This document shows, in pieces, positions 1 through 55,575 of a DNA stretch of 55,575 bases. Position numbers and translations under genes: made by a program. Location of the stretch: the IMG/VR virus record IMGVR_UViG_3300001765_000143. One strand, written 5' to 3'. Under the pieces are notes generated by a model that saw only the letters and a program-made list of their open reading frames with translations, was not told the origin of the DNA and made no database searches. The DNA is from a virus. How positions within the stretch are numbered: the first letter of the stretch is position 1; every line of letters starts with the position of its first letter.

Positions 1-78
1 AGGACTCTATGATTACTATTGAAATGGAAGATCCACAATATGTTGTTGCTACTGATATAAGTGGCTCTCCGACAAGAT
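1..78. repeat. Terminal overlap copy 1: identical to 55498-55575, marking circular closure (unit length 55497 bp)
   Basis: Read directly: both copies are aggactctatgattactattgaaatggaagatccacaatatgttgttgctactgatataagtggctctccgacaagat. Confidence 0.95.
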
Positions 79-353
79 TTAAAACAAACAAGGCTCTTGC
101 GAAAGTAACTATCAGACTTACTCAAACGTCTCCCTCAAATGATTTACTAAGTAGTTATGTTGAGCTAGATAGAATCAGTAATGCAGGTGTTTTTCCGTTG
201 ATGATAAAAGATAATAACGGTACTTCTTTGTTTACTAGTACGGCAGCTTTTGTTGAGCAAGTGCCAAGCGTTGAGTTTGCTAATGAAAACAAAAACCGTG
301 AATGGGTTATTAAAGCCACTAATGTAGCCAAATTTATCGGAGGTCTTAAATGA
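1..353 (+). CDS. Tail tube protein (DUF3277-like), 3' part; the ORF starts at 55425 and crosses the circular junction
   Basis: The frame is continuous with the ATG at 55425 (55425-55497 = -72, same phase as 9). Joined protein MAIKVYDPTQVGVIVGTSPINGFAEDSMITIEMEDPQYVVATD...TIRLTQTSPSNDLLS lies directly after a DUF3383-like sheath gene. Confidence 0.75.
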   Translation, partial: DSMITIEMEDPQYVVATDISGSPTRFKTNKALAKVTIRLTQTSPSNDLLSSYVELDRISNAGVFPLMIKDNNGTSLFTSTAAFVEQVPSVEFANENKNREWVIKATNVAKFIGGLK

Positions 354-724
354 TGACAAAAACAGAAACCAAAGAGATTATGGGTCATAAGTATATTAGT
401 ACCTTATTCCCAGCCATGCAAGGGTATATGCTGGCTAGAAAATTACTTGATATTTTTATCAGTAAAGAACCTATCGCAAAATTATGCGAAGTAGATAAAA
501 ACGGAGAGCTTATACTTGAACTACTTAGCAATACCTTAAGAGACGACCAAGTCATTAATGCTGGAAGTTTTAATAGTATCTATACGGGCAATTACAAGGA
601 AATGATGGGGGCTTTGACATTTGTGTTTGAGGTAAACTTCAAAGATTTTTTAGCGGTAAGCGATACTGGCGAAGGTCTCAATCCCCTCGCGGAAATGATG
701 GCAACAGTATCGCAGAAAGGTTAG
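350..724 (+). CDS. Tail assembly chaperone (short, G-like form)
   Basis: 124-aa ORF between the tube and tape measure genes; its start overlaps the tube stop (aaATGAtg). Confidence 0.6.
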   Translation: MMTKTETKEIMGHKYISTLFPAMQGYMLARKLLDIFISKEPIAKLCEVDKNGELILELLSNTLRDDQVINAGSFNSIYTGNYKEMMGALTFVFEVNFKDFLAVSDTGEGLNPLAEMMATVSQKG

Positions 725-891
725 ATTCGTCTTTAAGCGAAGAATTATTTTTATGGAGACCGGTACTGGAAAAAGTTGTTACTTATACCGAAATTTGCTC
801 CGTTCTATCTTTAAGTGATGTTATGAAGATTAACGATCTATTGGATATGAAAAATGACCTAGAACAAGAGTCTTATCAAAAGAGTAAATAA
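350..891 (+). CDS. Tail assembly chaperone, -1 frameshift extended form (G-T analogue)
   Basis: The -1 frame after 646-652 reads ...FFSGKRYWRRSQSPRGNDGNSIAERLDSSLSEELFLWRPVLEKVVTYTEICSVLSLSDVMKINDLLDMKNDLEQESYQKSK and stops at 889-891, abutting the tape measure ATG at 892. Confidence 0.5.
646..652 (+). promoter_or_regulatory. -1 programmed ribosomal frameshift slippery heptamer T TTT TTA
   Basis: X XXY YYZ heptamer is in phase with ORF 350-724 (codons GAT TTT TTA). The -1 frame is open from 631 to the stop at 889-891. Confidence 0.55.
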
Positions 892-2505
892 ATGATAGCA
901 AGAGAATTATTAGTAAAACTAGGCTTTGATATTGATAGCACTAAATTGGATAAATTTAATGCATCTATTGATGCTACTAAAAACAAAATGCAGGCTATCA
1001 GAAATAGTAGTTTGCAGGGTATTTCTTCCGCAGGGGGAAGTAAATTAGCAAATGCTATTTCTCCCGAGGCAAATAATCGTGTTTCAATTCTCAAAAATTA
1101 TAATGACGAATTAGCCTCGTTATCAAAAAGCGAAAGAGCAGATGTTTTAGCCTTAAACAGGATAGAGAATCAAGCTATCAAGGAAACCACTAAAATAGAA
1201 AAAGCCGAATTAAAAGAACGTCAAAGACTAACTAGAGAAGCGTTTCGAGAAAAACAAAACTTACAAAAATCAGAAGAAACTGGTTTTAAAACTTCTATGG
1301 TGTCTATGTCCTCGGTAGCACGGAAGTTTGCTATTTTAGGAGCTTCAATTACCGCTGGATTTGGTTTAAGTCTGCGATCAACATTAAAGGATGTGGCTAA
1401 TTTTAAAGAAGGTAAGAGTTCAAGTAGTTTTGATAAGAGTCAAATAGCTACTGTTGACTCTTTCGATAGGAGTTTAAATACAACTGGGTCGCTAGTTGCT
1501 AATTTAAGAAATAGTTTTGTAGTGGATATGCTACCAGCTATTAAGGAAATATTAGATATTTTTAATAAATGGCTAACTGAAAATAAAGTTCGTATATTAA
1601 AAAAATTAACAGAAACAGCAGAGGCCATAACAGAAGCTTTTAAAATGCTAAAGATAATACTCTCTCCTGTTTTATCTGCATTTGATTATCTTATTGAAAA
1701 GACTGTTGGTTGGAAAACCCTTATTAAATCTGTGATTGTTTTAGGTGCATCTGCGTGGTTTATGAGATTGGCAGGATCAATATTTATGGTAGCCAGAGCA
1801 TTTAAAACGTTAATGGGAGCAACCGTAATAGGCGGATTTATTTCAAGTTTCAAAACAATCAGAGCTATAGGGATGGTGGGGTGGTTTAAAAGTCTCGCTG
1901 GTCCTATGTTAAGGGTTGCAAATGGTTTTAAGAATTTTCTAAGAGTAAATCTTGTTACAGCTGCTTTGGGTTTGCTTATTGAAGAAATATATCTCACTAT
2001 ACAAGGTGGGGATACTTTGATAAATCGTTTTTTAGAAAGTGAGGCTTGGGATTCCGCTAAAACTAAAATAAAAGGAATAACTGACTCACTAAAAAAAATG
2101 GCCAAAGCTATGGGCATGAGTCAAAAAACCGAGTTTGCTCAGAGAAAGGAGAAAGAAAGGTTATTAAACTACCAGAATAGTGACGGTAAGTTTGGTGAAG
2201 GCAATGTAAAAGTAATTACTTTAGAGAAAAGTTTATTGGGTGCTCCGTTTAAACCGAAACCTGGTTTTAAACCATTATCATTTCCTGAATATGACCCTTT
2301 TGATAGAGGGAGGGATTATATTAGAAACAAGAGTCAACCTAAAGAAAATAATATTAATAATAAAAATTCTGTTGTTTTTAATACGACTGTTAACGTCCCT
2401 GCAGGGACTAATCAAGATCAAGTGTTTAATATTGAAAAAATAGTAAAGAGTCAGCTAGAAAAACAGCAAGAACAACTCTTAGCTACAATTGGGAGTTATA
2501 GGTAA
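892..2505 (+). CDS. Tail tape measure protein
   Basis: 537 aa, immediately after the chaperone pair. Coiled-coil N-terminus and central hydrophobic Gly/Ala-rich segments (AILGASITAGFGLSL, VIVLGASAWFMRLAGSIFMVARAF). Confidence 0.8.
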   Translation: MIARELLVKLGFDIDSTKLDKFNASIDATKNKMQAIRNSSLQGISSAGGSKLANAISPEANNRVSILKNYNDELASLSKSERADVLALNRIENQAIKETTKIEKAELKERQRLTREAFREKQNLQKSEETGFKTSMVSMSSVARKFAILGASITAGFGLSLRSTLKDVANFKEGKSSSSFDKSQIATVDSFDRSLNTTGSLVANLRNSFVVDMLPAIKEILDIFNKWLTENKVRILKKLTETAEAITEAFKMLKIILSPVLSAFDYLIEKTVGWKTLIKSVIVLGASAWFMRLAGSIFMVARAFKTLMGATVIGGFISSFKTIRAIGMVGWFKSLAGPMLRVANGFKNFLRVNLVTAALGLLIEEIYLTIQGGDTLINRFLESEAWDSAKTKIKGITDSLKKMAKAMGMSQKTEFAQRKEKERLLNYQNSDGKFGEGNVKVITLEKSLLGAPFKPKPGFKPLSFPEYDPFDRGRDYIRNKSQPKENNINNKNSVVFNTTVNVPAGTNQDQVFNIEKIVKSQLEKQQEQLLATIGSYR

Positions 2506-2507
2506 TC

Positions 2508-3248
2508 ATGGCTTCTATTATTGCCCCGCTATTCAAAGCATCAGCCTTCTTTGGTCAAGCTAGCTCTTTATTTAAAGGAGAGACTAAAACTAAAATAGGT
2601 GATCTAGTAATCGATGTATGTACCAAAGAAAATATAAAGTTTAGCTCGACAGTTACTGAGCATCCACTAGAGACCAAAGAGTCGGTTAATGATCATATCT
2701 ATAAAAATCCTCGTAAATTAAGGATTGAGGGATTTATTACAGATTCGCCGCTCCGAGTTTTCGGTTTTATTGAAACCCCTTTACAAAAAAATTCAGTATC
2801 TAGTTTAATTAATAACGTAAAATCATCACTTCCTTTTAATCAGGATGCAAAACCTAGCGTTCTAGCTTATCAGTTGCTCGATCAGCTTTGGCAAGATAGG
2901 GCATTAATTACGGTTGTAACTAGTTTAGACTCTTTTACAAACATGACTATTACCGATTTAGATTCAAACAAAGACCCTGATACGGGAGGTCGTTTTGAGT
3001 TTGTGGTCGAGTTAACTCAACTACAATTCGCCAATGTAACGACTACTAGTAATAATAATTTCAAGAGTACTGCTATTAAATCCATTGCAAGTCCTAAAGA
3101 TCATGTGGGAATAGTAGATAAACCTAAGAGTACGAGTGCTAAAGCTGTAGATTGGATTGCTGAAAAGGGGAAATCTGCTATAAAATTTATAGCCCCTACT
3201 AAGGAAGAATTAAAGAATCCAGGTAATTTGCCTGGTGCTTATATGTGA
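2508..3248 (+). CDS. Tail protein of unknown role (post-tape-measure position)
   Basis: 246-aa ORF starting 3 nt after the tape measure stop; assigned by position only. Confidence 0.4.
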   Translation: MASIIAPLFKASAFFGQASSLFKGETKTKIGDLVIDVCTKENIKFSSTVTEHPLETKESVNDHIYKNPRKLRIEGFITDSPLRVFGFIETPLQKNSVSSLINNVKSSLPFNQDAKPSVLAYQLLDQLWQDRALITVVTSLDSFTNMTITDLDSNKDPDTGGRFEFVVELTQLQFANVTTTSNNNFKSTAIKSIASPKDHVGIVDKPKSTSAKAVDWIAEKGKSAIKFIAPTKEELKNPGNLPGAYM

Positions 3249-3255
3249 GATTATT

Positions 3256-3375
3256 ATGTTATATGATATAGTTTGCCTTATATTAGGGTTAATTTTTACA
3301 ACTCAAATATACAACTTTATCCATACCGGATTTTGGATAAAAAACTATAAAAAAATGATTAGTATTATGTTTTAA
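3256..3375 (+). CDS. Possible 39-aa membrane peptide (below the ORF-track cutoff)
   Basis: Hand translation MLYDIVCLILGLIFTTQIYNFIHTGFWIKNYKKMISIMF inside the 280-bp gap in the tail operon; no clear SD. Confidence 0.2.
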   Translation: MLYDIVCLILGLIFTTQIYNFIHTGFWIKNYKKMISIMF

Positions 3376-3528
3376 AAGAATAGTCTTGTTATTGATTTTA
3401 ATTTTAATAAATAAAATATTGGTTAGTTCTAAAATAGATATTTTTTTGGTTATAAGAGACTTAACTAATCAATCATATGTAGTGAATAAAATGTTAGATA
3501 ATATTGCCAAGTAAAATTTACGTGAGTT

Positions 3529-3879
3529 ATGAGTACAGAAAAAGAACTTAATTATATTCCGTGGTTTGACTCTGATAGCTTTAGACTCAAGGTTATTCTA
3601 GGAGATGAAGATATTTATTACAATTTGGATGCGCAGTATAATATTAGGGGTTCTCATTGGTCGGTTACAATCACGACAGAAAGTGAATTAGTCCTAATAC
3701 AAAATAGAAAGTTAGTAATCGGAGTTGATTTATTTGAAAATTGCTACCATAAGCTAAAACCAAGCTGCTTCCTTTTTCCTTTAACTGACGACGATAGAAT
3801 TACCGCGATCACTCGTGATAATATGATCAACGGCAATGTAAAACTTTTTCAGGTTTTGCAAAGCGATATAGAGGTATAG
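3529..3879 (+). CDS. Baseplate/tail assembly protein (small, pre-hub)
   Basis: 116 aa, position upstream of the hub-like gene; motif HWSVTITTESELVLIQNRKLVIGVDLF resembles small baseplate proteins. Confidence 0.4.
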   Translation: MSTEKELNYIPWFDSDSFRLKVILGDEDIYYNLDAQYNIRGSHWSVTITTESELVLIQNRKLVIGVDLFENCYHKLKPSCFLFPLTDDDRITAITRDNMINGNVKLFQVLQSDIEV

Positions 3880-3882
3880 TTC

Positions 3883-4743
3883 ATGTTATATTTCGATAGA
3901 GTATGTAGGGTTATCATTGAGGGTGCTAAGCTGATCACCATTGAAAACGCTAAGATACAATTTGAGATTATAAAATCAAAGAATGCCAAGGAAAATACGG
4001 CAAAGCTTGAGATTTATAACCTTGCTCCTGTAACCCGCAAGCTAATTACCGAGCAAGAAGCCTTAGTTAGAATCTTTGCAGGTTATGCTCAAAATAAGGG
4101 TCTAATAGAAATAGGACAGGGCGATATCTCTAAGATAAAGCATAACAGAGACAAGACTGAGGTGGTTACTGAGATCTACATGGCTGAGGGCTTGAGAATA
4201 TTTAGAGATAACCCCATAAGTATTAGTTTTTCAAGCGAGTCTAAACTTAAACTCGCAGATGTATTAGATACCATACGAACAAAAAGTAATAATAAATATA
4301 GTTTTAGACTCATAGATGTTGATGAGAGCAAGACTATTGAGAACGGCTATTCTGACCTCGGGTCTCTTGATCAAATACTTAATAATTTAGCTATCCAATT
4401 TGGATTTGGGTGGTCGGTACAGAATAAGATTATTACTATCAAGGGAACTAAGAAATCGCTTAGCTCTGAAATTATGTTACTCACTCCTAAAAATGGCTTA
4501 ATCCTTCACCCAGAATCTGTAAAACAAGTCTCTAGGAGGCTGGAAAAATCCAGTATTACTAAACAAGAGCGGAAGATAAACTCGGTGCAGGCATTACTAC
4601 AACCTCATTTACAAGTTCATGATATTATCGCTATCCAAAGTCAAGACTTGAACGGAAAGTACGAGATACAGAAAATAACTCATAAGGGTGATACTAGAGG
4701 TAATGATTGGTATAGCGACATGGAAGTAATCTCATTGAATTAA
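3883..4743 (+). CDS. Baseplate hub-like protein (XkdQ / late-control-D-like)
   Basis: N-terminal pattern CRVIIEGAKLITIENAKIQFEIIKSKNAKENTAKLEIYNLAPVTRKLI...VRIFAGYAQN is typical of hub proteins; position before the spike. Confidence 0.5.
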   Translation: MLYFDRVCRVIIEGAKLITIENAKIQFEIIKSKNAKENTAKLEIYNLAPVTRKLITEQEALVRIFAGYAQNKGLIEIGQGDISKIKHNRDKTEVVTEIYMAEGLRIFRDNPISISFSSESKLKLADVLDTIRTKSNNKYSFRLIDVDESKTIENGYSDLGSLDQILNNLAIQFGFGWSVQNKIITIKGTKKSLSSEIMLLTPKNGLILHPESVKQVSRRLEKSSITKQERKINSVQALLQPHLQVHDIIAIQSQDLNGKYEIQKITHKGDTRGNDWYSDMEVISLN

Positions 4744-4753
4744 AAGGGAAAGA

Positions 4754-5740
4754 ATGAGTAAAGGACAAGCGGAAGTTATTAATGATTTGATGCGGAAGAT
4801 ATCAGACTCCATGAGGGTGGCTATGCCAGCTTCCATCGAGAGCTACGATTTTAAAACACAAAAAGCGGATATAAAGATTGATATGCAAGAGTTATATCAC
4901 AATGGAACAAGCTTAGAATACCCAGTATTATCTGGCGTGCCAGTAATCTTCCCTAGATGCGGTGGTGCTTCAATTACTATGCCTATTGTTAGAGGTGACA
5001 CTTGCTTAGTTATGTTTTTAGATCGTGATAGTACTGCGTGGCTACTGGGCGGTAAGAACTTGAAGCCAAAGAGTATGAGAAGCCATCATTTAAGTGATGC
5101 CGTAGCTATTATGGGCCTCTGTCCTTTTACCAATAAAAGCCCAGCTAAAAATAATACTGATATGCTTATTAGCTTCGATGGTTCAGAAGTTGTATTAAGG
5201 CCGAAAGGAATTATTGATATTACCTCAGCTAAAGAAATAAACGTCAAAACCGAAAGAGTAATAATCAATTGCAAGACTGCTCTTATAAAATCTGAGGAAA
5301 CAGTAGCCGTAGAATGCAAATCGGCTAGCGTCAAAGCTGAAGAAAATATTGCAATTGAATGCAAAATGGCTAATATTAAGGCAACTGAAATTTTAAATGT
5401 TGAATGCAAAACTTTAACTGCAAAAGTTAGTGAGTCTGCATCGGTAGAATGCCAAAATGCTAGTATTAAAGCGACTGGTACTATTAATACAGAAACACCT
5501 AATTTTACTCAAAAAGGTAACATGAAGATAGATGGTATGCTTGAGGTAACTGGTACTAGCTTGCTGACAGGTAAATTAACCAGTCAAAATGGTATAGAGA
5601 ACAGCGGTGCTAACTTAATATCTAATGGGAAAGTGCTTGAGACACATACTCATACATATCAAGATGTTACGACCGTTGTTGCTCCAGATGGTCCATGCAG
5701 CGTTACTAAAGTACCAACGAATTCAGGTCAAACAAATTAA
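4754..5740 (+). CDS. Baseplate spike (gpV / gp138-like) with beta-helical repeat
   Basis: N-terminal OB-like region (PASIESYDFKTQKADIKIDMQ...GVPVIFPR). About 16-aa repeats VAVECKSASVKAEENI / AIECKMANIKATEILN / VECKTLTAKVSESAS / VECQNASIKATGTIN at ~5290-5480. Confidence 0.65.
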   Translation: MSKGQAEVINDLMRKISDSMRVAMPASIESYDFKTQKADIKIDMQELYHNGTSLEYPVLSGVPVIFPRCGGASITMPIVRGDTCLVMFLDRDSTAWLLGGKNLKPKSMRSHHLSDAVAIMGLCPFTNKSPAKNNTDMLISFDGSEVVLRPKGIIDITSAKEINVKTERVIINCKTALIKSEETVAVECKSASVKAEENIAIECKMANIKATEILNVECKTLTAKVSESASVECQNASIKATGTINTETPNFTQKGNMKIDGMLEVTGTSLLTGKLTSQNGIENSGANLISNGKVLETHTHTYQDVTTVVAPDGPCSVTKVPTNSGQTN

Positions 5741-5747
5741 AAATATT

Positions 5748-6104
5748 ATGTTTAAAAAAGACTTATTACTATCTGATAGCCATGATTTAGCAATTATAGA
5801 TTTTGATCTTCAATTGACAAGTGACCAGCAAGCTGTTGCCCAGAGAGTCAAGCAGGCATTGCTCTTATTTAAAGGTGAATGGTTTTTAGATCGAGATTTA
5901 GGCGTACCTTATTATGAAGATATACTAGGTACTAAAAATTCAATTGATACTGTTCGCGGCGTATTTGTAAATGCCATTCGAGCGGTTGATGGAGTCAAAG
6001 ATCTAACAGAGTTCAATATAGAGTTTGATGATGCTACTAGAACTCTTAGCATTAAACTAACTATTATTGATGATTTAAGTAATGAGATAAATATTGAATT
6101 ATGA
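5748..6104 (+). CDS. Baseplate wedge protein (gpW/gp25-like or DUF2634-like)
   Basis: An in-frame ATG at 5748 gives MFKKDLLLSDSHDLAIIDFDLQL...QRVKQALLLFKGEWFLDRDLGVPYY. The track start at 5625 lies inside the spike gene. Confidence 0.6.
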   Translation: MFKKDLLLSDSHDLAIIDFDLQLTSDQQAVAQRVKQALLLFKGEWFLDRDLGVPYYEDILGTKNSIDTVRGVFVNAIRAVDGVKDLTEFNIEFDDATRTLSIKLTIIDDLSNEINIEL

Positions 6105-7531
6105 GCAAACAATACGGATTAACGCCAGAAGGATATAAGACTAAGCCCTTTGATATTATGGTTAAGGAAGTAGAGGAGGCTTTGACAGCTTCACTTGGGA
6201 GCATTAATCTAACTCCTCCTTCTGTATTTTCTGTTTTAATAAATACCTTTTTAATAGAAGTCGCTAAAATTGATTTAAAAGGCGAGGAATTATATAATGC
6301 AAGCTATCCAAATACGGCAACTGGGTACAGTTTAGACGGCATAGCTGATTATAATGGTATAAAGAGACTATCAGCTACTTATTCAACCGTTACAGCTCAA
6401 GTAAGTGCGATTAACTACACTACTATTCCAGAGGGTAGTGAAGTCTTAATAGAAAACACAAATAATATTTTGTTGTTCCCGAGTACTATTACAGTTAATA
6501 ACGAGCAATGCAATTCTATAGTACTTGAGGTGATAGATAATACGCTTCCTGAATATAAAATAATAATAAATAATATCGAATATACCTATGAAAAGCAGCT
6601 TTTAGAAACTACTGTGGATATTGCAGAAGGCTTGAAGTTATTAATTGTCGTAAATACTAGCCTGAGCGTGACTAGGGCAGAGTCTATACTTAACGTAACT
6701 TCAGTTAATTACTTGTCTTTATTTGCTTGTTTTGCTACAGAAGAGATAGAAATTAATAGCTGTACCACTAATGTGGACTTAATTGCAAAAGAAACAGGAG
6801 CAATAGCTGTTCCTGAGAAAAGTGTAACTATTATTCAGACACCTATAGCTGGTTGGATATCGGTTAGTAATCGAGTTGCTGGTTTAACTGGTCGTGATTT
6901 AGAGACTGATATTGAGCTAAGAGCCAGAAGAATAAAATCAATAAAATTCTCTGGCAGTGGAACTGTGGAAGCTATGAGAGCTAGACTACTCAATATAACA
7001 GGTGTAACTTCGGTAAAAATACTTGAGAATGTTACAGATGCGATTGATGTAAATGGGCTACCTCCCAAAAGTTTTGAAGCACTAGTCTTAGGCGGAGCAG
7101 ACTTGGATGTTGCTAAGATGATCTGGCTTGCAAAACCAGCTGGCATAAAAACTTATGGAAATACAGAAATAACTATACTTGATTCAGAAGGTAATAACCA
7201 AATTGTATATTTTTCTAGGTCAATAAAAGTCTATGTCTTTGCTAAAGTAATAATTACAAAAAACAGTGATTTTATTCCTGATTCTATTCCTGCTATAAAG
7301 CAAAATATCGTCAATCAAATATTAAAGGTTGGACTAGGTGAGCCAGTAATATACCAATCTCTCTTTGCAGGGGTTTATGCTGTGGATGGTATTACTAATG
7401 CAAGCATAACAATAGGGGGAACTCTTATAGAGACCGATATACCTGCTCTTGTAGCTGAAAACATAATAGTCTTGCCGTCTCAAATAGTAACAACTGATAT
7501 TAATAAAATCACGATTGAGGTATTAGTGTGA
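6101..7531 (+). CDS. Baseplate J-like protein
   Basis: 476 aa, ATGA overlap with the upstream gene; size and position after the W-like gene. Confidence 0.65.
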   Translation: MSKQYGLTPEGYKTKPFDIMVKEVEEALTASLGSINLTPPSVFSVLINTFLIEVAKIDLKGEELYNASYPNTATGYSLDGIADYNGIKRLSATYSTVTAQVSAINYTTIPEGSEVLIENTNNILLFPSTITVNNEQCNSIVLEVIDNTLPEYKIIINNIEYTYEKQLLETTVDIAEGLKLLIVVNTSLSVTRAESILNVTSVNYLSLFACFATEEIEINSCTTNVDLIAKETGAIAVPEKSVTIIQTPIAGWISVSNRVAGLTGRDLETDIELRARRIKSIKFSGSGTVEAMRARLLNITGVTSVKILENVTDAIDVNGLPPKSFEALVLGGADLDVAKMIWLAKPAGIKTYGNTEITILDSEGNNQIVYFSRSIKVYVFAKVIITKNSDFIPDSIPAIKQNIVNQILKVGLGEPVIYQSLFAGVYAVDGITNASITIGGTLIETDIPALVAENIIVLPSQIVTTDINKITIEVLV

Positions 7532-8268
7532 ACACCGAGCCACTACCAGAACCTGAAAATCATTTACAAGCAATCAAGAGCTATGATTTAGAGCAATATA
7601 AAGAGAGTGTTGTTCTATCATCTTTGACCAAAGCTCTGATAACTCAACTGCAACGAGTGGAAGACACTTTTTTAGATTTAGAGTTAAAGAGATTTATCTC
7701 AAGCGCATTTGGTTACACATTAGACCTGATGGGCAGTATTGTTGGGGACTCTCGTAATTTTAAAAACGATAATGATTACCGCACTGCCATTTTGATAAGA
7801 GCCTTGATCAATAACGGCGGCGGCACTCCTGAGGATATCATTTCGGCAATTAGAATACTCTATGCCCCAAGGAAAATAGAATATAGTGAGACATATCCCG
7901 CTAATTTTTGTTTGTTCATACAAGCTAGCAAACTTGTTCCCCCAGCAATAGACCTTGGTTTATTGAATATAAGAAGTTTAATAAACGGGGTAAAACCAAT
8001 GGGCGTGGGTGAATTTATTGTCACAGCTAGTAGCGGGGACAATCTATTTAGATTCAGTGAATCTACCAGCGAATTAGTGAATTTTATTGTAGATTTACCT
8101 CCAGCAGAAAAGCTTGAGGCTAATGAGATTGCTGAAATCTCGGAAGTATTAACAGAAGCAGATACAATATCTTTCTCTATTGGGAGTTTTGGATTTGGAG
8201 AGTTTATATTAACATCAAAAGCCGTAGTTGGCGGCGGAACTTTAGCAGAGGTCATCAATTATGCCTGA
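7528..8268 (+). CDS. Baseplate/tail-fibre adaptor (gpI / DUF2612-like)
   Basis: GTG start overlapping the J stop; motif FGYTLDLMGSIVGDSRNFKND. Confidence 0.5.
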   Translation: MNTEPLPEPENHLQAIKSYDLEQYKESVVLSSLTKALITQLQRVEDTFLDLELKRFISSAFGYTLDLMGSIVGDSRNFKNDNDYRTAILIRALINNGGGTPEDIISAIRILYAPRKIEYSETYPANFCLFIQASKLVPPAIDLGLLNIRSLINGVKPMGVGEFIVTASSGDNLFRFSESTSELVNFIVDLPPAEKLEANEIAEISEVLTEADTISFSIGSFGFGEFILTSKAVVGGGTLAEVINYA

Positions 8269-8617
8269 ACCAGTAAAACCGATATTCCCGAGATGGGCCA
8301 GTTTAGAAATAGAAAACCCCACTAATCATGAGCTTAATGTTTATGAGCCGTCTGAACAAAAAAAAGATTTAGGCTGGGATTTAAACGAAGTACCTCCTAG
8401 GCAACATTTTAATTGGCTAGCTCGTCAAACTAATCAGGTCTTGGAGTATCATGATTATCATCTAAATCGTCCTAAGATTTATACTATTGCTACATTACCG
8501 CCAGCTGTTGATAATATTGCTCAAATAGTATTTGTAAGTGATTCTGGCGGAGGAATACTTGCGTATAGTAACGCCGTGGTATGGAAAAATATAACAACTG
8601 GCAACGTGGTATCATAG
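8261..8617 (+). CDS. Tail fibre-associated protein (fibre N-terminal/collar-like)
   Basis: Motif DLGWDLNEVPPRQHFNWLARQTNQVLEY is typical of fibre N-terminal regions. Confidence 0.45.
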   Translation: MPEPVKPIFPRWASLEIENPTNHELNVYEPSEQKKDLGWDLNEVPPRQHFNWLARQTNQVLEYHDYHLNRPKIYTIATLPPAVDNIAQIVFVSDSGGGILAYSNAVVWKNITTGNVVS

Positions 8618-8618
8618 C

Positions 8619-10184
8619 ATGGCAGGAAAACAAATTACTGAATTAGAAAGCACTAATAAGATTTCAGAAGGAGATCTGTTATTCGTCAGAAAAACAACTA
8701 GCGGTACGGATAAGAAGATTAACTATACTGACCTTGTCGAAAGTATCGGTAATCCCGCAATAGATGGTTTTGTAGCAATAGTAGATCCACTTAATGCTAA
8801 TACAATAATTTTAACACCTGCCAATAATGCCAGGATACCTCGTTACTTTGTCGGCATGAAAATATCCTTTGTCTCGCCTATTACAAGTACCGGGAATGTC
8901 AAAATAAAAGTAGGTAGTTTGACGGCTAAAGATTTTGTCCAGTATCAAACTACCTCAACAGTAATTTTAGGTATAAATGATTATGTAGAGGGAGTATTTA
9001 TTACTGATAAATTTCATCGGATTAACGATCTTCGCTCTGTAGCTAATATTTATTCAAATGAATATAACGTAATATTAACAACAATAGATCCTAGCAACCA
9101 ATTTACTATCCTAAATTTAGTTTCTTCTATCGGTATCCCAAAACAATCTTATTACGATGGAATGGCTATCTCTTTCATTACTCCCGAGAATACCAAGGGA
9201 GTTACTCTAATACATATAGACGGTATACCTGGGACAAAGACTATTTTTGAACCAGATCTAGAAGATTTTATTAGTTTACCGCTTTACGCTAATCAAATTG
9301 TCCGAGCAATATATAAAACTGCGCAAGGCGGATTTATAAGAGATAATTTCCAAACCAATGATCCGACTGTTACAATTCCTATTGTTCCAAGTATTGATAA
9401 TCCAGATGAGCCTTATATTCCTCCACAAAATATTTTTCAGTTTAACGTTGGCGCAAATGAAAAGTTTAAAAATTTAGCTGAAGCCGTGACGAATTTAACT
9501 AAGGAGTTTGGTAAAGATGGAGGAGGTAGACAAGTTACGCTGTTAATTAAAGATACTCTCACAAAAACAAGCGCATTGATAATTTCAAATAGGAAACTAG
9601 GTTGGATAACTTTAAGAGGTGATAATAATATTATTAATTTTGATTTGATAACATATAGTACAAGCAGCAATTATATTGGTGTAGAGGGTGCTTCTGAATG
9701 TTTTAATATAGCAGAAAATACTATAGTTACTTGTAAAAACTTCCCTAGCAACGTAACTTTTATTCACTTATCCAGTCAGTCATCTTGGAGATTAAACAAT
9801 GTAACTTTTAAAAACACTGATTTTACCCCTCGTAGATTGTTTACAGTCGGTAATTCTGACTTGGAGTTTAAAAATTGTGTTATCGAGGGCGGTACAGAAG
9901 TTATGCATATCACCAGTAGTGCAAAAGTGTTATTAGATGCTTGTGTTATTAAATCGTATCAGACGAGAGCCTTATATATTGACGCAGGTTCAACTGTTAC
10001 TATAAACAATTGCGACTTATCCTCTAACGGAACTTCTGCTGCAACAAATATCAATATAGGCACTTCATTTTCAAAAGTAGATCAATATAATTCGAAAGCA
10101 AAATCAAATTATGCACCAAATACAGGTGAAAGTAATGGGATGTTTTATAGAGTAACTGGTTCTCAGGACATACAAGGAGGTTAA
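8619..10184 (+). CDS. Tail fibre / receptor-binding protein with probable parallel beta-helix C-terminal region
   Basis: 521 aa. The C-terminal part has repetitive N/C/T-rich strands (NVTFKNTDF..., CVIEGGTEVMHITSSAKVLLDACVIKSYQTRALYIDAGSTVTINNCDLSSNG). Confidence 0.55.
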   Translation: MAGKQITELESTNKISEGDLLFVRKTTSGTDKKINYTDLVESIGNPAIDGFVAIVDPLNANTIILTPANNARIPRYFVGMKISFVSPITSTGNVKIKVGSLTAKDFVQYQTTSTVILGINDYVEGVFITDKFHRINDLRSVANIYSNEYNVILTTIDPSNQFTILNLVSSIGIPKQSYYDGMAISFITPENTKGVTLIHIDGIPGTKTIFEPDLEDFISLPLYANQIVRAIYKTAQGGFIRDNFQTNDPTVTIPIVPSIDNPDEPYIPPQNIFQFNVGANEKFKNLAEAVTNLTKEFGKDGGGRQVTLLIKDTLTKTSALIISNRKLGWITLRGDNNIINFDLITYSTSSNYIGVEGASECFNIAENTIVTCKNFPSNVTFIHLSSQSSWRLNNVTFKNTDFTPRRLFTVGNSDLEFKNCVIEGGTEVMHITSSAKVLLDACVIKSYQTRALYIDAGSTVTINNCDLSSNGTSAATNINIGTSFSKVDQYNSKAKSNYAPNTGESNGMFYRVTGSQDIQGG

Positions 10185-10206
10185 TACCTAATATAACAGT
10201 CTCCAG

Positions 10207-10235
10207 TTGACTTGAGCTGTTGGCTTTGGTACAAT
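10207..10235 (+). promoter_or_regulatory. Sigma70-like promoter TTGACT-17-(TGg)TACAAT
   Basis: ttgact at 10207-10212, 17-nt spacer, TG at 10227-10228, tacaat at 10230-10235. Confidence 0.45.
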
Positions 10236-10242
10236 AGCAATA

Positions 10243-10405
10243 CAAAAGTGCTTCAAAACACTGTAACTAGAGGTCTCTATTTTAAGCCCATATAAAATAC
10301 TATTTATGTTGGGAGTCCGTTAATATACAACAGTGCTTGCATGAAGTTGACGGGCGTACCTCTAGTACGTTTTGAAACTCCCAACACCAAGTATATATAT
10401 GGCGT
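10243..10405 (+). ncRNA. Structured ~160-nt leader or sRNA with mutually exclusive helices and a CCA-tailed 10-bp stem
   Basis: actagaggt (10266-10274) pairs with acctctagt (10358-10366). tgttgggagt (10307-10316) pairs with actcccaaca (10377-10386), followed by cca. Internal stems are 10317-10324/10346-10353 and 10355-10359/10365-10369. Confidence 0.3.
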
Positions 10406-10618
10406 ATGAGATTCATTAAGTTTACTATAGTTTTCCTTTTTTTCATTATTGGGTATTTGGCTCATGTGTTGTCAAAACTAGAAACTGATCACGTACATGA
10501 AATAGCTTTAACTTTCATAGCTATAGGTTCAATGTTAGCTGGAGGAGTTAATCTTTTAGGCTCTTTAAAAGAAGACAAAAATGATGTTATCGAAAGCGGC
10601 GATGATGCTTCGATTTAG
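10406..10618 (+). CDS. Small two-TM membrane protein (holin candidate)
   Basis: 70 aa, two hydrophobic helices, acidic C-terminus KEDKNDVIESGDDASI; no clear SD. Confidence 0.35.
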   Translation: MRFIKFTIVFLFFIIGYLAHVLSKLETDHVHEIALTFIAIGSMLAGGVNLLGSLKEDKNDVIESGDDASI

Positions 10619-10668
10619 TATCTAGGGTATTAACAACTCTACTCATTAATAAAATAATAGATGAATCA

Positions 10669-10980
10669 CTAATCTTTCTTGAAGTAAGATTTTATAATAT
10701 TTGCAAATAGCGCAATAAACGATAAAGATAAAATAAATATTACAGTTTGCGTATCTAAAACATTCAGCACAACAATTATTTTATGTAACCAGCATATTAC
10801 TCCATCAAAAATAATACGGTATATAGAAGAAGATATAATAACTATCAAAAATAGCAGACACAATATGGAATAAGCAATGGATATCAAATCTTTAGTATGA
10901 TTTAATCCACTGATCCTTGCATTTCTTCTTATTGAGTTTTTCTGTTCCTCCATAGTATTTTTGTCAAATTCATTTTCCAT
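10669..10980 (-). CDS. Membrane protein co-transcribed with the ImmA-like peptidase
   Basis: 103 aa, about 3 hydrophobic segments; starts 3 nt after the peptidase stop. Confidence 0.5.
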   Translation of the reverse strand: MENEFDKNTMEEQKNSIRRNARISGLNHTKDLISIAYSILCLLFLIVIISSSIYRIIFDGVICWLHKIIVVLNVLDTQTVIFILSLSFIALFANIIKSYFKKD

Positions 10981-10982
10981 AG

Positions 10983-11471
10983 CTATTCAATTGCTAAACC
11001 TAAATTAATTAATCTAACATTAATCGCTATCTCAGAGACAAAAAAATACTCCGCAAGCTTTTTTATTTGCCTTAATTCATTGTATTTTTTTACAAAATAT
11101 GTTTTAGGCATTAACAGCTCAGCAGCAAAAGCATTAGCTTCTACTTCTTTTTGGTCTAACAAGTAATTATTACGTTCTAAAATTTTTCCCTCTTTGTCCA
11201 AAAAGTCTTTATGATGATAATAATGTCCTAATTCATGAGCTACAGTAAATCGTTTTCTTGTTGGAGCATGTGATGTATTGACTTGTATAAAGTACTTACC
11301 ATTTTCTAAAAATATATTGCCGCTTTCATCGTCATTCATTTGGTAATAAGACGCCTCTATACCCAAAATAGAACAAATTGTGCCGACTGGAACGGGATAA
11401 GTATCAGCTACTTCGTTAAGAGCTGTACAATTGTATCTTTCCTTTAATTGTCTTAGACTTAAATTTTCCAT
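10983..11471 (-). CDS. ImmA/IrrE-family (DUF955) zinc metallopeptidase
   Basis: HEXXH motif in RKRFTVAHELGHYYHH. I prefer the ATG at 11471 (MENLSLRQL...) because the TTG at 11510 lies inside the predicted promoter. Confidence 0.75.
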   Translation of the reverse strand: MENLSLRQLKERYNCTALNEVADTYPVPVGTICSILGIEASYYQMNDDESGNIFLENGKYFIQVNTSHAPTRKRFTVAHELGHYYHHKDFLDKEGKILERNNYLLDQKEVEANAFAAELLMPKTYFVKKYNELRQIKKLAEYFFVSEIAINVRLINLGLAIE

Positions 11472-11499
11472 ATTCCTATTTAGTTCATATTCTTTATCT

Positions 11500-11527
11500 A
11501 TTCTAAACAATAAAAGCGTCTAGTCAA
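11500..11527 (-). promoter_or_regulatory. Sigma70-like promoter TTGACT-16-TAGAAT (minus strand)
   Basis: Reverse complement: ttgact = 11527-11522, tagaat = 11505-11500. Confidence 0.4.
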
Positions 11528-11633
11528 TTTTATAACTATTCTCTCGTGCAGCTAAAATTTGGGGAAAGAGGTATTTTATACAAGTATACTGACATTAAAC
11601 AACGTATTTAGTTACAGTAAGATAATTTATGGT

Positions 11634-11906
11634 CTATGTGTCTCTATTATTTAATGCGTGCCTATAGAGAGTGTACTGCTGTTTAAAGAGATAAAGGTCA
11701 TTTAACCACTTATTGGTATTAGGGCATTTTTCATTATTGCAAACTTGAGCTAGTTCGTCAGCTACTTTCACGCCTGCTATAGGCATTTCTGGCAAATTAT
11801 ACAGAGCAGTATAGCTACAAGCCGTTTTTGCGCATCCGCTCAAGATTACCATCAAAATCAGTAGGCTTGGTATCTTTCGTAATTTCGATAATTTTGTTCT
11901 GAACAT
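11634..11906 (-). CDS. Lipoprotein, o-spanin candidate
   Basis: Lipobox LILMVILSGC; the start is embedded in a different frame in the 3' end of the upstream coiled-coil TM gene (92-nt overlap). Confidence 0.5.
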   Translation of the reverse strand: MFRTKLSKLRKIPSLLILMVILSGCAKTACSYTALYNLPEMPIAGVKVADELAQVCNNEKCPNTNKWLNDLYLFKQQYTLYRHALNNRDT

Positions 11907-12063
11907 CTATCACCTTTTTTGTTTCATTAAGCCTATTTTCGGCAATTAAGTTTTTAGCTTCTAAATCCTTGTTTTTTTTAAATAAATATATTCCTATAAA
12001 GCTTATGATTCCTAGCATTAAAGGCTTTAAATTAGTTTGAAAAAACTGTATAATAAACAACAT
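11815..12063 (-). CDS. N-terminal TM plus coiled-coil protein, i-spanin candidate
   Basis: Start at ATG 12063 gives MLFIIQFFQTNLKPLMLGIISFIGIYLFKKNKDLEAKNLIAENRLNETKK...; overlapped architecture with the lipoprotein gene. Confidence 0.45.
   Translation of the reverse strand: MLFIIQFFQTNLKPLMLGIISFIGIYLFKKNKDLEAKNLIAENRLNETKKVIDVQNKIIEITKDTKPTDFDGNLERMRKNGL
12026..12054 (+). promoter_or_regulatory. Possible promoter TTTAAA-17-TATAAT for the endolysin
   Basis: tataat at 12049-12054, tttaaa at 12026-12031. Confidence 0.25.
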
Positions 12064-12086
12064 AAATAATCCATTTAAAAGTCTAC

Positions 12087-12539
12087 ATGAATATATCACA
12101 AAAAGGACTTGAATTCATTAAGAAATACGAAGGTTTCCAAGCAAAGCCTTACCTTTGTCCAGCTGGTAAACTAACAATTGGGTATGGTCACGCTATATCA
12201 CCTCGTGAACGCTTTAATAGCCCAATCACCGAAAAGGATGCAGATAGAATTATCGGGAATGACCTTAAAATTACCGAGACTACTATTGCAAAGGGAGTAA
12301 CTGTACCATTGACCCAAGGTCAATACGATGCGTTGGTAAGTTTGGTATATAATTGGGGAGGCGGTAATTTCCTCAGGAGCTTAGGGTTAAAATGTTTGAA
12401 TAATAGCGATTATACAAGAGCTGCCGAGGAGTTTTTTAGTAAAGAAAACGGTGTTGTTAGAGTTGGTGGCAAGATATTAACAGGCTTAGTTAAAAGACGA
12501 CAAGCAGAATTTCTATTATGGAGCGGTGATCATGAGTAA
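12087..12539 (+). CDS. Endolysin, GH24 (T4/lambda-type lysozyme)
   Basis: GLEFIKKYEGFQAKPYLCPAGKLTIGYGH...LTQGQYDALVSLVYNWG...RRQAEFLLW. Confidence 0.85.
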   Translation: MNISQKGLEFIKKYEGFQAKPYLCPAGKLTIGYGHAISPRERFNSPITEKDADRIIGNDLKITETTIAKGVTVPLTQGQYDALVSLVYNWGGGNFLRSLGLKCLNNSDYTRAAEEFFSKENGVVRVGGKILTGLVKRRQAEFLLWSGDHE

Positions 12540-12744
12540 CTTAGACGAAGAAAAAACAAAAGCATCAAATCAAGAATTAATACTACAATGTCTAAATCTG
12601 ATACTCGAAAAACCAGACATATCAGATAGAAATTTAATGTTTAAAACTATTGAACTTATACTAAATAAAAATCCTACCAGACGCTTAGATGACGTTATAG
12701 AAGAAGGTAAGAAATTGTTTGATTTTATTAAGGAGCATGATTAA
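12532..12744 (+). CDS. Hypothetical protein
   Basis: ATG at 12532 overlaps the endolysin stop; the track start at 12526 is GTG. Confidence 0.4.
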   Translation: MSNLDEEKTKASNQELILQCLNLILEKPDISDRNLMFKTIELILNKNPTRRLDDVIEEGKKLFDFIKEHD

Positions 12745-13259
12745 TGACCTTAAAACAATCGTTTAAAACAATTCTAGCATTAGATCTTGGTACTATTACC
12801 GGCTTTGCAATAAGAGATCAATCAGGTGTTATTATTTCTGGTGTAGTTAGTTTTCACAATAAAAGATTTGAAGGCGGAGGAATGGTGTTTTTGCGTTTTA
12901 AACAATGGCTTACCGAATTAAAAAATTCTACTACTAATCTTGATGCTGTTTATTTCGAAGAAGTTAGGGCGCACAAAGGAGTTGATGCGGCTCATAAATA
13001 CGGAGGGTTCTTAGCTCATCTAACAGCTTGGTGTGAACATCATGGTATACCTTACCAAGGAATATCCGTTGGAACAATTAAGAAACATATTAGTGGTAAA
13101 GGTAATGCGTCTAAAGAACAAGTAATAGATGCTGTGAAAAAAAAAGGTTTCTTGCCAGTCGATCATAACGAGGCTGACAGTCTTGCCCTGCTTGATTTAG
13201 TATTAAATGACCAAATAAAAACAAACGATTTTGCTACAATTACAGTTACAGAGGTTTAA
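12744..13259 (+). CDS. RuvC-like Holliday junction resolvase
   Basis: ILALDLGTITGFA..., AVYFEEV, TIKKHISGKGNASKEQV, DHNEADSLALLD. Confidence 0.75.
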   Translation: MTLKQSFKTILALDLGTITGFAIRDQSGVIISGVVSFHNKRFEGGGMVFLRFKQWLTELKNSTTNLDAVYFEEVRAHKGVDAAHKYGGFLAHLTAWCEHHGIPYQGISVGTIKKHISGKGNASKEQVIDAVKKKGFLPVDHNEADSLALLDLVLNDQIKTNDFATITVTEV

Positions 13260-13367
13260 ATGCTTAATTTTCTACTCAGCAACATTAAAAATATTGGTTA
13301 TGCAGTAGTTGCTTTTTTTTCTTACTACGTTGAACAATTATATCAAATCATAATAAAGGAGATTTAA
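13260..13367 (+). CDS. Possible 35-aa hydrophobic peptide (below the track cutoff)
   Basis: MLNFLLSNIKNIGYAVVAFFSYYVEQLYQIIIKEI; GAGG 4 nt upstream of the ATG, which abuts the RuvC stop. Confidence 0.25.
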   Translation: MLNFLLSNIKNIGYAVVAFFSYYVEQLYQIIIKEI

Positions 13368-13388
13368 ATGGACAGAACCCAGATCCTA

Positions 13389-14942
13389 TTAATCTAACAA
13401 ACTATAATCTACTTGTTGATCTCCTAATAGTTCATGAATCGAATCTTGAACGTGTATTTGAGACGTGGGTAAAAATTCTTGATTATGATGGGAATTACTA
13501 AAGCTCTCATAAATATTATTAGATTCAAACGTTGTCCTTGACAAGAACGTTGGTAAAAATATCGCCATCTTCAATAAAACATTCATATTCTCTATTGCAT
13601 TCAACCCAACTGCGATAGTAGGTAGGGCAAACCAACCGCCTTCAATTGCAGAAAAGATACCTTTAGCTATGTCTCTTATTGATAAATGATTAATGTTTTT
13701 CTCAAATAAAGACTGTATATGGCTATATTCTAATATTCCTTGAATTCCATTTGCAACAATGCCTCCAAGTATAACGGAAGTTATTATTGCATTATCTTCT
13801 TCAACACCTATATCTTTGAGTAAATCTTTATAAATAGTAGTTAGAGCTATTCCTCTTCCTATAGCACTTAAAGCTGTAAGGCCATATACAAATAGCTTTG
13901 AACCCAAACTATCTAATTCAATATGTTTAGTTTTACTGCTCTCAATAGTTTTAGTAAAATTGCTATAATTTTCAATTGCTTTATATAAAAGTAATGGTGC
14001 GGTAGTAAAAGTTGCCCAAGCCGTAAATTCATCAAAAGCATTAGTATCTTCACTAAAAGATTTATCTTTTAACTCAATATCCCAAAGCATTAATACAGGT
14101 TGCAGGGCAGCGGTTATTGTTATTAATTTTAACCCTTCATAACCTACCTTTTTTATTTTGTCTAATGTACTGAGACGAGGTTCTAGCTCTGTGTAGAAAT
14201 CATTATGCACATCATTTTTTAATTGTTTTTTATGTGCTAAATGTTTGTACATACCTAGAGAATTACATAAAGATACAAGCAATAAAGTATTAATTGTTGA
14301 TGCGATAAAGAATGCTTTTTCTTCGTGTACATGAATGCCAAATTCTTCTAAATTCCATATATTATCATTGATAATCGGCATCATTGCTAATCCACCGCCT
14401 ACGCCAATCAAACCGCTACCTGCTATTTTTAATACTTTCTTGGCGCAATGATTGTGTTTATGAGTGGTAGTTACATTAGCAATTTGCATGGAATTAAGTT
14501 GATCTGACTTATTAACATTAGTACTATAATGAAGTAAGTTATCTGTAGATTCTAATACTTTACTATGTATAATAATCTCATTACTATTCTTTTTTTCCTC
14601 CTCATCACTATCTTCTTCTTTTATTTGAGAGAGTTTTCCTTCTTGTTGTTCTAATTGATTATTACTATAAGAGCTGGAATTCCAAAATGAAGATAAATCA
14701 ATATTAAACCATAAGTCATTTTTCTTTAAATATTCTGATTCAGTATACGCAGAGCTATATACAACAGTAACTTTCTCATCTTGATAAGGTACGTTCAGAC
14801 TAATATTTTGTTCACTATTATCAATAATAGTAGGATTCTCTCTTTCCTGAGTCTTGCGGAAATTAAAATAGCCGTAACTAATCTGATATGACCAATTTAC
14901 GAGTTTTGGATCTAAAGTTGGCTCTTCTATTTTTTGTTTCAT
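13389..14942 (-). CDS. Large membrane protein: ~170-aa soluble N-terminal region plus multi-TM C-terminal region, function unknown
   Basis: 517 aa from ATG 14942 (the track TTG is at 14954). Acidic tract EEDSDEEEKK, then several hydrophobic helices (AGSGLIGVGGGLAMMPI, FFIASTINTLLLVSL, ...). Confidence 0.6.
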   Translation of the reverse strand: MKQKIEEPTLDPKLVNWSYQISYGYFNFRKTQERENPTIIDNSEQNISLNVPYQDEKVTVVYSSAYTESEYLKKNDLWFNIDLSSFWNSSSYSNNQLEQQEGKLSQIKEEDSDEEEKKNSNEIIIHSKVLESTDNLLHYSTNVNKSDQLNSMQIANVTTTHKHNHCAKKVLKIAGSGLIGVGGGLAMMPIINDNIWNLEEFGIHVHEEKAFFIASTINTLLLVSLCNSLGMYKHLAHKKQLKNDVHNDFYTELEPRLSTLDKIKKVGYEGLKLITITAALQPVLMLWDIELKDKSFSEDTNAFDEFTAWATFTTAPLLLYKAIENYSNFTKTIESSKTKHIELDSLGSKLFVYGLTALSAIGRGIALTTIYKDLLKDIGVEEDNAIITSVILGGIVANGIQGILEYSHIQSLFEKNINHLSIRDIAKGIFSAIEGGWFALPTIAVGLNAIENMNVLLKMAIFLPTFLSRTTFESNNIYESFSNSHHNQEFLPTSQIHVQDSIHELLGDQQVDYSLLD

Positions 14943-14944
14943 AA

Positions 14945-15091
14945 TTACCTGCAACTATCCCAAGGATGACACTTCATAGATGCAAGCTCAACGTTGCCAT
15001 GGTAAGGATGTACGGAATGTCTGCCTATATTCCACATAATTGAATACCAGCAGGTAATTGTTATAATGATATGTAAGACTTTTAGTTTCAT
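14945..15091 (-). CDS. 48-codon leader ORF coupled to the membrane-protein gene (below the track cutoff)
   Basis: MKLKVLHIIITITCWYSIMWNIGRHSVHPYHGNVELASMKCHPWDSCR. Its stop taa lies 2 nt before the downstream ATG, and its start lies 1 nt after the upstream stop. Confidence 0.3.
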   Translation of the reverse strand: MKLKVLHIIITITCWYSIMWNIGRHSVHPYHGNVELASMKCHPWDSCR

Positions 15092-15092
15092 A

Positions 15093-15281
15093 TTATTTTT
15101 TCCTTTTTGAATTAGGAGTTAAATCAATGTCGAGTCCAGTTTCTTCTTTTATTATTTCTTCCGAAAGCTCCTCTATCGGATTGTCATCACCAAGTAAATA
15201 GGTAGAAAAGACACCCATTACTATTATTATGGCTAATAGAGAGTATTTACTGGTGAGTATTTTTATTATGATTTCTTTCAT
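15093..15281 (-). CDS. Small N-terminally anchored acidic protein
   Basis: 62 aa: one TM segment (YSLLAIIIVMGVFSTYLL), then DDNPIEELSEEIIKEETGLDIDL. Confidence 0.45.
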   Translation of the reverse strand: MKEIIIKILTSKYSLLAIIIVMGVFSTYLLGDDNPIEELSEEIIKEETGLDIDLTPNSKRKK

Positions 15282-15427
15282 AATTTTTCTCTGAAAATTA
15301 AGCCTTATTATACAATTTTTTGGCTTAAATTCAAGGGTTAGAAGTAATTATTATGGTTGCCACTTTAAAACTATATTCGAGTATAGGGTGTAGGCAGTTG
15401 AATGAGGTTTGAGTAACTAAAAACTAC

Positions 15428-15979
15428 TCAAAAGTCCTCATGTTGAGGATGTATTTGTTGTTCTTGTTCCTGAACATGAGTATGACCCATTATTTGAACT
15501 TCTTGTTGCTGGACATTCATATGATTATATACGATATCAGCAACATTTCTTACATAAAATTCATGCTCAGTTTCATTTGTTGCACATGGTTGGCAAAAAA
15601 CATTAACATCATACTCTGGTAAGGTTTTCATCCATTCGTTACATACCATCGTATATAACGCTCCTAGAAAAGATTGTTGATAATGATCACAATTAAACAA
15701 TAGTGATAGTAATTGTTTCTGTATGCCATTGCTAGAATCATTAGATATATTTTTTAGATTTGCTACTAATGGATAAAATCCTTCTACTCTATAAGGTCTA
15801 ATGCTCGCATCAACAGCTGAGAGCTTTTCCTCTACAATGATAAATTCTTTTAAGTATGGCTTTAAATCAATATAATCTGTCTGATTATAATATATTAGAA
15901 AATCATTTGGATGATCGTAAATAAGCGAACTTTTATACAACTTTTCTTTTGCTTTTAAAAACAGATTATTTTTTTTCAT
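15428..15979 (-). CDS. Hypothetical protein (partner of the upstream hydrolase-like gene), Q/H-rich C-terminus
   Basis: 183 aa; ends HMNVQQQEVQIMGHTHVQEQEQQIHPQHEDF. Confidence 0.5.
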   Translation of the reverse strand: MKKNNLFLKAKEKLYKSSLIYDHPNDFLIYYNQTDYIDLKPYLKEFIIVEEKLSAVDASIRPYRVEGFYPLVANLKNISNDSSNGIQKQLLSLLFNCDHYQQSFLGALYTMVCNEWMKTLPEYDVNVFCQPCATNETEHEFYVRNVADIVYNHMNVQQQEVQIMGHTHVQEQEQQIHPQHEDF

Positions 15980-16051
15980 TTTTTACGAACCATATACAAC
16001 TCTAACCTATCCCTTACAGGATACTAAAATCAAAATATTAGTCAACAAATA

Positions 16052-16834
16052 TTAAGCACTAGTTATAAGAAATTCTACTTTTCCGTAATTCATATCCAAA
16101 AAATTTATTCTACTTTTTAATAGGTATTTAGCAGTAGACTTAATATATGTTTTTTCAAGCATAGCTAATTCATGTTGAATTAAACCACTATCGCCCATTT
16201 TTGATGTCCATTTAAAAGAAGAGGCATATCCTTGCTCCCCTTTTTTTCTTCCCTGCGGATCCCCATAAACGCTATTAATATCAAAATATAATGAAACATG
16301 CTGAACATATGATTGTTCACCTTCAGAATCTTCACCGCAATAAACAACTACATCATTTTCTTTTGGATCATAATCTTCATACTGGTTACCGTTCGGTATA
16401 TATTGCAATGTACCTTTTTTAATCATATCATCAGCGTCATCAATTCGGGCAGAGTATACTTTAAATGAATTCTCTTCTTTAATTATCTCATTTGCAGAAG
16501 GCGATGCGCTGGTATTATTATGGATACACATATATTTTATCCATGCTATAACATCATCTTGTTGGGATTTTATTCTTACCTTACCACCAGATACTGCTGG
16601 GTTAATACATTCATTTATACCAAAAGCCCAACCAACACAATTTTGATATATACTAGCACCATCACGGGTCAAATCTGAAGTACTGTGGTAACCTAAAAAA
16701 CGAGCATCAAATAAACTATCCCCGGTTGGATATTTAACATTATCCCATTCTCCTGGATGCTCCCATTCTAACTGTTTTTTAAAAAGGAATTCAGTAATAA
16801 AATGTCCCGAGTTAAGTATTCTGCCAATAGCCAT
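16052..16834 (-). CDS. Putative papain-fold (clan CA / NlpC-CHAP-like) Cys-His hydrolase
   Basis: Candidate catalytic motifs YQNCVGWAFG, SYVQHVSLYF, FKWTSKMGDSGLIQH...MNYGKV; the functional call is weak. Confidence 0.4.
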   Translation of the reverse strand: MAIGRILNSGHFITEFLFKKQLEWEHPGEWDNVKYPTGDSLFDARFLGYHSTSDLTRDGASIYQNCVGWAFGINECINPAVSGGKVRIKSQQDDVIAWIKYMCIHNNTSASPSANEIIKEENSFKVYSARIDDADDMIKKGTLQYIPNGNQYEDYDPKENDVVVYCGEDSEGEQSYVQHVSLYFDINSVYGDPQGRKKGEQGYASSFKWTSKMGDSGLIQHELAMLEKTYIKSTAKYLLKSRINFLDMNYGKVEFLITSA

Positions 16835-16914
16835 AAAATAATAATTTTTCTTGTACTTACACTTGCCGAAAGATAAATTTTTTAATGAAGATTTTTATCT
16901 CTCACAAGTTTATT

Positions 16915-16943
16915 ATTATATCATTAATGGTTTTATTTTTGAA
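16915..16943 (-). promoter_or_regulatory. Possible promoter TTCAAA-17-TATAAT (minus strand)
   Basis: Reverse complement: tataat = 16920-16915, ttcaaa = 16943-16938. Confidence 0.3.
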
Positions 16944-16946
16944 GAA

Positions 16947-17210
16947 TTATTTTGAGAAAAAATAAAATTTATCAGTAATCAAAGCGGAGTTAGGTGGTTT
17001 TGGTATGTGAATAAAATTAAAATTATTTATCTTAACTTTTATATGCTTTTCAAGCACTCCTCTTTGGTTGTTAGTTAAGCTTTGCCAATAATCTATGCAA
17101 TTACTCACTGTCAAGTCACCTAGATTTTGAATCATACTATAATTTAAAGAAGGAATATTATTAGGTACGTTTAAACTAATCTGTGGGATAGAAGGTTCGG
17201 GACTTTCCAT
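16947..17210 (-). CDS. Hypothetical protein
   Basis: 87-aa ORF only. Confidence 0.35.
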   Translation of the reverse strand: MESPEPSIPQISLNVPNNIPSLNYSMIQNLGDLTVSNCIDYWQSLTNNQRGVLEKHIKVKINNFNFIHIPKPPNSALITDKFYFFSK

Positions 17211-17238
17211 CTAATTGTGTAAATTCATTCATAGGCAT

Positions 17239-17385
17239 TTAAATTCTCCCTTCAAATTTGATGGAAAAATGCGCCATAGCTACACCCCAATCTCTGACGG
17301 GCATAGTCCATTTTCGTGTAATGTAGTTAATTGTCAAGTATAACATTTTGTATTCTTGAAATTCTACAAGTTGATCTTTTGAGGC
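17239..17385 (-). pseudogene. Remnant of the C-terminal end of an IS256-family transposase
   Basis: Minus-strand translation ...LVEFQEYKMLYLTINYITRKWTMPVRDWGVAMAHFSIKFEGRI* resembles the conserved IS256 tail (KKWTMPIRDW...F.I.F..R); an in-frame stop lies upstream. Confidence 0.55.
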
Positions 17386-17442
17386 TTTTGTTTTGATTTT
17401 TTCTTTGTATTCTTTTTGTCTTTTGGTTTATTTTTTCATATA

Positions 17443-18432
17443 TCAACCTTTTTTAAAAATATTTTGTCTATGATATTCTAAATAATCGGAACGCTTTTTG
17501 TGTTCTTGTAATTTGTATTGTTTATCAGGAATAAGACTCAGCCTTTTTGTATTTAATGGTGATAAATAAGGTGAAACCGATATTTGACCATTATTTGAAA
17601 ATGCTATAAAACCTTGATCAAAAAGTCTATCGTAAGTCGGCGTCAAAAGAAGCCCATTGCGGTGATCAACACGCTCATCGTCGTTTTCACAAACTGCCCA
17701 TGGTTTAATATGGCTTGCAATTAACATTCTTTCATCATTTACTCTTGTAATCAAGCATTCACTCATTTCATCAATAAGATTTGCACGATACTTTCCTTGC
17801 CCTTTGCGAGCATAAATAATGTCTTTCTTTTCGTCTTCTTGGATGCTTGTATCTAGCTCAATTTCTTTTTCCTTTTCCGCTATAATTGCGCTATGGTGTC
17901 TTGAATCAAAAAAGTAATTCAAGTAGGGTTTAAAGTAAAAAACTTCTTTGTTTTCGATATTTTTGAGTTTTAGAATTGAAATATAAGTAATTTCTGGCAG
18001 TGCAATTTGACGGAATTCGTTGTAAAAAATGTCTCTGGGAGTAGACGTAATATAAAATCTTGCGGCTCCGCCAGCTTTTGACTCATTAAACTTAAAAAAT
18101 AAGAAATCATCTTTTTTGGCTTCAATTGTTTTTTTATTTTCAAGCCAAAAATCTGCAATACTATTACGATATGCTTGTTCTTGATTTTCATATTCAAATT
18201 TTGCATCTTGCAAATATTCAAGTAAGTCTCTTTTGAGCAAAAACCCACTCATTGTAGACTTGCTAAAAAACGATTGGCTTTCCATGTTTTTTCTTGAGCC
18301 AACATACAGTTTTGCTTCTCCATTTCCACTACCGAGTTTATTTCTTTTAACAAAACAATCAGGTATAGCAATACTGTCTATTGTATCAATGTTGATGTAT
18401 TTTTGCCCTAAGAGGGTGATTTCATTTAGCAT
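17443..18432 (-). CDS. HNH-family restriction endonuclease (type II R-M partner)
   Basis: C-terminal motif ARKGQGKYRANLIDEMSECLITRVNDERMLIASHIKPW...HRNGLLLTPTYDRLFDQGFIAF; overlaps the methyltransferase 3' end. Confidence 0.7.
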   Translation of the reverse strand: MLNEITLLGQKYINIDTIDSIAIPDCFVKRNKLGSGNGEAKLYVGSRKNMESQSFFSKSTMSGFLLKRDLLEYLQDAKFEYENQEQAYRNSIADFWLENKKTIEAKKDDFLFFKFNESKAGGAARFYITSTPRDIFYNEFRQIALPEITYISILKLKNIENKEVFYFKPYLNYFFDSRHHSAIIAEKEKEIELDTSIQEDEKKDIIYARKGQGKYRANLIDEMSECLITRVNDERMLIASHIKPWAVCENDDERVDHRNGLLLTPTYDRLFDQGFIAFSNNGQISVSPYLSPLNTKRLSLIPDKQYKLQEHKKRSDYLEYHRQNIFKKG

Positions 18433-19477
18433 AAATAGATTTCAATATATTCACTAATACATCAACAACAATAGTATTGCCAGCTTGTTTGTATGCTTGT
18501 GTATCGCTTACAACTATTTTAAAATTATCACTAAAACCCATTAATCGCAAACATTCTCTAGGTGTCAGCTTTCGCAATCTATCTCCCCTTGTAATATAAT
18601 TATCAACTCCTGCCCTGTGCATTTTTGCCATTGTTGAAAGAAGCGGTCTTGCCACTTCTAAGTCTGTTTCAGGTTTTGAATAAAAATCTCCAGTTCCACT
18701 TGATAAAACATATTTTTTCACTTTTTCGGATAAAAAGTATTTATCCATTACAAAATCACCATGCCAATTAAATTGCTGATTCCTCTTTTGACACAATGCA
18801 ATCTTGCCGTCAATTTGAGTATATTTCTTGTTTAGATTTTTTTCGTTACTTACAAATTTTATACCCTTTTCAGGTAGAAAATACTTTACATCGGGATTGT
18901 CAATAAGTAAATCTTGCATCGTGATTTCAAGTGGTATTGGCTTCGGAAAATCAAAATTTTGCTTCTTTAAAAATCCAACAACAAAAAGCCTTTCACGATT
19001 TTGTGGTATGCCATAGTCTCGTGCATTTAAAACTTGTTTGTAATATTTATAACCAAGTTTTTTTATACGATTCTCAATAATTTCCCAAGTTTTTCCGCTA
19101 TTGTGCGAGAGCAAACCTTTTACATTTTCAAATATAAAAATCTTTGGCTTGATTTCATCAACCAACCGTGCAAATTCAAAAAATAAATTTCCTCTGTCAT
19201 CATCAAGACCTTTTCTTTTTCCAACCATTGAAAATGACTGACAAGGACTTCCTCCAACGAATAAATCTACATTTCCATTGTATTCTTTGCCGTCAATTGT
19301 TTTTATGTCGTTATACCATTGATTTTCATTTATTTTAAAATTTGCAAAATACGTCTGCTTGCAGTATTTATCAATATCGCAAGCAAAGACAATATTATGT
19401 TCAATGTCTAAACGTTGTAGTGCATGTTCTATACTTCCTATTCCACTAAAAACTGTTGCAATATTGATTTTATTCAT
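18422..19477 (-). CDS. DNA (cytosine-5) methyltransferase
   Basis: Motif I ATVFSGIGS, motif IV GGSPCQSFS, ENVKGL, QNRERLF, C-terminal GNTIVV. Confidence 0.9.
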   Translation of the reverse strand: MNKINIATVFSGIGSIEHALQRLDIEHNIVFACDIDKYCKQTYFANFKINENQWYNDIKTIDGKEYNGNVDLFVGGSPCQSFSMVGKRKGLDDDRGNLFFEFARLVDEIKPKIFIFENVKGLLSHNSGKTWEIIENRIKKLGYKYYKQVLNARDYGIPQNRERLFVVGFLKKQNFDFPKPIPLEITMQDLLIDNPDVKYFLPEKGIKFVSNEKNLNKKYTQIDGKIALCQKRNQQFNWHGDFVMDKYFLSEKVKKYVLSSGTGDFYSKPETDLEVARPLLSTMAKMHRAGVDNYITRGDRLRKLTPRECLRLMGFSDNFKIVVSDTQAYKQAGNTIVVDVLVNILKSIYAK

Positions 19478-19842
19478 ACCGCAACCGCTAAACTTTCCTT
19501 ATAAGTCAATCTTTTACCAAAAGCATTTGCAACAATTTCAACTGCTCTACTTACGTCATTCAATTCCCTTCTGTTATATCTAAAGTCAAATTCACACAAA
19601 TAACGTTTTAAATGCTGAGATTTGCACTGCTGATAAATACCTCTCATTCCACGGTTGAATAAACCAAAGTAACCCTCAATTGTGTTAGTATAAATATAGC
19701 CATCTTTTACGTATTTCTTAGCAGAGTGCATTACAAATTCGTGAGTTTTAACTCTTTTGGCATTCCTTGATAACAAGTTGCTTCGTTCTGTTATCAAGTT
19801 TGTTTCTCTAATAATTAACTCAAAATTGTACTTCCTGTTCAT
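19474..19842 (-). pseudogene. C-terminal fragment of an IS1595 (ISXO2-like) transposase, translationally overlapping the methyltransferase start
   Basis: YTNTIEGYFGLFNRGMRGIYQQCKSQHLKRYLCEFDFRYNRR...GKRLTYKE. Only ~122 aa, and the N-terminal zinc-ribbon/DDE part is absent. ATGA overlap at 19474-19477. Confidence 0.7.
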
Positions 19843-20039
19843 GCTGCCTCTATTTTATGCAATACTAATTGCACTAATTTAATGTTTTTATCACGTTCTT
19901 TGCAATATTTTTTATGGCTTACATATTCATATATGGCACAAACGCATAATATTGTAAACATTGTACCTATAATTATTAATCCAGTTATCATTTTTTTACA
20001 CCTACATTCACTTAATTTGGTAACAATAATAAAATTCAA
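19839..20039 (-). CDS. Small membrane protein
   Basis: One TM segment (MITGLIIIGTMFTILCVCAIY); the real start is possibly the internal ATG. Confidence 0.35.
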   Translation of the reverse strand: MNFIIVTKLSECRCKKMITGLIIIGTMFTILCVCAIYEYVSHKKYCKERDKNIKLVQLVLHKIEAA

Positions 20040-20316
20040 GGAGCTTGATTATTACTCCCGTCATTATTCCGTATAATAAAATTGAAAAACTCGTGCTATA
20101 AAAACCTAAAGATTGCTTAAGATCAATAATTCTACCCATTATTTCAAAAAATAATCCCAACATAGTAAAACTAATACAAGAGCTAATTACCGTTATTGCC
20201 AACCAGTTATACAAGTTAAATTTTTTAGAAAGTTCTACTCTTAAGCCACTCTCTGGAAAATTAGACTCTATATATATAATTAGTTCTGTTTTTGTGGTAA
20301 TACAATTCTTATTCAT
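20008..20316 (-). CDS. Small membrane protein
   Basis: 102 aa with 2-3 hydrophobic segments; ATGA overlap with recT. Confidence 0.45.
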   Translation of the reverse strand: MNKNCITTKTELIIYIESNFPESGLRVELSKKFNLYNWLAITVISSCISFTMLGLFFEIMGRIIDLKQSLGFYSTSFSILLYGIMTGVIIKLLEFYYCYQIK

Positions 20317-21146
20317 GCCACCTCTATTTTATCCGAGTATGAATATTGCGAGTTGATATGGTTAATACAAGACTCTATCTTACTATTATCTAGTTCATTA
20401 ATCGAAGAAACACCGGCTTTAGAACACCATTTGCTAATAATATCATCTGAAATGTTATGAGTAACCACTAATTCTGTAAGTTCTTGTAGTTTTTCAGGAT
20501 TTGCCTTTTCAACTGGTATAACCACCTCTTTAACCTCCTGAACTTGATCGTTGATTAATTCATCTAATTTAGCACTCAAAGTTTGAGCTTTCGGGGTTAC
20601 GTCACGAACAGAGGCTTGGACATCTTCTATTTCTTCAACCATGTGCATACCGTTTAAAACTTCAGGTGCATGTGTTCTAATAAGTAGGGTGGCCGCTCTG
20701 TATCTAAGCATTAATTCTGGCAAAGTTCTATATTTAGGGTTCTTAGTCCAATTTTCTGCCGTAGCCTCTTTCATACCGATAGTGTAGGATATTTCCTCAC
20801 CAGTTTTCTTTAAATTAGTATAAGCCGTGACTTTTAAAGAATTGTCAGAGCCTTCTATCCTATATCTAATACCACCCTCAAACAAACCACTGCTATTTGC
20901 CAGCGATATTGCAAAACTACTATTCATTCCTAGCTTACCGCTAACAACAAACGTGTTTTGCATTATCATCATAGGATCTAAATTCATTCTATAAGCTGTT
21001 TGTACAGCGATAAAAGCATTTTCAGGTCTTCCTCTATAGTGGGAAGGAACAATATCTGATTTAGCCATAATACAGGCAAATTTATAGGCTTTGTCCATGC
21101 AGTCAAACATATCCATTGACGTTGCACTTGAAACTATATTACTCAT
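20313..21146 (-). CDS. recT: RecT/Redbeta-superfamily single-strand annealing protein
   Basis: IMAKSDIVPSHYRGRPENAFIAVQTAYRMNLDPMMIMQNTFVVSGKLGMNSSF...WTKNPKYRTLPELMLRYRAATLLIRTHAPEVLNGM; SD aggagg upstream. Confidence 0.75.
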   Translation of the reverse strand: MSNIVSSATSMDMFDCMDKAYKFACIMAKSDIVPSHYRGRPENAFIAVQTAYRMNLDPMMIMQNTFVVSGKLGMNSSFAISLANSSGLFEGGIRYRIEGSDNSLKVTAYTNLKKTGEEISYTIGMKEATAENWTKNPKYRTLPELMLRYRAATLLIRTHAPEVLNGMHMVEEIEDVQASVRDVTPKAQTLSAKLDELINDQVQEVKEVVIPVEKANPEKLQELTELVVTHNISDDIISKWCSKAGVSSINELDNSKIESCINHINSQYSYSDKIEVA

Positions 21147-21169
21147 TTTATCCTCCTTTAATTATCTAA

Positions 21170-21350
21170 AATTATCCAGTCGTTTGCTAATACTTCTTCA
21201 TCAGAAAATGACTCACCCCACCATGCTTCACCGTTATGTACCTCAACATCATATAATTCTACTAGACGCTTTATCAAGATGATACTCAGAAATAGATGAT
21301 TGCCTTCTTATCTTTTTACCATTCTTAAGAGCTGTTAAAGCCTGCTCAAA
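21170..21350 (-). repeat. Arm A of a near-identical inverted repeat (partner 36626-36814)
   Basis: The reverse complement aligns with 36626-36814 with 2 substitutions seen and one 8-nt gap (ccttgaga absent here). Confidence 0.9.
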
Positions 21351-21554
21351 AGTGTGTAGTTTAGGTTCTTCTCGGTATATTTCCCAATCGTCAGCTAACA
21401 TATCAGAAAAAGTTATGACACATTGTACTCTTGACTCATCTAATACTGTGTCATCGCCATAGGGATATTTTTTATAATACTTTCCTTCACGCCAACGACT
21501 TAACCTAATTTTTTTGCCCTCAAGCAATAATTTGACAGCTTCTATAAAATTCAT
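21249..21554 (-). CDS. DUF2829-like (Tad2-like) protein, truncated paralogue of 36431-36841
   Basis: MNFIEAVKLLLEGKKIRLSRW...DDWEIY...FEQALTALKNGKKIRRQSSISEYHLDKASSRII*. The 8-nt deletion shifts the frame, and homology continues out of frame to 21170. Confidence 0.6.
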   Translation of the reverse strand: MNFIEAVKLLLEGKKIRLSRWREGKYYKKYPYGDDTVLDESRVQCVITFSDMLADDWEIYREEPKLHTFEQALTALKNGKKIRRQSSISEYHLDKASSRII

Positions 21555-21739
21555 AGCGTTAATTCTCCATAATTAATTACATAATCTATCGCTCTACACA
21601 CTTCTGTTCTATAATCGCTATCACTATTTTGAACAAGTTTAGAGTTTATAGAACTACACCTAAATAACATCCCTTGCTCGTCATATTGATTAACTTTATA
21701 ATAACCAGCTTCTTTTTCTACTTTATAACTTTTGATCAT
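21551..21739 (-). CDS. Hypothetical protein
   Basis: 62-aa ORF, ATGA-type overlap with the downstream gene. Confidence 0.4.
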   Translation of the reverse strand: MIKSYKVEKEAGYYKVNQYDEQGMLFRCSSINSKLVQNSDSDYRTEVCRAIDYVINYGELTL

Positions 21740-21753
21740 TTTAGTTATCTCAC

Positions 21754-21999
21754 TTAATTATTTTGTTCAAAAAAGTAAGTTATTGGAACTTTCAAGTACT
21801 GGGCGAAATCAAATAACCTACCGCTAGAAATTCTATTTGTATTTTTTTCATATTTTTGTATTTGCTGAGTACTAACGCCTGCAAAGTTTGCTAAAGATGC
21901 TTGGCTAATACCAAGCTCTAACCTTTTGGCTCTTAGGTTTTTGCTTACCAAAATATCTATTTTAGTTGCTCTACTTTTTCTTATTTTAGTTAACGTCAT
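21754..21999 (-). CDS. XRE-family helix-turn-helix regulator
   Basis: LRAKRLELGISQASLANFAGVSTQQIQKYEKNTNRISSGRLFDFAQYL. Confidence 0.8.
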   Translation of the reverse strand: MTLTKIRKSRATKIDILVSKNLRAKRLELGISQASLANFAGVSTQQIQKYEKNTNRISSGRLFDFAQYLKVPITYFFEQNN

Positions 22000-22013
22000 A
22001 ATTGCCTTCTGCC

Positions 22014-22292
22014 TTATTTAATTAAAAACATTCTTGATCCTTCTTTCTCCTGCACATATTGCTGGTAGATATCCTTATGCTCCTGTTTTAGCCTTTTAGT
22101 ATCAAAGGACGATCTAGGAGCTGTATTCTTCCAAGTAGCAACTACGCATCCGTTATTATCAAGTAGTATATCGTAGTCCTGCATAAACTCTTGAATATCA
22201 ACCTTTAGTGCATCAATTGCCTTTTGGATACTACTCTCTTGCTCTCTTAACGTTTTTAGCTCGTATATTTTGAGTAATAGTTTCGCTAGCAG
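22014..22292 (-). pseudogene. C-terminal segment of the YqaJ-type exonuclease, lying in the +1 frame
   Basis: Hand translation LLAKLLLKIYELKTLREQESSIQKAIDALKVDIQEFMQDYDILLDNNGCVVATWKNTAPRSSFDTKRLKQEHKDIYQQYVQEKEGSRMFLIK*; no start codon of its own. Confidence 0.55.
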
Positions 22293-22938
22293 TTAGTTCC
22301 TTATGATTACCAACAGGAAACAAATTAAACGTATCGGCTAAACTAGTACATTTTGGCGGTATTCGCTTCTCAACGTGGTTATACCAGAAGTTACAGGCTA
22401 TCTTAATTAGCTTATCCTCAAACTCCTTGTTTCTCTCATACGTATAAATTCTAAAATCCTGTCCACCAATCAGAACAGCAATATCTACTTTTGGCACATC
22501 ACAAATACTTGCATACCAAGCCGACTGGATTAAATAACTTTCTGGGAGTTGGTCTGTCCCCTCTTCGCCCCAGTCTTTGGATTTCATAAAATGAGCTGTT
22601 TTACATTCTAAGATATATTCACGATTACCTACCCACCGATCTATATTGCCAGCCATAAATGGATATTTAGGATGACGAATTAAGTTAGGCTCTGTTGTTA
22701 CTTCTACATTATGTTCTTCTGCATATCTTTCTGCTATATTTTCTTCTAGTTTTGCTCCCCAATAAGCAGCTTCATAATTATGATCATCTTTAGTTAACTC
22801 GGTAATCTCTGGATTTACTTTAGAAAAATACACATCAAGGGCGGTTTTCTTAAAACTAGGTACACCACAAATAGCTGCCATATCAGAACCACCCAAGTAA
22901 GTTTTTCTCTCTCTTAACCATTCTGCTCTATTTTCCAT
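22231..22938 (-). CDS. YqaJ-like (lambda Exo-type, PD-(D/E)XK) recombination exonuclease, main frame
   Basis: WLRERKTYLGGSDMAAICGV...AGNIDRWV...ILECKT; pairs with recT. Confidence 0.8.
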   Translation of the reverse strand: MENRAEWLRERKTYLGGSDMAAICGVPSFKKTALDVYFSKVNPEITELTKDDHNYEAAYWGAKLEENIAERYAEEHNVEVTTEPNLIRHPKYPFMAGNIDRWVGNREYILECKTAHFMKSKDWGEEGTDQLPESYLIQSAWYASICDVPKVDIAVLIGGQDFRIYTYERNKEFEDKLIKIACNFWYNHVEKRIPPKCTSLADTFNLFPVGNHKELTASETITQNIRAKNVKRARE

Positions 22939-23119
22939 TTTTTATTACCATTTGTTGTTCAGCTATGCTTGAATCTTTAATGTTGTATTTTTTTATAAAT
23001 ATCGAAATATATCCAGCCGATACGCCAAAGACTTTTGCTATTTGTTTTTGACTCATACCAGACTCATACATACTAGCCACCTTTTCTTTGTCTTTTATAT
23101 TTAATATCGTTCTTTTCAT
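22928..23119 (-). CDS. Small HTH DNA-binding protein
   Basis: ASMYESGMSQKQIAKVFGVSAGYISIFIKKY. Confidence 0.55.
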   Translation of the reverse strand: MKRTILNIKDKEKVASMYESGMSQKQIAKVFGVSAGYISIFIKKYNIKDSSIAEQQMVIKNGK

Positions 23120-23137
23120 AAATCTTTTTTATCCCTG

Positions 23138-23587
23138 CTATTCAGACCTTGTCTTCATATTTAACAAAATTTCATGACCTTTTATTTGATTATCTAAATA
23201 GCGACTAAACTCATTAGTAAACCATTTAACAAACTGTATATGTACCTCATGCCAAGAAGTATGAAATTCATCTATACAATACTTCTCTTTGTTTAAGTTC
23301 TTTTTTAATTCTAGCAAAGCTTGATTAGTCGCTCTTTCGTCAGCAAAATTAAATTTGCCCCTAAGATAAGCTATTGTTTCCATATCTTGCCAAGAAACCC
23401 CAGCTCTTAAAACAATGATATCTTTAATTTCTAGACCTCTTACACCCTTCTGCAATTTCAACAAAAAGAAAAAGTTTACCGATTTTAATTCTTCTTCCGA
23501 AACTAAAATATTTATCTTCTCTTCCATATTAGGAAGGTAGGACTCCCTTATTTGGCTAGTTACTATAAAATTATATTTCTTGCTCAT
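23138..23587 (-). CDS. Hypothetical protein
   Basis: 149-aa ORF in the early operon. Confidence 0.5.
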   Translation of the reverse strand: MSKKYNFIVTSQIRESYLPNMEEKINILVSEEELKSVNFFFLLKLQKGVRGLEIKDIIVLRAGVSWQDMETIAYLRGKFNFADERATNQALLELKKNLNKEKYCIDEFHTSWHEVHIQFVKWFTNEFSRYLDNQIKGHEILLNMKTRSE

Positions 23588-23593
23588 AACTCC

Positions 23594-23896
23594 TCATTTC
23601 TTTTCCGATAAAACAATAGGACAAACTAGTTTGAAACCATCTTCATAACCAGCTCTCATTTCAATTTTAGCACTGAAAGTGATAACTTCTCCAACAATGA
23701 GATTGCCTATTAAATCATATTCCTTGCCTTTACGCTTGCTGAGCCAGAAACGCTCCTTTATCAGCACTCCCTTATCATTTCTTACGTTGTTAAAATATAT
23801 TCTTTTAAATCTCCTTTCGAAATCATACCTATCAAACTGAGCAGTAAAGATTTCTCTTGGTCTTTTTCTTTCTTCTGTTATATTTAGCTCTGTCAT
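23594..23896 (-). CDS. Hypothetical protein sharing a domain with the C-terminus of 30245-31147
   Basis: FTAQFDRYDFERRF...NNVRNDKGVLIKERFW...VGEVITFSAKIEMRAGYEDGFKL versus FFAKFDVIEVQTYERF...SDVRNINQTIYIDHAW...EGDYLCFKARVKKTERGYCL. Confidence 0.5.
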   Translation of the reverse strand: MTELNITEERKRPREIFTAQFDRYDFERRFKRIYFNNVRNDKGVLIKERFWLSKRKGKEYDLIGNLIVGEVITFSAKIEMRAGYEDGFKLVCPIVLSEKK

Positions 23897-23972
23897 ATTT
23901 ACGCCTTAAATAATAAATTTATGATACGAAAAACAATTAATCCCATAGTTGTTTTTCACTTGGTCTGTGCCG

Positions 23973-24941
23973 TTATAGTCTCGAATCGAAATAATCTCGG
24001 TACAGATCATAAGTTTCATTTCTAGCAGAGTGTTTGCAATACTCAATCTCCTGTTGCAGAGCTACTGGATCATACTCACTCAAATCCCAATCTATATTAT
24101 ACTCGCCAGCTTCTGCCAGTAGTTCCTCGTAGGTTTCTACGTCATTCATTAGCTTAAGCCAGTTGGTATAATTTGCGTCATAAGGAATATTGTACTTCTC
24201 AGCAAGTTTAAGCAACTCCTCGCTTCCTTCTGACCCTAGCATAGTATCGTAAACCCTTTGAGACATAATAAGCATCGCCTCTCTCGCACTATCCATATTC
24301 CTTTGCATTTGGATTGCTTGAGTAGGGTTTATTAGTAACTTAACTATCGCCCTATGATTTTCACGATAGGCAGAAGCGAGTGCTGTATCGCCGTCTTTAT
24401 CTTGAGCCGTTATGTCCGCATTATAAGCTAATAGCAGTCTGACAATTTCAGTATGTCCGTTATTAGCTGCAAGCAATAAAGGCGTATGATCCCAGTCGTT
24501 CCTAGCGTTTACATTAGCACCATGCTCTAATAGGAACTTAGTAGCTTCAAGACGACCAGAACCAGCAGCGAACATCAAAGGTGTATCTTCATGCTCATAT
24601 CTAATGTCAACATCAATACCTAAATCTAGTAACCTTTGAATTTCAGCAAAGTTTTTTCTTTCTACAGCGTTCAAGAAGTTATCCGCTGGGGATTGATAAG
24701 TGTTATTTATTTTATACCAGCTATTGATAAGTCCTTGTGCTTTAACCGCACTTTGGAACTCCCAACTTAAAGCAGTTTCGTTCATGTTTTTTAATTCGTA
24801 GTTACATGAACCTATTGTATCACAAATAGCCTCTAATGCCAAAGGATATAAAGCTTTTGAGTTGTTATTTTCTTCGCCGAAATCAGCTAAGTTAGTTATG
24901 TAATTATTTGCTATTATTGGTATTTGTTTTTGAATACTCAT
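23973..24941 (-). CDS. Ankyrin-repeat protein
   Basis: At least 3 consecutive ANK repeats: DTPLMFAAGSGRLEATKFLLEHGANVNARNDWDHTPLLLAANNGHTEIVRLLLAYNADITAQDKDGDTALASAYRENHRAIVKLL. Confidence 0.9.
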   Translation of the reverse strand: MSIQKQIPIIANNYITNLADFGEENNNSKALYPLALEAICDTIGSCNYELKNMNETALSWEFQSAVKAQGLINSWYKINNTYQSPADNFLNAVERKNFAEIQRLLDLGIDVDIRYEHEDTPLMFAAGSGRLEATKFLLEHGANVNARNDWDHTPLLLAANNGHTEIVRLLLAYNADITAQDKDGDTALASAYRENHRAIVKLLINPTQAIQMQRNMDSAREAMLIMSQRVYDTMLGSEGSEELLKLAEKYNIPYDANYTNWLKLMNDVETYEELLAEAGEYNIDWDLSEYDPVALQQEIEYCKHSARNETYDLYRDYFDSRL

Positions 24942-24973
24942 AGTATTACCTCATAAAATTAAGTTATGAGGTG

Positions 24974-25002
24974 AGTTTACTATGGGTGAAATAAAGTGTC
25001 AA
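24974..25002 (-). promoter_or_regulatory. Sigma70-like promoter TTGACA-17-TAAACT (minus strand) upstream of the ankyrin gene
   Basis: Reverse complement: ttgaca = 25002-24997, taaact = 24979-24974. The 13-mer aaagtattgacac is shared with 26412-26424. Confidence 0.4.
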
Positions 25003-25037
25003 TACTTTTCTAATAAAAATATCAACATAACTCGTAA

Positions 25038-25943
25038 TTACTTTTTCAATCTCAGTAATTTTGTTCTTTCTTCTTTAATAAGTTGGATATATTCCTCAAG
25101 AGTCATATCATCAATGCTTTTATTTATTAAATTTTCTCTAAAAGAAACCAAGATTTGATTAAACTCTGCTTCTAACTCATCATAATCAATCTTCAATCGC
25201 GGCTTATCTTCGTTATAAATAAAATAGTTATTGTCATCAGGAATTGTCATTAAAAAAATACTGCTATAAAAATATAACATATCTTCTTTATTTTTTTTTA
25301 AATCACCTATTTTACACCATAAATTTTTTTCTAAACAATTTAGTATTTTTCCCTTTAGTTTCGTTAATTCATCATCAAAAACTTTTTGCATCATATCGTC
25401 TGCAAAATAACAATTTTTAAGTACAGGGCTATTAATTAAAAAACCTTCACATAGACAATAGAGCGATATTGTCTGCCCTTTGTATAAATTAGCTAAACTA
25501 GATCGGTATTCTTTATCAAAATAAGCATCAATATAATAAAACATTTCATTTGTTTCTAAACGAAGATAATATTGCTCACCAATACCTCTATTAATTGATT
25601 CTATTATACCAGTTACAAATAAGAACTGACCTCTATACTTCTCATCAGCTTTTATTTCATTTGCGAAATAATCCGCAAAAAGTTTAGTTGCATTAACATT
25701 TATTGCATTTTCGTTTACAGATGAAGAAAGTATTTTATAAATAAACGTCTCTAGAAGCTCATTTTGTTGATTATTTAATATTATTTTTGTAGATTTACTA
25801 TTAGGCGATAATTCAATTTCAGTTATATTTTTCTTATTAAAACTTGACGAGACAAAGTAAGTATCTAATTTTTTAGATACAAACCATACAAGAATTAAAG
25901 CTATTATAATCGATAATAATAATAGCTTTTTTTTAGTTTGCAT
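25038..25943 (-). CDS. N-terminally anchored protein with OB-fold (tRNA_anti-like) domain, paralogue A
   Basis: TM segment LLLLSIIIALILVWFV; ATKLFADYFANEIKADEKYRGQFLFVTGIIESINRGIGEQYYLRLETNEMFYYIDAYF...GQTISLYCLCEGFLINSPVLKNC. Confidence 0.6.
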   Translation of the reverse strand: MQTKKKLLLLSIIIALILVWFVSKKLDTYFVSSSFNKKNITEIELSPNSKSTKIILNNQQNELLETFIYKILSSSVNENAINVNATKLFADYFANEIKADEKYRGQFLFVTGIIESINRGIGEQYYLRLETNEMFYYIDAYFDKEYRSSLANLYKGQTISLYCLCEGFLINSPVLKNCYFADDMMQKVFDDELTKLKGKILNCLEKNLWCKIGDLKKNKEDMLYFYSSIFLMTIPDDNNYFIYNEDKPRLKIDYDELEAEFNQILVSFRENLINKSIDDMTLEEYIQLIKEERTKLLRLKK

Positions 25944-26082
25944 AATAAGTTACATATTAATTAAGTTTGTTGTTGAAAGCACTTTTTAATTTTGTTGGAT
26001 TTGGTACTAATAAAATGAATATTTTTATTACATGCTAGTACCAGAATATCCGTAGCTATTTTTCTAAATAGCAGATTCATAT

Positions 26083-26379
26083 CTAAATTTGTTTTTTATA
26101 AGATTTTATAATAAAATCTATTTTTTCTTGATTAATTATAAAAACTCCTTTTTGTTGTCGATCTTGTTGAATCACTCCATCTATCATAAATTTATTTAAT
26201 GCTGTATAAATACTTGGTCTCGAAACGCCTGTTTTTTGATTTATTTTTACCACTGGAGTATATACTATATTACCTACAGCAGAATCAACTAATTCGCATA
26301 ACACCTTGCTTTGATTGTCTGTATACATGCCTATAGCAGCAATAGCTTTACTCAACGTTTCTTTATCTATTTTTTTCAT
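26083..26379 (-). CDS. Winged-helix DNA-binding protein (regulator or plasmid maintenance)
   Basis: INQKTGVSRPSIYTALNKFMIDGVIQQDRQQKGVFIIN. Confidence 0.5.
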   Translation of the reverse strand: MKKIDKETLSKAIAAIGMYTDNQSKVLCELVDSAVGNIVYTPVVKINQKTGVSRPSIYTALNKFMIDGVIQQDRQQKGVFIINQEKIDFIIKSYKKQI

Positions 26380-26415
26380 ATTCTAGAATTATTTTTTAAT
26401 TATATAATAAAAGTA

Positions 26416-26444
26416 TTGACACAATGTTTATACTTAGTTAGATT
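26416..26444 (+). promoter_or_regulatory. Orphan promoter-like element TTGACA-17-TAGATT pointing into ~200 bp without an ORF
   Basis: ttgaca at 26416-26421, tagatt at 26439-26444; no ORF longer than 12 codons seen downstream to 26643. Confidence 0.3.
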
Positions 26445-26643
26445 ATAGATAATAATTATATTACATATTTTCAAGACGATTATAATATAATAATTGTCAA
26501 TAGGGAATATTTTATTAGCTGTTTTAAAATGTGAATCGTTTTCAGTGAAAAGTAAGTTTGGTTTTGCTGAATGTGTGTGTGCATAAAGTACTTAGCTTTT
26601 GAGCCATAAATTCAAAAAGCAAGTTCTTGAGCTACTTATAAGA

Positions 26644-26877
26644 TTAAGAGTCTTGTTTGGAGTCGTATATTTCTATTTCTAATCGTGTAAAGAAGTATGC
26701 GAACATCCAATAAGAGAAATAAGGAAATATAATTACTAGTGTTATCAATAAAGCTACTAAAGTGCTAAAATAAGAAAATAAAATCACTAATAATATTGCT
26801 GAAAGAACTGATAAACCTATTGATATTACTAAATATTCACCAAAATGCCCTGTAAAAACAATTTTTCCTTCTTTCAT
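26644..26877 (-). CDS. Small membrane protein
   Basis: 77 aa, 2-3 hydrophobic helices. Confidence 0.45.
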   Translation of the reverse strand: MKEGKIVFTGHFGEYLVISIGLSVLSAILLVILFSYFSTLVALLITLVIIFPYFSYWMFAYFFTRLEIEIYDSKQDS

Positions 26878-27076
26878 AAAATCTCAACTTAATATTAGTT
26901 ATGTATCATTTAGTTAAGGTATAAAATTTTTATATATAAAAAAACTAAAAATTCTAAATAGCACTAATTAAAATTGATTGCTGTTACTTTTATGTTTCCT
27001 TATTTTTGTTACTGGATGTTTAAGTGTTTTTTTACAAGATTTAGAGATAGAAATATATGACTAAAAAATAAGAGCG

Positions 27077-27089
27077 GCATATATATGTT
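27077..27089. repeat. GCATATATATGTT box, copy at the 3' end of the par operon
   Basis: Exact 13-mer shared with 28015-28027 and 28121-28133. Confidence 0.7.
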
Positions 27090-27337
27090 TATATGTTTGT
27101 ATGTTGCTCTAGATGTTTTTCTAACGCCGTGATTATAAGATCTGTCATAGTTGTGTCTTCTTGTAGAGCTAATAATTTTAGTGCTTGCCTTAGATTTTCT
27201 GGTAAATAAATAGTTGTTCTTTTTAAATTTTTTACAATAGGAGTGGGTGTACTTTTACCAGAAACCCAACTATCTATAAAATCTTCTGCATTGTGTTTAG
27301 AAGGTTTTTTTAAAAATTCAATTTTTTTCCCTGTCAT
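27089..27337 (-). CDS. Ribbon-helix-helix partition adaptor (ParG-like centromere-binding protein)
   Basis: 82 aa directly downstream of parA; C-terminal RHH RTTIYLPENLRQALKLLALQEDTTMTDLIITALEKHL. Confidence 0.65.
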   Translation of the reverse strand: MTGKKIEFLKKPSKHNAEDFIDSWVSGKSTPTPIVKNLKRTTIYLPENLRQALKLLALQEDTTMTDLIITALEKHLEQHTNI

Positions 27338-27341
27338 AATT

Positions 27342-27986
27342 TTATCTGTTGTATTTTTCTAAAATTTCTTCTGTTAGATTACTAATTTCTTTTGAAGCTA
27401 AGGCATCTTTAGCAAAGTCCTCAATAACTGTTGAACCTATTGCAGCGGTTTCTACATAAGAAACTCTTTGGCAAATATGACTTTCTAAAACATCCATACC
27501 GTAATGCTCTAAGGCCTGCGCTACATCTCTACCTACCGCCGTATTAACTATCTTTCTATTAATTAAAAAAGCGCACTTTATATCTTTTATTCCTTCTAAA
27601 GGTTCCGAAACTTCTTTTATTAAGCTTACAACTTCGCTAGCTGCCCATATGTCGTAAGGAGATGGTTGCACAGGCATTATAACAAGATCGCTGGAAACAA
27701 TTGCTGATTTAGCTACATCATAAATACGAGGTGGTCCATCTATAATTATATGATCATAATCCTTGCTTAATTTCTTAATTTCCTTATGAATTATTGGTTT
27801 TGTAATGCTAACTACAGTAAATATTCCCTCCTTTCTTCTAATTGAAGCCCAATCAAGAGAGCTATTTTGTGGATCCGCATCTATTAAAAGTACTTTATGC
27901 TTCTTTAAAGCTAAAGCAGTAGCTACATTAATTGATAGTGTAGTTTTGCCTACACCGCCTTTTTGATTTAAAAATGATATAATCAT
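27342..27986 (-). CDS. parA: ParA/ParF-type partition ATPase (type Ib)
   Basis: Deviant Walker A NQKGGVGKTT, LLIDADPQ, IIIDGPP; 214 aa. Confidence 0.9.
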   Translation of the reverse strand: MIISFLNQKGGVGKTTLSINVATALALKKHKVLLIDADPQNSSLDWASIRRKEGIFTVVSITKPIIHKEIKKLSKDYDHIIIDGPPRIYDVAKSAIVSSDLVIMPVQPSPYDIWAASEVVSLIKEVSEPLEGIKDIKCAFLINRKIVNTAVGRDVAQALEHYGMDVLESHICQRVSYVETAAIGSTVIEDFAKDALASKEISNLTEEILEKYNR

Positions 27987-28005
27987 ATTATTAAATATTT
28001 AATTT

Positions 28006-28027
28006 AACATATAAGCATATATATGTT
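28006..28027. repeat. Box copy with a partial inverted partner (aacatata-a-gcatatatatgtt)
   Basis: Read directly, 20 nt upstream of the parA start. Confidence 0.6.
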
Positions 28028-28120
28028 ATATATAATAGTGTAGCATATATTTATAAAAAAAGCTAGTGATAGCCTTGATCCAAGAGGATTTTTATATATA
28101 CAATGAGCTTAGATGGTTAT

Positions 28121-28148
28121 GCATATATATGTTTTAACATATATATGC
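28121..28148. repeat. Perfect palindrome gcatatatatgtt-tt-aacatatatatgc (candidate centromere/operator)
   Basis: 13-bp arms with a 2-nt centre, in the divergent region between parA and the plus-strand operon. Confidence 0.75.
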
Positions 28149-28234
28149 AAGACGCGTGACTATAACTGTATTAGTACATTTCTAATATTTTACCTGCTTA
28201 TAAAAATTATTTGCACATCGTTTATCATTATAAG

Positions 28235-28263
28235 TTGACTTTTACGTTAGACTTGTTCATTAT
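28235..28263 (+). promoter_or_regulatory. Possible rightward promoter TTGACT-17-CATTAT
   Basis: ttgact at 28235-28240, cattat at 28258-28263. Confidence 0.3.
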
Positions 28264-28308
28264 ACTATTTAGACTAATTATTAACTAAATATATTCGTGT
28301 ATTGACTT

Positions 28309-28488
28309 ATGAGTATTAAGCTTAAACCAAAAAGACTTTCATTAGATTTGCCAGGTGACCTATTGGAACAAATAGAAGAAATTTGCAAAGATAATTTTAT
28401 ATCTAAACGAAAATGGTTTATTGATGCCGCAAAAGAAAAACTAGAAAAGGAAACTAATAACAAAATAGATAAGATAGTAAGAGGCTAA
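28309..28488 (+). CDS. 59-aa ribbon-helix-helix (CopG/Arc-like) protein, below the track cutoff
   Basis: Hand translation MSIKLKPKRLSLDLPGDLLEQIEEICKDNFISKRKWFIDAAKEKLEKETNNKIDKIVRG; it replaces the antisense track ORF 28281-28463. Confidence 0.55.
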   Translation: MSIKLKPKRLSLDLPGDLLEQIEEICKDNFISKRKWFIDAAKEKLEKETNNKIDKIVRG

Positions 28489-28544
28489 ATAACTACGCAG
28501 AGCTAAATGTTAACTTTGAGAGAAAATAATTAATTGGAGTCGTG

Positions 28545-29453
28545 ATGAAATTTTTGGTCAATATAGTTTTACCAGCTACTGTGGTTTGTATTATTATAGT
28601 CATTACTATAAATGTGTTAAGGGATAAAAACCAGCTACAAATTTATGTAGCACCAACGATTGGTAACGAGGAAATAGTCGATAATAAGCAGAATAATTCA
28701 AGATTACGTTTTACAGATAAACAAAGCAAATTCATGCACTTACTTCTTAATGAAGATATCAATAAATACATAAACTACAAAGATGCAGGTACTTTGTATC
28801 GAGACATTATTAAAGATCGGAATATAGTTAAAGTTAAAGCAAGTAAGCTTTTTAATGATTATCATTCAAATGAAATTAAAGCAGATAATTTATATAGAGA
28901 TAAAGAAATAATACTTACTGGTACTATTTCTTCTATTGATCGCAGTATAGGTAATAATTATTATCTTTCCTTGTCAACAAATGAAATGTTTTATACTGTA
29001 CAAGCCCATTTTGGAGAAGAATATAAATCTATATTAGCTGAATTAACAAAGGGTCAAAAATATACAATGCATTGTATGGGGAATGGAATGTTAATACAAT
29101 CACCCATATTAAAAAATTGTAAACCCATCCAAGTATGGATTGATTCAGAAGTAGAAAGTTTATTTTTTACATTAAGCAGAGCTATTGATAGTAATAAAAG
29201 TATTAAAGAAATGCTAGAAGATAAAAAAGGTATGCAAGCATTTATACTAATAGGCGGTTTTATTCTAGCTTTAAATGAGGATAGCCCTTTGTTGGATAGC
29301 AGCGATATTGACAAAAAAGAAAAGTTATTTGAGACAGAAGTCAAAGAATTTTCTAATTTCATACAAAAAATAACACCTCAAATAAAAGAACAAAACCTAG
29401 GTGTTAAAGATGTTATTCACCTTTATAAAGAACATAAAAAAATAAATAAGTAA
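28545..29453 (+). CDS. N-terminally anchored protein with OB-fold (tRNA_anti-like) domain, paralogue B
   Basis: ASKLFNDYHSNEIKADNLYRDKEIILTGTISSIDRSIGNNYYLSLSTNEMFYTVQAHF...GQKYTMHCMGNGMLIQSPILKNC; ATG at 28545 (the track GTG is at 28542). Confidence 0.6.
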   Translation: MKFLVNIVLPATVVCIIIVITINVLRDKNQLQIYVAPTIGNEEIVDNKQNNSRLRFTDKQSKFMHLLLNEDINKYINYKDAGTLYRDIIKDRNIVKVKASKLFNDYHSNEIKADNLYRDKEIILTGTISSIDRSIGNNYYLSLSTNEMFYTVQAHFGEEYKSILAELTKGQKYTMHCMGNGMLIQSPILKNCKPIQVWIDSEVESLFFTLSRAIDSNKSIKEMLEDKKGMQAFILIGGFILALNEDSPLLDSSDIDKKEKLFETEVKEFSNFIQKITPQIKEQNLGVKDVIHLYKEHKKINK

Positions 29454-29457
29454 AAAT

Positions 29458-29856
29458 ATGGCACTTTTAAACGAACACTCAACTGTAAAAAAGTTTATAA
29501 AATTTGGCTTTACCGAAGACCAAGCAGAATCTATTGCTGAAGCAATAAATGAGCAAAATAAAGAGTTAGCTACTAAGAGTGATGTTGCTTTACTTAAATC
29601 TGAGCTTCAGTTAGTTGAACTTAAACTCGAATCTAAAATTGATGGTGTAGAAAGTAGGCTTGAGTCGAGCATAACTAAGCTTGAGTCTAAAATTGATGGT
29701 GTAGAAAGTAGGCTTGAGTCTAAAATAGATAAGCTAGAATCTAAACTTGATTCTGGATTCAATAGCATTAATACTAATTTGAAGTGGATCAGCTTTCTTG
29801 TTATAGCTGTTCTTACTCCTATTTTAGGTTTATTAATAAAAGACTTGTTCTTTTAA
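29458..29856 (+). CDS. Coiled-coil, C-terminally anchored protein (DUF1640-like)
   Basis: FGFTEDQAESIAEAINEQNKELATKSDVALLKSEL..., LESKIDGVESRLES repeats, C-terminal TM segment WISFLVIAVLTPILGLLI. Confidence 0.6.
   Translation: MALLNEHSTVKKFIKFGFTEDQAESIAEAINEQNKELATKSDVALLKSELQLVELKLESKIDGVESRLESSITKLESKIDGVESRLESKIDKLESKLDSGFNSINTNLKWISFLVIAVLTPILGLLIKDLFF
29626..29756 (+). repeat. 54-bp tandem repeat (2.4 copies) inside the coiled-coil gene
   Basis: Units at 29626-29679 and 29680-29733, partial unit at 29734-29756 (ct.ga.tctaaaattgatggtgtagaaagtaggcttgagtc...). Confidence 0.85.
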
Positions 29857-29895
29857 TCGTGAAGTGACTAACTTGTAATGGTGCGATTAGTTAGG

Positions 29896-29925
29896 AATAA
29901 AAAAGCCACCGAATTAACAGTGGCT
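29896..29925 (-). terminator. Intrinsic terminator-like hairpin, best on the minus strand (agccac-10nt-gtggct followed by TTTTTTATT on the minus strand)
   Basis: Stem 29904-29909 / 29920-29925. An A6 run at 29899-29904 becomes the U-tract on the minus strand; the plus-strand T-run is 10 nt away. Confidence 0.4.
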
Positions 29926-30244
29926 CTCTTATAAATTTTTTAACTATTTAGAAAATGAATGCTTTGACTGGCCGATTTTTCTAAATACAGACTTGTAGAC
30001 AATTAAGATAATGTTCAAAGATAAAGATAAAGATAAATCCTCACCACCACCTTTTTTCTTATCAAAAGTTAACAACAAAGCGTTAAGAGAGATAAGTACA
30101 CACTTAATGTTACCTTCATTATATAACCATCTATACCCAATTGTCAACGAAAAAGGGGTGTCTTTTTTTGCTCATTTTAAGACATCTGTTTTATTAGTTC
30201 AAAACAAGTTACAATATATCCTTTCTTTTCAATTGGTAATAATA

Positions 30245-31147
30245 ATGAATTTAATAATTAAAGATCCTTCTAATAAATTACTAGCAGATATCCTATATAC
30301 TTATCTTCAAGATAAATACCCGATACTTAGCAAAAAAGCGCAACAAGCATTACTAAAATTACTCTATTTCTACAACTGCTCAGAAATAATACACACATCT
30401 AACCAAGAGCTTCAGATATTATTTTCTTGCAACAAAAGAAATGCACAGAAAATTACTGAGGAATTAGCTAAATATGGCATAATAATAAAGATTCAAAATG
30501 AGTCTGAAAATTATTTACGCATATCTATAAATCTTCTAAACATATCTAATATCAAATTCAAACAAACCGAATTCCTAGCCACCTACATCAAAACAGAGAC
30601 GTGGTACATAAAAGGTACAGCATTCAAGGTGGCGTTGTTTAAAGACATACACGACTTAGAAAATATCATAACACTCAAGACTGACAGGATTAGTTACGAT
30701 GACGAGACCTCATACTTCTTAAAGGAGCTAAATGCTGGAGATATTATTAGTTATACTCCTTCCGTTACCAGACCAACAATTAAAGGCATAAAACATCCCT
30801 TGAATCTAAAAATCTACTCTAAAGCAGAAACCGAAGAGAATATGACGTTTTTTGCGAAGTTTGATGTAATTGAAGTACAAACTTACGAACGTTTTGAACC
30901 AACTAACAGGGTCAGATTTAGTGACGTTCGCAATATCAATCAAACTATTTATATCGACCACGCTTGGCAAGATTTAAAGCCAGAATGCTTGAACTCAAAA
31001 GCCCTAGAGTCTCTTAAACCAGAGGAAGGAGATTATCTTTGTTTTAAAGCTAGAGTCAAAAAAACCGAGAGAGGTTATTGCTTAAGCAAAATTCATAGCA
31101 TCCTGGCAATAGAAGCATTTTACAATAATCAATATGGAGAAATCTAA
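30245..31147 (+). CDS. Winged-helix N-terminal protein with C-terminal duplicated beta-rich domain (early or replication-associated)
   Basis: MNLIIKDPSNK...SNQELQILFSCNKRNAQKITEELAKYGIIIKI. The frame is open back to ATG 30011, but that extension (KDKDKDKSSPPPFF) looks non-coding. Confidence 0.5.
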   Translation: MNLIIKDPSNKLLADILYTYLQDKYPILSKKAQQALLKLLYFYNCSEIIHTSNQELQILFSCNKRNAQKITEELAKYGIIIKIQNESENYLRISINLLNISNIKFKQTEFLATYIKTETWYIKGTAFKVALFKDIHDLENIITLKTDRISYDDETSYFLKELNAGDIISYTPSVTRPTIKGIKHPLNLKIYSKAETEENMTFFAKFDVIEVQTYERFEPTNRVRFSDVRNINQTIYIDHAWQDLKPECLNSKALESLKPEEGDYLCFKARVKKTERGYCLSKIHSILAIEAFYNNQYGEI

Positions 31148-31464
31148 TGACTGACTTAGCAAAAATGGCAAAACGTATTTTGAAAGAAAACGATTTTAGA
31201 GATGTGGTTATTTTAGGTACATCTAAAGATGGGAGTATGCACGCTAGCTCAAACGCAGGAGAAACTGGCTATACCATTCAATCATTGGTGATGGGGTTGT
31301 ATGGAGCTGTGAGTAATATAAAAATAAATCCTCGTATCGCATTATCTCTTCTCGAAAAAAATACAGGCAGGAACGTCGCTCTTGAGGATACGGTCTGGGA
31401 AAAGGTCAAGGATTTAGTCGACTATATGGATTTTCTAAAGCAAGAAGGTAAGACCAATGACTGA
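31147..31464 (+). CDS. Hypothetical protein
   Basis: 105-aa ORF; the N-terminus MTDLAKMAKRILKEN is paralogous to the next small ORF. Confidence 0.5.
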   Translation: MTDLAKMAKRILKENDFRDVVILGTSKDGSMHASSNAGETGYTIQSLVMGLYGAVSNIKINPRIALSLLEKNTGRNVALEDTVWEKVKDLVDYMDFLKQEGKTND

Positions 31465-31588
31465 CTTACAGAAGATAGCCAAAAGGATACTGAGAATGAT
31501 TGAAGCTGGAGAAACTAACCAAGATATTTTCGTAAGGGACTCTAGGACTTTGGCTGAATTAGTAATGAATATAGATGAAGAGGTTTAA
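31457..31588 (+). CDS. 43-aa ORF (below the track cutoff), N-terminal paralogue of 31147-31464
   Basis: MTDLQKIAKRILRMIEAGETNQDIFVRDSRTLAELVMNIDEEV; overlaps the upstream stop and abuts the next ATG at 31589. Confidence 0.35.
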   Translation: MTDLQKIAKRILRMIEAGETNQDIFVRDSRTLAELVMNIDEEV

Positions 31589-31819
31589 ATGACTAACAAA
31601 ACACTGATCGAATTAGAAAAAGACCTAATGGAACAGGTGATGACACTAGCTAGATTTATTAGGTCAATGGTCGATGACAATCAGGGAGATACTTGTTTGT
31701 TTCGAATATCAGCTGAATGCTTAGTACACAAGCTAATACGTATAGATGAAGCGAATGGGAATGCTAATTTGCGTCATTTAAACATTAATATTGTTGATAT
31801 AGGTGAAGATATAGAGTGA
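31589..31819 (+). CDS. Hypothetical protein
   Basis: 76-aa ORF, tightly packed in the operon. Confidence 0.45.
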   Translation: MTNKTLIELEKDLMEQVMTLARFIRSMVDDNQGDTCLFRISAECLVHKLIRIDEANGNANLRHLNINIVDIGEDIE

Positions 31820-31861
31820 TGAATTTAAAAAAAATTAACACAAAAAAAAGAGGTTTAAATA

Positions 31862-31993
31862 ATGACAACAGATAAGGAGCTAGTGATCTTAGTTATAGCC
31901 TCGAAGATGAAGAGATTAGTAGACAAAAGAAAAAGTATTCCAAACGAGGATTTAGAAATGTTACTTGATTTAATTTTAGGAGGTGAAGCATGA
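31862..31993 (+). CDS. 43-aa ORF (below the track cutoff)
   Basis: MTTDKELVILVIASKMKRLVDKRKSIPNEDLEMLLDLILGGEA; SD gaggt upstream; ATGA overlap with 31990. Confidence 0.3.
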   Translation: MTTDKELVILVIASKMKRLVDKRKSIPNEDLEMLLDLILGGEA

Positions 31994-32313
31994 GTTTTAA
32001 TAAAAAAGAAATACAAAAGGCATTTAAGAGAGCTAAGAATTATTTTGAACAAGAACAAATGGGCTTTTTACTCTGCGCAAATACTACAAAAGAAGAAGAG
32101 CCTGCGTTTGCATACTTTACTAACCAAGAAGCTAAGGCCACAATCCTACTTTTGACTGCTAGTTTATGCAAGCTGACAGAAAACTCTTTTTGTCAGAAAG
32201 ATAGCGATGTTTTCATTGCCTCATTAACCAAGTCAATAAATAAGTTGCTATCAGCTCCTACAAAAGAACAACTGCAACAACTGGTCAAAAATCAATTAGG
32301 AGGTAGAGCATGA
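31990..32313 (+). CDS. Hypothetical protein
   Basis: 107-aa ORF, ATGA overlap with the next gene. Confidence 0.5.
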   Translation: MSFNKKEIQKAFKRAKNYFEQEQMGFLLCANTTKEEEPAFAYFTNQEAKATILLLTASLCKLTENSFCQKDSDVFIASLTKSINKLLSAPTKEQLQQLVKNQLGGRA

Positions 32314-33857
32314 AAGCAGCTGTTTTACAGTTTAATAAACCAAAATCATCTCGGTTGTATTATATCGATAAAAAGACTAATAGAAAAAAAAGAATAACCG
32401 ATAATATTCAAAGAGATTTGCAGTGTATATTAAGAGCTACCGATCGTACAAAAAATATTCCATTAAAGGTTAGAAACTTATTAATAAACCTACTTGAAAT
32501 GATCTTGAGGAGTTCTCATAAAGAGATATTTGTGGATCATAAATTCCTCTCACAACTTACTGAGGTTAAATCAAGCAAACAAAACGCAAACTTATTAGCA
32601 CAAATAAACGACATTCTGGATTCCACTTATCATAACTGTATTAATTTTCATGGTGAAAGAAGAACATATGGATATGTGGTAAAATTAACTGAAGATGGAT
32701 ATGAAAGAGCAAAAAATCCTGTAGCTTTTTATACGAATCAGGTGGAAAAAAATGTCGTTTCGGATGGAAAAAAATTTCTACCCGAGTCGAAAAAAATTTC
32801 TACCTCATATATAAGTAATAAAGAAAACCCAATAGAAGAAGTAAGCTCTAGCTACGCTAGAGAGCTTACTTCTAAAAAAGAAAAAATATATAAAAAAGAA
32901 AAAGCCACAGAGCTAAATCACACAACTTGCTCGAATGCTATCCTTGCGGAGCATTCGCAAGTTGTTACTACCAAACCAAGCCAACCAGTCACAGATTGTG
33001 ATCACTCACACAAACCAAAACTCCTAACTGCATCAGAAGAAAAATCCATACACCTTGAGCGTATACACCGAACCGATGAAAACACAGGAATGTCAAGTTT
33101 TGCTCAGTTGATGAGCAAAGTCCTAAACGAACCTGAACCACCAATAACACAAGAGGAAATACCAGCTATGAAACAAGAAAAACCGAGCCTAATCCCTGAT
33201 AAGGAAACTAGGAAAATGTTGCTCTCAAAGGCTATCTTCGATGCCTTTGGAGCAACTGCTAATGAAATACAAGATAACTGCAAGTTTGAAGAATTAGAGC
33301 CTGACAAAGTCGGTATAAAGCTTGGTCTAGGAGTATCTTTCAACGACATTGAAAAGGCTAAAATACGAAAGTGCATCAAATCGGTTTATGGCGAAGAGGT
33401 TAAGATCCTAGCCGCACAAGATAGCCCTTACGTTAGCAACGAGCCTGTGATAAGTCAAAGCGGTTTGGCAAGGAGTGAGGTTTTGGAAACTCCTTCGCAA
33501 AATAACTCGCAGTGGCTTAGTTTTAAAGCGAATGTAGGAGATCTAAAAGTCCGTCAGATACTAAATAATCCAACGCTAAAGGTTATTGAAATACCTGGAA
33601 AAGTAATCATTGAAGGCCATTCTTTTTTACTCGATGAGATGTTTTCTTCAGGGTATCTACAAGAGCTAGAAGATGCTGTTGTTGAAACTGGACTAATGCT
33701 TGAATTCCACGAAAAAATTACTGCAAGTGGTTATATTGCTGAAGACAAAAAACCGACAGTTTTGACTAAGGAAAAAATTCTAAAAGATCGTCAGTGGAAG
33801 GAAAATGCTACAAATGATTTAGACGATTTAATTAAGGAATTAAAGGGAAAAAGATGA
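32310..33857 (+). CDS. Replication initiator candidate (contains internal iterons; coupled to the helicase)
   Basis: 515 aa, ATGA overlap with the SF2 helicase gene; 22-bp-phased A-tract repeats at 32745-32810. No motif-level family match was recognised. Confidence 0.4.
   Translation: MKAAVLQFNKPKSSRLYYIDKKTNRKKRITDNIQRDLQCILRATDRTKNIPLKVRNLLINLLEMILRSSHKEIFVDHKFLSQLTEVKSSKQNANLLAQINDILDSTYHNCINFHGERRTYGYVVKLTEDGYERAKNPVAFYTNQVEKNVVSDGKKFLPESKKISTSYISNKENPIEEVSSSYARELTSKKEKIYKKEKATELNHTTCSNAILAEHSQVVTTKPSQPVTDCDHSHKPKLLTASEEKSIHLERIHRTDENTGMSSFAQLMSKVLNEPEPPITQEEIPAMKQEKPSLIPDKETRKMLLSKAIFDAFGATANEIQDNCKFEELEPDKVGIKLGLGVSFNDIEKAKIRKCIKSVYGEEVKILAAQDSPYVSNEPVISQSGLARSEVLETPSQNNSQWLSFKANVGDLKVRQILNNPTLKVIEIPGKVIIEGHSFLLDEMFSSGYLQELEDAVVETGLMLEFHEKITASGYIAEDKKPTVLTKEKILKDRQWKENATNDLDDLIKELKGKR
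32745..32810 (+). repeat. Three 22-bp-phased direct repeats (GAAAAAAAT...), candidate origin iterons
   Basis: gaaaaaaatgtcgtttcggatg / gaaaaaaatttctacccgagtc / gaaaaaaatttctacctcatat. Confidence 0.5.
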
Positions 33858-35512
33858 TCTTACTACGTGAACGTCAAAAGGAATTTGTTGATAGAAGTGT
33901 AGTAGCGTTAATGTCTAAGGGTAATACGCTCGGCATTGCTCCTACTGGAGCAGGCAAAACTATTATGCTATCAGCTGTAATCGGTGAACTTGAAAAACAG
34001 ATACCAAATTTTAAAGCATGTGTGCTAGCTCATCGTAAGGAACTAACAGAGCAAAATATCGACAAATTCGCTAAGATTAATTCTTGCCTCACAACCTCGA
34101 TATTTAATGCCGAGATAAAAAGCTGGGACGGGCAGGTAGTATTTGCGATGGTACAAACGCTTTCGAATAAAAAGCCATTAAAAACAATTCCCCACCTAGA
34201 CTTGTTAGTGATAGATGAAACCCATCACGCAACCGCTGAAAGCTATCAAAAAATTATCAAGAAAACACAGGAAGTTAATCCTAATGTTAAAATATTTGGG
34301 GTAACCGCAACACCACAGCGAGGCGATAAGAGTAGCTTAGGAAAAGTTTTTACCAATTGCAGTGATCAGATTTTCTTAAGCGAGCTAATCGATAGCGGTC
34401 ATCTAGTTAGGCCGATTACTTATTCGGTAGATGTTGCTCAAGAAAAATTAATGGCTTTAAAAAGGAAAAATACTGGAGATTATAACGAAAGCGAAGTAGC
34501 CGATATTTTAGATCAACCTGTTATTGTTGACGAAGTTATAAGGAATTGGCAAGAAAAAGCATGTGATAGAAAGACAGTGGTGTTTTGTTCGACTATAAAG
34601 CATGCCGAGCATGTTATGGTAGCTTTTAGAGGGCGTGGAATAAGAGCTGATCTGGTTACTAGCGAGCTTACAAAAGAAACGAGAGAATTTGTATTAAATC
34701 AACTTACTTGCGGTGAAATCCAAGTATTGATAAACGTAGCAATTCTAACTGAAGGTTGGGACTATCCGCCTATATCTTGCGTGGTATTACTGCGTCAATC
34801 ATCTTACAAATCAACAATGATTCAAATGATAGGTAGAGGGCTTAGGACTATTGACCCTGCAATTTGTCCAGAAATTATCAAGCAAGATTGCATAGTACTA
34901 GATTTTGGTATCTCAACAATTCTGCATGGTTCGTTAGAGCAAGACGTAGATTTAGAAATCGAAAAAACTAAAAAACTAAAAAAAGAGGGAAAAAAGAAAA
35001 ATTGCAAAGCGTGCGATAAAGAAATTCCTTTACGTACTGTGGAATGTCCTTTTTGCGGTTATCGACATGAAGCAGAAATTGAAGAAGATGCACGTAAGGT
35101 TGATGTTCTACTTATCGATATGTTCAAAAAATCAGAACTTCCATGGGTTAAAATAAATGAACATAGTTTCTATTCTTCTATTTTTAGCTTTTGGTGTTTT
35201 TTAACTAAAAAAGACAATGAATGGATACTTAGCGTGGGTAAAAATAGTAAAGAAGATATAGAAACGGATATTATTTACAGAGGTGATAACTTCAAGAAGG
35301 CAATTAATATCGGTAATTTATTTATGAAACGAAACGAAGGCTTATTCAGAATTCAAAAAAATGTTGAGATGCAAGAGCAACCTGCTACAGAAAAGCAACT
35401 TAAATACTTACCAAAAAAGTATGGCTGTTTATCAAAAGGCCAAGCATCAATTGTTTTATCTTTTGAATTTAATGCAAAAAGGGAGTTACGAGCTATTGGG
35501 CTTGTAGCGTAA
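33854..35512 (+). CDS. SF2 DEAD/DEAH-box (ResIII-type) DNA helicase with C-terminal zinc ribbon
   Basis: Walker A APTGAGKT, motif II DETHH, VTATP, ILTEGWDYP, QMIGRGLR, CKACDKEIPLRTVECPFCGY. Confidence 0.85.
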   Translation: MILLRERQKEFVDRSVVALMSKGNTLGIAPTGAGKTIMLSAVIGELEKQIPNFKACVLAHRKELTEQNIDKFAKINSCLTTSIFNAEIKSWDGQVVFAMVQTLSNKKPLKTIPHLDLLVIDETHHATAESYQKIIKKTQEVNPNVKIFGVTATPQRGDKSSLGKVFTNCSDQIFLSELIDSGHLVRPITYSVDVAQEKLMALKRKNTGDYNESEVADILDQPVIVDEVIRNWQEKACDRKTVVFCSTIKHAEHVMVAFRGRGIRADLVTSELTKETREFVLNQLTCGEIQVLINVAILTEGWDYPPISCVVLLRQSSYKSTMIQMIGRGLRTIDPAICPEIIKQDCIVLDFGISTILHGSLEQDVDLEIEKTKKLKKEGKKKNCKACDKEIPLRTVECPFCGYRHEAEIEEDARKVDVLLIDMFKKSELPWVKINEHSFYSSIFSFWCFLTKKDNEWILSVGKNSKEDIETDIIYRGDNFKKAINIGNLFMKRNEGLFRIQKNVEMQEQPATEKQLKYLPKKYGCLSKGQASIVLSFEFNAKRELRAIGLVA

Positions 35513-35542
35513 TTAAAAATTTAACAATAAGGAGAAATTAAC

Positions 35543-36130
35543 ATGAAAAATCAAAAATGGACTAATTTTAACGATGCAGAGGATCAAATGTCTTACGCAC
35601 TAATACCGCATAAAACTATAGCAAAAGTAAGAATAATCGTAAAAAGAGGAGGTTATGTTACGGAAGTATGGGATGATGGTTATGCAACAAAAAGTAAGTC
35701 TAGCGATAGCGTATATCTTGCTTGTGAATTTATCGTTATCGGAGGTGAATATGACAATAGGAAAGTTTGGAGTAACATCGGCTTACATAGTGATAATTCT
35801 GAAAAATATGCAGATATTGGTAGAAGTACTATCAAAGCTATTCTAAACTCTGCAAATAATTTAGATCCTAAGGATAAATCACCGCAAGCGGTAGCAGTGA
35901 GAAGTATTAAAGACTTTGGTGATCTTAACGACCTTGAAGTAGTAGCCGAGATAACAATTAACGATAAAGGCAAAGATCCTAAAAATGAGATTAAGACGAT
36001 TATCACACCTGGTCATCCTAAGTACGAGGAATATATGGATGTTAAAAACGGCAAGCACAAAATTGACTACAAAGGAGCGATAGCTAATCAAAATACTGCT
36101 GAAGTTTTTAACGATGAAGTGCCATTTTGA
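35543..36130 (+). CDS. DUF669-like protein (possible ssDNA-binding/recombination accessory)
   Basis: Pattern IPHKTIAKVRI...SVYLACEFIVIGGEYDNRKVWSNIGLH...DLNDLEVVAEITIND; strong SD aaggag. Confidence 0.5.
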   Translation: MKNQKWTNFNDAEDQMSYALIPHKTIAKVRIIVKRGGYVTEVWDDGYATKSKSSDSVYLACEFIVIGGEYDNRKVWSNIGLHSDNSEKYADIGRSTIKAILNSANNLDPKDKSPQAVAVRSIKDFGDLNDLEVVAEITINDKGKDPKNEIKTIITPGHPKYEEYMDVKNGKHKIDYKGAIANQNTAEVFNDEVPF

Positions 36131-36156
36131 AGAGAAAAATAATTAGGTAAAATATA

Positions 36157-36429
36157 ATGGAAATAACAATAAATTCAAACGAGTTAAAAGCGATGACAGA
36201 CATAATTAATACTAGCGATCTAAAAAATACTATCGAAAAGTTAGAGAGATTAGAACAAGAAAAGAGCGATCATCTAGAAATAATAAAAGATAGTTATGCC
36301 GAGGCTAAGTCTAAAGGATTTTGCACTAAGACCTTAAAACAAGTGCTAAAACTTCGTAAAAAAGACAAAAGTAAAATCGAAGAAGAAGATGCTTTGTTAG
36401 AGCTATACAGAGGGGCATTAGAGATATAA
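36157..36429 (+). CDS. gapR: GapR-like (DUF2312) nucleoid-associated DNA-binding protein
   Basis: IEKLERLEQEKSDHLEIIKDSYAEAKSKGFCTKTLKQVLKLRKKDKSKIEEEDALLELY matches the DUF2312 signature. Confidence 0.8.
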   Translation: MEITINSNELKAMTDIINTSDLKNTIEKLERLEQEKSDHLEIIKDSYAEAKSKGFCTKTLKQVLKLRKKDKSKIEEEDALLELYRGALEI

Positions 36430-36430
36430 A

Positions 36431-36841
36431 ATGAACATTATAGAAGCTGCAAAATTAATGAAACAAGGTTATAAGGTAAGGTTGGGGCGTTGGTGTGAAA
36501 ATCAATATCTTTATAACCACTTAGATATAATAAGAGATGAAAGAGATGAGGAACATGAATTGTCTTTATGCGAAGTGTTAGACCAGGATTGGGAAGTATA
36601 CGAAAAATCAGTAGAGCTATTTACATTTGAGCAGGCTTTAACAGCTCTTAAGAATGGTAAAAAGATAAGAAGGCAATCGTCTATTTCTGAGTATCATCTT
36701 GATAAGGCGTCTAGTAGAATCCTTGAGATATATGATGTTGAGGTACATAACGGTGAAGCATGGTGGGGTGAGTCATTTTCTGATGAAGAAGTATTAGCAA
36801 ACGACTGGATAATTGAGCTAAATTATGAAAAACAGAAATAG
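36431..36841 (+). CDS. Tandem DUF2829-like (Thoeris anti-defence Tad2-like) protein, full-length paralogue
   Basis: Two half-repeats: MNIIEAAKLMKQGYKVRLGRW...DQDWEVY and FTFEQALTALKNGKKIRRQS...EEVLANDWIIE. Confidence 0.55.
   Translation: MNIIEAAKLMKQGYKVRLGRWCENQYLYNHLDIIRDERDEEHELSLCEVLDQDWEVYEKSVELFTFEQALTALKNGKKIRRQSSISEYHLDKASSRILEIYDVEVHNGEAWWGESFSDEEVLANDWIIELNYEKQK
36626..36814 (+). repeat. Arm B of the near-identical inverted repeat (partner 21170-21350)
   Basis: See arm A; this arm carries the extra 8 nt ccttgaga. Confidence 0.9.
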
Positions 36842-37142
36842 TAAAAAATCATACGAATTTGAGGCTAACATTATGAAAAAAGAAAGAATATTAGAATTGC
36901 GTAGTTTATTTTTAAAAGAACTTGAAAATGATTTTGAACGTATACTTAATTATTATATAGAGTGGATTGATCGAGACCCTGAGAAATTCTTTAGAGAGTA
37001 TTGGGAATCTATGAATTCTATTGCTAAATGCAAACGAGTTAGAATGATTCCCCTAACCATGCCTTTATACAAACGTGATTTTACAGATGAAGATATAAAA
37101 GGATTTGAAAAAGATAGAACAAAAACAGGTAAAATAAAATGA
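36825..37142 (+). CDS. Hypothetical protein
   Basis: 105-aa ORF; alternative ATG at 36873 (MKKERILEL). Confidence 0.45.
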   Translation: MKNRNSKKSYEFEANIMKKERILELRSLFLKELENDFERILNYYIEWIDRDPEKFFREYWESMNSIAKCKRVRMIPLTMPLYKRDFTDEDIKGFEKDRTKTGKIK

Positions 37143-37339
37143 CGATACAAGCAATGATAAACCAGCTATTAGCCGCATACGTAGCAGCTGGAAATTCAGT
37201 TAACTTAGCAAAATTACTAGGGAACGGTTTTATGCCCGATAGTAACATAGATCTTATAACGCAAGCAGCTGGGATAGGAGCAACAGGGGATGGTAGAGAT
37301 GATGTTTTAAGCGTGTTAATTCAGTATGGAGTGCAATGA
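37139..37339 (+). CDS. Hypothetical protein
   Basis: 66-aa ORF, ATGA overlap. Confidence 0.4.
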   Translation: MTIQAMINQLLAAYVAAGNSVNLAKLLGNGFMPDSNIDLITQAAGIGATGDGRDDVLSVLIQYGVQ

Positions 37340-37383
37340 TGCTTGTAATGATGGTGTGTGTTATTTTATTAATAAGTCTTTTA

Positions 37384-37392
37384 TGTTATAAT
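37384..37392 (+). promoter_or_regulatory. Extended -10 element TGtTATAAT ahead of the packaging genes (candidate late promoter)
   Basis: tg at 37384-37385, tataat at 37387-37392; weak -35. Confidence 0.3.
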
Positions 37393-37447
37393 ATTAGATA
37401 AATAATATATAAATAACTATTAATAATAGATATTAATTGATAAATCT

Positions 37448-37882
37448 ATGACAAAAACAAAAAGCCATCTTTTTCAAAAAGGTAGTGTCGCTAATCCCAA
37501 GGGGAGACCTAAAGGAACAGTTAGCGAATACAAAAAGAAATTCATGGAGATACAGAAGTTAGCGGCTAATGATGCATGCGCTGTATATAATGAAATTCGA
37601 GAAAAGATGCTAATGGGTGAATCATGGGCTTATCAATTATATGTTAAGGACTTTATTCCTAAAAGAGCGTTTGAACCGACTATCTTAGTTGAGATCGAGA
37701 AAGGTAAGAATAGGGGGGATTCAGTTATAGAAGCATTGCCACAGTTTGTAGAGCTTACGCATGATGAAGCAATGAACGAGATTAGGACATTGAAAGGCCT
37801 TGATCCAGAAGCTAACGCAGGACTAAGTAGCATAAAAATTACACATAGCATAAAGCGCAATGAAAACGAGATGAAATGTTAA
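37448..37882 (+). CDS. terS: Terminase small subunit candidate (DUF5681-like)
   Basis: FQKGSVANPKGRPKGT motif; position directly upstream of and overlapping terL. Confidence 0.55.
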   Translation: MTKTKSHLFQKGSVANPKGRPKGTVSEYKKKFMEIQKLAANDACAVYNEIREKMLMGESWAYQLYVKDFIPKRAFEPTILVEIEKGKNRGDSVIEALPQFVELTHDEAMNEIRTLKGLDPEANAGLSSIKITHSIKRNENEMKC

Positions 37883-39174
37883 CAAACGAGCATGAACTTG
37901 ATATCCAAATGCCCGAATGGATTTATCCTATTTATGAAAGACATTATGCTTTCATAGTAGGATATGGTGGTAGAGGCGGTGCAAAATCTTTCTCTATTGC
38001 CGATTATTTGATATCGCAGAGTTTTGACCGCTCTAACTCTAATTGTTATTTCTTATGTGCAAGAGAGATACAATCTTCTTTGTTAGCTAGTGTATATTCA
38101 GTTATAGATATGCAAATTAGAGACCTAGGAGTATCGAAATTCTTTAGCATTACAAAACAAGGGATAACTAATAAAGTTACTGGCGTTAAAATTATTTTTC
38201 GTGGTTTATGGAAAGACCCTGATGCTATCAAAGGTATTCCTAACTTAAAAATTATATGGGTGGATGAGGCGTCTAGTATTTCTAAAAGGAGTTGGAATAT
38301 TTTACCTCCTACGGCAACTAGAAATAAAGGATGTCAGATTATTGTTACATTCAATCCTGATTTTAAAACAGATATTGTTTACGATGAGTTTATTACAAAC
38401 AATAATAGAAAGAACACATTTGTAAAAAAAGTCTCGTACCTAGACAATCCATTTCCGTTGCCACAAGAATTTTACGATGAGTTAGAAGCTTTAAAAGAGC
38501 GTGACTATGAAGAGTATTTACATGTATATGAGGGTCATTGTATCTCTAATTCTCAAATCAAAATCTTCAAAAGAGGTACTTATTGGGATGTTTTAGATGA
38601 AAAAACTTACGTGGAGCATGATAACGTTGAGCTAAAGTTTGGTCTCGACTTAGGATTTACTCCAGCACACCCTACTTTTGGTGTACGTGAATATGTACAT
38701 GATGGTAGTTTATATGTAACGCATGAAATGGTAGAAACAGGACTTGATACCGATTTAATACCTGATTTTCTTATCAAACATTTACCGCAAGTAGAGCATC
38801 ATACTATTTGGGTGGATTCTTCAAGACCAGAGACCATATCAGCAATCAATCGTAAGTATGTTGATAGTATCAGACAATCACTTGATGCTAAAGGAGTTGA
38901 GAAAGGACCAGGTTCTGTTGAAGATGGAATAGAACATTTAAAGTCTTACAAGATGATATATATTCATCCTCGTTGTGAAAGGCTTATCGACAACTTTGAC
39001 AGATATTCTTTTAAAACAGACAGAAAGGGTAATATATTGCGAGATATTGAAAAAGCTAATGATGACGGAATAGATGCCCTGCGTTACGCAGAAGAACAAA
39101 CAATGAAAAACAAGTCTATCGATTATAGTAAATGGGATATGGCTGGTTTAGCAAGTATAGGGTTTAGAAGATGA
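37876..39174 (+). CDS. terL: Terminase large subunit (PBSX-type)
   Basis: Walker A GYGGRGGAKS, Walker B KIIWVDEA, C-terminal nuclease region with DDGIDALRY. Confidence 0.9.
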   Translation: MLTNEHELDIQMPEWIYPIYERHYAFIVGYGGRGGAKSFSIADYLISQSFDRSNSNCYFLCAREIQSSLLASVYSVIDMQIRDLGVSKFFSITKQGITNKVTGVKIIFRGLWKDPDAIKGIPNLKIIWVDEASSISKRSWNILPPTATRNKGCQIIVTFNPDFKTDIVYDEFITNNNRKNTFVKKVSYLDNPFPLPQEFYDELEALKERDYEEYLHVYEGHCISNSQIKIFKRGTYWDVLDEKTYVEHDNVELKFGLDLGFTPAHPTFGVREYVHDGSLYVTHEMVETGLDTDLIPDFLIKHLPQVEHHTIWVDSSRPETISAINRKYVDSIRQSLDAKGVEKGPGSVEDGIEHLKSYKMIYIHPRCERLIDNFDRYSFKTDRKGNILRDIEKANDDGIDALRYAEEQTMKNKSIDYSKWDMAGLASIGFRR

Positions 39175-40601
39175 AAACATTACAACAATTAGGAAATAAA
39201 ATCACTTCGGTTTTTAGAAGCGACAACTGGATCAATTCCTCCACGGGTCTTGGGTTATTAAGCGGAAGGGTAGGAAACACAAGAATTAAAGGCTCTACAT
39301 ATCTCTCTTATTCGGATTTAAGCGAGATGTATTACGGTAACGGTCTTGCTAAAAGGATTGTTAACTCTTTTGTAGATGATGCCTTGCGCAATAATTTCTT
39401 AGTATGTGGTAACGATAAAGTAAAAGATGCATTTAAAAAGTTAGCTTTACCAAAAGTAATTAAAGAAGCATGTTATTTTAGTAGATTATACGGAGGCTCA
39501 ATCATAGTGGCTTTTTTAGATGATGGACTAGACTTAAAAGAGCCTGTTTCTGATACTAGGATAAATAAGATAATTAGCTTTAGAGTGTTCGATAAAAGTC
39601 AAATATCTTGGCAAGAGGCTGATCTTAACAGAGATTTTTTAAGCCCCAATTTCGCTTTACCTGAGTTTTACACTATTACATCATTTAAAAATTCTGCTGA
39701 TACTTCGATACTTAAGATACACGCCTCAAGATGTAAAGTACTTGATGGGATTACTACAAGTCATTTAAAAAGAAGAACAAATTTAGGATGGGGAGATTCT
39801 GTATTACAAGCGTGTTATGACTCTTTAAGATACTACGGTATAGTTGCTGAGAATTCATCAGAAATAATCAATGATTTTATACAAGTTATTATTAAAATGA
39901 ATGGTTTGGCGCATCAAATAATAAAAGAAGGTGGTAAGGAAGCAGTTGCCGCACGTATGGATGCTATAGATGTATCGAGATCAAATTCAAATTTAATCTT
40001 TTTAGACGCAGAAAAAGAAGATTACGAGAAAAAATCTAGCTCAGTTGCAGGTCTGGCTGATTTATGGGATAGGTTCTCAGAATCTGTTTGCGCTGCTACG
40101 GGATACCCAGCTACTAGATTATTTGGTAGATCGCCAGGAGGGTTAAATTCAACTGGAGATAGCGATTTAAAAAACTATTATGATTTAGTTTCTGCTTACC
40201 GTAGCGATGAAATAGAGCCAATAATAAATTGGATTCTAAATTTCATAACTCATCAACAAGAATGGGACAGTGATAAAGATATTGAGTGGTCTTTTGCTTC
40301 TTTAGTTGAGCAAACACCGCTTGAAGATGCCAAATTAAAGAAATTATATGCCGAGATAGACTGGGGCTATATTGACAGAGGAGCAATAGACGCTGGTAAC
40401 ACTTGGCAAGAACGCTTTGGCAAAGGTGAATTTCAGGAGAATATACAATTGAAACAATTAGAGCGTGATGATGATTTTACCGACCAAGAAGAGCTAGGAA
40501 TTATAAATGATCTTAAAAAGGAAGAGATGAAGATAAAGGAAGAGTCTAATACAGAGCGGAAAGCAAAAAAGGTGCTAGATAGCGTATTTAATAGTTTATA
40601 A
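39171..40601 (+). CDS. Portal protein (DUF1073-like)
   Basis: 476 aa, ATGA overlap with terL; N-terminal SDNWINSSTGLGLLSGR...LSEMYYGNGLAKRIVNSFVDDALRN. Confidence 0.8.
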   Translation: MKTLQQLGNKITSVFRSDNWINSSTGLGLLSGRVGNTRIKGSTYLSYSDLSEMYYGNGLAKRIVNSFVDDALRNNFLVCGNDKVKDAFKKLALPKVIKEACYFSRLYGGSIIVAFLDDGLDLKEPVSDTRINKIISFRVFDKSQISWQEADLNRDFLSPNFALPEFYTITSFKNSADTSILKIHASRCKVLDGITTSHLKRRTNLGWGDSVLQACYDSLRYYGIVAENSSEIINDFIQVIIKMNGLAHQIIKEGGKEAVAARMDAIDVSRSNSNLIFLDAEKEDYEKKSSSVAGLADLWDRFSESVCAATGYPATRLFGRSPGGLNSTGDSDLKNYYDLVSAYRSDEIEPIINWILNFITHQQEWDSDKDIEWSFASLVEQTPLEDAKLKKLYAEIDWGYIDRGAIDAGNTWQERFGKGEFQENIQLKQLERDDDFTDQEELGIINDLKKEEMKIKEESNTERKAKKVLDSVFNSL

Positions 40602-40617
40602 AAACAGTCTCTTTAAA

Positions 40618-41463
40618 ATGCAAACACAAGATAATTACATCACTCTTATTGCCACAATATCAAAACTTGCAGATAAGTTACAAGAACAGCAATACATCTC
40701 TTCGCTGCAAGTAAATGATGAGGACATAACTTTTATTTACAATGATGGGTTTAAGCAAAAATTCTCTTTTCCTCAAAACAATAATACCGACACTTTTGAC
40801 TCAAATCTTATTCTTGAAGAGCTAAAGAGAATCTTTAATAAGATTCTTGAAGCTAAATTCACGGAAATTCTGCAAAATTTACAGGATCATCTATCAAAAG
40901 AACTAAAGACATCAATGCCAGTTTCTAAAGCAGGTATTGATGGAAAAGATGCCGATGAGCAGAAGATCATTAAAGAATTAGAAAAAACCATAGCAATAAA
41001 ATTAGAGGCTGGGCTTTTAGATATCAAGCAATCTATACCAGAGCCTATAATTCCAAAGGACGGTAAAGATGCGGATGAAGAAGCCATAACAAAGGCTTTA
41101 CGTTATTATATAAGGCAAGAGAGTGACAAAGTTAATACCGAGTTGTTTGCTAATATTAATGAGGTTATGAACTCAATCCCTATCCCAAAAGACGGAGAGA
41201 ATGGCAGGGATGGAAAAGATGCAGACGAAAAAGCTATAAAAGATGCCTTATTTTTAGAGTTAAGTAATCAAATAGCTATTTTTCAAACCTTGTTTGATAA
41301 CAAAATCACTGAAGGACTGCAAAGAATTATAGCATCCATCCCAGTTCCGAAAGATGGGGTTGACGGTCATGATGGTACAAGTGTTGATGATCAAGTAATT
41401 ATTGATGCAATTTGGTGTATTGCACGAAAAATCACAAGAGTTGATCAAACAAGAGTTACTTAA
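40618..41463 (+). CDS. Periodic-repeat virion-associated protein, N-terminal frame (split gene, continues in 41402-42619)
   Basis: Repeated IP.PKDG.DG.DADE units about every 45 aa; the frame ends 36 nt after an A5 run at 41427-41431. Confidence 0.6.
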   Translation: MQTQDNYITLIATISKLADKLQEQQYISSLQVNDEDITFIYNDGFKQKFSFPQNNNTDTFDSNLILEELKRIFNKILEAKFTEILQNLQDHLSKELKTSMPVSKAGIDGKDADEQKIIKELEKTIAIKLEAGLLDIKQSIPEPIIPKDGKDADEEAITKALRYYIRQESDKVNTELFANINEVMNSIPIPKDGENGRDGKDADEKAIKDALFLELSNQIAIFQTLFDNKITEGLQRIIASIPVPKDGVDGHDGTSVDDQVIIDAIWCIARKITRVDQTRVT

Positions 41464-42619
41464 AGTACTACTGGCTAAAATAGAAGAGATCAGCGCCACG
41501 TTACAACCACTGCGTGGCGAGAAAGGCAACGATGGTAAGGACGCAAACGAAGAAAAAATAACCCAAGAAGTTTTAAAGGTCATTAGTCAGGATACAAAAC
41601 AGTCTCAAGCTTTGCTACAAAAAGAACTAGAGCTGGGATTAAAAGATATCAAGTCATCTATCCCAGTTCCGAAAGACGGAGTTGATGGTAAGGATGGAAA
41701 GTCAATCAAAGGCAAAAAAGGTGATAGGGGCAATGGAATAATAGATGCAAAGATAAATGACGAAGATCGCCTTATTATTGAAACCGATGACAAAACTATA
41801 GATGCAGGCGAGGTATCCATTAAGCGTTTTTCTCGTGGAGGAGGCGGAGGAGGTGGTAGTTTTTTTTACACAAACGAGTTGCCAATGCCAGCTGATGTTG
41901 GTCTTCTTCCTAAGGGTACAAAGTTTAAAGATACCGATTTAAAAGTACTATTTACAAAGTTACTATATGGCTATAATTTTCCTAAATTCGTTGATTTTTT
42001 GATTAGCGGATTATTAGATAATGTAGAAATAGGCTATTCAATAATTGCAGGAGATTATCAGGCTAATTTTATGATTAGCGACCCAGAATTATTACGACCT
42101 GATTCAATTAGTATCTTAAAAGAAGGACAAGTTTTATTAGAGAATCTGCCTAATGTCTCGCCAGTTAATGTTACTCTAGCAGGAGAAACAAAAAATACGA
42201 TAGACGTTATTACTTTCGAGATATTTGCCTATGACACAACAGGGGTCAGTTTTAACAAGTATTTCACTTTAAATTACAAATACAAAATTTATTACGGAGA
42301 ATATGATGATGATATTACTGACACTGGTTTACCCAATCCATTAATTGTACTCAGAGCAAAAGAATTAGTTGTAGATATTTACGGCGAGTATTTTTTTCAG
42401 AATATCCCTTTAGGCTCTAATTATAAATGGTTTTGTTATCCTTCTATACTAGGCGAAAACTATATTTTCTATGATACTGTAAGCGATATTGCCTTAATTT
42501 TAAATGATGTATTGAAGCTCAATATAACTAATGAACATGGGTTGGTTATTGAATATAACTGTTACCGTACTTTAAATGAAATACACGAAGATATTATAAT
42601 GAAGGTAAAAAATGGATAG
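41402..42619 (+). CDS. Periodic-repeat virion-associated protein, C-terminal frame (+1 relative to 40618-41463)
   Basis: Continues the repeats (LRGEKGNDGKDANEE, IPVPKDGVDGKDGKSIKGKKGDRGNG), a G7 linker, then a ~260-aa beta-rich C-terminal domain. Only a TTG/ATG start without SD. Confidence 0.6.
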   Translation: MMQFGVLHEKSQELIKQELLKVLLAKIEEISATLQPLRGEKGNDGKDANEEKITQEVLKVISQDTKQSQALLQKELELGLKDIKSSIPVPKDGVDGKDGKSIKGKKGDRGNGIIDAKINDEDRLIIETDDKTIDAGEVSIKRFSRGGGGGGGSFFYTNELPMPADVGLLPKGTKFKDTDLKVLFTKLLYGYNFPKFVDFLISGLLDNVEIGYSIIAGDYQANFMISDPELLRPDSISILKEGQVLLENLPNVSPVNVTLAGETKNTIDVITFEIFAYDTTGVSFNKYFTLNYKYKIYYGEYDDDITDTGLPNPLIVLRAKELVVDIYGEYFFQNIPLGSNYKWFCYPSILGENYIFYDTVSDIALILNDVLKLNITNEHGLVIEYNCYRTLNEIHEDIIMKVKNG

Positions 42620-43649
42620 TAATACAATTAGAGTGTTATCGTTTGATGGCGGAGGAGTTAGGGGGATAATAACCTCAACTCTACTTGATCTCTTTTGCAA
42701 TCAAGCAGGCATACCCGCAAATCAGATATATAAATATTTTGACATTATCTGCGGCACTTCCATAGGTGGTATTCAAGCTTTAGCGTACGCTAAAGGTTTA
42801 ACCCCATCTTATGTTAAAGATATGTTAATCAATAATGCATCCAGTATTTTTAATTGCACTTATCCAATACCGAGTGGAGGACAAGCAGGTATTGGTACTT
42901 GGGCTGGATATTTAAGTGGAACTTACAGTTCTTTATATTCGCAAACACCACTGGCTAATTTGATTAATGATACTTTCGGTCTAGATACCATTAGCAGTTA
43001 TCAAACAAATGTACTAATTCCAGCTTTTCAACGTTCTAATAGTAATGGAGTTACCAATGTTCCTGTTTATTTTTCTAATATATCTGCTTTGCTTGTTCCG
43101 TATTTATCTGGTCAAAGTGAATTATCGGCTAATATTGCACTAGCAACTAGTGCAGCTCCTGTTTATTTTCCACCAGCTACATTTAATGGATGTACTTATG
43201 TTGACGGAGGAATTTTTTTAAATAATGCTTCTTCAATGGCTTTGTCAGTACAAAGAGCCATTAGATCAACGGCAAATCGTTTTTGTGTTCTTTCAATAGG
43301 TACAGGTTTAGGTAGTATTGGTTATATTCCTAATGAATCTGTTGCCAATAAAAAAACATTATTAAGAGGAGCTCTTGATAATCTTAAGACAATAAAAATG
43401 GTAATGGATGTCTCTATGAGTATTCCACCAGAAGGAGTATCAGTAGAGCAACAGCTTATTGCTGATTATACAGTTGCAAATTCTTATTATTGTAGGATGC
43501 AATACCCGATTGATCTAAGTCAAGAGCCTGATAGTTCATTGGATAATCCTAGCTCTGAATTTATTCAATATATGCAAGATTCAGCGGCGATATATTTTAA
43601 TAATGATATTGCTAATATAACTAATTTTACAGGTCATTTATTAGCATGA
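42612..43649 (+). CDS. Patatin-like phospholipase
   Basis: Oxyanion FDGGGVRG, nucleophile GTSIGG (GxSxG), catalytic Asp YVDGGIFLNN; overlaps both neighbours. Confidence 0.9.
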   Translation: MDSNTIRVLSFDGGGVRGIITSTLLDLFCNQAGIPANQIYKYFDIICGTSIGGIQALAYAKGLTPSYVKDMLINNASSIFNCTYPIPSGGQAGIGTWAGYLSGTYSSLYSQTPLANLINDTFGLDTISSYQTNVLIPAFQRSNSNGVTNVPVYFSNISALLVPYLSGQSELSANIALATSAAPVYFPPATFNGCTYVDGGIFLNNASSMALSVQRAIRSTANRFCVLSIGTGLGSIGYIPNESVANKKTLLRGALDNLKTIKMVMDVSMSIPPEGVSVEQQLIADYTVANSYYCRMQYPIDLSQEPDSSLDNPSSEFIQYMQDSAAIYFNNDIANITNFTGHLLA

Positions 43650-45889
43650 AAGGCGTAAAGGTAAGTAATTTTATAGTTCCGATGAGTGTTACAGACACTT
43701 ACCCTACCAATTTGGATATATTTGGCAGGGGAGGAATACATAGCGTTGACACAATTCCAAATAGGGACTCCATAACTACGGAGCGACGTAGCGAGGGCAT
43801 GCTTTCTTTTACCAAAAACAACGAGTCTATGTACGCCCTTTTAGGAGGGATTACTAATGACAAATGGTTTAAGTTATTTGATTTCTCGGATAATAAGATC
43901 AATTTCAATATTGCCTGCGATACTAATTATGTATTACTTGGCAATAAAGACGGAGTTGCTAAGCCGTCCCCCACATTAATAGATGTACAATTTGATATTA
44001 TCAATTTGCGTCGCAAGATTGATAAAGTAGGGATATTAGAATATAACCATATATGGATTGGAGATTATACCAACAGATCAGTTGCACAAAAGACTATCGG
44101 TGTAAATAATTTGCCTTTATTAGGAGCGGCTCAATTTCCTTTACCTTTTAGCTTAGAATCTATTGCTTTACCAAACCCTACATTTAGCCCTACTTCGCCG
44201 TTAGCTTATATAATGAGTGGGGCGTGGTTGCCTCAAATATATGCTGGTAATCCTGGCAAATTAGATTATACGCAGACAGAAACGATAATATCTAGCTCCT
44301 TAGCTATGACTCAAATTAAGGTAGCTCAGGCACTAAAAAGAATCGATCAAGGCGGATTAATAGTTAAAAGTAAAAACATAAGTTTTTTATGGGAAAATCC
44401 ACTTGCTAATGCAATCCCCGAAGAAGTTGCTCAATTGTACGATTACGGAACGACATATACTTTTGATAAGGCGCAAGCATTAGATGAGATAGATGCGGGT
44501 TTACTAAAGCAAAATGTCGGACAAGGGGTCAAAGGTGATGGGCAATTAGTAAAGGCTATTTCAGGAGAGGATTATGTCGATGCGGTTGTAAATCCTATAG
44601 GATTTGTTTGTGTTATAGATCCTTTATTTCCCAATGTTTCAGGTCGTAAACTTATATCTCCGTCAACTCAAAGGGTAAGAAAAAAACAACCTAATGAATT
44701 CAGTGCGTTTACAGATGTAACAGTAGCAACACCTATTTTTGATGTATTGGCTTTAAAAAGTAAATATTTAAATGTTGGGAGTATAACACAAAAGCTTATT
44801 AAGGGTGATAATGAGGGGAATATTGTTGCTGCTATTGATGGGGAAGATTATATATCTCCTTCCGATGAAACATATGCGACTCTCGCTGAAACCGTTGCGA
44901 ATATATTGGGTTCGAAAATTATTAAAAATGAACAACAAGGAACTGCGCCTTTAGCAACGATACAAGAAGCAAATATTGTCGCAAAAAAAACTCGTGAAGA
45001 AACGCATGGCACCTCTAGCACGGCACTTGATGTTGCTGCTGGAACTCTTGGGGTAGCTTTAGTTGTGGGTGCAGCAGGTGCTGCTTCAGTTGTAGCTTTA
45101 CCTGGTGTGGCTTTAGCTGGAACGGCAATAGCGGCTGCCGCACTTTTTGATTATATATTTAAACCTTTCGGTTCAAAGGAAGGAAGGAATTTACAAGCTG
45201 TACCAGAGCTTACGAATGAACAAAAAATTAATTATACATATGGTTTGTTAACAAAAGGCGGTTTTCTTAATACAAACAATACTTATAAGTCAGTTGATTT
45301 AAATGATTATGCTTATTTAAGCAGTCCTTGGATTGGTGAAAATGGACAATTTAATTTTAAATTTTGTGATACCCTGCAACATACTTTAGGGTTTGATGTT
45401 TACGATAGAGGAAAGGGTACATTATGGTTTGATTCATGGGGAAAATCAAGAGATACAACATTCGGTGAAAAAAGCGAACCAGGACTTCGTATTTTCTCAT
45501 GGAATTCTGGGGGTGATGGTGTTGATTACCAAGGTGAAGGTCTCGCTCCGTTACATATTGGGTTATTTGGATATGATGCACCAAGAAGTCAAAATGTAAA
45601 TAATAGATATAATGGGTTTATTCTTAGATCGGAATTTTATAATCTACCCGGTAATTTAGAAGATAAAACCCCTGAAAATTTTGGTCTTTATTTAGCTTCT
45701 AAAAGTTTTAGCAGTAGCCAACCTAAAGCTGGTTTTGATAGTCTCAATACTATTTTTGAATATGATCTTACTAATTTTAATTTTGAAAAACCTGTAAAAT
45801 TTAATAAGAATTTCATTTTACCAGTAATAAAAAAAGCAGATATTCCTTTGAATCCACCGCTAGGTATGGTATTATTAGTGGAATTTTAA
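43646..45889 (+). CDS. Large fibre-like protein with internal Gly/Ala-rich hydrophobic segment
   Basis: N-terminal VPMSVTDTYPTNLDIFGRGGIHSVDTIPNRDSITTERRSEGML...NDKWF (fibre-type signature); TLGVALVVGAAGAASVVALPGVALAGTAIAAAALF at ~45040-45145. Confidence 0.5.
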   Translation: MKGVKVSNFIVPMSVTDTYPTNLDIFGRGGIHSVDTIPNRDSITTERRSEGMLSFTKNNESMYALLGGITNDKWFKLFDFSDNKINFNIACDTNYVLLGNKDGVAKPSPTLIDVQFDIINLRRKIDKVGILEYNHIWIGDYTNRSVAQKTIGVNNLPLLGAAQFPLPFSLESIALPNPTFSPTSPLAYIMSGAWLPQIYAGNPGKLDYTQTETIISSSLAMTQIKVAQALKRIDQGGLIVKSKNISFLWENPLANAIPEEVAQLYDYGTTYTFDKAQALDEIDAGLLKQNVGQGVKGDGQLVKAISGEDYVDAVVNPIGFVCVIDPLFPNVSGRKLISPSTQRVRKKQPNEFSAFTDVTVATPIFDVLALKSKYLNVGSITQKLIKGDNEGNIVAAIDGEDYISPSDETYATLAETVANILGSKIIKNEQQGTAPLATIQEANIVAKKTREETHGTSSTALDVAAGTLGVALVVGAAGAASVVALPGVALAGTAIAAAALFDYIFKPFGSKEGRNLQAVPELTNEQKINYTYGLLTKGGFLNTNNTYKSVDLNDYAYLSSPWIGENGQFNFKFCDTLQHTLGFDVYDRGKGTLWFDSWGKSRDTTFGEKSEPGLRIFSWNSGGDGVDYQGEGLAPLHIGLFGYDAPRSQNVNNRYNGFILRSEFYNLPGNLEDKTPENFGLYLASKSFSSSQPKAGFDSLNTIFEYDLTNFNFEKPVKFNKNFILPVIKKADIPLNPPLGMVLLVEF

Positions 45890-45914
45890 TACTAATAAAT
45901 ACTATATATAGATC

Positions 45915-46187
45915 GTGGCACTAAAATATAAACCCCTGTTAACTATAAAGGAAAAGACTCTTACTGAGCCTGCCGTTTTTCAATCGTTATCAACTGAGGT
46001 AACTGGTACGGCAAACCAAGTTAAAGTAACACCAGTTGCAAGTAGCGAATATAGCGGAGAAGATTATCAAATAGGGTTACCTGATAATGTGCTTTTGCCT
46101 GGACAATATGTTGGTATCCCGAAAGTTACGGTTTTACCAGTAGACCCTCCTTTATCTTCATTTTTTATATTGGAGAAAACAGTCTGA
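45915..46187 (+). CDS. Small fibre-associated protein (GTG start)
   Basis: (M)ALKYKPLLTIKEKTLTEPAVF...GTANQVKVTPV...QIGLPDNVLLPG; the N-terminus is paralogous to the next small ORF. Confidence 0.4.
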   Translation: MALKYKPLLTIKEKTLTEPAVFQSLSTEVTGTANQVKVTPVASSEYSGEDYQIGLPDNVLLPGQYVGIPKVTVLPVDPPLSSFFILEKTV

Positions 46188-46189
46188 TA

Positions 46190-46336
46190 ATGAAAAAGTT
46201 TAGTCCATTAATCACAATAAAAGAGAAAACAGCAAATAGTCCTGCCGAATTCTTAGAACTTATGACCAGCGAGTCATTGGAAATTGACGAAGATGTATAT
46301 GCTCTCCTACAAGCCTTAAATGATGAGGTGTTATAA
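46190..46336 (+). CDS. 48-aa ORF (below the track cutoff), N-terminal paralogue of 45915-46187
   Basis: MKKFSPLITIKEKTANSPAEFLELMTSESLEIDEDVYALLQALNDEVL; its stop overlaps ATG 46336. Confidence 0.3.
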   Translation: MKKFSPLITIKEKTANSPAEFLELMTSESLEIDEDVYALLQALNDEVL

Positions 46337-48162
46337 TGCCATTATTTCTAAAGTCATTTGATCCTACTGTAGATATATTCGGAAATAATCAGATATTTAG
46401 ATTTAATAATTCCTCAACTCCGTCAGATAATGACGGCGGTTTGTCTTTAGTTAATATGTTTGCTCCTACAGCTACTACTAAGGCTCTTATTAATTTAGAT
46501 TTTGTAAATTCAAGTTTTAAAGGTTTTAGATTCCAACAAGAGTCTTCACTAACTTCAATATATGGTAATTTCTCGCTACAGGCATATTCAAAGTTCGGAA
46601 CGACATCTGATATTTTCAAATATGATGAACAAACTAATACTTTAAATTTTCTAAAAAATACCTCAATTTTAGGTTCTGCTTTAGCTAGTCAGGCTTATGT
46701 TGATAATCATAATTGGTTATCAACCGATATAACGGATTTTAATATTGCCGTAACTAATATTATTACTCCATATAACTATTCTACTAAAGTTTACGTTGAT
46801 GCGCATACTTGGTTATCATCAAGTATTACTGATTTAGCAACAACTGTAAAAGCTTATACATTAAATAGTTTTGCTCTACCTACAGTGGATTTAAATTTAA
46901 ACTCTAAGAAAATTACGAGCTTAAGTAATGGAACGATAGCTACCGATGCAATTAACTTAGGTCAATTACAGGCATTGGGTTTATCAAGTTTAACAACTAA
47001 TGGGTTTCTAACACGCATTGCGGCTAATAGCTATCTTAACAGAACTATAGCGGTTGGTACTGGTCTTGGTATTGCAAATGCTGATGGTGTTGCAGGGAAT
47101 CCAACACTTTCTTTAACAAATTCAGGAGTAGTATCTGGTTCATATACTAATGTTAATGCTACTGTAGATAGCTATGGTCGTATTACTTCAATATCTAACG
47201 GTAGCTCAAGTGGAACAATTACACTCACTGGAGCAATTACCGGTTCTGGTAGTCTTGGTAGTTCTATTTCAACATCGCTAAATAGTATACAATCAATCAA
47301 CAATCTCTTAGCTTTTGAAACAACCACTAACACTGTTGCAAATTATGATTTTCGAAACAGTCTTCTAGGCACACCGTATGGAAGAATTTATTTAAATTTT
47401 AAAAAAACAACAACTAATGGTGATGTTAGACAGTTTATTTTGGAAAATGCGTTTGACAGCAATCAAGCCGGATATACCAACGCATTTTCTTTAGGTTACA
47501 AGTTTAATAGTGCTTACACCAATATTTTTACTTATCAAAGTACTTTAAATGAGTTTCAGTTTTACTGTTTAACTTCTTTTGACGCTGGGGTTAGTCTTAA
47601 AAACAATAATATTCAAAATGTAGGTAATCCTATTCTTGCGCAAGATGCCGCGACTAAGGCTTATGTGGATAGTGCTATTGTAACACCAATATTACCTTCT
47701 GTTATGCACGGATATCTATATAATAATCAAAGTACAAATATAGCAACTGGGGATCACATAAAATTTGATAATGCTGCTTTTACTAGAGGCACTGCTATAA
47801 CTCTTGATACATTTAGTACTTATAGTAACGCAGCTAATACTGCATCTATAGGACGTATCACTTTAGCAGCTGGAAAAACATACAAACTTACTGCTATAGC
47901 ATGTACTGCAAGTTTTGCTTCGACAAGTGCTTATTTAGGTTTGAAATGGCATAATAATACTACTAACACTCCTTTAGGAACAGTTAATACTTGGTGGGGA
48001 GGAGGTTTTAATTATACATCAGGAGGGGCAGTGGTGGCTTATATTACTACTACTGTTAGTACAAGGGTTGAGTTGCGTATTAATAATGTTTTATCCCTTA
48101 CATATCTATACGGCACTAGTGATTCAAATTCAGCAACATGGTTTACGGTAGAAGAAATATAA
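46336..48162 (+). CDS. Tail-fibre-like protein with C-terminal C1q/TNF-like jelly-roll candidate
   Basis: Fibre repeats (ASQAYVDNHNWLSTDITDF / KVYVDAHTWLSSSITDL), INLGQLQAL, NSGVVSGSYTNVNATVDSYGRITSISNG. C-terminal ...GDHIKFDNAAFTRG...GRITLAAGKTYKLTA...VELRINN...WFTVEEI. Confidence 0.6.
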   Translation: MPLFLKSFDPTVDIFGNNQIFRFNNSSTPSDNDGGLSLVNMFAPTATTKALINLDFVNSSFKGFRFQQESSLTSIYGNFSLQAYSKFGTTSDIFKYDEQTNTLNFLKNTSILGSALASQAYVDNHNWLSTDITDFNIAVTNIITPYNYSTKVYVDAHTWLSSSITDLATTVKAYTLNSFALPTVDLNLNSKKITSLSNGTIATDAINLGQLQALGLSSLTTNGFLTRIAANSYLNRTIAVGTGLGIANADGVAGNPTLSLTNSGVVSGSYTNVNATVDSYGRITSISNGSSSGTITLTGAITGSGSLGSSISTSLNSIQSINNLLAFETTTNTVANYDFRNSLLGTPYGRIYLNFKKTTTNGDVRQFILENAFDSNQAGYTNAFSLGYKFNSAYTNIFTYQSTLNEFQFYCLTSFDAGVSLKNNNIQNVGNPILAQDAATKAYVDSAIVTPILPSVMHGYLYNNQSTNIATGDHIKFDNAAFTRGTAITLDTFSTYSNAANTASIGRITLAAGKTYKLTAIACTASFASTSAYLGLKWHNNTTNTPLGTVNTWWGGGFNYTSGGAVVAYITTTVSTRVELRINNVLSLTYLYGTSDSNSATWFTVEEI

Positions 48163-48201
48163 TAAATTTAATCAATTTAATTTAATTTAAGGAAAAAAAA
48201 T

Positions 48202-48516
48202 ATGTCAAAAATAAAAGATGATACTGGTACTCCGGGATCAGAAAAATTAGAAAAAATAACACCAGTCGAGATTAATACTATAAATACTATGTTGCCAATG
48301 GATTATGAGGCTCTTGAGTATCTCTCTTGGTTTATGACAGATAGCCAAAACGTACAGAATTGGGCGGGAAATATTTTTAGAGGCGGTATCGATACTAGTG
48401 ACCCAAGACTTGTAAGTTTACTTTCCGCTGCAAATAAATCCATAAAAGAGACGGAAGACGATATTGCTAAAATAAAAGAGTGTTTGGCAAAAATTATACC
48501 AGTAAATTCAAAATAA
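48202..48516 (+). CDS. Hypothetical protein (possible fibre assembly factor, by position)
   Basis: 104-aa ORF after the fibre gene. Confidence 0.4.
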   Translation: MSKIKDDTGTPGSEKLEKITPVEINTINTMLPMDYEALEYLSWFMTDSQNVQNWAGNIFRGGIDTSDPRLVSLLSAANKSIKETEDDIAKIKECLAKIIPVNSK

Positions 48517-48538
48517 TTTAAATTAAAGAGAGGATAAT

Positions 48539-48739
48539 ATGAAGGATGTAAATAGCGTGAATGATATAGCAAAAATTTTACAACTTCTGCCAAAATATAC
48601 GCAAGCATTGAATAATGATAGCGTTTTATATTTTTCGGACGAAGAGGCGATGGCTAGTCCTGAACGTAAGGTTTTGGTAGTTAAAGATATAATGATGATC
48701 GAAGAATTGCTTACGTATCTAAAGAAAAGCTTAGCTTAA
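48539..48739 (+). CDS. Hypothetical protein
   Basis: 66-aa ORF with SD gagagg. Confidence 0.4.
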   Translation: MKDVNSVNDIAKILQLLPKYTQALNNDSVLYFSDEEAMASPERKVLVVKDIMMIEELLTYLKKSLA

Positions 48740-48760
48740 ATAAGATATTGATAAGTAGAA

Positions 48761-49600
48761 ATGTATAAATTAGGCTTGCTAGTTACTCTTCCTACAACTG
48801 CAAAGCTTAGGTATGAGGAGTATTTACTAGATCTAGTTAGAAAAGTTAGTTTTCTTATAAAGAAAACGTTAGTTATTGATGGTGTTTTTACGGAAGATTA
48901 TAAGAAACTCACAAGAACTGACAATGATTTTAATTATGATTTTGAGAATATAATTAAACTTATCGAAGCTAAAATAGTTTCTGAATTACATCTTTTCTTT
49001 AAAAAAATCACTCGTGCCGCTGTTATTACAGAGAAATTTAATTATAAGGCCGTTGAAAAGTCATTAAACGGCGTCAAGAAATCAATCCCTACTCTAAGGA
49101 ATGCTAAAGTTCAGAGTGAGATGAAGATGTGGGTATCCGAGAATGTAAGATTAATAAAAACAATCCCAGAGAAAATGCTCACTCAAGTTGAAGAGATTGT
49201 ATACACAGCTGTTAGAGCTGGCGTGACCCATACAGAACTTAGTAAAAGATTAGTTGAGTCTTTTGGTATATCTAAAAGAAGAGCCGTTATTATCGCAAGG
49301 GATCAGATCAATAAACTAAGTGGCAACCTAACAAGAGTAAGAAATTTAGAGCTAGATATTGATGAATATAAATGGCTAACAAGTAGGGATGATAGATGCA
49401 GACCTTCTCACAAAGTACTAGAAGGCAAGATTTGTTCTTGGGAAGATGTTAATGTGTACAAGTCTGTTGATAAATCAGTGGATAAAGATGTGGATAACTC
49501 AAGAAAATGGTTGCAACGCTCGTCAATAGGCGGTACAATATCTCATCCGTCTCAAGATGTGCTATGTAGATGCACATCTATTCCAATCATAAAAATCTAA
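48761..49600 (+). CDS. Head morphogenesis protein (SPP1 gp7 / Mu F-like)
   Basis: ARDQINKLSGNLTRVRNLELDIDEYKWLTSRDDRCRPSHKVLEGKI. Confidence 0.8.
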   Translation: MYKLGLLVTLPTTAKLRYEEYLLDLVRKVSFLIKKTLVIDGVFTEDYKKLTRTDNDFNYDFENIIKLIEAKIVSELHLFFKKITRAAVITEKFNYKAVEKSLNGVKKSIPTLRNAKVQSEMKMWVSENVRLIKTIPEKMLTQVEEIVYTAVRAGVTHTELSKRLVESFGISKRRAVIIARDQINKLSGNLTRVRNLELDIDEYKWLTSRDDRCRPSHKVLEGKICSWEDVNVYKSVDKSVDKDVDNSRKWLQRSSIGGTISHPSQDVLCRCTSIPIIKI

Positions 49601-49650
49601 AGGTTTTTAGTTTAGGACGAAGACACTAATCAATTTGTTCTAAATGCAAA

Positions 49651-50820
49651 ATGCTTGAAACTTCTATCGCCACTCCAATTATCATAAAAAGATTTGATAC
49701 TTTTAAACTACCGAAAGTCGCTAAGACTAAAGAAGGGTATTTAAGAGGCGAAGTAGTAGCAAGTCGTTCTGGGGTATTTGAATATAGAAATGTTGACGGA
49801 TCTATAAGAAGAGAATTACGTCATCCTGATGAAGTATTTAAACCCAATAGTTTAGACACTCTTAAAATGATACCTGTGACTGACGATCATCCGTCTGACT
49901 TTGTTGATTCTAGTAATGCCGATAAATTACAAGCAGGCTACACGGGAGAGAATTGGAAGATAGACGGTGCAAATATTATTGTATCACTCACTGTAACTAA
50001 AAAAGATGCTGTTCATAAAATTACGTCAGGTAAAAAAGCAGCGTTATCTTTGGGATATTCAACCGTATTAATTAGAGAAGATGGGGTCTATAACGGCGAG
50101 AGATATGACTATAAGCAAACAGAGATTGTATATAATCACTTAGCCTTAGTTGAAGAAGGAAGAGCAGGAATAGCAGCAAGATTTAGAATGGATGGCAAAG
50201 ACATAGATTCTAATATTGCAGAATGTCATTTCGATCATGTAATAAACAATGTAATTAACAATAAAGAGGTCAAAATGTCTAATAACGAGACAGCAGATAA
50301 AGTAGAAAATAACGATTCTGTAGAAGTATTAAAAGTAAGATTTGATGCTTCTATTATAGAAAAGGAGTTATTAAAAGATAGGTTAACTCAGAGCGAGTTA
50401 AAAGTTGACGCATTAGAAAAGTCATTAATTAAAGCTAATGAAGACCTAGCAAACGAAAAGAAAAAGAATGATCCTGAAGTTAGAGCAAGGGAAACTATGG
50501 ATAGAGTAGAGATGCTGGCAAGATCAGCTCCTTATATTGATATAGAGGCCTATATTCATCATGATGCTAGGGATGTAATGATTGCCGCAATTAACTCCGA
50601 CCGTACTGAATCTATTAACTTTAATGACAAAAGTGACGAATATGTAAAAGGTATGTTTGAGACTTTAATCGGTGCAAGTTACAAAGCCGATAAAATAGAT
50701 ACTAAAGCGGTATTTGGAGTACTTGCTCAAAAATGTGATACATCAAGAGTAAGAACACCTTCAAGTGACTTATTTAAACAACTTGATGATAGATATAACA
50801 ACGTAAATATAGGTAAATAA
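49651..50820 (+). CDS. DUF2213-like prohead scaffold/protease protein
   Basis: GYLRGEVVASRSGVFEYRNVDGSIRRELRHPDEVFKPNSLDTLKMIPVTDDHP; coiled-coil C-terminal half. Confidence 0.7.
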   Translation: MLETSIATPIIIKRFDTFKLPKVAKTKEGYLRGEVVASRSGVFEYRNVDGSIRRELRHPDEVFKPNSLDTLKMIPVTDDHPSDFVDSSNADKLQAGYTGENWKIDGANIIVSLTVTKKDAVHKITSGKKAALSLGYSTVLIREDGVYNGERYDYKQTEIVYNHLALVEEGRAGIAARFRMDGKDIDSNIAECHFDHVINNVINNKEVKMSNNETADKVENNDSVEVLKVRFDASIIEKELLKDRLTQSELKVDALEKSLIKANEDLANEKKKNDPEVRARETMDRVEMLARSAPYIDIEAYIHHDARDVMIAAINSDRTESINFNDKSDEYVKGMFETLIGASYKADKIDTKAVFGVLAQKCDTSRVRTPSSDLFKQLDDRYNNVNIGK

Positions 50821-50821
50821 T

Positions 50822-51391
50822 ATGCAAATAGATTACTCAAACTCTTTAGATTCAGGACCATTAGTATTGGGTCAAGTATACGATGTTAGTCTTGCTCAAG
50901 TAGACGGATATATGGCTGAAGAAAGTATACCTTTTGGTGCTTTTGTACAAAACGGTACTTCTGTTGTTGCAAGTCAGAGTACATCCGCTCCTCTTGTAAA
51001 AAAACTTACGACAACGGGAAGATTCATCGGTATAGCAGTTAGAGATATGAATCAACCAGTAGGCGCTACTCTTGCCACCGCTACTCAAGTGGCAGCAGGG
51101 ACTGTTGATGCAATGACTACAATTACAACAGCACTTGAGTCCTATCCTATAGGAGCTGGTGTCTCAGTTATGAGATTAGGGAGGGTGTCGATTATGATTC
51201 CGACAGGAACAGTAATGACTAATGCAGCAATAGGAGCAACCTTAGTATGGAATGCTACAACATCTGCAATGACTTTTTCGGCTCTACCGATTTCTCCTGA
51301 AGTACTAGCGACAGCTGTTAATATAGGAGTTATGGTAACTATGCCAGTTGCTGGGCAACTAGCGGTTGTTCAAATTAATGAATTAGTATAA
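50822..51391 (+). CDS. Head structural/decoration protein candidate
   Basis: 189 aa, Ala/Thr/Val-rich, between the scaffold and capsid genes. Confidence 0.4.
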   Translation: MQIDYSNSLDSGPLVLGQVYDVSLAQVDGYMAEESIPFGAFVQNGTSVVASQSTSAPLVKKLTTTGRFIGIAVRDMNQPVGATLATATQVAAGTVDAMTTITTALESYPIGAGVSVMRLGRVSIMIPTGTVMTNAAIGATLVWNATTSAMTFSALPISPEVLATAVNIGVMVTMPVAGQLAVVQINELV

Positions 51392-51404
51392 GCAGGTATT
51401 TATA

Positions 51405-52361
51405 ATGACAATAATAAAATTTACTTCTCCAAATTATGGTAGAGAAGTGTCGTCTAGGGTTGATGCTAATGCAAGTGTGTTTTTTGCAAATATGCTCACA
51501 ATGTTCGACCCAAAAATATTTGAAACTATCAAAACACCATTGACAGCTTTTGATATTTTTAAAGTAAAACAAGTTGCCGAACATTTAAAAATTTATACAT
51601 ACAATATGTATGAAGGTTTTGGTAAATCAAAATATGCCTCAACTAAAACAGGCAAGAATAATGATATGCCTTATGTAAGTGTTAATGGTCAACAATACTC
51701 ATCAAAAATAGATGATGTTTATTGTGCTTTAGCTTTTAGTAGAGCCGATTTAGCTGCTTCACAAGCAACTCAGTTTGATGTTGTTACGGCCTTGCAAAGA
51801 CAAGCATGGCGTTCAAATTATGAGGCGATGAATAGAACTTGCTTTTTTGGCAACAAAGAAGTTGGACTTGGTGGATTACTTAATAATCCTTTTGTTAAAG
51901 GTGCTAATGCAGAAGCTGCCGTAACGAATGATTGGTCTTCAAGCGCAACTACGGCTCAAATGATTTATGATGATTTGCTAAAAGCTTATAATACAATCTT
52001 AGACAGTACTAGAGGGAACTTAATGCCTAACATAATGTTATGCTCTCCTGGTGTATATAATATCTTAAGTAAAAAGATTTTTAATACTTATAACGGACTA
52101 ACTATAAAGGAACAATTCGAGGGAGATAATACTATTACACTAAAATCTTGCCCTGAATTAAGACAAGTATTTACAGGTACTAAAGACGGTTTTGTTCTAT
52201 TAAACAACGATTCTGATTATATAGAACATATTGTATCAGAATTATTTACGGTGTTACCTCCTGAGAAAAAAGGTTTAGAGTTTGAATCTTTATGTGTTTC
52301 TAGGCATGGTGGGCTAGTTATTAGGCAGCCTTTATCAATTTGTATTAGACGTATGGTTTAA
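51405..52361 (+). CDS. Major capsid protein (DUF2184-like)
   Basis: 318 aa, position after the DUF2213-like gene. Confidence 0.7.
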   Translation: MTIIKFTSPNYGREVSSRVDANASVFFANMLTMFDPKIFETIKTPLTAFDIFKVKQVAEHLKIYTYNMYEGFGKSKYASTKTGKNNDMPYVSVNGQQYSSKIDDVYCALAFSRADLAASQATQFDVVTALQRQAWRSNYEAMNRTCFFGNKEVGLGGLLNNPFVKGANAEAAVTNDWSSSATTAQMIYDDLLKAYNTILDSTRGNLMPNIMLCSPGVYNILSKKIFNTYNGLTIKEQFEGDNTITLKSCPELRQVFTGTKDGFVLLNNDSDYIEHIVSELFTVLPPEKKGLEFESLCVSRHGGLVIRQPLSICIRRMV

Positions 52362-52381
52362 TAGAATATTAGGAGGATAAA

Positions 52382-52639
52382 ATGGAAGAAATAAAAGATT
52401 TGATTTATAAAGACGCTCTCCTTTTAGAGCATTTATTCAATAACGTTGGTTTTAATTTGTATGAATGCGCTGTAACTTCGGAAGAAAGGGATGATATAAC
52501 TACATTTAGAAAACTCATAGGACGTGGTTTAGTAGAGAATATATCAAAAATAGTTAGATTGCCAATTGAGACTGAAACTAAGGTTGAAGAAGTTAAGGGT
52601 AAAAAAGTTAAAGCTGAAGAAGTTACTGATTTAATATAG
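52382..52639 (+). CDS. Hypothetical protein
   Basis: 85-aa ORF with SD aggagg. Confidence 0.4.
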   Translation: MEEIKDLIYKDALLLEHLFNNVGFNLYECAVTSEERDDITTFRKLIGRGLVENISKIVRLPIETETKVEEVKGKKVKAEEVTDLI

Positions 52640-52653
52640 CAATAACATATTAA

Positions 52654-52998
52654 ATGGAATTAATTGACAGATTTAAACTAATAGCTGACGAATTTGCTAA
52701 TGAGCCCATTGATTTTTTAAATGGGCACTTAGCTTTATCTTCTGAGTATGTAGGACAACATATTAATCAGCCATTAAGAGATGAATTGATTGCATATCTT
52801 GCAGCGCATAGAGTAGATCAGTCTCTAAAGAGAAGAGGGGCTAGCGGTCAAGTCACTTCTGTAAAAGAAGGAAACTTGGCAATTACGTATTCTACAAGCG
52901 ATGCAGAATCTGAGTATGATTTTTCAAGTTATGGAAGAACATATAAACAGTTAGTTAAAGAGATTTTTATAGCTCCTATGACAAGAATGTGTAGATGA
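52654..52998 (+). CDS. Head-tail connector protein (DUF4054-like)
   Basis: FKLIADEFANEP...DELIAYLAAHRVDQSLKRRGASGQVTSVKEGNLAITYS. Confidence 0.55.
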   Translation: MELIDRFKLIADEFANEPIDFLNGHLALSSEYVGQHINQPLRDELIAYLAAHRVDQSLKRRGASGQVTSVKEGNLAITYSTSDAESEYDFSSYGRTYKQLVKEIFIAPMTRMCR

Positions 52999-53459
52999 AA
53001 GATATAGATAAAGGGTTTAAAGACGTCTTAAAGAAATTACAAATGTTGCAAAGCAAAACTTTACAAGTTGGTATTTTAAGTGATGCAGGAGTTAACGAAA
53101 AAACTGGTACTTTAATTGCAGATTATGCTCACTTTAACGAGTTTGGGACAAAACATATACCTGCTCGTTCTTTTATCGGTAGTACATGTGATGAGCAGTC
53201 TAAAAAATGGGAAGCAATGAAAGATGAGATTGTTGACAAAATAATCGATGACCCATCAGCTAACGTTGAACAATTAATAGGATTACTTGGTGAGCAGGTT
53301 GTAGCGGATATTAAAGAAAAAATAACAAGCGATATTTCCCCTGAAAATAGTCCAAGTACTATTTATCGCAAAACTAAAGGTAAGATGGATAAAACAACAA
53401 CCTTAATAGATACTGCAAATATGCGTGATGCTATCAATTTTAAAATAGTAGATAAATGA
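52995..53459 (+). CDS. HK97 gp10-like head-tail joining protein
   Basis: ADYAHFNEFGTKHIPARSFI motif. Confidence 0.65.
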   Translation: MKDIDKGFKDVLKKLQMLQSKTLQVGILSDAGVNEKTGTLIADYAHFNEFGTKHIPARSFIGSTCDEQSKKWEAMKDEIVDKIIDDPSANVEQLIGLLGEQVVADIKEKITSDISPENSPSTIYRKTKGKMDKTTTLIDTANMRDAINFKIVDK

Positions 53460-53824
53460 TATTTGATATTTTTAGAAGAAATCTAACTGTCAAAAGATTA
53501 GAACAGGGGTCATATCAAAACGTTGATGGATTAACTCTATGGATGGATGGAGCTGAGAGCAGTTTTACAATAAAAGCAAGCGTACAGGGAGTAGATAATG
53601 AGGTATTACAGACCCTGCCAGAAGGCGATAGAACAAAAGAAATGTATGTTTTATATACCAGCACAGAGCTAAGAACAGTTACTGCTGGAGTCTCTAACCC
53701 TGATATAGTGATTATAGATAATAAAGAATATCAAGTAATAAGAGTGACTTCAAGGCATAACTTATCAACTTATGCAACTGCGCATTATGAAATAGTAGTA
53801 ATAAAAATAATTACAATGGCGTAA
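53456..53824 (+). CDS. Neck/tail completion protein candidate
   Basis: 122-aa ORF, ATGA overlap; assigned by position. Confidence 0.4.
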   Translation: MIFDIFRRNLTVKRLEQGSYQNVDGLTLWMDGAESSFTIKASVQGVDNEVLQTLPEGDRTKEMYVLYTSTELRTVTAGVSNPDIVIIDNKEYQVIRVTSRHNLSTYATAHYEIVVIKIITMA

Positions 53825-54339
53825 TGGAAATTAGAGAACTTTATAGTAAAATACAAAATTTCACTTCTATTGCATGTAATTTATCAATTGAAGATGTGGT
53901 TATAGAAAATCAACGTAAGCCAAGAGATATAAAGCCTTATATATCTTTTTATTTAGGTAATTTTCGTTTAGTTAGCCAACCAATCATTCGAGAATTAGAT
54001 GCAAATGGAATGCAAACTATTGTTACTCCTACAGTATGTACAGTAAATTTTAAAGCAGTGAGTGATAAGCTACTTGAAGCGGAAATTTTATTACATAGCT
54101 TACGTAATGCTTTTAATACAGAGTTACAAAACTCTATATTTAATGGAGAGATTGCCTTACATCGTGTTTTAAAAACTGTATCTGCAATACCGACTGTAGT
54201 TGATGAACAAATAGAAAGCAGAGCTATATTGGCTTTAGAATTAAGTTTTAACGTTACAATAGAAGATAACGTAGGCCTTATTGAGCATTTGCATCTTACA
54301 GACGTACGGTTGAATAAAGAATATATTATAAACAAATAG
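53824..54339 (+). CDS. Tail terminator/sheath-proximal protein candidate
   Basis: 171-aa ORF directly upstream of the sheath gene. Confidence 0.4.
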   Translation: MEIRELYSKIQNFTSIACNLSIEDVVIENQRKPRDIKPYISFYLGNFRLVSQPIIRELDANGMQTIVTPTVCTVNFKAVSDKLLEAEILLHSLRNAFNTELQNSIFNGEIALHRVLKTVSAIPTVVDEQIESRAILALELSFNVTIEDNVGLIEHLHLTDVRLNKEYIINK

Positions 54340-54348
54340 AGAATTAAT

Positions 54349-55398
54349 ATGCCCCTGATAGATAATTACATTAATATTAATATTACAAGAGGAAAGTTAG
54401 GAGTTAACTCTTCCTCGTTAAATACCTTATTAATTATTGGCGATACCAAGAAAGCGGTAGCAGAAAGTACATTACCGTTAGTAAAGTCTTACGGCAGTTT
54501 AGCAGAAGTTGCAGTTGATTATACCAATACGGCTAACCCTGAATATAAGGCAGCATCTTCATATTTTGGCCAAGATGTAAAACCTACAAAACTACTGATC
54601 GGAAGAGTAATAGGCACGCAACAGACCGATACTTTTGCAGCGGCTTATCCAAAAATTACTTTAGCAAATAATGATTTTTACGGTGTTGTCATAACAAGTA
54701 AAGTAGAAGCCGATCAATTAGCAATAGTAGCATTGGTAGAAGCTGATAATAAGATTTTTGGGGTTTCTAATGAAAATGCAATAATGCTAGATGGAGGAGA
54801 TGCTAATAGTCTGGCTTATAAAATAAAGGCCTTAAATGCCTTGCGTACTCATGTTACGTATAATGGATTAGCAGCTAATACTTACCCAGAAGCCGCATGG
54901 ACTGGCAAAATGTTCTCTAAAGACGCAGGATCTGCTACTTGGGCATATAAAAATTTAAGCGGCGTTGTAGCAGACAAACTAACAAGTAGCAACGTTACAG
55001 GCTTGCAAACCAATAACTGTAATTTCTATGTTTCATTTGGCGGCGTAGATTCCATGTTTGATGGAAAAACGGCAGTAGGCGAGTTTATTGATATCGTACA
55101 AGGAAGCGACTGGTTAACAGCTAATATGCAGGCTAAAATTGCCAATGCTTTTTTAAATACCGATAAAATTCCCATGACCAATCAAGGTATCGGTATCTTA
55201 GAGAATATGGTAAGAGCATCTTTAAACGAGGCTTCCGAGAGGAACATTATTGATCAGCAAAGTATCAAAGTAACCGTACCTGATGTTTTAGCTGTTACTC
55301 CAGCGGATAGATTGGCTAGAAAAATAAATATTAGTTTCGAGGCGCGCCTTAGCGGAGCTATACATATAGTTGGTATTAAAGGGACGGTCTCAGTATAA
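54349..55398 (+). CDS. Tail sheath-like protein (DUF3383-like)
   Basis: MPLIDNYININITRGKLGVNSSSLNTLLIIGDTKKA...; 349 aa, followed by the DUF3277-like tube gene. Confidence 0.75.
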   Translation: MPLIDNYININITRGKLGVNSSSLNTLLIIGDTKKAVAESTLPLVKSYGSLAEVAVDYTNTANPEYKAASSYFGQDVKPTKLLIGRVIGTQQTDTFAAAYPKITLANNDFYGVVITSKVEADQLAIVALVEADNKIFGVSNENAIMLDGGDANSLAYKIKALNALRTHVTYNGLAANTYPEAAWTGKMFSKDAGSATWAYKNLSGVVADKLTSSNVTGLQTNNCNFYVSFGGVDSMFDGKTAVGEFIDIVQGSDWLTANMQAKIANAFLNTDKIPMTNQGIGILENMVRASLNEASERNIIDQQSIKVTVPDVLAVTPADRLARKINISFEARLSGAIHIVGIKGTVSV

Positions 55399-55424
55399 AA
55401 TAATAAATATATAGGTAAATTATT

Positions 55425-55575
55425 ATGGCTATAAAAGTATACGATCCTACTCAAGTGGGTGTGATTGTTGGAACATCGCCAATAAATGGCTTTGCAGAGG
55501 ACTCTATGATTACTATTGAAATGGAAGATCCACAATATGTTGTTGCTACTGATATAAGTGGCTCTCCGACAAGAT
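55425..55575 (+). CDS. Tail tube protein (DUF3277-like), 5' part; continues at nt 79 (through the duplicated 78 nt) to 353
   Basis: ATG at 55425 gives MAIKVYDPTQVGVIVGTSPINGFAEDSMITIEMED... Confidence 0.75.
   Translation, partial: MAIKVYDPTQVGVIVGTSPINGFAEDSMITIEMEDPQYVVATDISGSPTR
55498..55575. repeat. Terminal overlap copy 2 (identical to 1-78)
   Basis: Read directly. Confidence 0.95.

Follow-up and report, generated by a model that had tools for sequence, protein, structure and literature searches.

How does a tailed phage with no recognisable integrase persist in its host? The question is raised by a 55,575-nt stretch of viral DNA (IMG/VR record IMGVR_UViG_3300001765_000143; GC 33.4%), hereafter called the window, in which a plasmid-type partition locus lies among the genes of a complete 55.5-kb contractile-tailed phage genome. 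The lack of an integrase combined with a partition cassette of the Rickettsia-plasmid kind leads us to propose a temperate phage that probably does not integrate but is kept as a circular plasmid at low copy number. A first-pass annotation had used the label phage-plasmid, which holds as far as the gene content by which such elements are usually recognised; extrachromosomal maintenance enters only as a reading of that content.

Genome closure and gene content

The window opens and closes with the same 78 nt, and since no longer prefix equals a suffix, the unit is 55,497 bp; the overlap closes the sequence into a circle of that size or a circular permutation. This closure, already proposed at first pass, is borne out by an independent contig of 1,554 bp (L158; ENA ERZ2286749 NODE_57429), which is colinear with circular coordinates 54,265-55,818 at 99.8% identity and therefore passes the 55,497/1 junction as far as window position 321. 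The tail tube gene does run uninterrupted across the junction, as had been claimed, and the gene call of L158 itself starts it at window position 55425. Virion DNA that is circularly permuted or terminally redundant would also be expected to assemble as a circle.

The same phage, at 99.8% identity or higher, is present in SRR931349, JGI 3300028549, and ERZ2286749. No host DNA was found in the window or in four near-identical independent contigs (L001-L003 and L158). No tRNA genes were found in the 55,575 nt.

Pfam was run on all 79 ORFs of 60 aa or more, and PHROGs on 57 of them (47 non-structural and 10 structural). Matches were obtained for TerS, TerL, portal, MuF, DUF2213, cement protein, major capsid protein, head-tail connectors, sheath, tube, tail assembly chaperone (TAC), tape measure, Dit-like protein, plug, hub, spike, wedge, baseplate J, DUF2612, fibres, and endolysin (Table 1). 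The genome thereby encodes a full myovirus gene set plus lysis genes, in agreement with the packaging, head, neck, sheath/tube, baseplate, fibre, and lysis functions listed at first pass. These virion genes are very distant from those of any GenBank phage, the highest identities being 38% for TerL, 26% for the major capsid protein, and 33-39% for the sheath. The block between portal and MuF (40618-48162) is conserved in the lineage, its order being kept in relatives L005 and L061-L069 and in a Rickettsiaceae MAG (L010).

Table 1. Annotated features in order along the window
Feature	Coordinates	Strand	Evidence or remark
Terminal overlap	1-78 = 55498-55575		exact prefix = suffix, longest such match 78 nt
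TAC	350-724	+	tail block: Pfam, PHROGs
Tape measure	892-2505	+	tail block: Pfam, PHROGs
Dit-like	2508-3248	+	tail block: Pfam, PHROGs
Pam3 gp18-like plug	3529-3879	+	tail block: Pfam, PHROGs
Hub	3883-4743	+	tail block: Pfam, PHROGs
gp138_N spike	4754-5740	+	tail block: Pfam, PHROGs
Wedge	5745-6104	+	tail block: Pfam, PHROGs
Baseplate J	6101-7531	+	tail block: Pfam, PHROGs
DUF2612	7528-8268	+	tail block: Pfam, PHROGs
Fibre proteins	8261-8617, 8619-10184	+	tail block: Pfam, PHROGs
M78 (ImmA/IrrE-like) metallopeptidase	10983-11510	-	Pfam, PHROGs
Small lysis-associated ORF with lipobox	11634-11906		MAnkyphage homologue
Small lysis-associated ORF	11815-12099	-	MAnkyphage homologue
Endolysin	12087-12539	+	Pfam, PHROGs; MAnkyphage homologue
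RuvC-like resolvase	12744-13259	+	Pfam, PHROGs
HNH_2 restriction-endonuclease-like gene	17443-18432	-	Pfam; weak NCBIfam restriction-endonuclease matches
C5 cytosine methyltransferase	18422-19477	-	Pfam
IS1595 C-terminal ORF	19474-19842	-	Pfam
RecT-like annealase	20313-21146	-	PHROGs/Pfam; 70% identity to MAnkyphage
Tad2-like protein	21249-21554	-	PHROGs/Pfam
HTH_3 Cro/CI-type regulator	21754-21999	-	PHROGs/Pfam
YqaJ/RecE-like exonuclease	22231-22938	-	PHROGs/Pfam; 57% identity to MAnkyphage
Ankyrin-repeat protein	23973-24941	-	Pfam, PHROGs
Sie-like membrane-anchored OB-fold protein	25038-25943	-	Pfam, PHROGs
Winged-helix regulator	26083-26379	-	homologue of MAnkyphage 'transcription regulator'
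Partition cassette	27077-28488		RHH82, parA, divergent RHH59, four boxes
Boxes	27077-27088; 28015-28026; palindromic pair 28120-28149		box count, palindrome search
RHH 82-aa gene (RHH82)	27089-27337	-	Pfam RHH_5, E 3e-5, 24 bits
parA	27342-27986	-	214 aa; KGGVGKT deviant Walker A; without N-terminal HTH
RHH-like 59-aa gene (RHH59)	28309-28488	+	divergent from parA and RHH82; 58% identity to pRMA ORF
Second Sie-like OB-fold membrane protein	28542-29453	+	Pfam, PHROGs
CCDC90-like coiled-coil membrane protein	29458-29856	+	Pfam, PHROGs; kept in MAnkyphage, L160
378-aa winged-helix protein	30011-31147	+	homologue search, MAnkyphage synteny
515-aa protein	32310-33857	+	N-domain common to DnaA-like proteins of rickettsial plasmids
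SF2 helicase	33854-35512	+	Pfam, PHROGs
Conserved 195-aa protein	35543-36130	+	MAnkyphage synteny
GapR	36157-36429	+	Pfam E 7e-23
TerS (DUF5681)	37448-37882	+	Pfam; 62% identity to MAnkyphage TerS
TerL (Terminase_3 + 3C)	37876-39174	+	Pfam; unrelated to MAnkyphage TerL
Portal	39171-40601	+	Pfam; unrelated to MAnkyphage portal
Collagen-like PKDGxDG repeat proteins	40618-41463, 41402-42619	+	repeats; single ORF in relatives
Patatin-like phospholipase	42612-43649	+	Pfam Patatin E 8e-26
747-aa fibre-like protein	43646-45889	+	block with PHROGs matches
608-aa fibre or decoration-like protein	46336-48162	+	block with PHROGs matches
MuF-like	48761-49600	+	Pfam
DUF2213	49651-50820	+	Pfam
Cement protein	50822-51391	+	Pfam
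Major capsid protein	51405-52361	+	Pfam
DUF4054	52654-52998	+	Pfam
E217 gp28-like collar	53456-53824	+	Pfam
Neck terminator	53824-54339	+	Pfam
Tail sheath (DUF3383 / E217 gp31 type)	54349-55398	+	Pfam E 1.4e-32
Tail tube, 5' part	55425-55575	+	rest at window 79-353; full ORF 55425->353 = 141 aa; KPP10_Orf10

Host and kinship

The first-pass annotation missed a described relative, MAnkyphage_25.80 (OP381185.1), a phage of Candidatus Megaira polyxenophila (George et al. 2023 Curr Biol, cited in PMC10925606). Our phage is a new relative of this, the only described Megaira phage: 17 of the 79 proteins, at 28-70% identity, are colinear in an early, replication, and lysis region that runs from lysis, by way of RecT, the regulator, and replication, to TerS. 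Such synteny with a Megaira phage points to a host among the Rickettsiaceae. Among species-representative genomes the nearest TerL sequences are those of Rickettsiaceae MAGs, and further homologues are found in Megaira plasmids and chromosome. Together with the pRMA-like partition cassette described below, these matches sharpen the intracellular alphaproteobacterial host suggested at first pass to a member of the Rickettsiaceae, be it Megaira, Rickettsia, or something closely related, that lives within a eukaryotic cell.

One should also ask whether the window could be an assembly chimera, in which the par and replication genes of a Rickettsiaceae plasmid were joined through repeats to an unrelated myovirus. 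An inverted repeat (left arm 21170-21412, right arm 36564-36814; 86 nt at 100% identity plus 157 nt at 83%) does enclose a 15-kb segment with the regulation, par, and replication genes, the Logan contig L001 starts, and hence breaks, within the right arm, and the independent contigs fetched leave 29,661-36,790 uncovered. A chimera is nevertheless very improbable, as colinearity with MAnkyphage holds throughout the early region, from lysis to TerS, L003, at 100% identity, carries par together with the ankyrin, YqaJ, and Sie genes, and IMG/VR relatives carry early genes (the homologue of the gene at 35543, RuvC, HTH_3, Tad2, and the methyltransferase) and this TerL/portal type on single contigs.

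The partition cassette

The cassette lies in the control region from which the regulator/recombination arm and the replication arm diverge. The type Ib ParA, RHH adaptor, and palindromic boxes noticed at first pass all hold up: ParA is ParF-like, with TP228 ParF as its best solved structure (E 1.9e-30), the RHH_5 score of RHH82 is narrowly below the curated cut-off of 26 bits, and the 12-bp box ACATATATATGC has four copies in the whole window, all within 27077-28148 around the par operon and nowhere else in the genome, against a chance expectation of 0.64. A candidate gene upstream of parA at 28281-28463 (-) was rejected as a shadow ORF of RHH59.

That the par locus has three genes and is one that Rickettsia plasmids also carry had been overlooked. 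The cassette of Rickettsia massiliae plasmid pRMA has a matching layout, with a related box, CATATATATG, on either side of the operon, and ParA is 81% identical; in genes, gene order, and box, the two cassettes are homologous. Among phage ParAs the nearest belong to known plasmid prophages such as VP882, vB_VpaM_MAR, and phiHAP-1; identity to these and to VP585 ParA is 39-46%. A relative, L160, has the cassette at the equivalent location (ParA 94%, nucleotide identity 84%).

The cassette is mobile and occurs alone on many metagenome contigs, and could therefore be a recent passenger. If so, the phage might have no stable plasmid prophage state and be virulent or in a transient carrier state. 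In that case par would be a plasmid module acquired not long ago, whose effect, at most, is to spread replicating genomes more evenly while a slow-growing intracellular host is slowly infected. This would suit a cassette that is found on many unrelated contigs and plasmids and is missing from MAnkyphage at the equivalent locus; no CI/Cro/antirepressor switch was confidently identified, and circular assembly says nothing on lifestyle. We think it unlikely all the same, given that the cassette is intact, with three ORFs and four boxes, recurs in a second element with its context preserved, and has prophage-type cargo alongside (two Sie-like genes, the restriction-modification pair, ankyrin, HTH_3, and M78).

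The search for an integrase

The first-pass annotation had seen no tyrosine or serine recombinase and no protelomerase, and had proposed an HMM check. PF00589, PF00239, PF07508, and protelomerase gave no Pfam match in any of the 79 ORFs, PHROGs gave no recombinase or integrase in the 57 ORFs scanned, and NCBIfam gave no recombinase in 10 function-less ORFs. Six-frame tblastn searches with the resolvases, rve, and transposases of relatives, plus the VP882 protelomerase, recovered no integrase, resolvase, protelomerase, or intact transposase, and gaps without annotation are all 560 bp or shorter. Transposase traces are limited, as first described, to two short fragments: the IS1595 C-terminal ORF and a 30-aa Transposase_mut remnant (17260-17349). 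At the level of sequence, the genome thus encodes no recognisable recombinase that could integrate it.

A temperate phage might still integrate through an unrecognised recombinase of its own, or through host XerCD or homologous recombination (RecT/RecE, shared IS or repeats). Functions are still unassigned for several large ORFs (13389-14954, 30011-31147, and 32310-33857), IS remnants are present, and the Megaira chromosome contains MAnkyphage-like genes and has a homologue of the 515-aa protein beside prophage remnants, so that relatives can end up integrated. Related ParA-bearing elements also adjoin housekeeping-type genes, on contigs (L150 and L151) that may be chromosomal or large plasmids like pPCS148. 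Against this stand the lack of recombinase signal in all of the above searches, the lack of host DNA in the window and the four near-identical contigs, the lack of an E. coli-type dif-like site (a weak test), and the model of the 515-aa protein, which consists of a winged helix and small alpha/beta domains and gave no fold match, recombinases included, at E <= 0.001 (best E 0.0077). Integration is, in our estimation, quite unlikely.

A proposed mode of persistence

Returning to plasmid-like persistence, the genome has temperate-type regulators (HTH_3 and M78) and candidate replication proteins. The N-domain of the 515-aa protein is homologous to that of DnaA-like proteins of pPCS148, pRMA, and L153 (hhalign probability 95.8%, E 7e-9). 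The assignment of a replication initiator is a weak one, as the fold search had no hit at E <= 0.001 and modelling of the 378-aa protein reached a pLDDT of only 38.

After entry the genome would circularise, and winged-helix initiator-like proteins, one of them with the DnaA-like N-domain, would start replication together with the SF2 helicase. The HTH repressor would silence the late genes in the quiescent state, while RHH82 would bind the boxes and stimulate ParA, leading to copy segregation. The HNH_2 gene and the C5 methyltransferase form a putative restriction-modification module, which could serve for addiction; other phages would be excluded by the two Sie-like proteins. Induction may go via the M78 (ImmA-like) peptidase, and the patatin, a late-operon gene conserved across the lineage, probably aids membrane crossing or disruption.

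Comparison with known systems

With MAnkyphage the window has in common the two small lysis-associated ORFs, endolysin, RecT, YqaJ, the ankyrin N-terminus, the winged-helix regulator, the CCDC90-like protein, both replication-module proteins, the 195-aa protein, TerS, patatin, and the fibre N-terminus, as well as low GC, a circular record, and a Rickettsiaceae host. MAnkyphage, however, is a podovirus of 38.4 kb whose tail tubular proteins are of T7 type and whose TerL is a Terminase_6N, whereas the window, at 55.5 kb, has a contractile tail, a Terminase_3 TerL, and unrelated portal, capsid, and tail. Between its TerS and TerL, MAnkyphage also encodes a small serine recombinase ('resolvase'), whereas the window has no recombinase, and a RelE/RHH toxin-antitoxin pair with no par cassette, about 170 bp of intergenic DNA standing in place of the cassette and Sie-like genes.

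The virion resembles E217, Pam3, and KPP10, at the family level only, in its sheath (DUF3383 / E217 gp31), tube (KPP10_Orf10), cement (E217 gp24 / Pam3 gp6), collar (E217 gp28), plug (Pam3 gp18), neck terminator, and baseplate J. Another Rickettsiales phage with a contractile tail, and the only other one known, is WO, which likewise has ankyrin genes. WO integrates by a large serine recombinase (PMC12445526), which the window lacks, and the structural genes here are of the E217 / Pam3 type. The Wolbachia plasmids pWCP and pWALBA, also from Rickettsiales, have ParA-like and ParG-like genes; a few phage-like genes are present on some such plasmids, for which the phage-plasmid idea has been raised (PMC9560607). 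Unlike the window, they are 9-21 kb without a full virion set.

The Rickettsia plasmids of the pRMA, pRRH, and pRAM18 group share the small RHH gene downstream of parA, the divergent 59-aa RHH-like gene upstream, and boxes of the CATATATATG type on both sides of the operon, but the RHH82 counterpart in pRMA is only about 50% identical, and, counted by the CATATATATG core, there are two sites flanking the pRMA cassette versus four here. Their cassette lies on 13-18-kb plasmids, ours on a phage genome, and its function is predicted in both. The cassette is of the ParF/ParG kind, the type Ib system of TP228.

The phage-plasmid P1 and the telomere phages N15, VP882, and phiHAP-1 are likewise tailed phages with a plasmid partition system and without an integrase, and parABS-carrying cluster A mycobacteriophages are also known phage-plasmids. 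Neither a protelomerase nor a VP882-type Rep was found in the window, so that it is not a telomere phage of the linear-plasmid kind, and P1 differs in its ParB and RepA, types that the window does not have. The known phage-plasmids have unrelated virion genes, and the predicted host here belongs to the obligate intracellular Rickettsiaceae.

Genome closure and gene content

The window holds a complete contractile-tailed phage that is attributable to the Rickettsiaceae, is mosaic with the Megaira phage MAnkyphage, has no recombinase detectable by profile or six-frame search and carries a Rickettsia-plasmid partition cassette; this combination is new. For annotation, 79 ORFs of at least 60 aa were extracted and all were searched against Pfam, scanned as concatenates. 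PHROGs was run on 47 non-structural and 10 structural ORFs, and NCBIfam on 10 unknown ORFs.

The window (55,575 nt; GC 33.4%; no tRNA genes in it) begins and ends with the same 78 nt, the longest such overlap, which leaves a unit of 55,497 bp. The first-pass annotation had proposed that the molecule closes at this length and that the tube ORF is intact only across the junction, and both proposals hold: the ORF is unbroken when the junction is read through, and a 1,554-bp contig of about 2x coverage (L158; ENA ERZ2286749 NODE_57429) crosses it. This contig aligns to the window gaplessly at 99.8% over circular coordinates 54,265-55,818: it starts in the sheath gene, passes the junction and reaches window position 321. 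The tube gene called on it begins at window 55425. Given this contig, closure is more than an assembler artefact. A fixed physical end within the essential tube gene is implausible, and the molecule is circular or circularly permuted. Such an assembly fits a plasmid and permuted virion DNA alike and does not discriminate between lifestyles.

Other near-identical pieces (99.8-100%) come from Logan SRR931349 (L001, L003) and JGI 3300028549 (L002); judged by identity, the same phage appears in at least four datasets. No host DNA was found in these three pieces or in L158.

Features of the window and their coordinates
Feature	Coordinates	Strand	Remark
Small lysis-associated ORFs	11634-11906, 11815-12099		Common with MAnkyphage
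62-aa ORF	15093-15281		Common with MAnkyphage
Transposase_mut remnant	17260-17349		30 aa
HNH_2 endonuclease-like gene and C5 cytosine methyltransferase	17443-19477		11-nt overlap
IS1595 match	19474-19842		Last third of profile only
Inverted repeat arms	21170-21412, 36564-36814
Tad2-like proteins	21249-21554, 36431-36841		Thoeris anti-defence domain
OB-fold membrane proteins	25038-25943, 28542-29453		Either side of the par cassette
ACATATATATGC box	27077-27088		Directly past the RHH82 stop
RHH82	27089-27337	-	82 aa; starts 4 nt past the parA stop
parA	27342-27986	-	214 aa
ACATATATATGC box	28015-28026		Just ahead of the parA start
ACATATATATGC box pair	28120-28149		Perfect 14+14-nt palindrome
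RHH59	28309-28488	+	59 aa; upstream of parA, divergent
378-aa protein	30011-31147	+	Common with MAnkyphage
515-aa protein	32310-33857	+	Common with MAnkyphage
195-aa protein	35543-36130	+	Common with MAnkyphage
66-aa ORF	37139-37339		Common with MAnkyphage
Collagen-like repeat ORFs (PKDGxDG)	40618-42619		Two overlapping ORFs
Patatin-like phospholipase	42612-43649		Common with MAnkyphage
Late-block 66-aa ORF	48539-48739		Common with MAnkyphage
Tail tube ORF	55425->353		141 aa; KPP10_Orf10 tail-tube family (Pfam)

The late genes run on the + strand from 37.4 kb through the junction to 10.2 kb. They comprise packaging genes (TerS, TerL of the Terminase_3 family, portal); a portal-to-MuF block with the collagen-like repeat protein, patatin and two large fibre-like proteins; head and neck genes (MuF, DUF2213, cement protein, major capsid protein, DUF4054, collar, neck terminator); and tail genes (DUF3383 sheath, tube, tail assembly chaperone (TAC), tape measure, Dit-like protein). 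Baseplate and fibre genes (plug, hub, gp138-type spike, wedge, baseplate J, DUF2612, fibres) are present as well, and lysis is represented by an endolysin and small lysis ORFs. The full set of packaging, head, neck, sheath/tube, baseplate, fibre and lysis functions noticed at first pass was thus recovered by Pfam and PHROGs, complete and on one replicon. The virion genes are a myovirus module of the E217/Pam3/KPP10 type. Against GenBank phages, the major capsid protein reaches no more than 26% identity, TerL no more than 38% and the sheath 33-39% at best, and megablast of the 18-kb structural half against GenBank phages gave no match.

The remaining genes serve recombination (RuvC, RecT, YqaJ), regulation (an HTH_3 regulator, a winged-helix regulator, an M78 peptidase) and replication or DNA binding (GapR, an SF2 helicase), or are cargo and defence-related genes: an ankyrin protein, two Sie-like OB-fold membrane proteins and two Tad2-like proteins.

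Several of these genes merit separate comment. The collagen-like repeat gene is considered split in the window because it is a single ORF of 589-628 aa in the relatives L005 and L007; the split is either a frameshift (real or a sequencing error) or programmed frameshifting. Patatin is kept in the late operon across the whole phage lineage (L005, L010, L061-L069, L147, L157), directly after the portal or TerL, also in the podovirus MAnkyphage and a Rickettsiaceae MAG, which suggests a virion-associated or exit/entry function rather than random cargo. The HNH_2 gene and the methyltransferase are likely a putative type II restriction-modification pair, which might serve an episome as an addiction module. 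The shorter Tad2-like protein looks like a frameshifted copy of the longer. The OB-fold membrane proteins are paralogous and tRNA_anti-like; both match the PHROG 'superinfection exclusion Sie-like' and are absent from L160, a related 41-kb element.

MAnkyphage, other relatives and the host

In the literature, MAnkyphage, a podovirus of Megaira, was the only described Rickettsiaceae phage that we found. Its record (OP381185.1) is circular, 38,448 bp, from Cryptomonas SAG 25.80; the citation in PMC10925606 refers its description to George et al. 2023. Seventeen of the 79 window proteins are common to both phages, at 28-70% identity and in the same order. Besides those marked in the table, which cover the two replication-module proteins (378 and 515 aa), they are the endolysin, RecT (70%), YqaJ (57%), the ankyrin N-terminus, the winged-helix regulator, the CCDC90-like gene, TerS (62%) and the fibre N-terminus.

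The virion type differs. MAnkyphage is a podovirus with a Terminase_6N TerL and T7-like tail tubular proteins, whereas the window has a sheath and tube, and its TerL, portal, capsid and tail have no counterpart in OP381185.1. MAnkyphage also has a 'resolvase' between TerS and TerL, which the window lacks, and only about 170 bp separate its regulator from its CCDC90-like gene, a gap that the window fills with the par cassette and Sie-like genes. One early region is common to two virion types, so phage modules have been exchanged between them. Early-region synteny also contradicts the window being an assembly chimera, as do the near-identical contig L003 and relatives in IMG/VR in which early genes are linked to this type of TerL; we regard a chimera as highly improbable.

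The TerL lineage of the window (50-93% identity) occurs only in metagenomes and in GCA_013565735.1 and GCA_020047415.1, which have very many contigs and are taken to be eukaryote genome projects. Relatives of 52-57 kb in IMG/VR keep the order portal, repeat protein, patatin, fibre seen in the window. Among species-representative genomes, the nearest TerL proteins (40-45% identity) are in two Rickettsiaceae MAGs. The first-pass annotation had pointed to an intracellular alphaproteobacterial host; MAnkyphage synteny, the partition cassette of the type found on the Rickettsia massiliae plasmid pRMA and the MAG TerL proteins sustain and narrow this. By these relationships the host belongs to the Rickettsiaceae and may be Megaira, Rickettsia or a relative of these. 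A complete contractile-tailed phage present in at least four datasets shows that the family has more tailed-phage diversity than has been described.

Two related elements deserve mention. The Megaira polyxenophila chromosome (CP113867.1, 1,441,455-1,462,924) has prophage-like remnants among three reverse-transcriptase (group II intron-type) genes; they include patatin, a counterpart of the 515-aa protein and a TerL of the MAnkyphage type (Terminase_6N), so a Megaira chromosome does contain MAnkyphage-like DNA. In L007 and a 55,104-bp contig of P0033, a relative with TerL 53% identical, type I-F Cas genes (Csy2-4) accompany a small resolvase, DnaB and two Rickettsia-specific families, DUF2671 and DUF2674; this relative is possibly a CRISPR-bearing phage or element of Rickettsiales.

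Search for integration machinery

The Pfam families Phage_integrase, Resolvase and Recombinase (PF00589, PF00239 and PF07508 were the check suggested at first pass) and protelomerase families had no match in the 79 ORFs, and PHROGs gave no integrase among the 47 non-structural and 10 structural ORFs. Across Pfam, PHROGs, NCBIfam and six-frame searches, no recombinase, protelomerase or intact transposase was found. The six-frame tblastn used four small serine recombinases of relatives (including that of MAnkyphage), an rve integrase, several transposases and the VP882 protelomerase as queries, and its sole find was the Transposase_mut remnant. The VP882 protelomerase found nothing in the window better than E 0.08 by tblastn or phmmer, and VP882 Rep showed no similarity. 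Unannotated gaps are all 560 bp or shorter and so leave no room for a hidden integrase.

Integration through an unrecognized recombinase or a host mechanism is quite improbable to us. No integrated copy was found in species-representative genomes, no integrase was present among the Pfam-checked ORFs within 10 kb upstream of TerL in five IMG/VR relatives (partial genomes), and the window has no E. coli-type dif site, which is a weak test for Rickettsiaceae.

The two short transposase fragments reported at first pass correspond to the Transposase_mut remnant and the partial IS1595 match. The latter lies in a 122-aa ORF that resembles (34% identity) a 123-aa ORF at the equivalent position beside a methyltransferase in L160 (17936-18307), and may be a small, conserved gene instead of dead sequence.

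Partition cassette

ParA has the NQKGGVGKTT motif, a deviant Walker-A, and no N-terminal DNA-binding domain. The earlier assignment as a type-Ib ParA is upheld by a full-length, ParF-like alignment with TP228 ParF (4dzz, E 1.9e-30), and the protein also matches AAA_31 and CbiA (Pfam) and phrog_164 ParA-like (PHROGs). It is 81% identical to the ParA of pRMA, and parA has 77-80% nucleotide identity to seven Rickettsia plasmids. RHH82, proposed at first pass as an RHH adaptor, is a candidate centromere-binding protein with about 50% identity to the ORF downstream of pRMA parA; its C-terminal RHH match (RHH_5, E 3e-5) reaches 24 bits, just under the 26-bit cut-off. Its equivalent on pRRH is annotated as CopG family, and matches to CopG-type RHH proteins in the PDB are weak. 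The RHH-like RHH59 has 58% identity to an equally placed 59-aa pRMA ORF and is also called as a gene in L003 and L160-L163. A 60-aa ORF on the opposite strand (28281-28463, -) was rejected as its shadow.

The palindromic boxes noticed at first pass are four copies of the 12-mer ACATATATATGC, all at 27077-28148 around the operon, against 0.64 expected in the genome by chance; they are probable centromere or operator sites. The pRMA operon has CATATATATG on its upstream and downstream sides. Both genes and box are homologous to pRMA, and the whole cassette is therefore a Rickettsia-plasmid cassette. At 81% ParA identity to Rickettsia plasmids, it implies direct plasmid-phage exchange in these bacteria.

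Close copies of the cassette (ParA 81-94%) are common in metagenomes, mostly without other genes of this phage. The exception is L160, which has it at 84% nucleotide identity in the same context, with replication genes, CCDC90-like gene and RHH59 on one side and parA, RHH, ankyrin, YqaJ and RecT on the other. In the region of the par and replication genes, a scan for promoters and terminators gave site numbers not above those of shuffled sequence.

Replication module and genome layout

The 515-aa protein, which adjoins the helicase on its upstream side, has no Pfam, PHROGs or NCBIfam family, and its homologues define a group of elements. It is 47% identical to a MAnkyphage protein, 49% to a Megaira chromosomal gene (CP113867.1) beside patatin and terminase remnants and 50% to genes on Rickettsiaceae MAG contigs; its C-terminal part is 39% identical to a gene on the Megaira plasmid pPCS148. 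The AlphaFold model (pLDDT 64) has a recognizable winged helix, confidently modelled at residues ~35-131, and small alpha/beta domains; a PDB fold search returned nothing at E <= 0.001, the two C-terminal alpha/beta domains being without a significant match. Its N-domain is homologous to that of rickettsial-plasmid 'DnaA-like' proteins (BLASTP E 1e-8; hhalign 95.8%, E 7e-9; compared with pPCS148, pRMA and one metagenomic element), which have a DnaA_N domain at their end. The apparent link to plasmid-type replication is limited to this N-domain.

The 378-aa protein is homologous (36% over 103 aa) to the MAnkyphage gene annotated 'replication initiator protein'; it gives weak winged-helix signals, and its single-sequence model (pLDDT 38) is unusable. 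Position directly upstream of the helicase, conservation and the domain link suggest a replication role for both proteins.

GC is lowest (0.28) at 26000-30000, and the cumulative GC-skew minimum is at ~27-28 kb, the divergent par region. Reading this minimum as the origin was rejected, since skew follows gene orientation; low GC and the minimum are consistent with an origin and equally with a gene-orientation switch.

The inverted repeat (86 nt at 100% and 157 nt at 83%, with an 8-nt indel between) sits in the two Tad2-like paralogues and flanks a 15-kb segment of regulation, par and replication genes. Because consistent gene polarity would survive an inversion of this segment, both arrangements may occur, or the assembly may have picked one. 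The orientation in the window is that of MAnkyphage and L160, and a Logan contig breaks within the right arm.

Lifestyle and comparison with known phage-plasmids

The sequence shows that the genome is closed, that its virion set is full, that it lacks a recombinase and that its plasmid-type partition cassette is intact, boxes included. The gene criteria for a phage-plasmid are present in it: virion, packaging and lysis genes, maintenance genes and no integration machinery. We infer extrachromosomal maintenance from this gene content, and the phage with its own partition cassette probably persists as a low-copy plasmid. That it is the first complete, autonomous Rickettsiaceae phage-plasmid, a myovirus living as an episome with the same centromere/partition module as Rickettsia plasmids, we give an even chance. 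The alternative that the cassette was merely captured by a phage with no stable plasmid state is unlikely. Two caveats apply to the plasmid reading: related ParA-bearing elements lie on contigs with housekeeping-type genes, contigs that resemble the large Megaira plasmid pPCS148 (there, too, a SpoT-like/HD-domain gene is beside an MFS transporter), and the Megaira chromosome has homologues of the 515-aa gene.

Under low-copy plasmid persistence, the genome would circularize after entry, and its own initiators and helicase would drive replication from the early region. Box-bound RHH82 would activate ParA for segregation, plasmid loss would be penalized by the methyltransferase/endonuclease pair, and superinfecting phages would be kept out by the Sie-like proteins. 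Late genes would stay silent under the HTH repressor until the M78 peptidase, or some other signal, lifts repression.

An episome with a plasmid partition module, if real, would connect the gene pools of plasmids and phages in obligate intracellular bacteria. It would also provide a natural backbone for transduction or shuttling in organisms whose genetic manipulation is very difficult. If plasmid-maintained, cassette and phage would be candidates for genetic tools and could cause incompatibility with native plasmids.

Phage-plasmids are a known kind of element. The ParA proteins closest to that of the window in GenBank phages, at 39-46%, are those of the plasmid prophages VP882, vB_VpaM_MAR, VP585 and phiHAP-1; unlike the telomere (linear-plasmid) phages N15 and VP882, the window has no protelomerase. 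In a 2025 survey of cif loci in Rickettsiaceae, RAGE-type conjugative elements and mobile elements of other kinds were found, not WO prophage (PMC12445526). For Wolbachia plasmids that encode ParA/ParG-like proteins and a few phage genes, a possible phage-plasmid nature has been discussed (PMC9560607). The phage described here, if plasmid-maintained, would extend phage-plasmids to obligate intracellular bacteria.

Follow-up and report, generated by a model that had tools for sequence, protein, structure and literature searches.

A divergent sRNA-Xcc1 RNA with complementary sites in its own leader and a layout resembling that of phage P1 c4

The stretch of viral DNA considered here (55,575 nucleotides, referred to as the window) carries on its plus strand a conserved promoter (10207-35), a leader, a structured RNA (10307-89) and an ORF of 70 amino acids (from 10406), in that order. 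The RNA is real and under selection, and by its sequence it is a divergent member of sRNA-Xcc1, a family whose first described member was an 88-nt sRNA from an integron cassette of Xanthomonas campestris. Two of its elements are complementary to two sites in the leader of the same transcript, and we think it reasonably probable that the region is a same-strand antisense RNA module of the c4 type, paired to its leader and with a putative feedback output. The virus belongs to an AT-rich lineage, whose host is probably a Rickettsiales endosymbiont.

Promoter, fold and family of the RNA

A promoter had been proposed immediately behind the tail-fibre gene, as one of the best matches to consensus in the window. 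The motif itself, TTGACT-17-TGgTACAAT on the plus strand, is present as described. As a match to the consensus, at 10/12, it does not stand out: 53 promoter-like sites occur in the region, where shuffles lead one to expect 50.9. Its position is kept in relatives (L001-L003, L160-L166) despite an otherwise unalignable upstream flank, with an invariant -35 TTGACT and a -10 element reading TACAAT, TAGAAT or TAGAGT; a second lineage shows TTGAAC-17-TAAATT at the equivalent place. Promoter, leader and RNA are nearly identical across six independent metagenome contigs. The suggestion of a discrete transcript of ~160 nt found no confirmation, as no intrinsic terminator was found after the element; the window leader shows no clear one either. 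The transcript most likely reads through into the 70-aa ORF. The RNA and this ORF are inserted as a unit between the tail-fibre and lysis genes, and the unit is missing from locus L005.

All the helices drawn in the preliminary description were found at the same coordinates in the window, and compensatory base changes occur in relatives. The minimum-free-energy fold of 10242-10405 has -43.8 kcal/mol (z = -3.1), a value equalled by none of 200 shuffles. Over an alignment of 75 sequences the whole fold is 83.2% paired, compared with 67.4% in shuffles, and its covariation score reaches 0.417, whereas shuffles give 0.167 and slid controls no more than 0.118. The closing helix P1, formerly helix (b), is 91.5% paired in this alignment, with double changes at seven of nine pairs, and P2 and P3 covary as well. 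The AUACAA motif and the AA of GAA are invariant columns, and in the apical P2 hairpin all three pairs have changed on both sides with respect to the family while pairing was kept. Coordinates of the features are given in Table 1.

Table 1. Features of the promoter, leader, RNA and first downstream gene (positions in the window)
Feature	Position	Strand	Remarks
Sigma-70-type promoter, extended -10 (putative function, from sequence)	10207..10235	+	-35 TTGACT 10207-12; 17-nt spacer; TGgTACAAT 10227-35
Transcription start (predicted)	near 10242	+	From promoter position
Leader hairpin, stem AGUG/CACU, loop CUUCAAAA	10247..10262	+	Presents site a1 (phage P1 nomenclature)
a1 site UUCAAAAC	10252..10259	+	Complementary to a' 10369-76; in loop of hairpin 10247-62
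b1 site ACUAGAGGU	10266..10274	+	Complementary to b' 10358-66; 5' arm of former helix (a)
Enclosing helix P0 (possible)	10286..10294 with 10396-10405	+	Predicted, minimum-free-energy fold only; AU-rich
Three-way-junction RNA, sRNA-Xcc1-type, ~83 nt	10307..10389	+	RF02221 match; covariation over 75 sequences
Mature RNA (predicted)	about 10308-10388/9	+	Putative ends, by sequence and analogy
Helix P1, 5' strand UGUUGGGAGU	10307..10316	+	Pairs with 10377-10386; former helix (b)
P2 arm	10317..10353	+	Stem CCGUUAA/UUGACGG, 10317-23/10347-53
P2 loop motifs	AUACAA 10325-30; GAA 10343-45	+	AUACAA invariant, GAA conserved
P2 apical hairpin GUG-CUUG-CAU	10333-42	+	Differs from family consensus CCC/GGG
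P3 hairpin GCGUAC-CUCUA-GUACGU	10354..10370 (stem 10354-59/10365-70)	+	Loop and adjacent stem bases form b' 10358-10366
a' element GUUUUGAA	10369..10376	+	Last two P3 3'-strand bases and P3-to-P1 junction; abuts P1 3' strand
Helix P1, 3' strand ACUCCCAACA (10377-86), then CCA (10387-89)	10377..10389	+	tRNA-style: stem, discriminator A10386, CCA
70-aa ORF	10406..10618	+	Two hydrophobic segments (by eye), invariant HVHEI motif, acidic tail; first gene after RNA

The Rfam model RF02221 (sRNA-Xcc1) matches the element over positions 1-87 of 87 with 42.2 bits, corresponding to E = 6.7e-6 for the 901 nt of 9900-10800 and to E = 4.1e-4 for the whole window, where it is the only Rfam family match. The score lies under the 53-bit gathering cut-off, so that the Rfam comparison called for in the preliminary description gives a sub-cut-off match in both scans and none in gathering mode. 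The relative L003 scores 43.4 bits against the same model, 17 of the 18 comparison loci tested pass the Rfam cut-off as RF02221, and our own family model R1 gives the window RNA 59 bits, the window being in its training set. A novel orphan structure is ruled out by the RF02221 match. In addition to this full-length match, the window RNA shares with sRNA-Xcc1 the three-way junction closed by a stem of 9-10 bp, the internal loop of the first arm with its AUACAA and GAA, the second hairpin and the R-CC-A/C tail of the family. It differs from the family in its sub-cut-off score, its AT-richness and the apical P2 pairs, which are GUG/CAU instead of CCC/GGG; the family hairpin ACCCG-AAGGGG is replaced by GUG-CUUG-CAU in the window family.

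The stem followed by CCA had been likened to a tRNA acceptor, and this tRNA-like feature is genuine: U10307|G10308, the 9-bp stem, A10386 and CCA are RNase P-type sequence signals, and they reproduce the annotated mature ends of phage P1 c4. A related proposal, namely that the segment is tRNA-derived, either as a degenerate tRNA gene or as a copy of a host tRNA 3' end serving as attP core, draws on this same 9-10-bp acceptor-like stem and its A-CCA, and we give it a negligible probability. ARAGORN predicted no tRNA or tmRNA gene in the window, the Rfam E-value-mode scan of 9900-10800 returned only sRNA-Xcc1 and two chance-level matches of E = 2.9, none of them tRNA, and no integrase family of Pfam was matched among the neighbouring ORFs scanned. 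The fold is moreover a three-way junction with the family-specific AUACAA...GAA loop, and an equivalent tail is a feature of sRNA-Xcc1 that is present in c4 too.

Pairing between the leader and the RNA

The preliminary description had proposed a helix (a) between leader and RNA, which corresponds to the pairing of b1 with b'. In the window it is Watson-Crick at 9/9 positions; across the five window-type sequences 97.7% of it is paired, and three of its nine pairs show compensatory double changes. A further pairing, a1:a', had been overlooked; across 16 sequences it is 96.4% paired and six of its seven pairs are compensatory, with a covariation score of 0.76 that compares with 0.17 in shuffles and no more than 0.20 in slid controls. 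The stem of the leader hairpin is 92.4% paired in the 16 sequences, and double changes are seen at two of five pairs. When both leader-RNA helices are considered in the five window-type sequences, 98.8% of positions are paired versus at most 47% in slid controls. The paired segments are hence kept by compensatory changes in relatives.

The pairing sequences change in almost every relative yet stay matched. In the second lineage a1:a' is paired through at least nine different sequence pairs, and the own RNA is the best partner of the leader in 14 of 16 cases, in a comparison that includes one chimeric locus (L033). Helix (a) crosses helix P1 and competes with the P3 hairpin, for which "pseudoknot or two-state switch" had been a fair description. 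In one state, the leader hairpin would be formed together with a closed junction containing P3; in the other, the leader would be paired to a' and b', with P3 opened and P1 crossed.

We searched for further sites at which a' and b' might act. Neither the window family nor the second lineage has a covarying a2/b2 copy downstream of the RNA; the sequence there is constant while a' and b' vary. The canonical action of c4, masking the ribosome-binding site of the next gene, is therefore unavailable in the window, and the leader is the only detectable partner at this locus. Exact and one-mismatch searches found no paired a-plus-b site elsewhere in the 55-kb window. By duplex energy alone the leader site is unexceptional, with -21.1 kcal/mol against -28.8 kcal/mol for a minus-strand site at ~45011-45048; the latter lies inside a 747-aa ORF and was judged probably fortuitous. 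An exact ACTAGAGGT at 4693-4701 was discarded as a target, having no a-site beside it. BLAST comparison of the element with phage and plasmid collections gave no match, or noise only.

These searches bear on a purely cis-acting explanation, by which the leader and the junction would be a single domain of a structured 5' untranslated region setting translation of the 70-aa ORF, with no RNA released and none acting in trans. The absence of a second a'/b' target anywhere in the 55-kb window speaks for it, as do the start of the ORF 16 nt past the CCA tail, the minimum-free-energy helix P0 around the junction, whose 3' arm reaches positions -1 to -10 of the start codon, and the partly cis-working leader of IsrK (PMC4825925). 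We nevertheless regard this explanation as unlikely. The Xanthomonas family RNA, studied by Northern blot and RACE, is a discrete species of 88 nt with mapped ends (PMC2996969), the tRNA-like ends in the window agree with those of c4 after processing, and the fast coordinated turnover of both elements, the 14/16 cognate preference and the chimeric L033 fit selection for specificity between molecules; a cis fold would have no need of such turnover. In ten relatives, one or two other small ORFs lie between the RNA and the 70-aa ORF, so the RNA is not a dedicated leader of this ORF. P0 itself, and a CACC/GGUG hairpin over the Shine-Dalgarno of the second lineage, are plausible structures that were dropped for want of convincing comparative support; neither shows covariation because the sequences hardly vary.

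Comparison with c4, IsrK and other sRNA-Xcc1 loci

The closest parallel to the preferred reading, that of a leader-paired c4-type module, is the immI region of phages P1 and P7 (C4, RF01695; c4-a1b1, RF03163; clan CL00128), in which c4 blocks translation at a ribosome-binding site and sets the heteroimmunity of the two phages (PMC12197685, PMC8198154). The P1 record reads promoters, a1, b1, c4 RNA, a2, b2, icd (222 nt) and ant. As in the window, a same-strand promoter is followed by a1, b1 and an RNA of ~80 nt with a long closing stem; a hairpin loop presents a1 in both (in P1 according to the Rfam c4-a1b1 model), and the gap between a1 and b1 is 7 nt in P1 and 6 nt in the window. Both RNAs have two inner hairpins; the loop of the second contains b', and a' occupies the junction beside the 3' strand of the closing stem, the P1 elements being UCACUAAC in the loop and CUGUCAA in the junction. 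The ends are also alike, with U|G at the 5' side and stem-A-CC at the 3' side (mature P1 c4 ends in ...CCUGCC-A-CC), and the first downstream ORF is small in both, icd in P1 and the 70-aa ORF in the window. The c4 precursor is a tRNA-like substrate of RNase P (PMC3858429, citing Hartmann et al. 1995).

Differences from c4 were found as well. The first inner arm is larger in the window and carries the AUACAA...GAA loop, no a2/b2 lies over the next ribosome-binding site, and the next gene is not an antirepressor. The C4, c4-a1b1 and isrK models gave no match at E <= 10 on 9900-10800, while the first two match P1 with 68.8 and 51 bits, and R1 gives the P1 c4 RNA 8.4 bits. Because the C4 models miss the window and R1 scores c4 this low, what is demonstrated is a shared design and not homology.

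A further comparison is with IsrK (RF01394), the leader of a prophage operon, which like the window leader base-pairs in cis with a later part of its own transcript. In Gifsy-1 of Salmonella, translation is silenced when the leader is paired in cis and is activated in trans by a short leader RNA (PMC4825925). The Rfam isrK model matches the a1b1-plus-terminator leader of P1 with 35 bits, so the IsrK and P1 leader systems are related; the window differs in having neither an isrK match nor a clear intrinsic terminator. The sar RNA of phage P22 is transcribed opposite its target and can for this reason do without separate recognition elements, a leader copy or a tRNA-like processing signal. This small RNA restricts the synthesis of an antirepressor by base-pairing where translation begins (PMC12197685).

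A survey of 97 unique viral sRNA-Xcc1 loci, in which the flanks of each RNA were compared with non-cognate flanks, suggests from sequence that sRNA-Xcc1 resembles P1 c4 in construction and placement. Upstream, a stretch of at least 7 nt complementary to the loop is present in 77/97 cognate and 46/467 non-cognate combinations, and one complementary to the junction in 61/97 and 32/467, respectively. Downstream, the loop has a complement in 68/97 cognate against 44/467 non-cognate cases and the junction in 54/97 against 41/467. The order is junction site first, then loop site, in 48 of 51 upstream and 34 of 36 downstream arrangements. In 54 of 68 loci the downstream site for the loop touches an SD-like motif, ~9 nt ahead of the start codon. 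Antirepressor-type domains (Bro-N, KilA-N, P22_AR_N, AntA, ORF6N, Rha) are encoded by at least 55 of the 93 distinct ORFs downstream. Ordinary sRNA-Xcc1 loci thus carry a2 and b2 over the ribosome-binding site of the next gene, usually an antirepressor, and the window differs from the typical viral locus by lacking both these sites and the downstream antirepressor.

The family occurs in >120 viral contigs (in one scan), in integron cassettes with symE and in tandem arrays in Xylella. In the literature examined, sRNA-Xcc1 is annotated in numerous genomes and described as a trans-acting sRNA loosely linked to virulence, and neither a mechanism nor a c4-like layout was found there. The coordinate published for sRNA-Xcc1 in EDL933 falls on a hok/sok locus in the RefSeq record and is not the RNA sought.

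The 70-aa ORF, the putative output and the wider reading

The 70-aa ORF has homologues in 45 protein clusters (65-100% identity) and no match in Pfam, PHROG or PADLOC. It had been described as a holin candidate, an assignment that is positional only and has no family match behind it. In locus L166, the RNA-plus-ORF unit is followed by a second small hydrophobic ORF (membrane character by eye) and a GH108 endolysin, and the synteny is ambiguous because such another ORF directly precedes the endolysin in L166 and L005. The argument that the ORF depends on the leader for want of a Shine-Dalgarno sequence is weak, given that an SD-like motif is present in only 30 of the 63 window ORFs inspected. 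In relatives, the 70-aa ORF is the last gene of the RNA-led operon, and ten other loci have weaker RNA copies (12.9-25 bits) 250-640 nt upstream of its homologues. An upstream sequence of some homologues ("type C"), considered as a different leader RNA, proved to be a 72-aa ORF, with the RNA further upstream.

The operon arrangement raises the question of whether the window locus is an orphaned remnant, a c4-like RNA without present function left by a deletion of a2/b2 and the first downstream genes. The window type does resemble a deletion derivative of a longer operon: the junction sequence UAUAUAG.G..G.AUAUG in front of the 70-aa ORF recurs at loci in which other ORFs come first, and a2/b2 are absent. 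The longer operons of the second lineage, however, also have no covarying a2/b2 and yet keep a1:a' through its many sequence pairs; within the window type the fold and both pairings are maintained by compensatory changes, and promoter, leader and RNA differ very little among the six metagenome contigs. Together these findings indicate purifying selection, not decay. A remnant appears to us quite improbable.

A very improbable alternative is a pair resembling a type I toxin-antitoxin system, with the 70-aa membrane protein as toxin and the upstream RNA as an antitoxin repressing its translation. It would suit a small protein with two hydrophobic segments, the arrangement of the integron cassette most widespread in Xanthomonas, in which sRNA-Xcc1 precedes symE, a toxin gene (bioRxiv 10.1101/2025.06.18.660453), and the identity of the first gene after P1 c4, the cell-division inhibitor icd. 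No covarying complementarity between RNA and ORF was found, however; the only match, the 7-nt UCAAAAC at 10472-78, lies in the conserved SKLE codons and does not follow a', being missing where a' differs. Nor did the ORF give a match in PADLOC, PHROG or Pfam.

In the c4-type module that we favour, RNase P would cut the RNA out of the transcript at U10307|G10308, a step proposed because of the tRNA-like stem-A-CCA end and the c4 precedent. The free RNA could then pair in trans with the leaders of new transcripts of matching specificity type, and leader pairing may alter processing or folding around the start codon. The most likely output would be a feedback, positive or negative, that acts type-specifically on the operon and thereby on the 70-aa membrane protein.

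A broader proposal, which we consider possible but on balance doubtful, is that the whole sRNA-Xcc1 family is a second, unrecognised clade of c4-type immunity RNAs, with a fast-evolving junction and loop "address" copied in the own leader, and that the AT-rich lineage lost the copy at the ribosome-binding site altogether and works solely through pairing with its own leader. If true, the window would hold a self-addressed RNA switch serving type-specific control or exclusion between related phages, and the last gene of the operon under its control would encode a small, possibly lytic or toxic membrane protein. The likeness to P1 c4 suggested by the survey gives sRNA-Xcc1 a testable job, the translational repression of antirepressors and other harmful genes, with the leader as decoy. 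The window variant keeps the leader copy only and is therefore a natural experiment on the long-puzzling a1/b1 sites alone. The matched yet diverse pairing sequences suggest an RNA specificity code by which related phages would interact, their hosts being intracellular bacteria of protists, a setting in which hardly anything is known of phage regulation.

Family membership and fold of the RNA

In a scan of the window against Rfam no family reaches its own threshold, and in E-value mode a single family stands out, sRNA-Xcc1 (RF02221), with a full-length match of 42.2 bits against a cut-off of 53 (E 6.7e-6 locally; E 4.1e-4 over the whole window and all 4227 families). Scanning viral contigs for the sRNA-Xcc1 consensus core, ATACAANACCCGNAAGGGGAA, yielded at least 120 stretches, and Rfam's own cut-off is passed by 17 of the 18 loci tested from the matches listed. 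An alignment of 75 sequences (71 RNAs from the matches listed, the window RNA and three relatives) shows AUACAA and the AA of GAA to be invariant; its three-way junction is 83.2% paired and scores 0.417 for covariation, whereas shuffles reach 67.4% and 0.167, and slid partners give covariation scores no higher than 0.118. In the window lineage the apical hairpin of the first arm differs, all three pairs being changed on both sides. The window RNA is a selected three-way-junction RNA and a sub-threshold, AT-rich member of sRNA-Xcc1.

The preliminary description had proposed a switch or pseudoknot with a tRNA-like end, which stands, in a structure that it took as unclassified, which does not. 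Its helix (b), followed by CCA, is the closing stem of the sRNA-Xcc1 model (stem P1), its nested stems are the two inner arms, and its helix (a), between leader and RNA, changes sequence in relatives yet stays paired. The segment 10242-10405 folds better than 200 of 200 shuffles (-43.8 kcal/mol, z = -3.1), and compensatory changes are found in relatives both in the RNA fold and in the leader-RNA pairings. The promoter is present and its position is conserved in relatives; as a notable match it means little alone, 53 promoter-like sites being found against 50.9 expected. The reliance placed on the missing Shine-Dalgarno (SD) motif of the downstream 70-aa ORF falls away: the motif is indeed missing, which is unremarkable because, among 63 window ORFs inspected, only 30 show an SD-like motif. 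ARAGORN finds no tRNA, and a tRNA or attP relic was rejected.

Features of the window, its relatives and the c4 region of phage P1 (a1/b1, leader sites; a'/b', RNA elements of the junction strand and of the second-hairpin (P3) loop; a2/b2, downstream copies)
Feature	Position	Sequence or remark
Window: tail-fibre-like gene, end	10184	221 nt before the 70-aa ORF
Window: promoter	10207-10235	TTGACT-17-TGgTACAAT; between tail-fibre-like gene and 70-aa ORF
Window: small leader hairpin	10247-62	
Window: second pairing, leader strand (a1)	10252-59	UUCAAAAC; loop of small leader hairpin
Window: second pairing, RNA strand (a')	10369-76	GUUUUGAA; single-stranded link from P3 to the 3' side of stem P1
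Window: helix (a), leader/RNA (b1/b')	10266-74/10358-66	ACUAGAGGU/ACCUCUAGU
L001 and L166: helix (a), leader/RNA		CUGUGGGU/ACCCACAG
L002: helix (a), leader/RNA		CUAGGGGU/ACCCCUAG
L003: helix (a), leader/RNA		ACUGGGG/CCCCAGU
Window: helix (b)	10307-16/10377-86	then CCA
Window: sRNA-Xcc1 match	10308-10393	
Window: 70-aa ORF, start	10406	
Window: site inside 70-aa ORF	10472-10482	UCAAAACUAGA; codons SKLE
Window: metallopeptidase and 103-aa hydrophobic protein	10669-11510	minus strand
Window: candidate spanin ORFs	11634-12539	minus strand
Window: accessory cluster	17443-29453	
Window: complementary stretch	45011-45048	minus strand; CGUGCUAGAGGUGC plus flank
Phage P1: two promoters		same strand as, and in order with, the rows that follow
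Phage P1: a1	48255-61	
Phage P1: b1	48269-76	
Phage P1: C4 RNA	48343-48419	77 nt
Phage P1: a2, b2		3' of C4; annotated as repressing icd/ant translation
Phage P1: icd, then ant1/ant2		icd 222 nt

Relatives of the locus and the 70-aa ORF

The 70-aa ORF belongs to a tight family found in metagenomes only (45 clusters, 65-100% identity) in which the motif HVHEI is invariant. By eye the protein has two hydrophobic segments and an acidic tail, and it has no match in Pfam, PHROG or PADLOC. At the window-type loci (L001-L003, L011-L014, L160-L166) the same promoter, leader and RNA lie directly 5' of this ORF. A covariance model built from the 75-sequence alignment and run with filters off (R1) detects weaker RNA copies (12.9-25 bits) 250-640 nt upstream of the ORF at ten further loci, whose longer operons carry one or two small unannotated ORFs in between. 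The RNA heads an operon whose last gene is the 70-aa ORF, and the window type looks like a deletion derivative, the 3' end of the RNA being joined ~20 nt before the start codon. The ORF is near lysis genes, but within an insert: the entire unit of RNA and ORF is missing from a close phage relative (L005, with 88% identity in the tail fibre), which has, after the tail fibre, a small hydrophobic ORF and then a gene that, from its resemblance to the L166 GH108 endolysin, is judged to be an endolysin.

The window is an AT-rich tailed-phage genome (33% G+C) with terminase, portal, baseplate and lysozyme genes and an accessory cluster that comprises an HNH endonuclease adjoining its partner C5 cytosine methylase, a YqaJ recombinase, an ankyrin-repeat protein and a ParA ATPase, the last flanked by two paralogous proteins with a tRNA_anti-like OB fold. 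The ParA suggests a plasmid-prophage lifestyle as in phage P1. Rickettsiales endosymbionts are the suggested hosts, given the ankyrin gene, the base composition and a Candidatus Megaera venefica contig (L158) that carries a 70-aa ORF homologue. Convergent with the 70-aa ORF are an M78/ImmA-like metallopeptidase (best PADLOC match CapP, E 4e-31), which has no adjoining helix-turn-helix partner, and, following it, a 103-aa hydrophobic protein of membrane character by eye. Two overlapping small ORFs, spanin-pair-like by eye, one with a lipoprotein-type signal (LSGC) and the other with only two function-unknown PHROG matches, face the plus-strand phage lysozyme gene, a divergent arrangement unusual for lysis genes.

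Leader-RNA pairings and the likeness to phage P1 c4

In five window-type sequences helix (a) is 97.7% paired, with changes on both sides in three of its nine pairs. A second leader-RNA pairing, missed in the preliminary description, joins the loop of the leader hairpin to the junction strand; in 16 leader-plus-RNA sequences it is 96.4% paired with compensatory changes in six of seven pairs, and it scores 0.76 for covariation, where shuffles give 0.17 and slid controls no more than 0.20. The five helices pooled are 96.8% paired. An all-against-all duplex calculation gave the leader's own RNA as its best partner in 14 of 16 cases. An exception, L033 (597-783), has a leader a1, UUUAACC, that mismatches its own RNA, UUGAUGAAA, and fits that of L030 instead; the locus has the look of a recombinant in which leader and RNA do not match. 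The two pairings are selected and rapidly co-evolving, and such sustained covariation speaks against the less likely reading of the module as an orphaned remnant.

Neither in the window family nor in the longer-operon lineage does any sequence 3' of the RNA track the changes in a' and b'; loci with five different a' sequences, for example, share one continuation beyond the RNA, UAACUAACUAGGUGUUAC..CAUG. The 55-kb window contains no second a-plus-b site. Therefore, the own leader is the only detectable partner of the RNA.

Other complementarities were also observed. A 14-nt-plus minus-strand stretch, antisense inside a 747-aa ORF, is complementary to the P3 hairpin and junction with a predicted duplex of -28.8 kcal/mol, stronger than the leader site, and is probably due to chance. 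A site inside the 70-aa ORF resembles a fused a-plus-b site; its a-part also occurs in L003 and is not complementary in L001 and L002, whose a' differs, and the resemblance is most likely a by-product of conserved codons. In the longer-operon lineage (L020, L021, L025 and others) the RNA is flanked by complementary sequences, AACCUAGUU immediately 5' and the SD region, AACUAGGUG, immediately 3', and its CACC tail can pair with GGUG of that region. Each of these pairings might mask the first ORF's ribosome-binding site; covariation gives no evidence here because the sequences barely vary.

When phage P1 c4 is read against the Rfam C4 and c4-a1b1 models, the junction strand proves to be a' and the second hairpin's loop b', a1 is displayed in a hairpin loop, and mature C4, preceded by a U, begins with G and has a 3' end of the form stem-A-CC. 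All of this recurs in the window: a hairpin loop carries a1, b1 lies 6 nt further on, the P3 loop contains b', the junction contains a', and the ends correspond (U10307|G10308 and ...AAC-A10386-CC-A). What is shared is the design, with no detectable similarity in sequence; none of the C4, c4-a1b1 and isrK Rfam models matches the window, R1 scores only 8.4 bits on phage P1 c4, and Rfam places C4 in clan CL00128 and sRNA-Xcc1 in no clan. The c4 RNA acts at the ribosome-binding site to block translation and is the determinant of P1/P7 heteroimmunity (PMC12197685, PMC8198154). The window element has a c4-style leader, yet no ribosome-binding-site target. Since the c4 precursor is a tRNA-like RNase P substrate (PMC3858429), c4-type processing would account for the acceptor-like stem and CCA of the window RNA.

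For Gifsy-1 IsrK it was found experimentally that the leader silences translation by pairing in cis and that a short leader RNA switches it in trans (PMC4825925). The Rfam isrK model matches the a1/b1 leader and terminator of phage P1 (L159, 231-312) with 35.1 bits against a cut-off of 50, suggesting a c4-type module of which the Salmonella sRNA IsrK forms the leader half. By analogy, RNase P would release an RNA of ~82 nt from the window transcript. One state of the transcript would contain the leader hairpin and the closed junction; in the other the leader would pair with a' and b', opening P3 and crossing stem P1, a pseudoknot if stem P1 is kept. The free RNA would pair in trans with new leaders of the same type. 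From the IsrK precedent and the isrK match in phage P1, the module would most likely exert type-specific feedback, up or down, on the operon and hence on its 70-aa product; a switch acting purely in cis is less likely, as is a toxin-antitoxin pair.

The c4-like layout across sRNA-Xcc1 loci

We searched 97 unique ordinary sRNA-Xcc1 loci, from the matches listed, for exact complements of at least 7 nt in their own flanks and in those of other loci. The P3 loop has a complement in 77 of 97 cognate upstream and 68 of 97 cognate downstream flanks, against 46 and 44 of 467 non-cognate ones, and the junction in 61 and 54 of 97, against 32 and 41 of 467. On either flank the site for the junction comes before the one for the loop (48/51 upstream, 34/36 downstream), and the downstream loop site overlaps or abuts an SD-like motif in 54 of 68 cases, with a start codon ~9 nt later. 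Antirepressor-type domains occur in at least 55 of the 93 distinct first downstream ORFs (Bro-N 14, KilA-N 13, P22_AR_N 8, AntA 7, ORF6N 7, Rha 6), in agreement with the published position of sRNA-Xcc1 upstream of an ORF6N protein in APSE phages. The commonest Xanthomonas integron cassette carries sRNA-Xcc1 upstream of the toxin gene symE (bioRxiv 10.1101/2025.06.18.660453), an association that the present survey extends.

The ordinary loci (L037-L156, for example L045, L039 and L044) present a promoter, a leader hairpin with a1, then b1 and the RNA, followed 3' by a small hairpin, a2/b2 over the SD and an antirepressor gene; by eye, seven example loci have an intrinsic-terminator-like hairpin and U-run between b1 and the RNA. 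Tandem units ~380-530 nt apart with differing loops were observed in L107 (8261-8343 and 8643-8724) and L101 (534 nt apart), similar to the five tandem copies with ~380-nt spacing in a Xylella fastidiosa genomic island (PMC12189769), and may be arrays of different specificity types. No published description of a c4-like architecture for the whole sRNA-Xcc1 family was found in the literature searched, and this architecture is a more general lead than the window element itself.

Follow-up and report, generated by a model that had tools for sequence, protein, structure and literature searches.

A patatin-like phospholipase gene coupled to a fibre-anchor-like gene in a conserved block of phages linked to intracellular Rickettsiaceae

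Introduction

An open question is how phages of obligate intracellular bacteria pass eukaryotic membranes. The main case in which it has come up is phage WO of Wolbachia, where patatin remains a candidate: the "patatin-based lytic cassette" of these Symbioviridae, whose host is an obligate intracellular member of the Rickettsiales, includes a patatin for which a membrane-directed role in entry or exit has been suggested (PMC3173496, PMC9203015). The question also arises at a locus in a viral DNA stretch of 55,575 nucleotides (IMG/VR record IMGVR_UViG_3300001765_000143; here called the window). Eight co-directional genes (40618-48739, plus strand) are flanked there by a portal gene and a Mu-F-like head morphogenesis gene, and one of them encodes a patatin-like phospholipase. 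A first-pass annotation had read them as inserted cargo. Here, that reading is examined.

The block between the portal and head morphogenesis genes

The block and its two boundary genes, taken from the list of open reading frames (ORFs), are as follows.

39171-40601, plus strand: portal gene, upstream boundary (PF06381, 3.8e-78; phrog_146, 1.5e-101)
40618-42619, plus strand: "Rep," a fibre-like protein of ~670 aa (ORFs, comparison with relatives)
42612-43649, plus strand: patatin-like phospholipase, a full-length relative of CapV from CBASS (PF01734, 1.4e-26)
43646-45889, plus strand: P747, a fibre-anchor-like protein (homologue alignments, hydropathy)
45915-46187, plus strand: P90, a small protein with similarity to the C terminus of P747-family proteins (BLAST)
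46190-46336, plus strand: P48, a small conserved protein preceding P608-type fibres (P90-like N terminus)
46336-48162, plus strand: P608, a modular fibre (homologue comparison, AF2, Foldseek)
48202-48516, plus strand: P104, a small conserved protein, last of the fibre set in most loci (18 homologues aligned)
48539-48739, plus strand: P66, a small conserved protein 3' of P104 (21 homologues aligned, mean column identity 59%)
48761-49600, plus strand: Mu-F/SPP1 gp7-like head morphogenesis gene, downstream boundary (PF04233, 1.9e-14; phrog_324, 2.2e-52)

This inventory bears out the gene content first described, namely a repeat protein, a patatin, fibre-like proteins of 747 and 608 aa, and small proteins. 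The description of at least eight co-directional, mostly overlapping ORFs is right as to number and direction, but only some junctions overlap: Rep/patatin by 8 nt, patatin/P747 by 4 nt, and P48/P608 by 1 nt, the other junctions being gaps of 2 to 39 nt. A scan for sequence signals found no promoter or terminator separating the block from the head genes, and the block does not look like a transcription unit of its own. Patatin was the sole Pfam match above the cut-off among the block proteins, the rest being a sub-threshold YadA_stalk and other weak matches. No block protein has a secretion signal, and none except P747 has a hydrophobic segment. Four protein families defined here, P747, Rep, P104, and P66, have no Pfam or PDB match, and P104 has none in PADLOC either. 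A MuF-fused polymorphic toxin of the kind carried by temperate phages was considered for the downstream boundary gene and rejected, as PF04233 is the sole above-cut-off Pfam match of its 279-aa product.

Elsewhere in the window, head and tail proteins match the Pfam families Pa193_gp24, Phage_cement, Major_capside, E217_gp27/gp28, DUF3383, and E217_GP41, a set that covers scaffold, cement, capsid, connector, sheath, and baseplate proteins. The phage shares this Pbunavirus/E217-type head and tail module, and its clade has 8 kb of fibre and lipase genes between portal and MuF. Two further features represent the conventional baseplate fibre set.

6101-7531: Baseplate_J (profile match)
8619-10184: beta-helix protein of the baseplate fibre set

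The block lies apart from these genes and so constitutes, as first annotated, a second, differently placed fibre set.

The patatin

The PF01734 score of the patatin is 94.3 bits against a curated threshold of 27.7, which places it in the family. Its oxyanion motif GGGVRG (aa 13-18), nucleophile motif GTSIG (aa 48-52), and catalytic Asp in DGG (aa 198-200) fit the patterns GGGx[KR]G, GxSxG, and DG[GA], respectively, and an alignment revealed that G13, G14, G18, G48, S50, G52, D198, and G199 are invariant in 42 homologues. The protein looks catalytically intact and active, as judged from these residues, and the original call of a patatin phospholipase stands for a predicted enzyme. It is 75% identical to the patatin of an SU10-like contig and just 28 to 34% identical to those of syntenic relatives; patatin alleles have evidently been swapped while the position of the locus was kept.

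The best-matching characterised family is CapV, the cGAMP-activated patatin phospholipase of CBASS, which has the same catalytic motifs. Over its full length, the patatin matches CapV models in PADLOC (PDLC00758, 1.8e-50) and NCBIfam (CBASS_lipase, 1.3e-46), and CapV is its best PDB match (3e-17). This similarity could mean that the lipase answers cyclic nucleotides, as a defence effector that the phage has hijacked or as a decoy aimed at CBASS of the host. We consider that highly improbable. The protein scores 159.4 bits under the NCBIfam equivalog NF041079, below the cut-off of 200, and its gene is in a structural operon. Moreover, no cyclase adjoins the patatin gene in any of 42 loci, its neighbours being Rep, TerL, an adaptor, or a small conserved ORF upstream and P747 downstream, and PADLOC gave no cyclase match for ten large, mostly unannotated ORFs of the window. 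The invariant catalytic residues also speak against a pure binding decoy.

Coupling to P747

P747 begins with a small domain (aa 1-72) confined to myovirus-type loci, followed by a universal N-terminal motif (aa 73-128), a conserved domain (aa 129-340), a variable middle, and a conserved C-terminal domain (aa 530-747) that ends in a degenerate IPxGxTxxRPxxxxxGMxRYN motif. The hydrophobic Gly/Ala segment first noted in this 747-aa fibre-like protein maps to aa 459-505 as a single Ala/Gly-rich helix (Kyte-Doolittle 19-residue maximum, 2.13), which passes the hydropathy threshold in 25 of 36 complete homologues and could be merely a buried trimer core. The AF2 model of P747 was unusable (mean pLDDT, 43). 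While the N-domain is conserved, the C-terminal part is replaced in homologues of 1300 to 1520 aa; long homologues carry a Peptidase_S74 chaperone domain, absent from the window's own P747, and some relatives carry LamG-type domains. Judging by these S74 and LamG-type domains, P747 relatives are predicted to be real fibres.

Patatin is directly upstream of P747 in all 49 loci fetched through P747, and four more contexts, retrieved with patatin as the query, have a downstream protein that opens with the same N-terminal motif. The patatin stop and P747 start overlap as ATGA in 34 of 42 loci, with a gap of at most 10 nt in seven of the remaining eight. On this sequence evidence, the core of the block is a two-gene cassette in which a CapV-like patatin is translationally coupled to P747. 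In L100 and L101, which are more distantly related, the fibre occurs and patatin is absent.

Such tight coupling, with its conserved junction, and the unusual hydrophobic segment of P747 would also suit a fibre maturation or assembly factor. This Ser-Asp enzyme would act on phage proteins or appendage-building lipids, for example by acylating or processing P747, and would not attack a target membrane; some eukaryotic patatin-domain enzymes do transfer acyl groups. We regard this explanation as improbable, as we found no precedent for a patatin serving as a fibre chaperone, the S74-bearing homologues of P747 already own a chaperone, and the closest characterised relatives of the patatin are membrane-degrading CapV lipases.

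Conservation, layouts, and hosts

The order portal-Rep-patatin-P747-...-MuF occurs in ~20 loci with portal identity of at least 36%, which were fetched by portal similarity alone and had to include enough downstream DNA. The first-pass annotation had named the presence of the same genes at this position in relatives as evidence against its own reading, and across this clade they are indeed present. Its premise that the portal gene is normally followed directly by MuF describes only distant relatives, namely Rhizobium phage RHph_N17, Edwardsiella phage PEi21, and loci L102-L109, where MuF follows directly or within ~0.6 kb, and fails for the clade itself.

The cassette is found in four or more structural-module layouts (myovirus-like, MAnkyphage/T7-like, and SU10-like). 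It lies between portal-Rep and MuF in the window and in the Trichorickettsia "plasmid" CP112933, which we reclassify as a phage-like element; between TerL and portal in MAnkyphage and many contigs; and after capsid or adaptor genes in SU10-like contigs. Because it recurs across several phage types, it is better described as a shared structural module than as one-off cargo. Clade-wide conservation and occurrence in unrelated phage types speak against a sporadic insertion, and what survives of the insertion idea is that portal adjoins MuF in more distant relatives. We put at about even the chance that the whole block is a conserved virion-appendage module, not accessory cargo, comprising three fibre-type proteins (Rep, P747, and P608) and small accessory proteins.

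Among the closest known counterparts is MAnkyphage_25.80 (OP381185), where the annotations "patatin" and "tail Fiber" mark the two neighbouring genes of the same cassette. Full-length identity between its patatin and that of the window is 28%, and the first 350 aa of the MAnkyphage fibre match P747 aa 73-421 at 41% identity. MAnkyphage also shows the ATGA overlap and encodes a P66 homologue. However, MAnkyphage is a T7-like podovirus with the cassette between TerL and portal, it lacks Rep, and a single 1520-aa fibre with an S74 chaperone replaces P747, P90, P48, and P608 of the window.

Only three relatives have a named host: the Megaira polyxenophila phage MAnkyphage, a contig of Candidatus Megaera venefica, and the 57.8-kb "plasmid" of Candidatus Trichorickettsia mobilis. 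Megaira, the host of MAnkyphage, is intracellular and presumably belongs to the Rickettsiaceae. The other two hosts are Rickettsiaceae according to the NCBI taxonomy. Wherever a host is named, then, it is a Rickettsiaceae endosymbiont of protists; the link rests on these three relatives, most other loci being metagenomic contigs. The earlier suggestion of a phage of an intracellular bacterium is supported by these hosts, and the window also encodes an ankyrin-repeat protein, 18 kb from the patatin gene on the other strand.

The window encodes ParA as well. Together with the ankyrin gene and the Trichorickettsia relative, whose record is that of a plasmid, this points to long-term residence in the host and fits lysogenic-conversion cargo, in which the lipase and adhesin-like proteins would be bacterial effectors against the eukaryotic cell, like the Rickettsia patatins Pat1/Pat2, and the phage merely their carrier. 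Patatins do serve Rickettsiales in host invasion (PMC13134042). Nevertheless, such a role seems very improbable, considering that the genes are embedded in and overlap late structural genes instead of sitting at a module boundary, have no promoter or terminator signal of their own, encode no secretion signals, and are conserved across the clade and present in podovirus-type genomes.

Entry or egress

For the patatin, we favour, with about even confidence, a virion-associated entry lipase docked on the fibre anchor. Our preference for entry is based on the lysis genes, which sit elsewhere in the phage.

12087-12539: lysozyme (PF00959)
11815-12099 and 11634-11906, minus strand: i-spanin-like and o-spanin-like genes, an overlapping pair adjoining the lysozyme gene (identified by appearance)

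The main rival is a late egress or lysis lipase, which would be soluble and unpackaged and would break down the outer membrane of the bacterium, the eukaryotic membranes around it, or both; the fibre neighbourhood would then reflect late co-expression only. Placement of the patatin gene within a late operon fits egress equally well, and neither a virion-attachment domain nor a signal peptide or membrane segment is recognisable in the protein. In addition, the named hosts are intracellular, making an extra membrane barrier at exit plausible, and the WO patatin has been proposed as part of a lytic cassette or as an entry/exit enzyme (PMC9203015, PMC3173496). We nonetheless consider egress rather unlikely. 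The window phage has a lysozyme and spanin-like pair away from the patatin, as MAnkyphage has a lysozyme and transglycosylase; unlike in WO, no holin-like small membrane protein adjoins the patatin; and strict ATGA coupling to a fibre gene in four layouts is unexpected for a free lysis enzyme.

The WO patatin is a distant homologue of that of the window (~27% identity, E 2e-12) and is thought to replace a missing endolysin, whereas the window phage has its PF00959 lysozyme and spanin-like pair. In the window, patatin is tied to a fibre gene within the head/packaging region, a gene context that differs from that in WO (PMC9203015). A WO-type lytic cassette was rejected for the window, as the patatin adjoins Rep and P747 and not holin-like and ankyrin proteins. 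The block had also been likened in function to the eukaryotic association module of WO, which consists of genes with eukaryote-type domains (PMC5062602). That analogy fails because Pfam finds no such domains in the block, and the nearer WO counterpart is its core patatin gene.

For the favoured entry lipase, we envisage the following course. Patatin would be made together with P747 and carried in latent form alongside it on the particle, where the C-terminal end of P747 might dock further fibre proteins. Once fibre tips bind a surface, the lipase would cut membrane phospholipids, and the hydrophobic helix of P747 may aid the breach. The membrane attacked could be the outer membrane of the Rickettsiales cell, one of host origin surrounding the bacterium, or both.

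A broader proposal, which we consider unlikely, is that patatin and P747 form a virion-borne membrane-penetration device. With a latent lipase docked on an anchor with a fusion-peptide-like Ala/Gly helix, tailed phages whose hosts are obligate intracellular bacteria would be able to pass through a eukaryotic vacuole, symbiosome, or plasma membrane, and the device would have spread horizontally among unrelated phage types of this niche. If true, it would be the phage counterpart of the parvovirus capsid phospholipase, the PLA2 of VP1u, a virion-borne phospholipase with a membrane-breaching role. Polinton-like viruses, too, encode patatin-discoidin fibre fusions, in which a lipase and attachment protein are proposed to breach the host membrane (PMC12220804). 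In both cases, the enzymes and viruses are unrelated to those described here, and the window lipase, a putative particle component, is a separate polypeptide. Structural operons of several unrelated phage architectures keep a patatin gene firmly tied to that of a fibre anchor, and the pair is a concrete two-protein candidate for membrane breaching.

The other fibre-type and small proteins

Fibres were recognised by a conserved attachment end with exchangeable distal parts, as seen in P608 and P747, and by known fibre domains, as found in the P608 tip, the S74 domain of long P747 homologues, and the collagen of the L100 Rep homologue. P608 consists of a conserved N-terminal domain (aa 1-110), a variable shaft with YadA-stalk-like (below the Pfam cut-off) and "DAATKxYVD" motifs, and a tip (aa 452-608), and its N-terminal 110 aa and tip occur in differing combinations among relatives. 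AF2 monomer models of fibre shafts were of low confidence. The tip of this 608-aa fibre, rightly called C1q/TNF-like at first pass, is modelled by AF2 as a C1q/TNF-like jelly roll (pLDDT, 80 to 90); its best Foldseek PDB match is the C-terminal domain of BclA (E 1e-7; TM, 0.72 to 0.78), and its BFVD matches include many phage and giant-virus fibre proteins. What had been taken for eukaryote-like adhesion domains are ordinary fibre parts, as evidenced by bacterial best PDB matches of the tip (BclA) and a YadA stalk below threshold.

P90 is 35% identical to the C terminus (aa 470-547) of the P747 homologue in L008 and 79% identical to its counterparts in L013 and L059. P48 (48 aa) has a BLAST match to the L013 relative of P90 (62% over 24 aa, E 4.5e-5). 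Thus, the two proteins, first described as paralogous, have similar N termini by eye and are linked by BLAST solely via a homologue. P104 may be a fibre assembly or attachment factor, which is a guess.

Rep comes after portal in every myovirus-type relative. It has a conserved N terminus and ~6 repeats of 45 to 55 aa, in which IPxPKDGxDGKDA is joined by a helical stretch. A poly-Gly linker then leads to a C-terminal globular domain of ~250 aa that is highly conserved; in L100, a distant relative, true collagen G-X-Y repeats occupy this place. The periodic repeats of the first-described ~667-aa protein are real, although its single intact ORF is not, an 11-bp deletion having been overlooked. 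In the window, Rep is split into two ORFs in different frames (40618-41463 and 41402-42619) by loss of CCTCGGCTTAA after 41415, as called against a stretch in another sample (L051, run SRR931349) that is identical apart from this, and in relatives it is a single ORF of 620 to 690 aa.

Gene organization and phylogenetic depth of the block

Eight co-directional genes occupy the interval between the portal gene (39171-40601) and the Mu-F-like gene (48761-49600), as the first-pass annotation had described.

Genes of the block; P747, P608, and the small proteins P90, P48, P104, and P66 are named by length
40618-42619, Rep, a periodic-repeat fibre-like protein, ~670 aa if intact
42612-43649, patatin, 345 aa
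43646-45889, P747, fibre-type protein, 747 aa
45915-46187, P90, 90 aa
46190-46336, P48, 48 aa
46336-48162, P608, fibre-type protein, 608 aa
48202-48516, P104, 104 aa
48539-48739, P66, 66 aa

A promoter and terminator scan found no signal setting off the block, and a megablast search with it against deposited phages returned zero matches. Relatives were gathered in two ways. A survey via the P747 family yielded 49 loci, 46 of them on IMG/VR contigs and 3 on genome contigs, and in every one patatin lies directly upstream of the P747 homologue. A second survey fetched relatives via the portal alone and was unbiased as to block content.

Gene order downstream of the portal in portal-fetched relatives
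Portal identity at least 36%, about 20 loci with sufficient sequence downstream, G+C 0.30-0.40: Portal-Rep-patatin-P747-...-MuF (the Mu-F-like gene)
Portal identity 34-35% (L100 and L101, the latter arrangement known from BLAST mapping alone), G+C 0.36-0.37: Portal-Rep-fibre-MuF, without patatin
Portal identity 26-35% (L102-L109), G+C mostly higher, 0.35-0.61: portal, then MuF directly

In the cultured phages RHph_N17 and PEi21, the Mu-F-like gene follows the portal directly or within ~0.6 kb. Because the block has a clade-wide position across the portal-fetched relatives of at least 36% identity, gene order identifies it as an old, clade-defining insertion, not a sporadic moron. The idea of inserted cargo is therefore set aside: relatives share the block at the same position, the outcome that the first-pass annotation had itself named as refuting it. 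The slot may have been held by fibre genes before the lipase came, or the lipase may have been lost later. In L100 (region 6242-9711), the fibre shares with P747 the first ~160 aa of the latter, which span its N-terminal domain and, with weaker similarity, the region of the motif.

A patatin-P747 cassette in several phage architectures

The patatin-P747 gene pair, here called the cassette, occurs in several layouts, usually followed by fibre genes, P104, and P66. In MAnkyphage and in numerous podovirus-type contigs of ~40 kb, its place is between TerL and a P22-type portal; SU10-like contigs have it after capsid or adaptor genes, and a small conserved ORF precedes it in a fourth context. The protein downstream of patatin always starts with a MKYDxLYNFISPVTG... 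motif (aa 73-128 of the window's P747), and the patatin stop and the downstream start overlap as ATGA in 34 of 42 loci. The catalytic set of patatin is complete (GGGVRG, GTSIG, and DGG), with those residues invariant in 42 homologues. At the sequence level, these data show a lipase gene with intact catalytic residues in translational coupling with a fibre-anchor gene, both genes being placed inside late structural operons of several architectures.

The window's patatin shares 75% identity with that of an SU10-like, podovirus-type contig (L060) and only 28-34% with those of the syntenic myovirus-type relatives compared (L059 and L008); by these comparisons, the position of patatin is kept and its allele exchanged. 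Searching 1.84 billion proteins with a P747-family profile recovered 229 cluster representatives (E<1e-10). MAnkyphage was the only deposited phage found to have the P747 core, and a P747 protein search of PLSDB plasmids gave zero matches. The podovirus-type contigs L057 and L061/L062 additionally have a gene for a small protein of the PLD superfamily (PLDc_2), perhaps a nuclease; in L057 (GCA_013566075.1, contig JACCDY010346438.1), the PLD gene is at 1-509 and the cassette at 8948-11821.

The best characterised relatives of patatin, matching over the full length, are the CapV lipases of CBASS (PADLOC, 1.8e-50; PDB, 3e-17). CBASS was nevertheless dropped as the main explanation because no cyclase adjoins patatin in any locus examined and the score against the NCBIfam CapV model, 159 bits, is under the cut-off of 200. 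PADLOC applied to ten large, mostly unannotated window ORFs likewise found no cyclase. The CapV likeness may mean that the enzyme is held latent until triggered.

Fibre-type proteins of the block

Alignment of the P747 family, which is without a Pfam or PDB match, revealed a conserved N-terminal motif and domain, a variable middle, a conserved hydrophobic Ala/Gly-rich helix, and a conserved C-terminal domain ending IPxGxTxxRPxxxxxGMxRYN. Of 36 complete homologues, 25 have a helix that reaches the hydropathy threshold. In long homologues (1300-1520 aa), the C-terminal part is swapped for repeats and a Peptidase_S74 chaperone, indicating that the P747 family consists of real fibres. An AF2 model of P747 from a 36-sequence alignment was unusable (mean pLDDT, 43), and Foldseek returned no significant match.

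The P747-type C-terminal motif also terminates a 226-aa protein family in many relatives (e.g., L004, 11500-12180). The form common to the ends of these two different families is IPxGxTxxRPxxxxxGMxR[YF]Nxxx, and it may serve to dock fibre subunits to one another. Degenerate copies lie in the window's P747 (45815-45886) and P90 (46115-46184).

In the modular fibre P608, the N-terminal domain is conserved and the shaft varies. The tip of P608 is modelled at pLDDT 80-90, and the model resembles the C1q/TNF-like jelly roll of BclA and its kin (E, 1e-7; TM, 0.72-0.78). Similar matches came from many fibre proteins of phages and giant viruses. The confident tip model and the BclA-type matches bear out the C1q/TNF-like call made from the sequence at first pass. 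The accompanying reading, a eukaryote-like adhesin, is rejected, since the model matches bacterial and phage fibre tips best; the C1q-like tip is an ordinary fibre fold without eukaryote specificity.

The repeat protein, Rep, proposed at the start of the block stands as a gene but not as an intact frame, since an 11-bp deletion after 41415 splits it in two. Relative to an otherwise identical stretch from another sample, L051 (run SRR931349), the deleted 11 bp are CCTCGGCTTAA; the two frames overlap at window 41402-41463. Relatives have a single Rep ORF of 620-690 aa, and the deletion may reflect genuine variation, a pseudogene, or faulty assembly. The periodic part of Rep consists of some six repeats, 45-55 aa long, each of which opens with a short collagen-like "PKDGxDGKDA" segment and continues as a helix. 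After the repeats come a poly-Gly linker and a C-terminal domain of very high conservation. The periodicity is confined to the protein level, no tandem repeats being found in the DNA of the gene, and a distant homologue in L100 has true G-X-Y collagen repeats. Pfam found nothing on Rep, the 226-aa family, a 451-aa protein of L059, or the small MAnkyphage proteins; sequence and profile searches of PDB with P747, Rep, P104, and P66 gave nothing significant.

A proposed role at entry and its main rival

We infer that the lipase would be assembled with P747 onto the particle and, so carried, would act on a membrane at entry, an action in which the hydrophobic helix of P747 may participate. The main rival is a late lipase that is not packaged and serves escape via bacterial or eukaryotic membranes; a latent enzyme would be compatible with both models. 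A plain lysis role is opposed by the window's separate lysis genes:

12087-12539 (+), lysozyme, away from patatin
11815-12099 (-), i-spanin-like ORF with an N-terminal membrane segment and a coiled coil
11634-11906 (-), o-spanin-like ORF with lipobox LSGC, overlapping the i-spanin-like ORF

The overlapping spanin-like pair adjoins the lysozyme, and together they would form a canonical Gram-negative lysis set. Moreover, patatin has no flanking holin-like gene, in contrast to the cassette proposed for Wolbachia phage WO (PMC9203015).

Membership in a WO-type lytic cassette, or in the WO eukaryotic association module to which the block had been likened, was rejected by membership tests. The closest described case is MAnkyphage, in which adjoining genes are annotated "patatin" and "tail Fiber," and the closest discussed concept is the WO patatin (PMC3173496, PMC5062602, PMC9203015). 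A parallel to the patatin-P747 pair comes from polinton-like viruses, whose fibre proteins can have a patatin fused with binding domains, an arrangement suggested to serve entry (PMC12220804). The literature searched contained no description of a conserved patatin-P747 coupling or its spread across phage architectures, nor of patatin allele swapping or the CapV relationship of the cassette patatin.

Hosts

Relatives with named hosts are MAnkyphage (Megaira polyxenophila), a Candidatus Megaera venefica contig, and CP112933.1 (L059), a 57,766-bp "plasmid" deposited for Candidatus Trichorickettsia mobilis. We place all three hosts in the Rickettsiaceae; NCBI taxonomy was consulted for Trichorickettsia and Megaera. 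CP112933 is syntenic with the window from terminase via the head genes and block to the tail genes, so the deposited plasmid is a phage or phage-plasmid. Contig numbers in the assembly that contains the podovirus-type cassette copy L057 run above 346,000; it probably comes from the sequencing of a eukaryotic genome that included an endosymbiont. G+C is 26-37% in all loci fetched via P747 or patatin. Given the named hosts, the eukaryote-project copy, and the low G+C, the window's host is likely an intracellular bacterium; such a host is putative for most metagenomic relatives.

Other features of the genome

At 55.6 kb and ~33% G+C, the window appears to be a complete myovirus-type genome, circularly permuted. 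Its head and tail proteins match families of the Pbunavirus/E217 type (Pa193_gp24 scaffold, Phage_cement, Major_capside, E217_gp27/gp28, DUF3383 sheath, KPP10_Orf10, Dit-like, and Baseplate_J). Its proteins are also recorded in an NCBI WGS contig (prefix JFJP01) and four other metagenomic samples. Besides the lysozyme, other genes include the following:

17443-19477 (-), region of the C5 cytosine methylase (PF00145, 5.4e-82)
23973-24941 (-), ankyrin-repeat protein (Ank_4, 5.9e-25), in the early/accessory region
25038-25943 (-) and 28542-29453 (+), divergent paralogous genes with a tRNA_anti-like OB-fold domain
27342-27986 (-), ParA
37448-37882, terS-like ORF

The methylase adjoins an HNH/type II restriction-like protein, with which it may form a phage-borne restriction-modification pair. 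Ankyrin-repeat genes are also reported for WO and MAnkyphage, phages of other intracellular bacteria. The tRNA_anti-like pair borders the window's lowest-G+C stretch (~25% at 25-27 kb), with ParA within. Finally, the terS-like ORF shares 87-89% identity with those of podovirus-type contigs L046 and L048 and 62% with the MAnkyphage DUF5681 protein. The genes beside it diverge far more, a pattern that points to recent exchange of genes among phage types with a common host group.

Follow-up and report, generated by a model that had tools for sequence, protein, structure and literature searches.

The patatin gene and its cassette

The window, by which we mean the whole 55,575-nucleotide stretch of viral DNA, is a complete, circular, myovirus-like genome of 55.5 kb, and its backbone, together with that of the sibling phage L176, corresponds to E217/Pa193-like myovirus genomes. 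Its patatin cassette is flanked by portal and MuF genes and therefore lies in the head-gene region, not beside the tail module. The genes of the cassette, the catalytic motifs read off the patatin sequence and two genes located elsewhere are as follows:

39171–40601, + strand: portal protein (PF06381, E=3.8e-78), left boundary of the cassette
40618–42619, + strand: upstream protein of ~670 aa, collagen-like/PKDGxDG repeats plus a C-terminal domain
42612–43649, + strand: predicted patatin-like Ser-Asp acyl hydrolase, 345 aa, ATG start, intact, pI 4.6
42648–42665, + strand: GGGVRG (aa 13–18), oxyanion-hole/phosphate-binding motif
42753–42767, + strand: GTSIG (aa 48–52), nucleophile elbow with Ser50
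43203–43211, + strand: DGG (aa 198–200) with catalytic Asp198
43646–45889, + strand: fibre-like partner protein, 747 aa, start within the ATGA of the patatin stop
45915–46187 and 46190–46336, + strand: two small ORFs (90 and 48 aa) with similar N-termini
46336–48162, + strand: second fibre-like protein, 608 aa
48202–48516, + strand: conserved cassette protein, 104 aa, 80% identical to L174, also in L176, L007 and L012
48539–48739, + strand: conserved cassette protein, 66 aa
48761–49600, + strand: MuF-like head morphogenesis protein (PF04233, phrog_324), right boundary of the cassette
12087–12539, + strand: canonical phage lysozyme (endolysin; PF00959, E=3.5e-34), 30 kb from patatin
8619–10184: beta-helix spike or fibre of the tail module, separate from the patatin cassette

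The presence of a separate canonical endolysin elsewhere in the genome favours a virion role for patatin, and the tail module's possession of its own beta-helix spike or fibre speaks against one.

The patatin product matched Pfam PF01734 with E=1.4e-26 (94.3 bits, cutoff 27.7), and the gene is considered full length because both termini agree with those of homologues. In an alignment of 55 patatin sequences G13–15, G18, G48, S50, G52 and D198–G200 were invariant and R17 was conserved in at least 90%, while DG[GA] was present in 67/67 patatin loci; the AF2 model had a pLDDT of 92. The preliminary description of an intact enzyme with all catalytic motifs was thus borne out, also when the residues were placed in a proper alignment. 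The overlaps with both neighbours were likewise as described: patatin begins with its ATG at 42612, so that its first 8 nt are also the last of the upstream ORF (stop at 42619), and the ATGA at 43646–43649 combines its TGA with the ATG of the 747-aa ORF. Stoichiometric co-expression, which had been read from these overlaps, does not follow from them, as stop/start overlap is routine in phage operons and does not establish stoichiometry.

The 'repeat protein' previously noted upstream does overlap the patatin start but is really part of one ~670-aa gene (40618–42619), which in this contig is split into ORFs 40618–41463 (281 aa) and 41402–42619 (405 aa). In an independent assembly (L002, run SRR931349), which otherwise agreed with the window in this region, window position 41415 is followed by 11 additional nt, CCTCGGCTTAA, and the ORF is single. 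L176 possesses a single 669-aa upstream gene (48% identity over the C-terminal 396 aa). We discarded a programmed frameshift between the two ORFs and take the split for an 11-nt indel or assembly variant.

Downstream of the partner, the 48-aa ORF matched a 48-aa gene on the Megaera venefica contig L174. The 608-aa protein contained a YadA_stalk-like motif just under the Pfam cutoff (27.0 bits versus 28.4) and gave PHROG matches to head-decoration and tail proteins; its C-terminal 190 aa were 54% identical to L174 and 62% to L176. Homologues of the 66-aa protein were found in L001, L006, L007, L172, L174 and L176, and therefore in all three virion backbones considered below.

Several observations bear on the host. 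The window encodes an ankyrin-repeat protein, a contig of Ca. Megaera venefica has a helicase 71% identical to that of the window, and the Megaira phage MAnkyphage shares several genes with the window at 47–62% identity. Since replication and fibre genes are common to the window and Megaira phages, an intracellular, Megaira-like Rickettsiaceae host is likely, in agreement with the Rickettsiales-type intracellular host suggested earlier. In the flanks of related loci, ankyrin genes were matched only in L001 and L160 and thus gave no information as a host marker. Megablast of positions 37876–49600 against GenBank phages returned no matches, the GTDB representative genomes do not contain the window, and no tRNA or Rfam family was detected in it.

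A probably intracellular host brings to mind a lysogenic-conversion effector (moron): the bacterium would produce the enzyme and pass it on to the eukaryotic cell, as with ExoU, VipD or Pat1/Pat2. Patatins are invasion factors of Rickettsiales (PMC13134042), and one sigma-70-like match (10/12, 42571–42600) is located directly 5' of the patatin start. However, a promoter/terminator scan detected no enrichment of promoter-like sites in the window (45 versus 56.9 ± 7.9 in shuffles), and patatin overlaps both neighbours within the late structural operon in which it is embedded, as expected from the earlier view that it is no free-standing moron. Such an effector role would also leave the obligate fibre partner unaccounted for, and the enzyme is devoid of the extra domains of ExoU and VipD (see below). 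We judge this explanation very improbable.

Relatives of the patatin

Among characterised proteins, patatin is closest to CapV, a single-domain CBASS effector, and to plant patatin. Foldseek searches with the patatin model returned CapV (AbCapV), CapE, Pat17 and iPLA2-beta as top matches, with TM 0.73–0.75 and E of about 1e-20 for AbCapV (PDB 8zr9, 9jeh). TM was only 0.35 for VipD and 0.27 for ExoU, and neither protein was retrieved by PDB sequence searches with patatin at E<0.01. The comparison with ExoU and VipD made in the preliminary description was therefore not supported, and by its modelled fold patatin is CapV/plant-patatin-like, not ExoU/VipD-like. ExoU, VipD and Rickettsia Pat1/Pat2 share the Ser-Asp dyad chemistry but are large, multi-domain and dependent on eukaryotic cofactors. 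The single 345-aa domain has no space for an ExoU-type activator-binding/membrane-localisation domain, making a need for ubiquitin unlikely.

Like CapV, patatin has a single-domain fold of ~340 aa with GGGxRG, GxSxG and DGG motifs. In contrast to CapV it is acidic, phage-encoded, paired with a fibre gene and without a cyclase neighbour: no CD-NTase/cyclase domain was found when 40 window ORFs were scanned with Pfam, the neighbours being fibre-like, portal and MuF genes. AbCapV contacts cGAMP through F147, K149, D159, E207 and R279 (PMC12480259). In the HMMER alignment, which is uncertain in the loops, K149 and D159 fell opposite Phe154 and Gly167, both conserved in the clade, and F147 opposite Val; E207 and R279 fall outside the aligned stretch.

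These comparisons also bear on a possible function as an anti-CBASS decoy or sponge, in which a CapV look-alike soaks up cyclic-nucleotide alarm signals. Patatin does align along its whole length with the CBASS phospholipase model of PADLOC (E=1.8e-50) and matches NCBIfam CBASS_lipase (NF041079) with 159.4 bits, but the latter score is below the equivalog cutoff of 200, the three AbCapV contacts that could be aligned appear to be substituted, and the invariant catalytic residues would be needless in a sponge. As the fibre pairing would also go unexplained, we regard a sponge as extremely improbable.

The fibre-linked patatins form one monophyletic clade of 67 members that is phage-only and uniformly acidic. 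Whole-protein pI was 4.6 for the window patatin and 4.05–5.47 across the clade, whereas the closest cellular patatins are mostly basic (median 8.8). CapV binds membranes via basic surfaces (PMC12480259). The acidic pI, set against the basic cellular relatives, indicates that the predicted enzyme is not a CapV-style inner-membrane killer.

The patatin of phage WO, named in the preliminary description, lies outside this clade (about 27% identity). It resembles the window patatin in its intact catalytic dyad, its occurrence in a phage of a Rickettsiales endosymbiont and its position near structural genes, but its context is different: it follows tail gene D and has no fibre partner, and in the record inspected its neighbours are tail gene D on the 5' side, a gene for an ankyrin protein and a small one of hypothetical product. 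A holin-like gene has been described beside it, and a 'patatin-based lytic cassette' was proposed for phage WO, Symbioviridae (PMC9203015). An endolysin is absent from WO and present in this genome.

Pairing of patatin with a fibre-like protein

The conserved and hydrophobic parts of the 747-aa partner map as follows:

43646–44020, + strand: conserved N-terminal domain identified from alignments, NFIVP...SPTLIDVQFDIINLRRK, with a ~70-aa insertion at aa 14–88
45020–45160, + strand: Gly/Ala-rich hydrophobic stretch of 47 residues (aa 459–505) with one charged residue, Asp462

A protein with the partner motif was encoded 3' of patatin in 83/86 related loci at a spacing of -4 to +10 nt. The spacing was -4, the ATGA overlap seen in the window, in 69 of the 86 and -1, +2, +4 or +10 nt in 14. 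When loci were instead sought by the partner N-terminal motif, patatin was directly upstream in all 80 viral loci recovered. Of the 54 most closely related cellular patatins, none had the motif downstream. The described tie to the downstream fibre-like gene is hence strongly conserved in both directions. Distances of patatin and of the partner N-terminus were correlated (Mantel r=0.56, p=0.001). The upstream coupling proved lineage-specific: in relatives this position is taken by TerL or by other, unrelated proteins (87 to 238 aa). By this sequence comparison, only the downstream one of patatin's two overlaps is evolutionarily meaningful.

The variable spacing ruled out a patatin-fibre fusion generated by -1 frameshifting at the ATGA. 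A Rosetta-stone search for fused patatin-fibre proteins found none among the best 150 of 19,216 family representatives, an observation that counts against a virion role; long patatins among these 150 were plant tandem patatins, secreted bacterial patatins and a phage patatin into which a repeat is inserted.

The conserved partner N-terminus comprises ~55 aa (..FISPVTGR..SPxLIDxxLD..), in which Ser-Pro and Gly are invariant. In the window partner both NFIVP and SPTLIDVQFDIINLRRK of this motif are present; its ~70-aa insertion also occurs in L132 and L176. Mean identity was 43% over the first 70 aa of the partner, 18% over the last 200 aa and 46% for patatin. Partners ranged from 300 to 1500 aa in length, and some contained a Peptidase_S74 intramolecular-chaperone domain. 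To judge from these sequences, the conservation pattern is typical of receptor-binding fibres. The window partner matched no Pfam family and gave weak PHROG matches to virion and tail proteins at its N-terminus only (aa 4–87); its AF2 model was poor (pLDDT 42). Its N-terminal half was 41% identical to the MAnkyphage 'tail Fiber' over about 360 aa. The Gly/Ala stretch reached a Kyte-Doolittle 19-residue mean of 2.13 and is transmembrane- or fusion-peptide-like, and 32/40 partner homologues contained a hydrophobic segment scoring at least 1.6 on the same measure. A tblastn search of GenBank phages with a partner N-terminus of 144 aa gave no matches, and this domain therefore has no cultured-phage anchor.

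The gene pair, patatin followed by a long fibre-like protein, recurs in more than 100 uncultivated phage contigs. It occupies three unrelated virion backbones, each time among structural/packaging genes: the myovirus-like backbone of the window, P22-portal phages of Megaira (L001, L172–L174) and HTVC023P-like capsid_4/SU10-adaptor contigs (L006–L009). Pelagiphage HTVC023P has the capsid most similar to that of the capsid_4-type contigs (38%), and GC content ranges over 28–42% throughout. Genomic context thus suggests that the pair is a mobile, late-expressed module. The window patatin is 75% identical to that of L006 and only 29% to that of the sibling L176, whose partner is nevertheless 50% identical to the window's; a binding interface, if there is one, must therefore tolerate swapped partners, which speaks against the virion complex proposed below.

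A close known counterpart is MAnkyphage_25.80 (OP381185), a phage of Megaira polyxenophila, in which the same patatin and 'tail Fiber' pair has the ATGA overlap and the partner N-terminal domain. This phage also encodes a homologue of the 66-aa protein and several replication genes like those of the window. Its patatin, however, belongs to another sub-clade (28% identity), and its module, in a podovirus-like genome of 38 kb, has TerL on one side and a P22-type portal on the other. The record names patatin and 'tail Fiber' only as annotation, and a literature search found no functional test of the pair. Sharing of the same partner N-terminus by myovirus- and podovirus-type genomes argues against docking on a backbone-specific virion site and so weighs against a virion role.

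Obligate reciprocal pairing, together with partner conservation in a short N-terminal domain where Ser-Pro and Gly are invariant, could also be explained if the patatin-fold protein acylated, deacylated or otherwise processed this domain and did not act on membranes. Patatin-fold enzymes of the PNPLA family include transacylases. Such fibre maturation has no known precedent, however, and fibre chaperones are normally small and encoded 3' of the gene they serve. Patatin has moreover kept its overall CapV/Pat17-like fold and, almost fully, the lipid-binding GGGxRG motif, in which Gly is invariant and Arg at least 90% conserved. We consider a maturation enzyme improbable.

A possible role in crossing membranes

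We tentatively propose, at somewhat less than even confidence, that patatin is a fibre-bound phospholipase of the virion's adsorption/penetration apparatus. Patatin and partner would be made together, and patatin would dock on the conserved N-terminal domain of the partner to form an auxiliary fibre of the particle. With this fibre the virion would carry phospholipase A or lysophospholipase activity locally, as a lipid 'depolymerase' that opens a phospholipid barrier during adsorption and penetration. The barrier could be the outer membrane of a Rickettsiales-type host, the surrounding membrane derived from the host cell, or both, and the hydrophobic Gly/Ala segment of the partner would then enter the membrane. 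During assembly, the acidic surface and the need for a partner would spare the anionic inner membrane of the producer cell.

Virion-borne enzymes that breach envelopes include tailspike depolymerases and esterases, phage T5 Pb2, which combines a fusogenic segment with a muralytic domain, and parvovirus VP1 PLA2. These offer a functional analogy only, that of a particle-carried, barrier-opening enzyme sometimes accompanied by a membrane-inserting segment. None is a patatin, and in the present system enzyme and fibre are separate polypeptides with a putative virion location. A literature search turned up no description of a patatin on the particle of a tailed phage, and none is known to us.

The same membrane chemistry could instead serve late egress or lysis, with patatin and a membrane-inserting partner acting outside the virion to dissolve bacterial and/or surrounding eukaryotic membranes. 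CapV enzymes, the closest characterised relatives, kill bacteria by hydrolysing membrane phospholipids (PMC12480259), and the WO proposal (PMC9203015) is a patatin-based lytic cassette. The position of patatin in a late operon, the TM-like segment of the partner and a likely host inside a eukaryotic cell are all compatible with this explanation. However, the canonical endolysin is 30 kb away in another module, patatin adjoins lysis genes in none of the loci inspected, and the WO patatin represents a different clade and context. The partners, with their size range, variable receptor-binding-like C-termini and occasional S74 domains, are unlike holins or spanins, and an acidic enzyme is expected to bind anionic bacterial membranes poorly. 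On balance we regard an egress factor as unlikely, although it is the strongest competitor of the virion proposal.

The fibre-bound phospholipase can be extended to a more specific and distinctly less likely claim, that phages of Rickettsiales-type bacteria cross lipid barriers, including eukaryote-derived membranes, by means of a particle-borne, fibre-tethered, CapV-related phospholipase and a membrane-inserting fibre. How phages of obligate intracellular bacteria pass through extra lipid membranes is a question that was raised for phage WO, where the patatin has been no more than a candidate. The window adds a distinct, acidic, CapV-like and phage-only patatin clade locked in an obligate pair with a fibre-like protein. 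Present in three virion architectures and in more than 100 contigs of uncultivated phages, some of them tied to Megaira, the pair is a concrete two-protein unit open to experiment, and one that may help the phage breach a membrane. As judged from the predicted structure, a clade of phage late genes would be close kin to the commonest CBASS effector; its regulatory logic differs, a partner protein taking the place of a cyclic-nucleotide sensor. If the proposal is true, a fibre-tethered phospholipase would be a phage entry or escape device directed against phospholipid bilayers, not against polysaccharide or peptidoglycan.

Patatin gene and its neighbouring reading frames

The patatin gene is intact, because both termini of its product align with those of its homologues, and all three catalytic signatures named in the preliminary description were found.

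42612-43649, +, patatin ORF, 345 aa (Pfam Patatin, E=1.4e-26; score 94 bits, gathering score 27.7)
patatin aa 13-18, +, GGGVRG, read in the sequence
patatin aa 48-52, +, GTSIG, read in the sequence
patatin aa 198-200, +, DGG, read in the sequence

Two alignments, of 14 and 55 homologues, showed no variation at the Gly, Ser and Asp residues of these motifs; R17 was kept in at least 90% of sequences. The overlaps reported at either end of the gene also hold: its ATG lies 8 nt within the upstream ORF, and an ATGA is common to its stop (TGA) and to the start of the 747-aa fibre-like ORF (43646-45889, +), hereafter the partner.

The upstream repeat protein does overlap the patatin start as described, but its reading frame had to be revised. 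It is a single gene of ∼670 aa (40618-42619), split in the window contig into ORFs of 281 and 405 aa.

40618-41463 and 41402-42619, +, split halves of the repeat protein, with the frame change at junction 41399-41463

In a Logan contig (L002), assembled independently from run SRR931349, position 41415 is followed by 11 further nt, CCTCGGCTTAA, resulting in one continuous ORF; at this locus the sibling phage L176 likewise has a single gene, of 669 aa. The 11-nt difference reflects either misassembly or variation within the population. A 669-aa repeat protein precedes the patatin only in the window's own lineage, and the upstream neighbour is not conserved, being TerL in Megaira phages and, at other loci, unrelated proteins ranging in length from 87 to 238 aa. 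Two small ORFs follow the partner, 45915-46187 (90 aa) and 46190-46336 (48 aa), with a common N-terminal motif, K-x-x-P-L-[LI]-T-I-K-E-K-T; relatives carry a 226-aa and a 48-aa gene at this site.

Reciprocal linkage of patatin and partner

The best phage match to the patatin was in Megaira polyxenophila phage MAnkyphage_25.80 (OP381185), where a 'tail Fiber' gene comes next with the same 4-nt overlap. We compared 86 loci, comprising the window, 5 contigs from protein look-ups and a genome-collection scan, and 80 IMG/VR contigs. A partner-type ORF followed the patatin in 83 of these, at a spacing of -4 (69 loci), -1, +2, +4 or +10 nt, a count that includes one locus (L116) with a motif-free 183-aa ORF in place of the fibre-type partner; the remaining three end at contig edges. 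The L116 protein (IMG/VR 3300048571_000205, 8975-9526) has a signal-peptide-like N-terminus and a 4-nt overlap with the patatin.

The partner N-terminus reads ..(Y/H)NFISPVTGR..DY.L.G....SP.LID..LD...L. When the search was reversed using the motif [FW]ISP[VI][TS]G[RK], 80 viral loci were retrieved and a patatin lay immediately upstream in every one. The 54 closest cellular patatins, taken from a set of 185,579 species genomes, all lacked the motif downstream. Mean identity was 43% over the first 70 residues of the partner, 18% over its last 200 and 46% for the patatin, and patatin and partner N-terminus distances correlated (Mantel r=0.56, p=0.001). These results demonstrate that patatin and fibre-like protein are linked obligately and reciprocally, via the conserved N-terminus of the partner. 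That the patatin modifies the fibre enzymatically is, in our judgement, improbable.

The pair is mobile among virion types and always resides in late operons, as it was found in three unrelated backbones, each time amid structural or packaging genes.

E217/Pa193-like myoviruses: the window and L176
P22-portal phages: L001, L172-L174
capsid_4/SU10-adaptor contigs, capsid nearest pelagiphage HTVC023P: L006-L009

Given this setting, we consider a secreted effector or moron quite improbable. Homologues of a 66-aa gene accompany the pair, as does a 104-aa gene in several loci, and all loci are AT-rich (GC 28-42%). We confirmed 229 IMG/VR contigs via the patatin and 147 via the partner motif. Comparison of L172 (1-1523) with L173 showed a Megaira-type patatin phage copy flanked by RadA-like and CrcB genes; since these are bacterial chromosomal genes, the copy appears to be integrated and could name a host.

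The window's partner is 50% identical to that of L176 over 360 aa and 35-41% identical to Megaira phage partners. By contrast, the window's patatin shares 75% identity with the enzyme of L006, an unrelated contig of the capsid_4 type, and just 29% with the L176 enzyme. The enzyme allele has therefore been swapped by recombination while the layout of the pair was kept.

An acidic phage clade with a CapV-like fold

Among PADLOC models, one for a CBASS effector phospholipase matched the patatin best, over the full length (E=1.8e-50); NCBIfam CBASS_lipase scored 159 bits, under its cutoff of 200. PDB sequence searches matched CapV, CapE, plant patatin, iPLA2-beta and, with an alignment profile only, PlpD. 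The preliminary description had named ExoU and VipD; neither was among these matches, and the AF2 model (pLDDT 92) gave TM scores of 0.27 and 0.35 to them, compared with 0.73-0.75 to AbCapV. Sequence and predicted structure agree in placing the enzyme near CapV and plant patatin. The gene thus encodes an intact Ser-Asp hydrolase of modelled CapV/plant-patatin fold and predicted activity.

Leaving the sub-cutoff score aside, the patatin is not a CapV, because no cyclase was found among the window ORFs scanned, two cGAMP contacts appear to be replaced and the protein is acidic. AbCapV contacts cGAMP through residues including K149 and D159 (PMC12480259), which fall on the conserved Phe154 and Gly167 of the fibre-linked patatins (HMMER alignment). 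The latter are acidic throughout (median pI 4.64 versus 8.8 for the closest cellular patatins), whereas CapV binds membranes via basic surfaces (PMC12480259). A CBASS decoy is highly improbable.

In a neighbour-joining tree without support values, 67 fibre-linked patatins formed one clade apart from 54 cellular sequences and the patatin of phage WO, establishing a phage-only acidic clade. The WO patatin, previously suggested as a point of comparison, thus lies outside this clade; its gene follows tail gene D with no fibre downstream, in contrast to the window's portal-MuF cassette with partner. The profile has matches at E<=1e-30 in approximately 720 clusters built at 50% identity. One phage-type patatin among the family representatives, P0339 (651 aa), has ∼330 aa of degenerate repeats (roughly L..LG..ID.EK.N.LT) inserted after its catalytic core and before the conserved C-terminal helices.

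Genome, host and proposed role

Positions 1-78 and 55498-55575 are identical, so the window represents a complete genome of 55.5 kb, either circular or terminally redundant. The patatin lies within a ∼8-kb cassette running from portal to MuF in the head-gene region, away from the tail genes.

head genes: terminase, portal, MuF, Pa193/E217-like scaffold, cement protein, capsid
tail genes: tail sheath, baseplate J, DUF2612, beta-helix spike
other genes: ParA, ankyrin-repeat protein, C5 methylase, YqaJ
12087-12539: canonical lysozyme

No GenBank phage matched the window at the DNA level. A Candidatus Megaera venefica contig (L174) encodes counterparts of its helicase (71% identity), of the 104-aa cassette protein (80%) and of the C-terminus of the 608-aa fibre (54%); MAnkyphage has matches to YqaJ (57%), a DUF5681 protein (62%) and a protein of 195 aa (62%). 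Because many proteins match Megaira phages, the host is likely a Megaira-like intracellular Rickettsiaceae.

A very AT-rich stretch (25000-29500, GC about 0.25) holds ParA (27342-27986, -), with a divergent pair of tRNA_anti-like OB-fold proteins on its flanks (25038-25943, -; 28542-29453, +). Together with the lack of an integrase among 40 window ORFs scanned with Pfam, this gene content suggests plasmid-like maintenance as a phage-plasmid. The ankyrin-repeat protein (23973-24941, -; Ank_4 E=6e-25) shares 49% identity with a MAnkyphage region across 72 aa and marks phages of eukaryote-associated bacteria. At 17443-19477 (-) a C5 cytosine methylase gene (18422-19477) overlaps an HNH_2 endonuclease gene (17443-18432); they may be a restriction-modification or anti-restriction pair. 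A CCDC90-like coiled-coil protein (29458-29856, +) with 54-nt tandem repeats (29622-29754) has homologues in MAnkyphage, L173, L174 and a Rickettsiaceae MAG contig (L012).

The partner has >150 homologues in the protein database and matched no Pfam family; its PHROG matches to virion and tail proteins are weak and within the first ∼87 residues, and its AF2 model is poor. It contains a hydrophobic segment, an unusual feature for a tail fibre.

45020-45160, +, partner aa 459-505, hydrophobic stretch of 47 residues, Gly/Ala-rich, one charged residue (Asp462)

Of 40 partner homologues, 32 contain a hydrophobic segment exceeding the Kyte-Doolittle threshold. Such segments are common across all partner types and some resemble coiled-coil cores, so we regard this feature as no more than a lead.

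Phage WO is well known to carry a patatin, and the MAnkyphage record already annotates one beside a 'tail Fiber', so the kind of system is known. In the literature we found no account of the obligate pair, its spread over well over a hundred viral contigs, the CapV affinity or acidity of the fibre-linked patatin, or its separation from the WO clade.

The main alternative, a role late in egress or lysis like that proposed for the WO patatin (PMC9203015), appears less likely: the canonical endolysin sits 30 kb away, the enzyme is acidic, and the partners are long proteins whose variable C-termini resemble those of RBPs. We tentatively favour a role in entry, in which patatin and partner would form one complex within the adsorption or penetration apparatus. 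This complex would hydrolyse phospholipids in the outer membrane of the host, in a membrane derived from the host cell or in both, after which the hydrophobic segment of the partner would enter the membrane, and the acidic surface and partner dependence of the enzyme would shield the producing cell.
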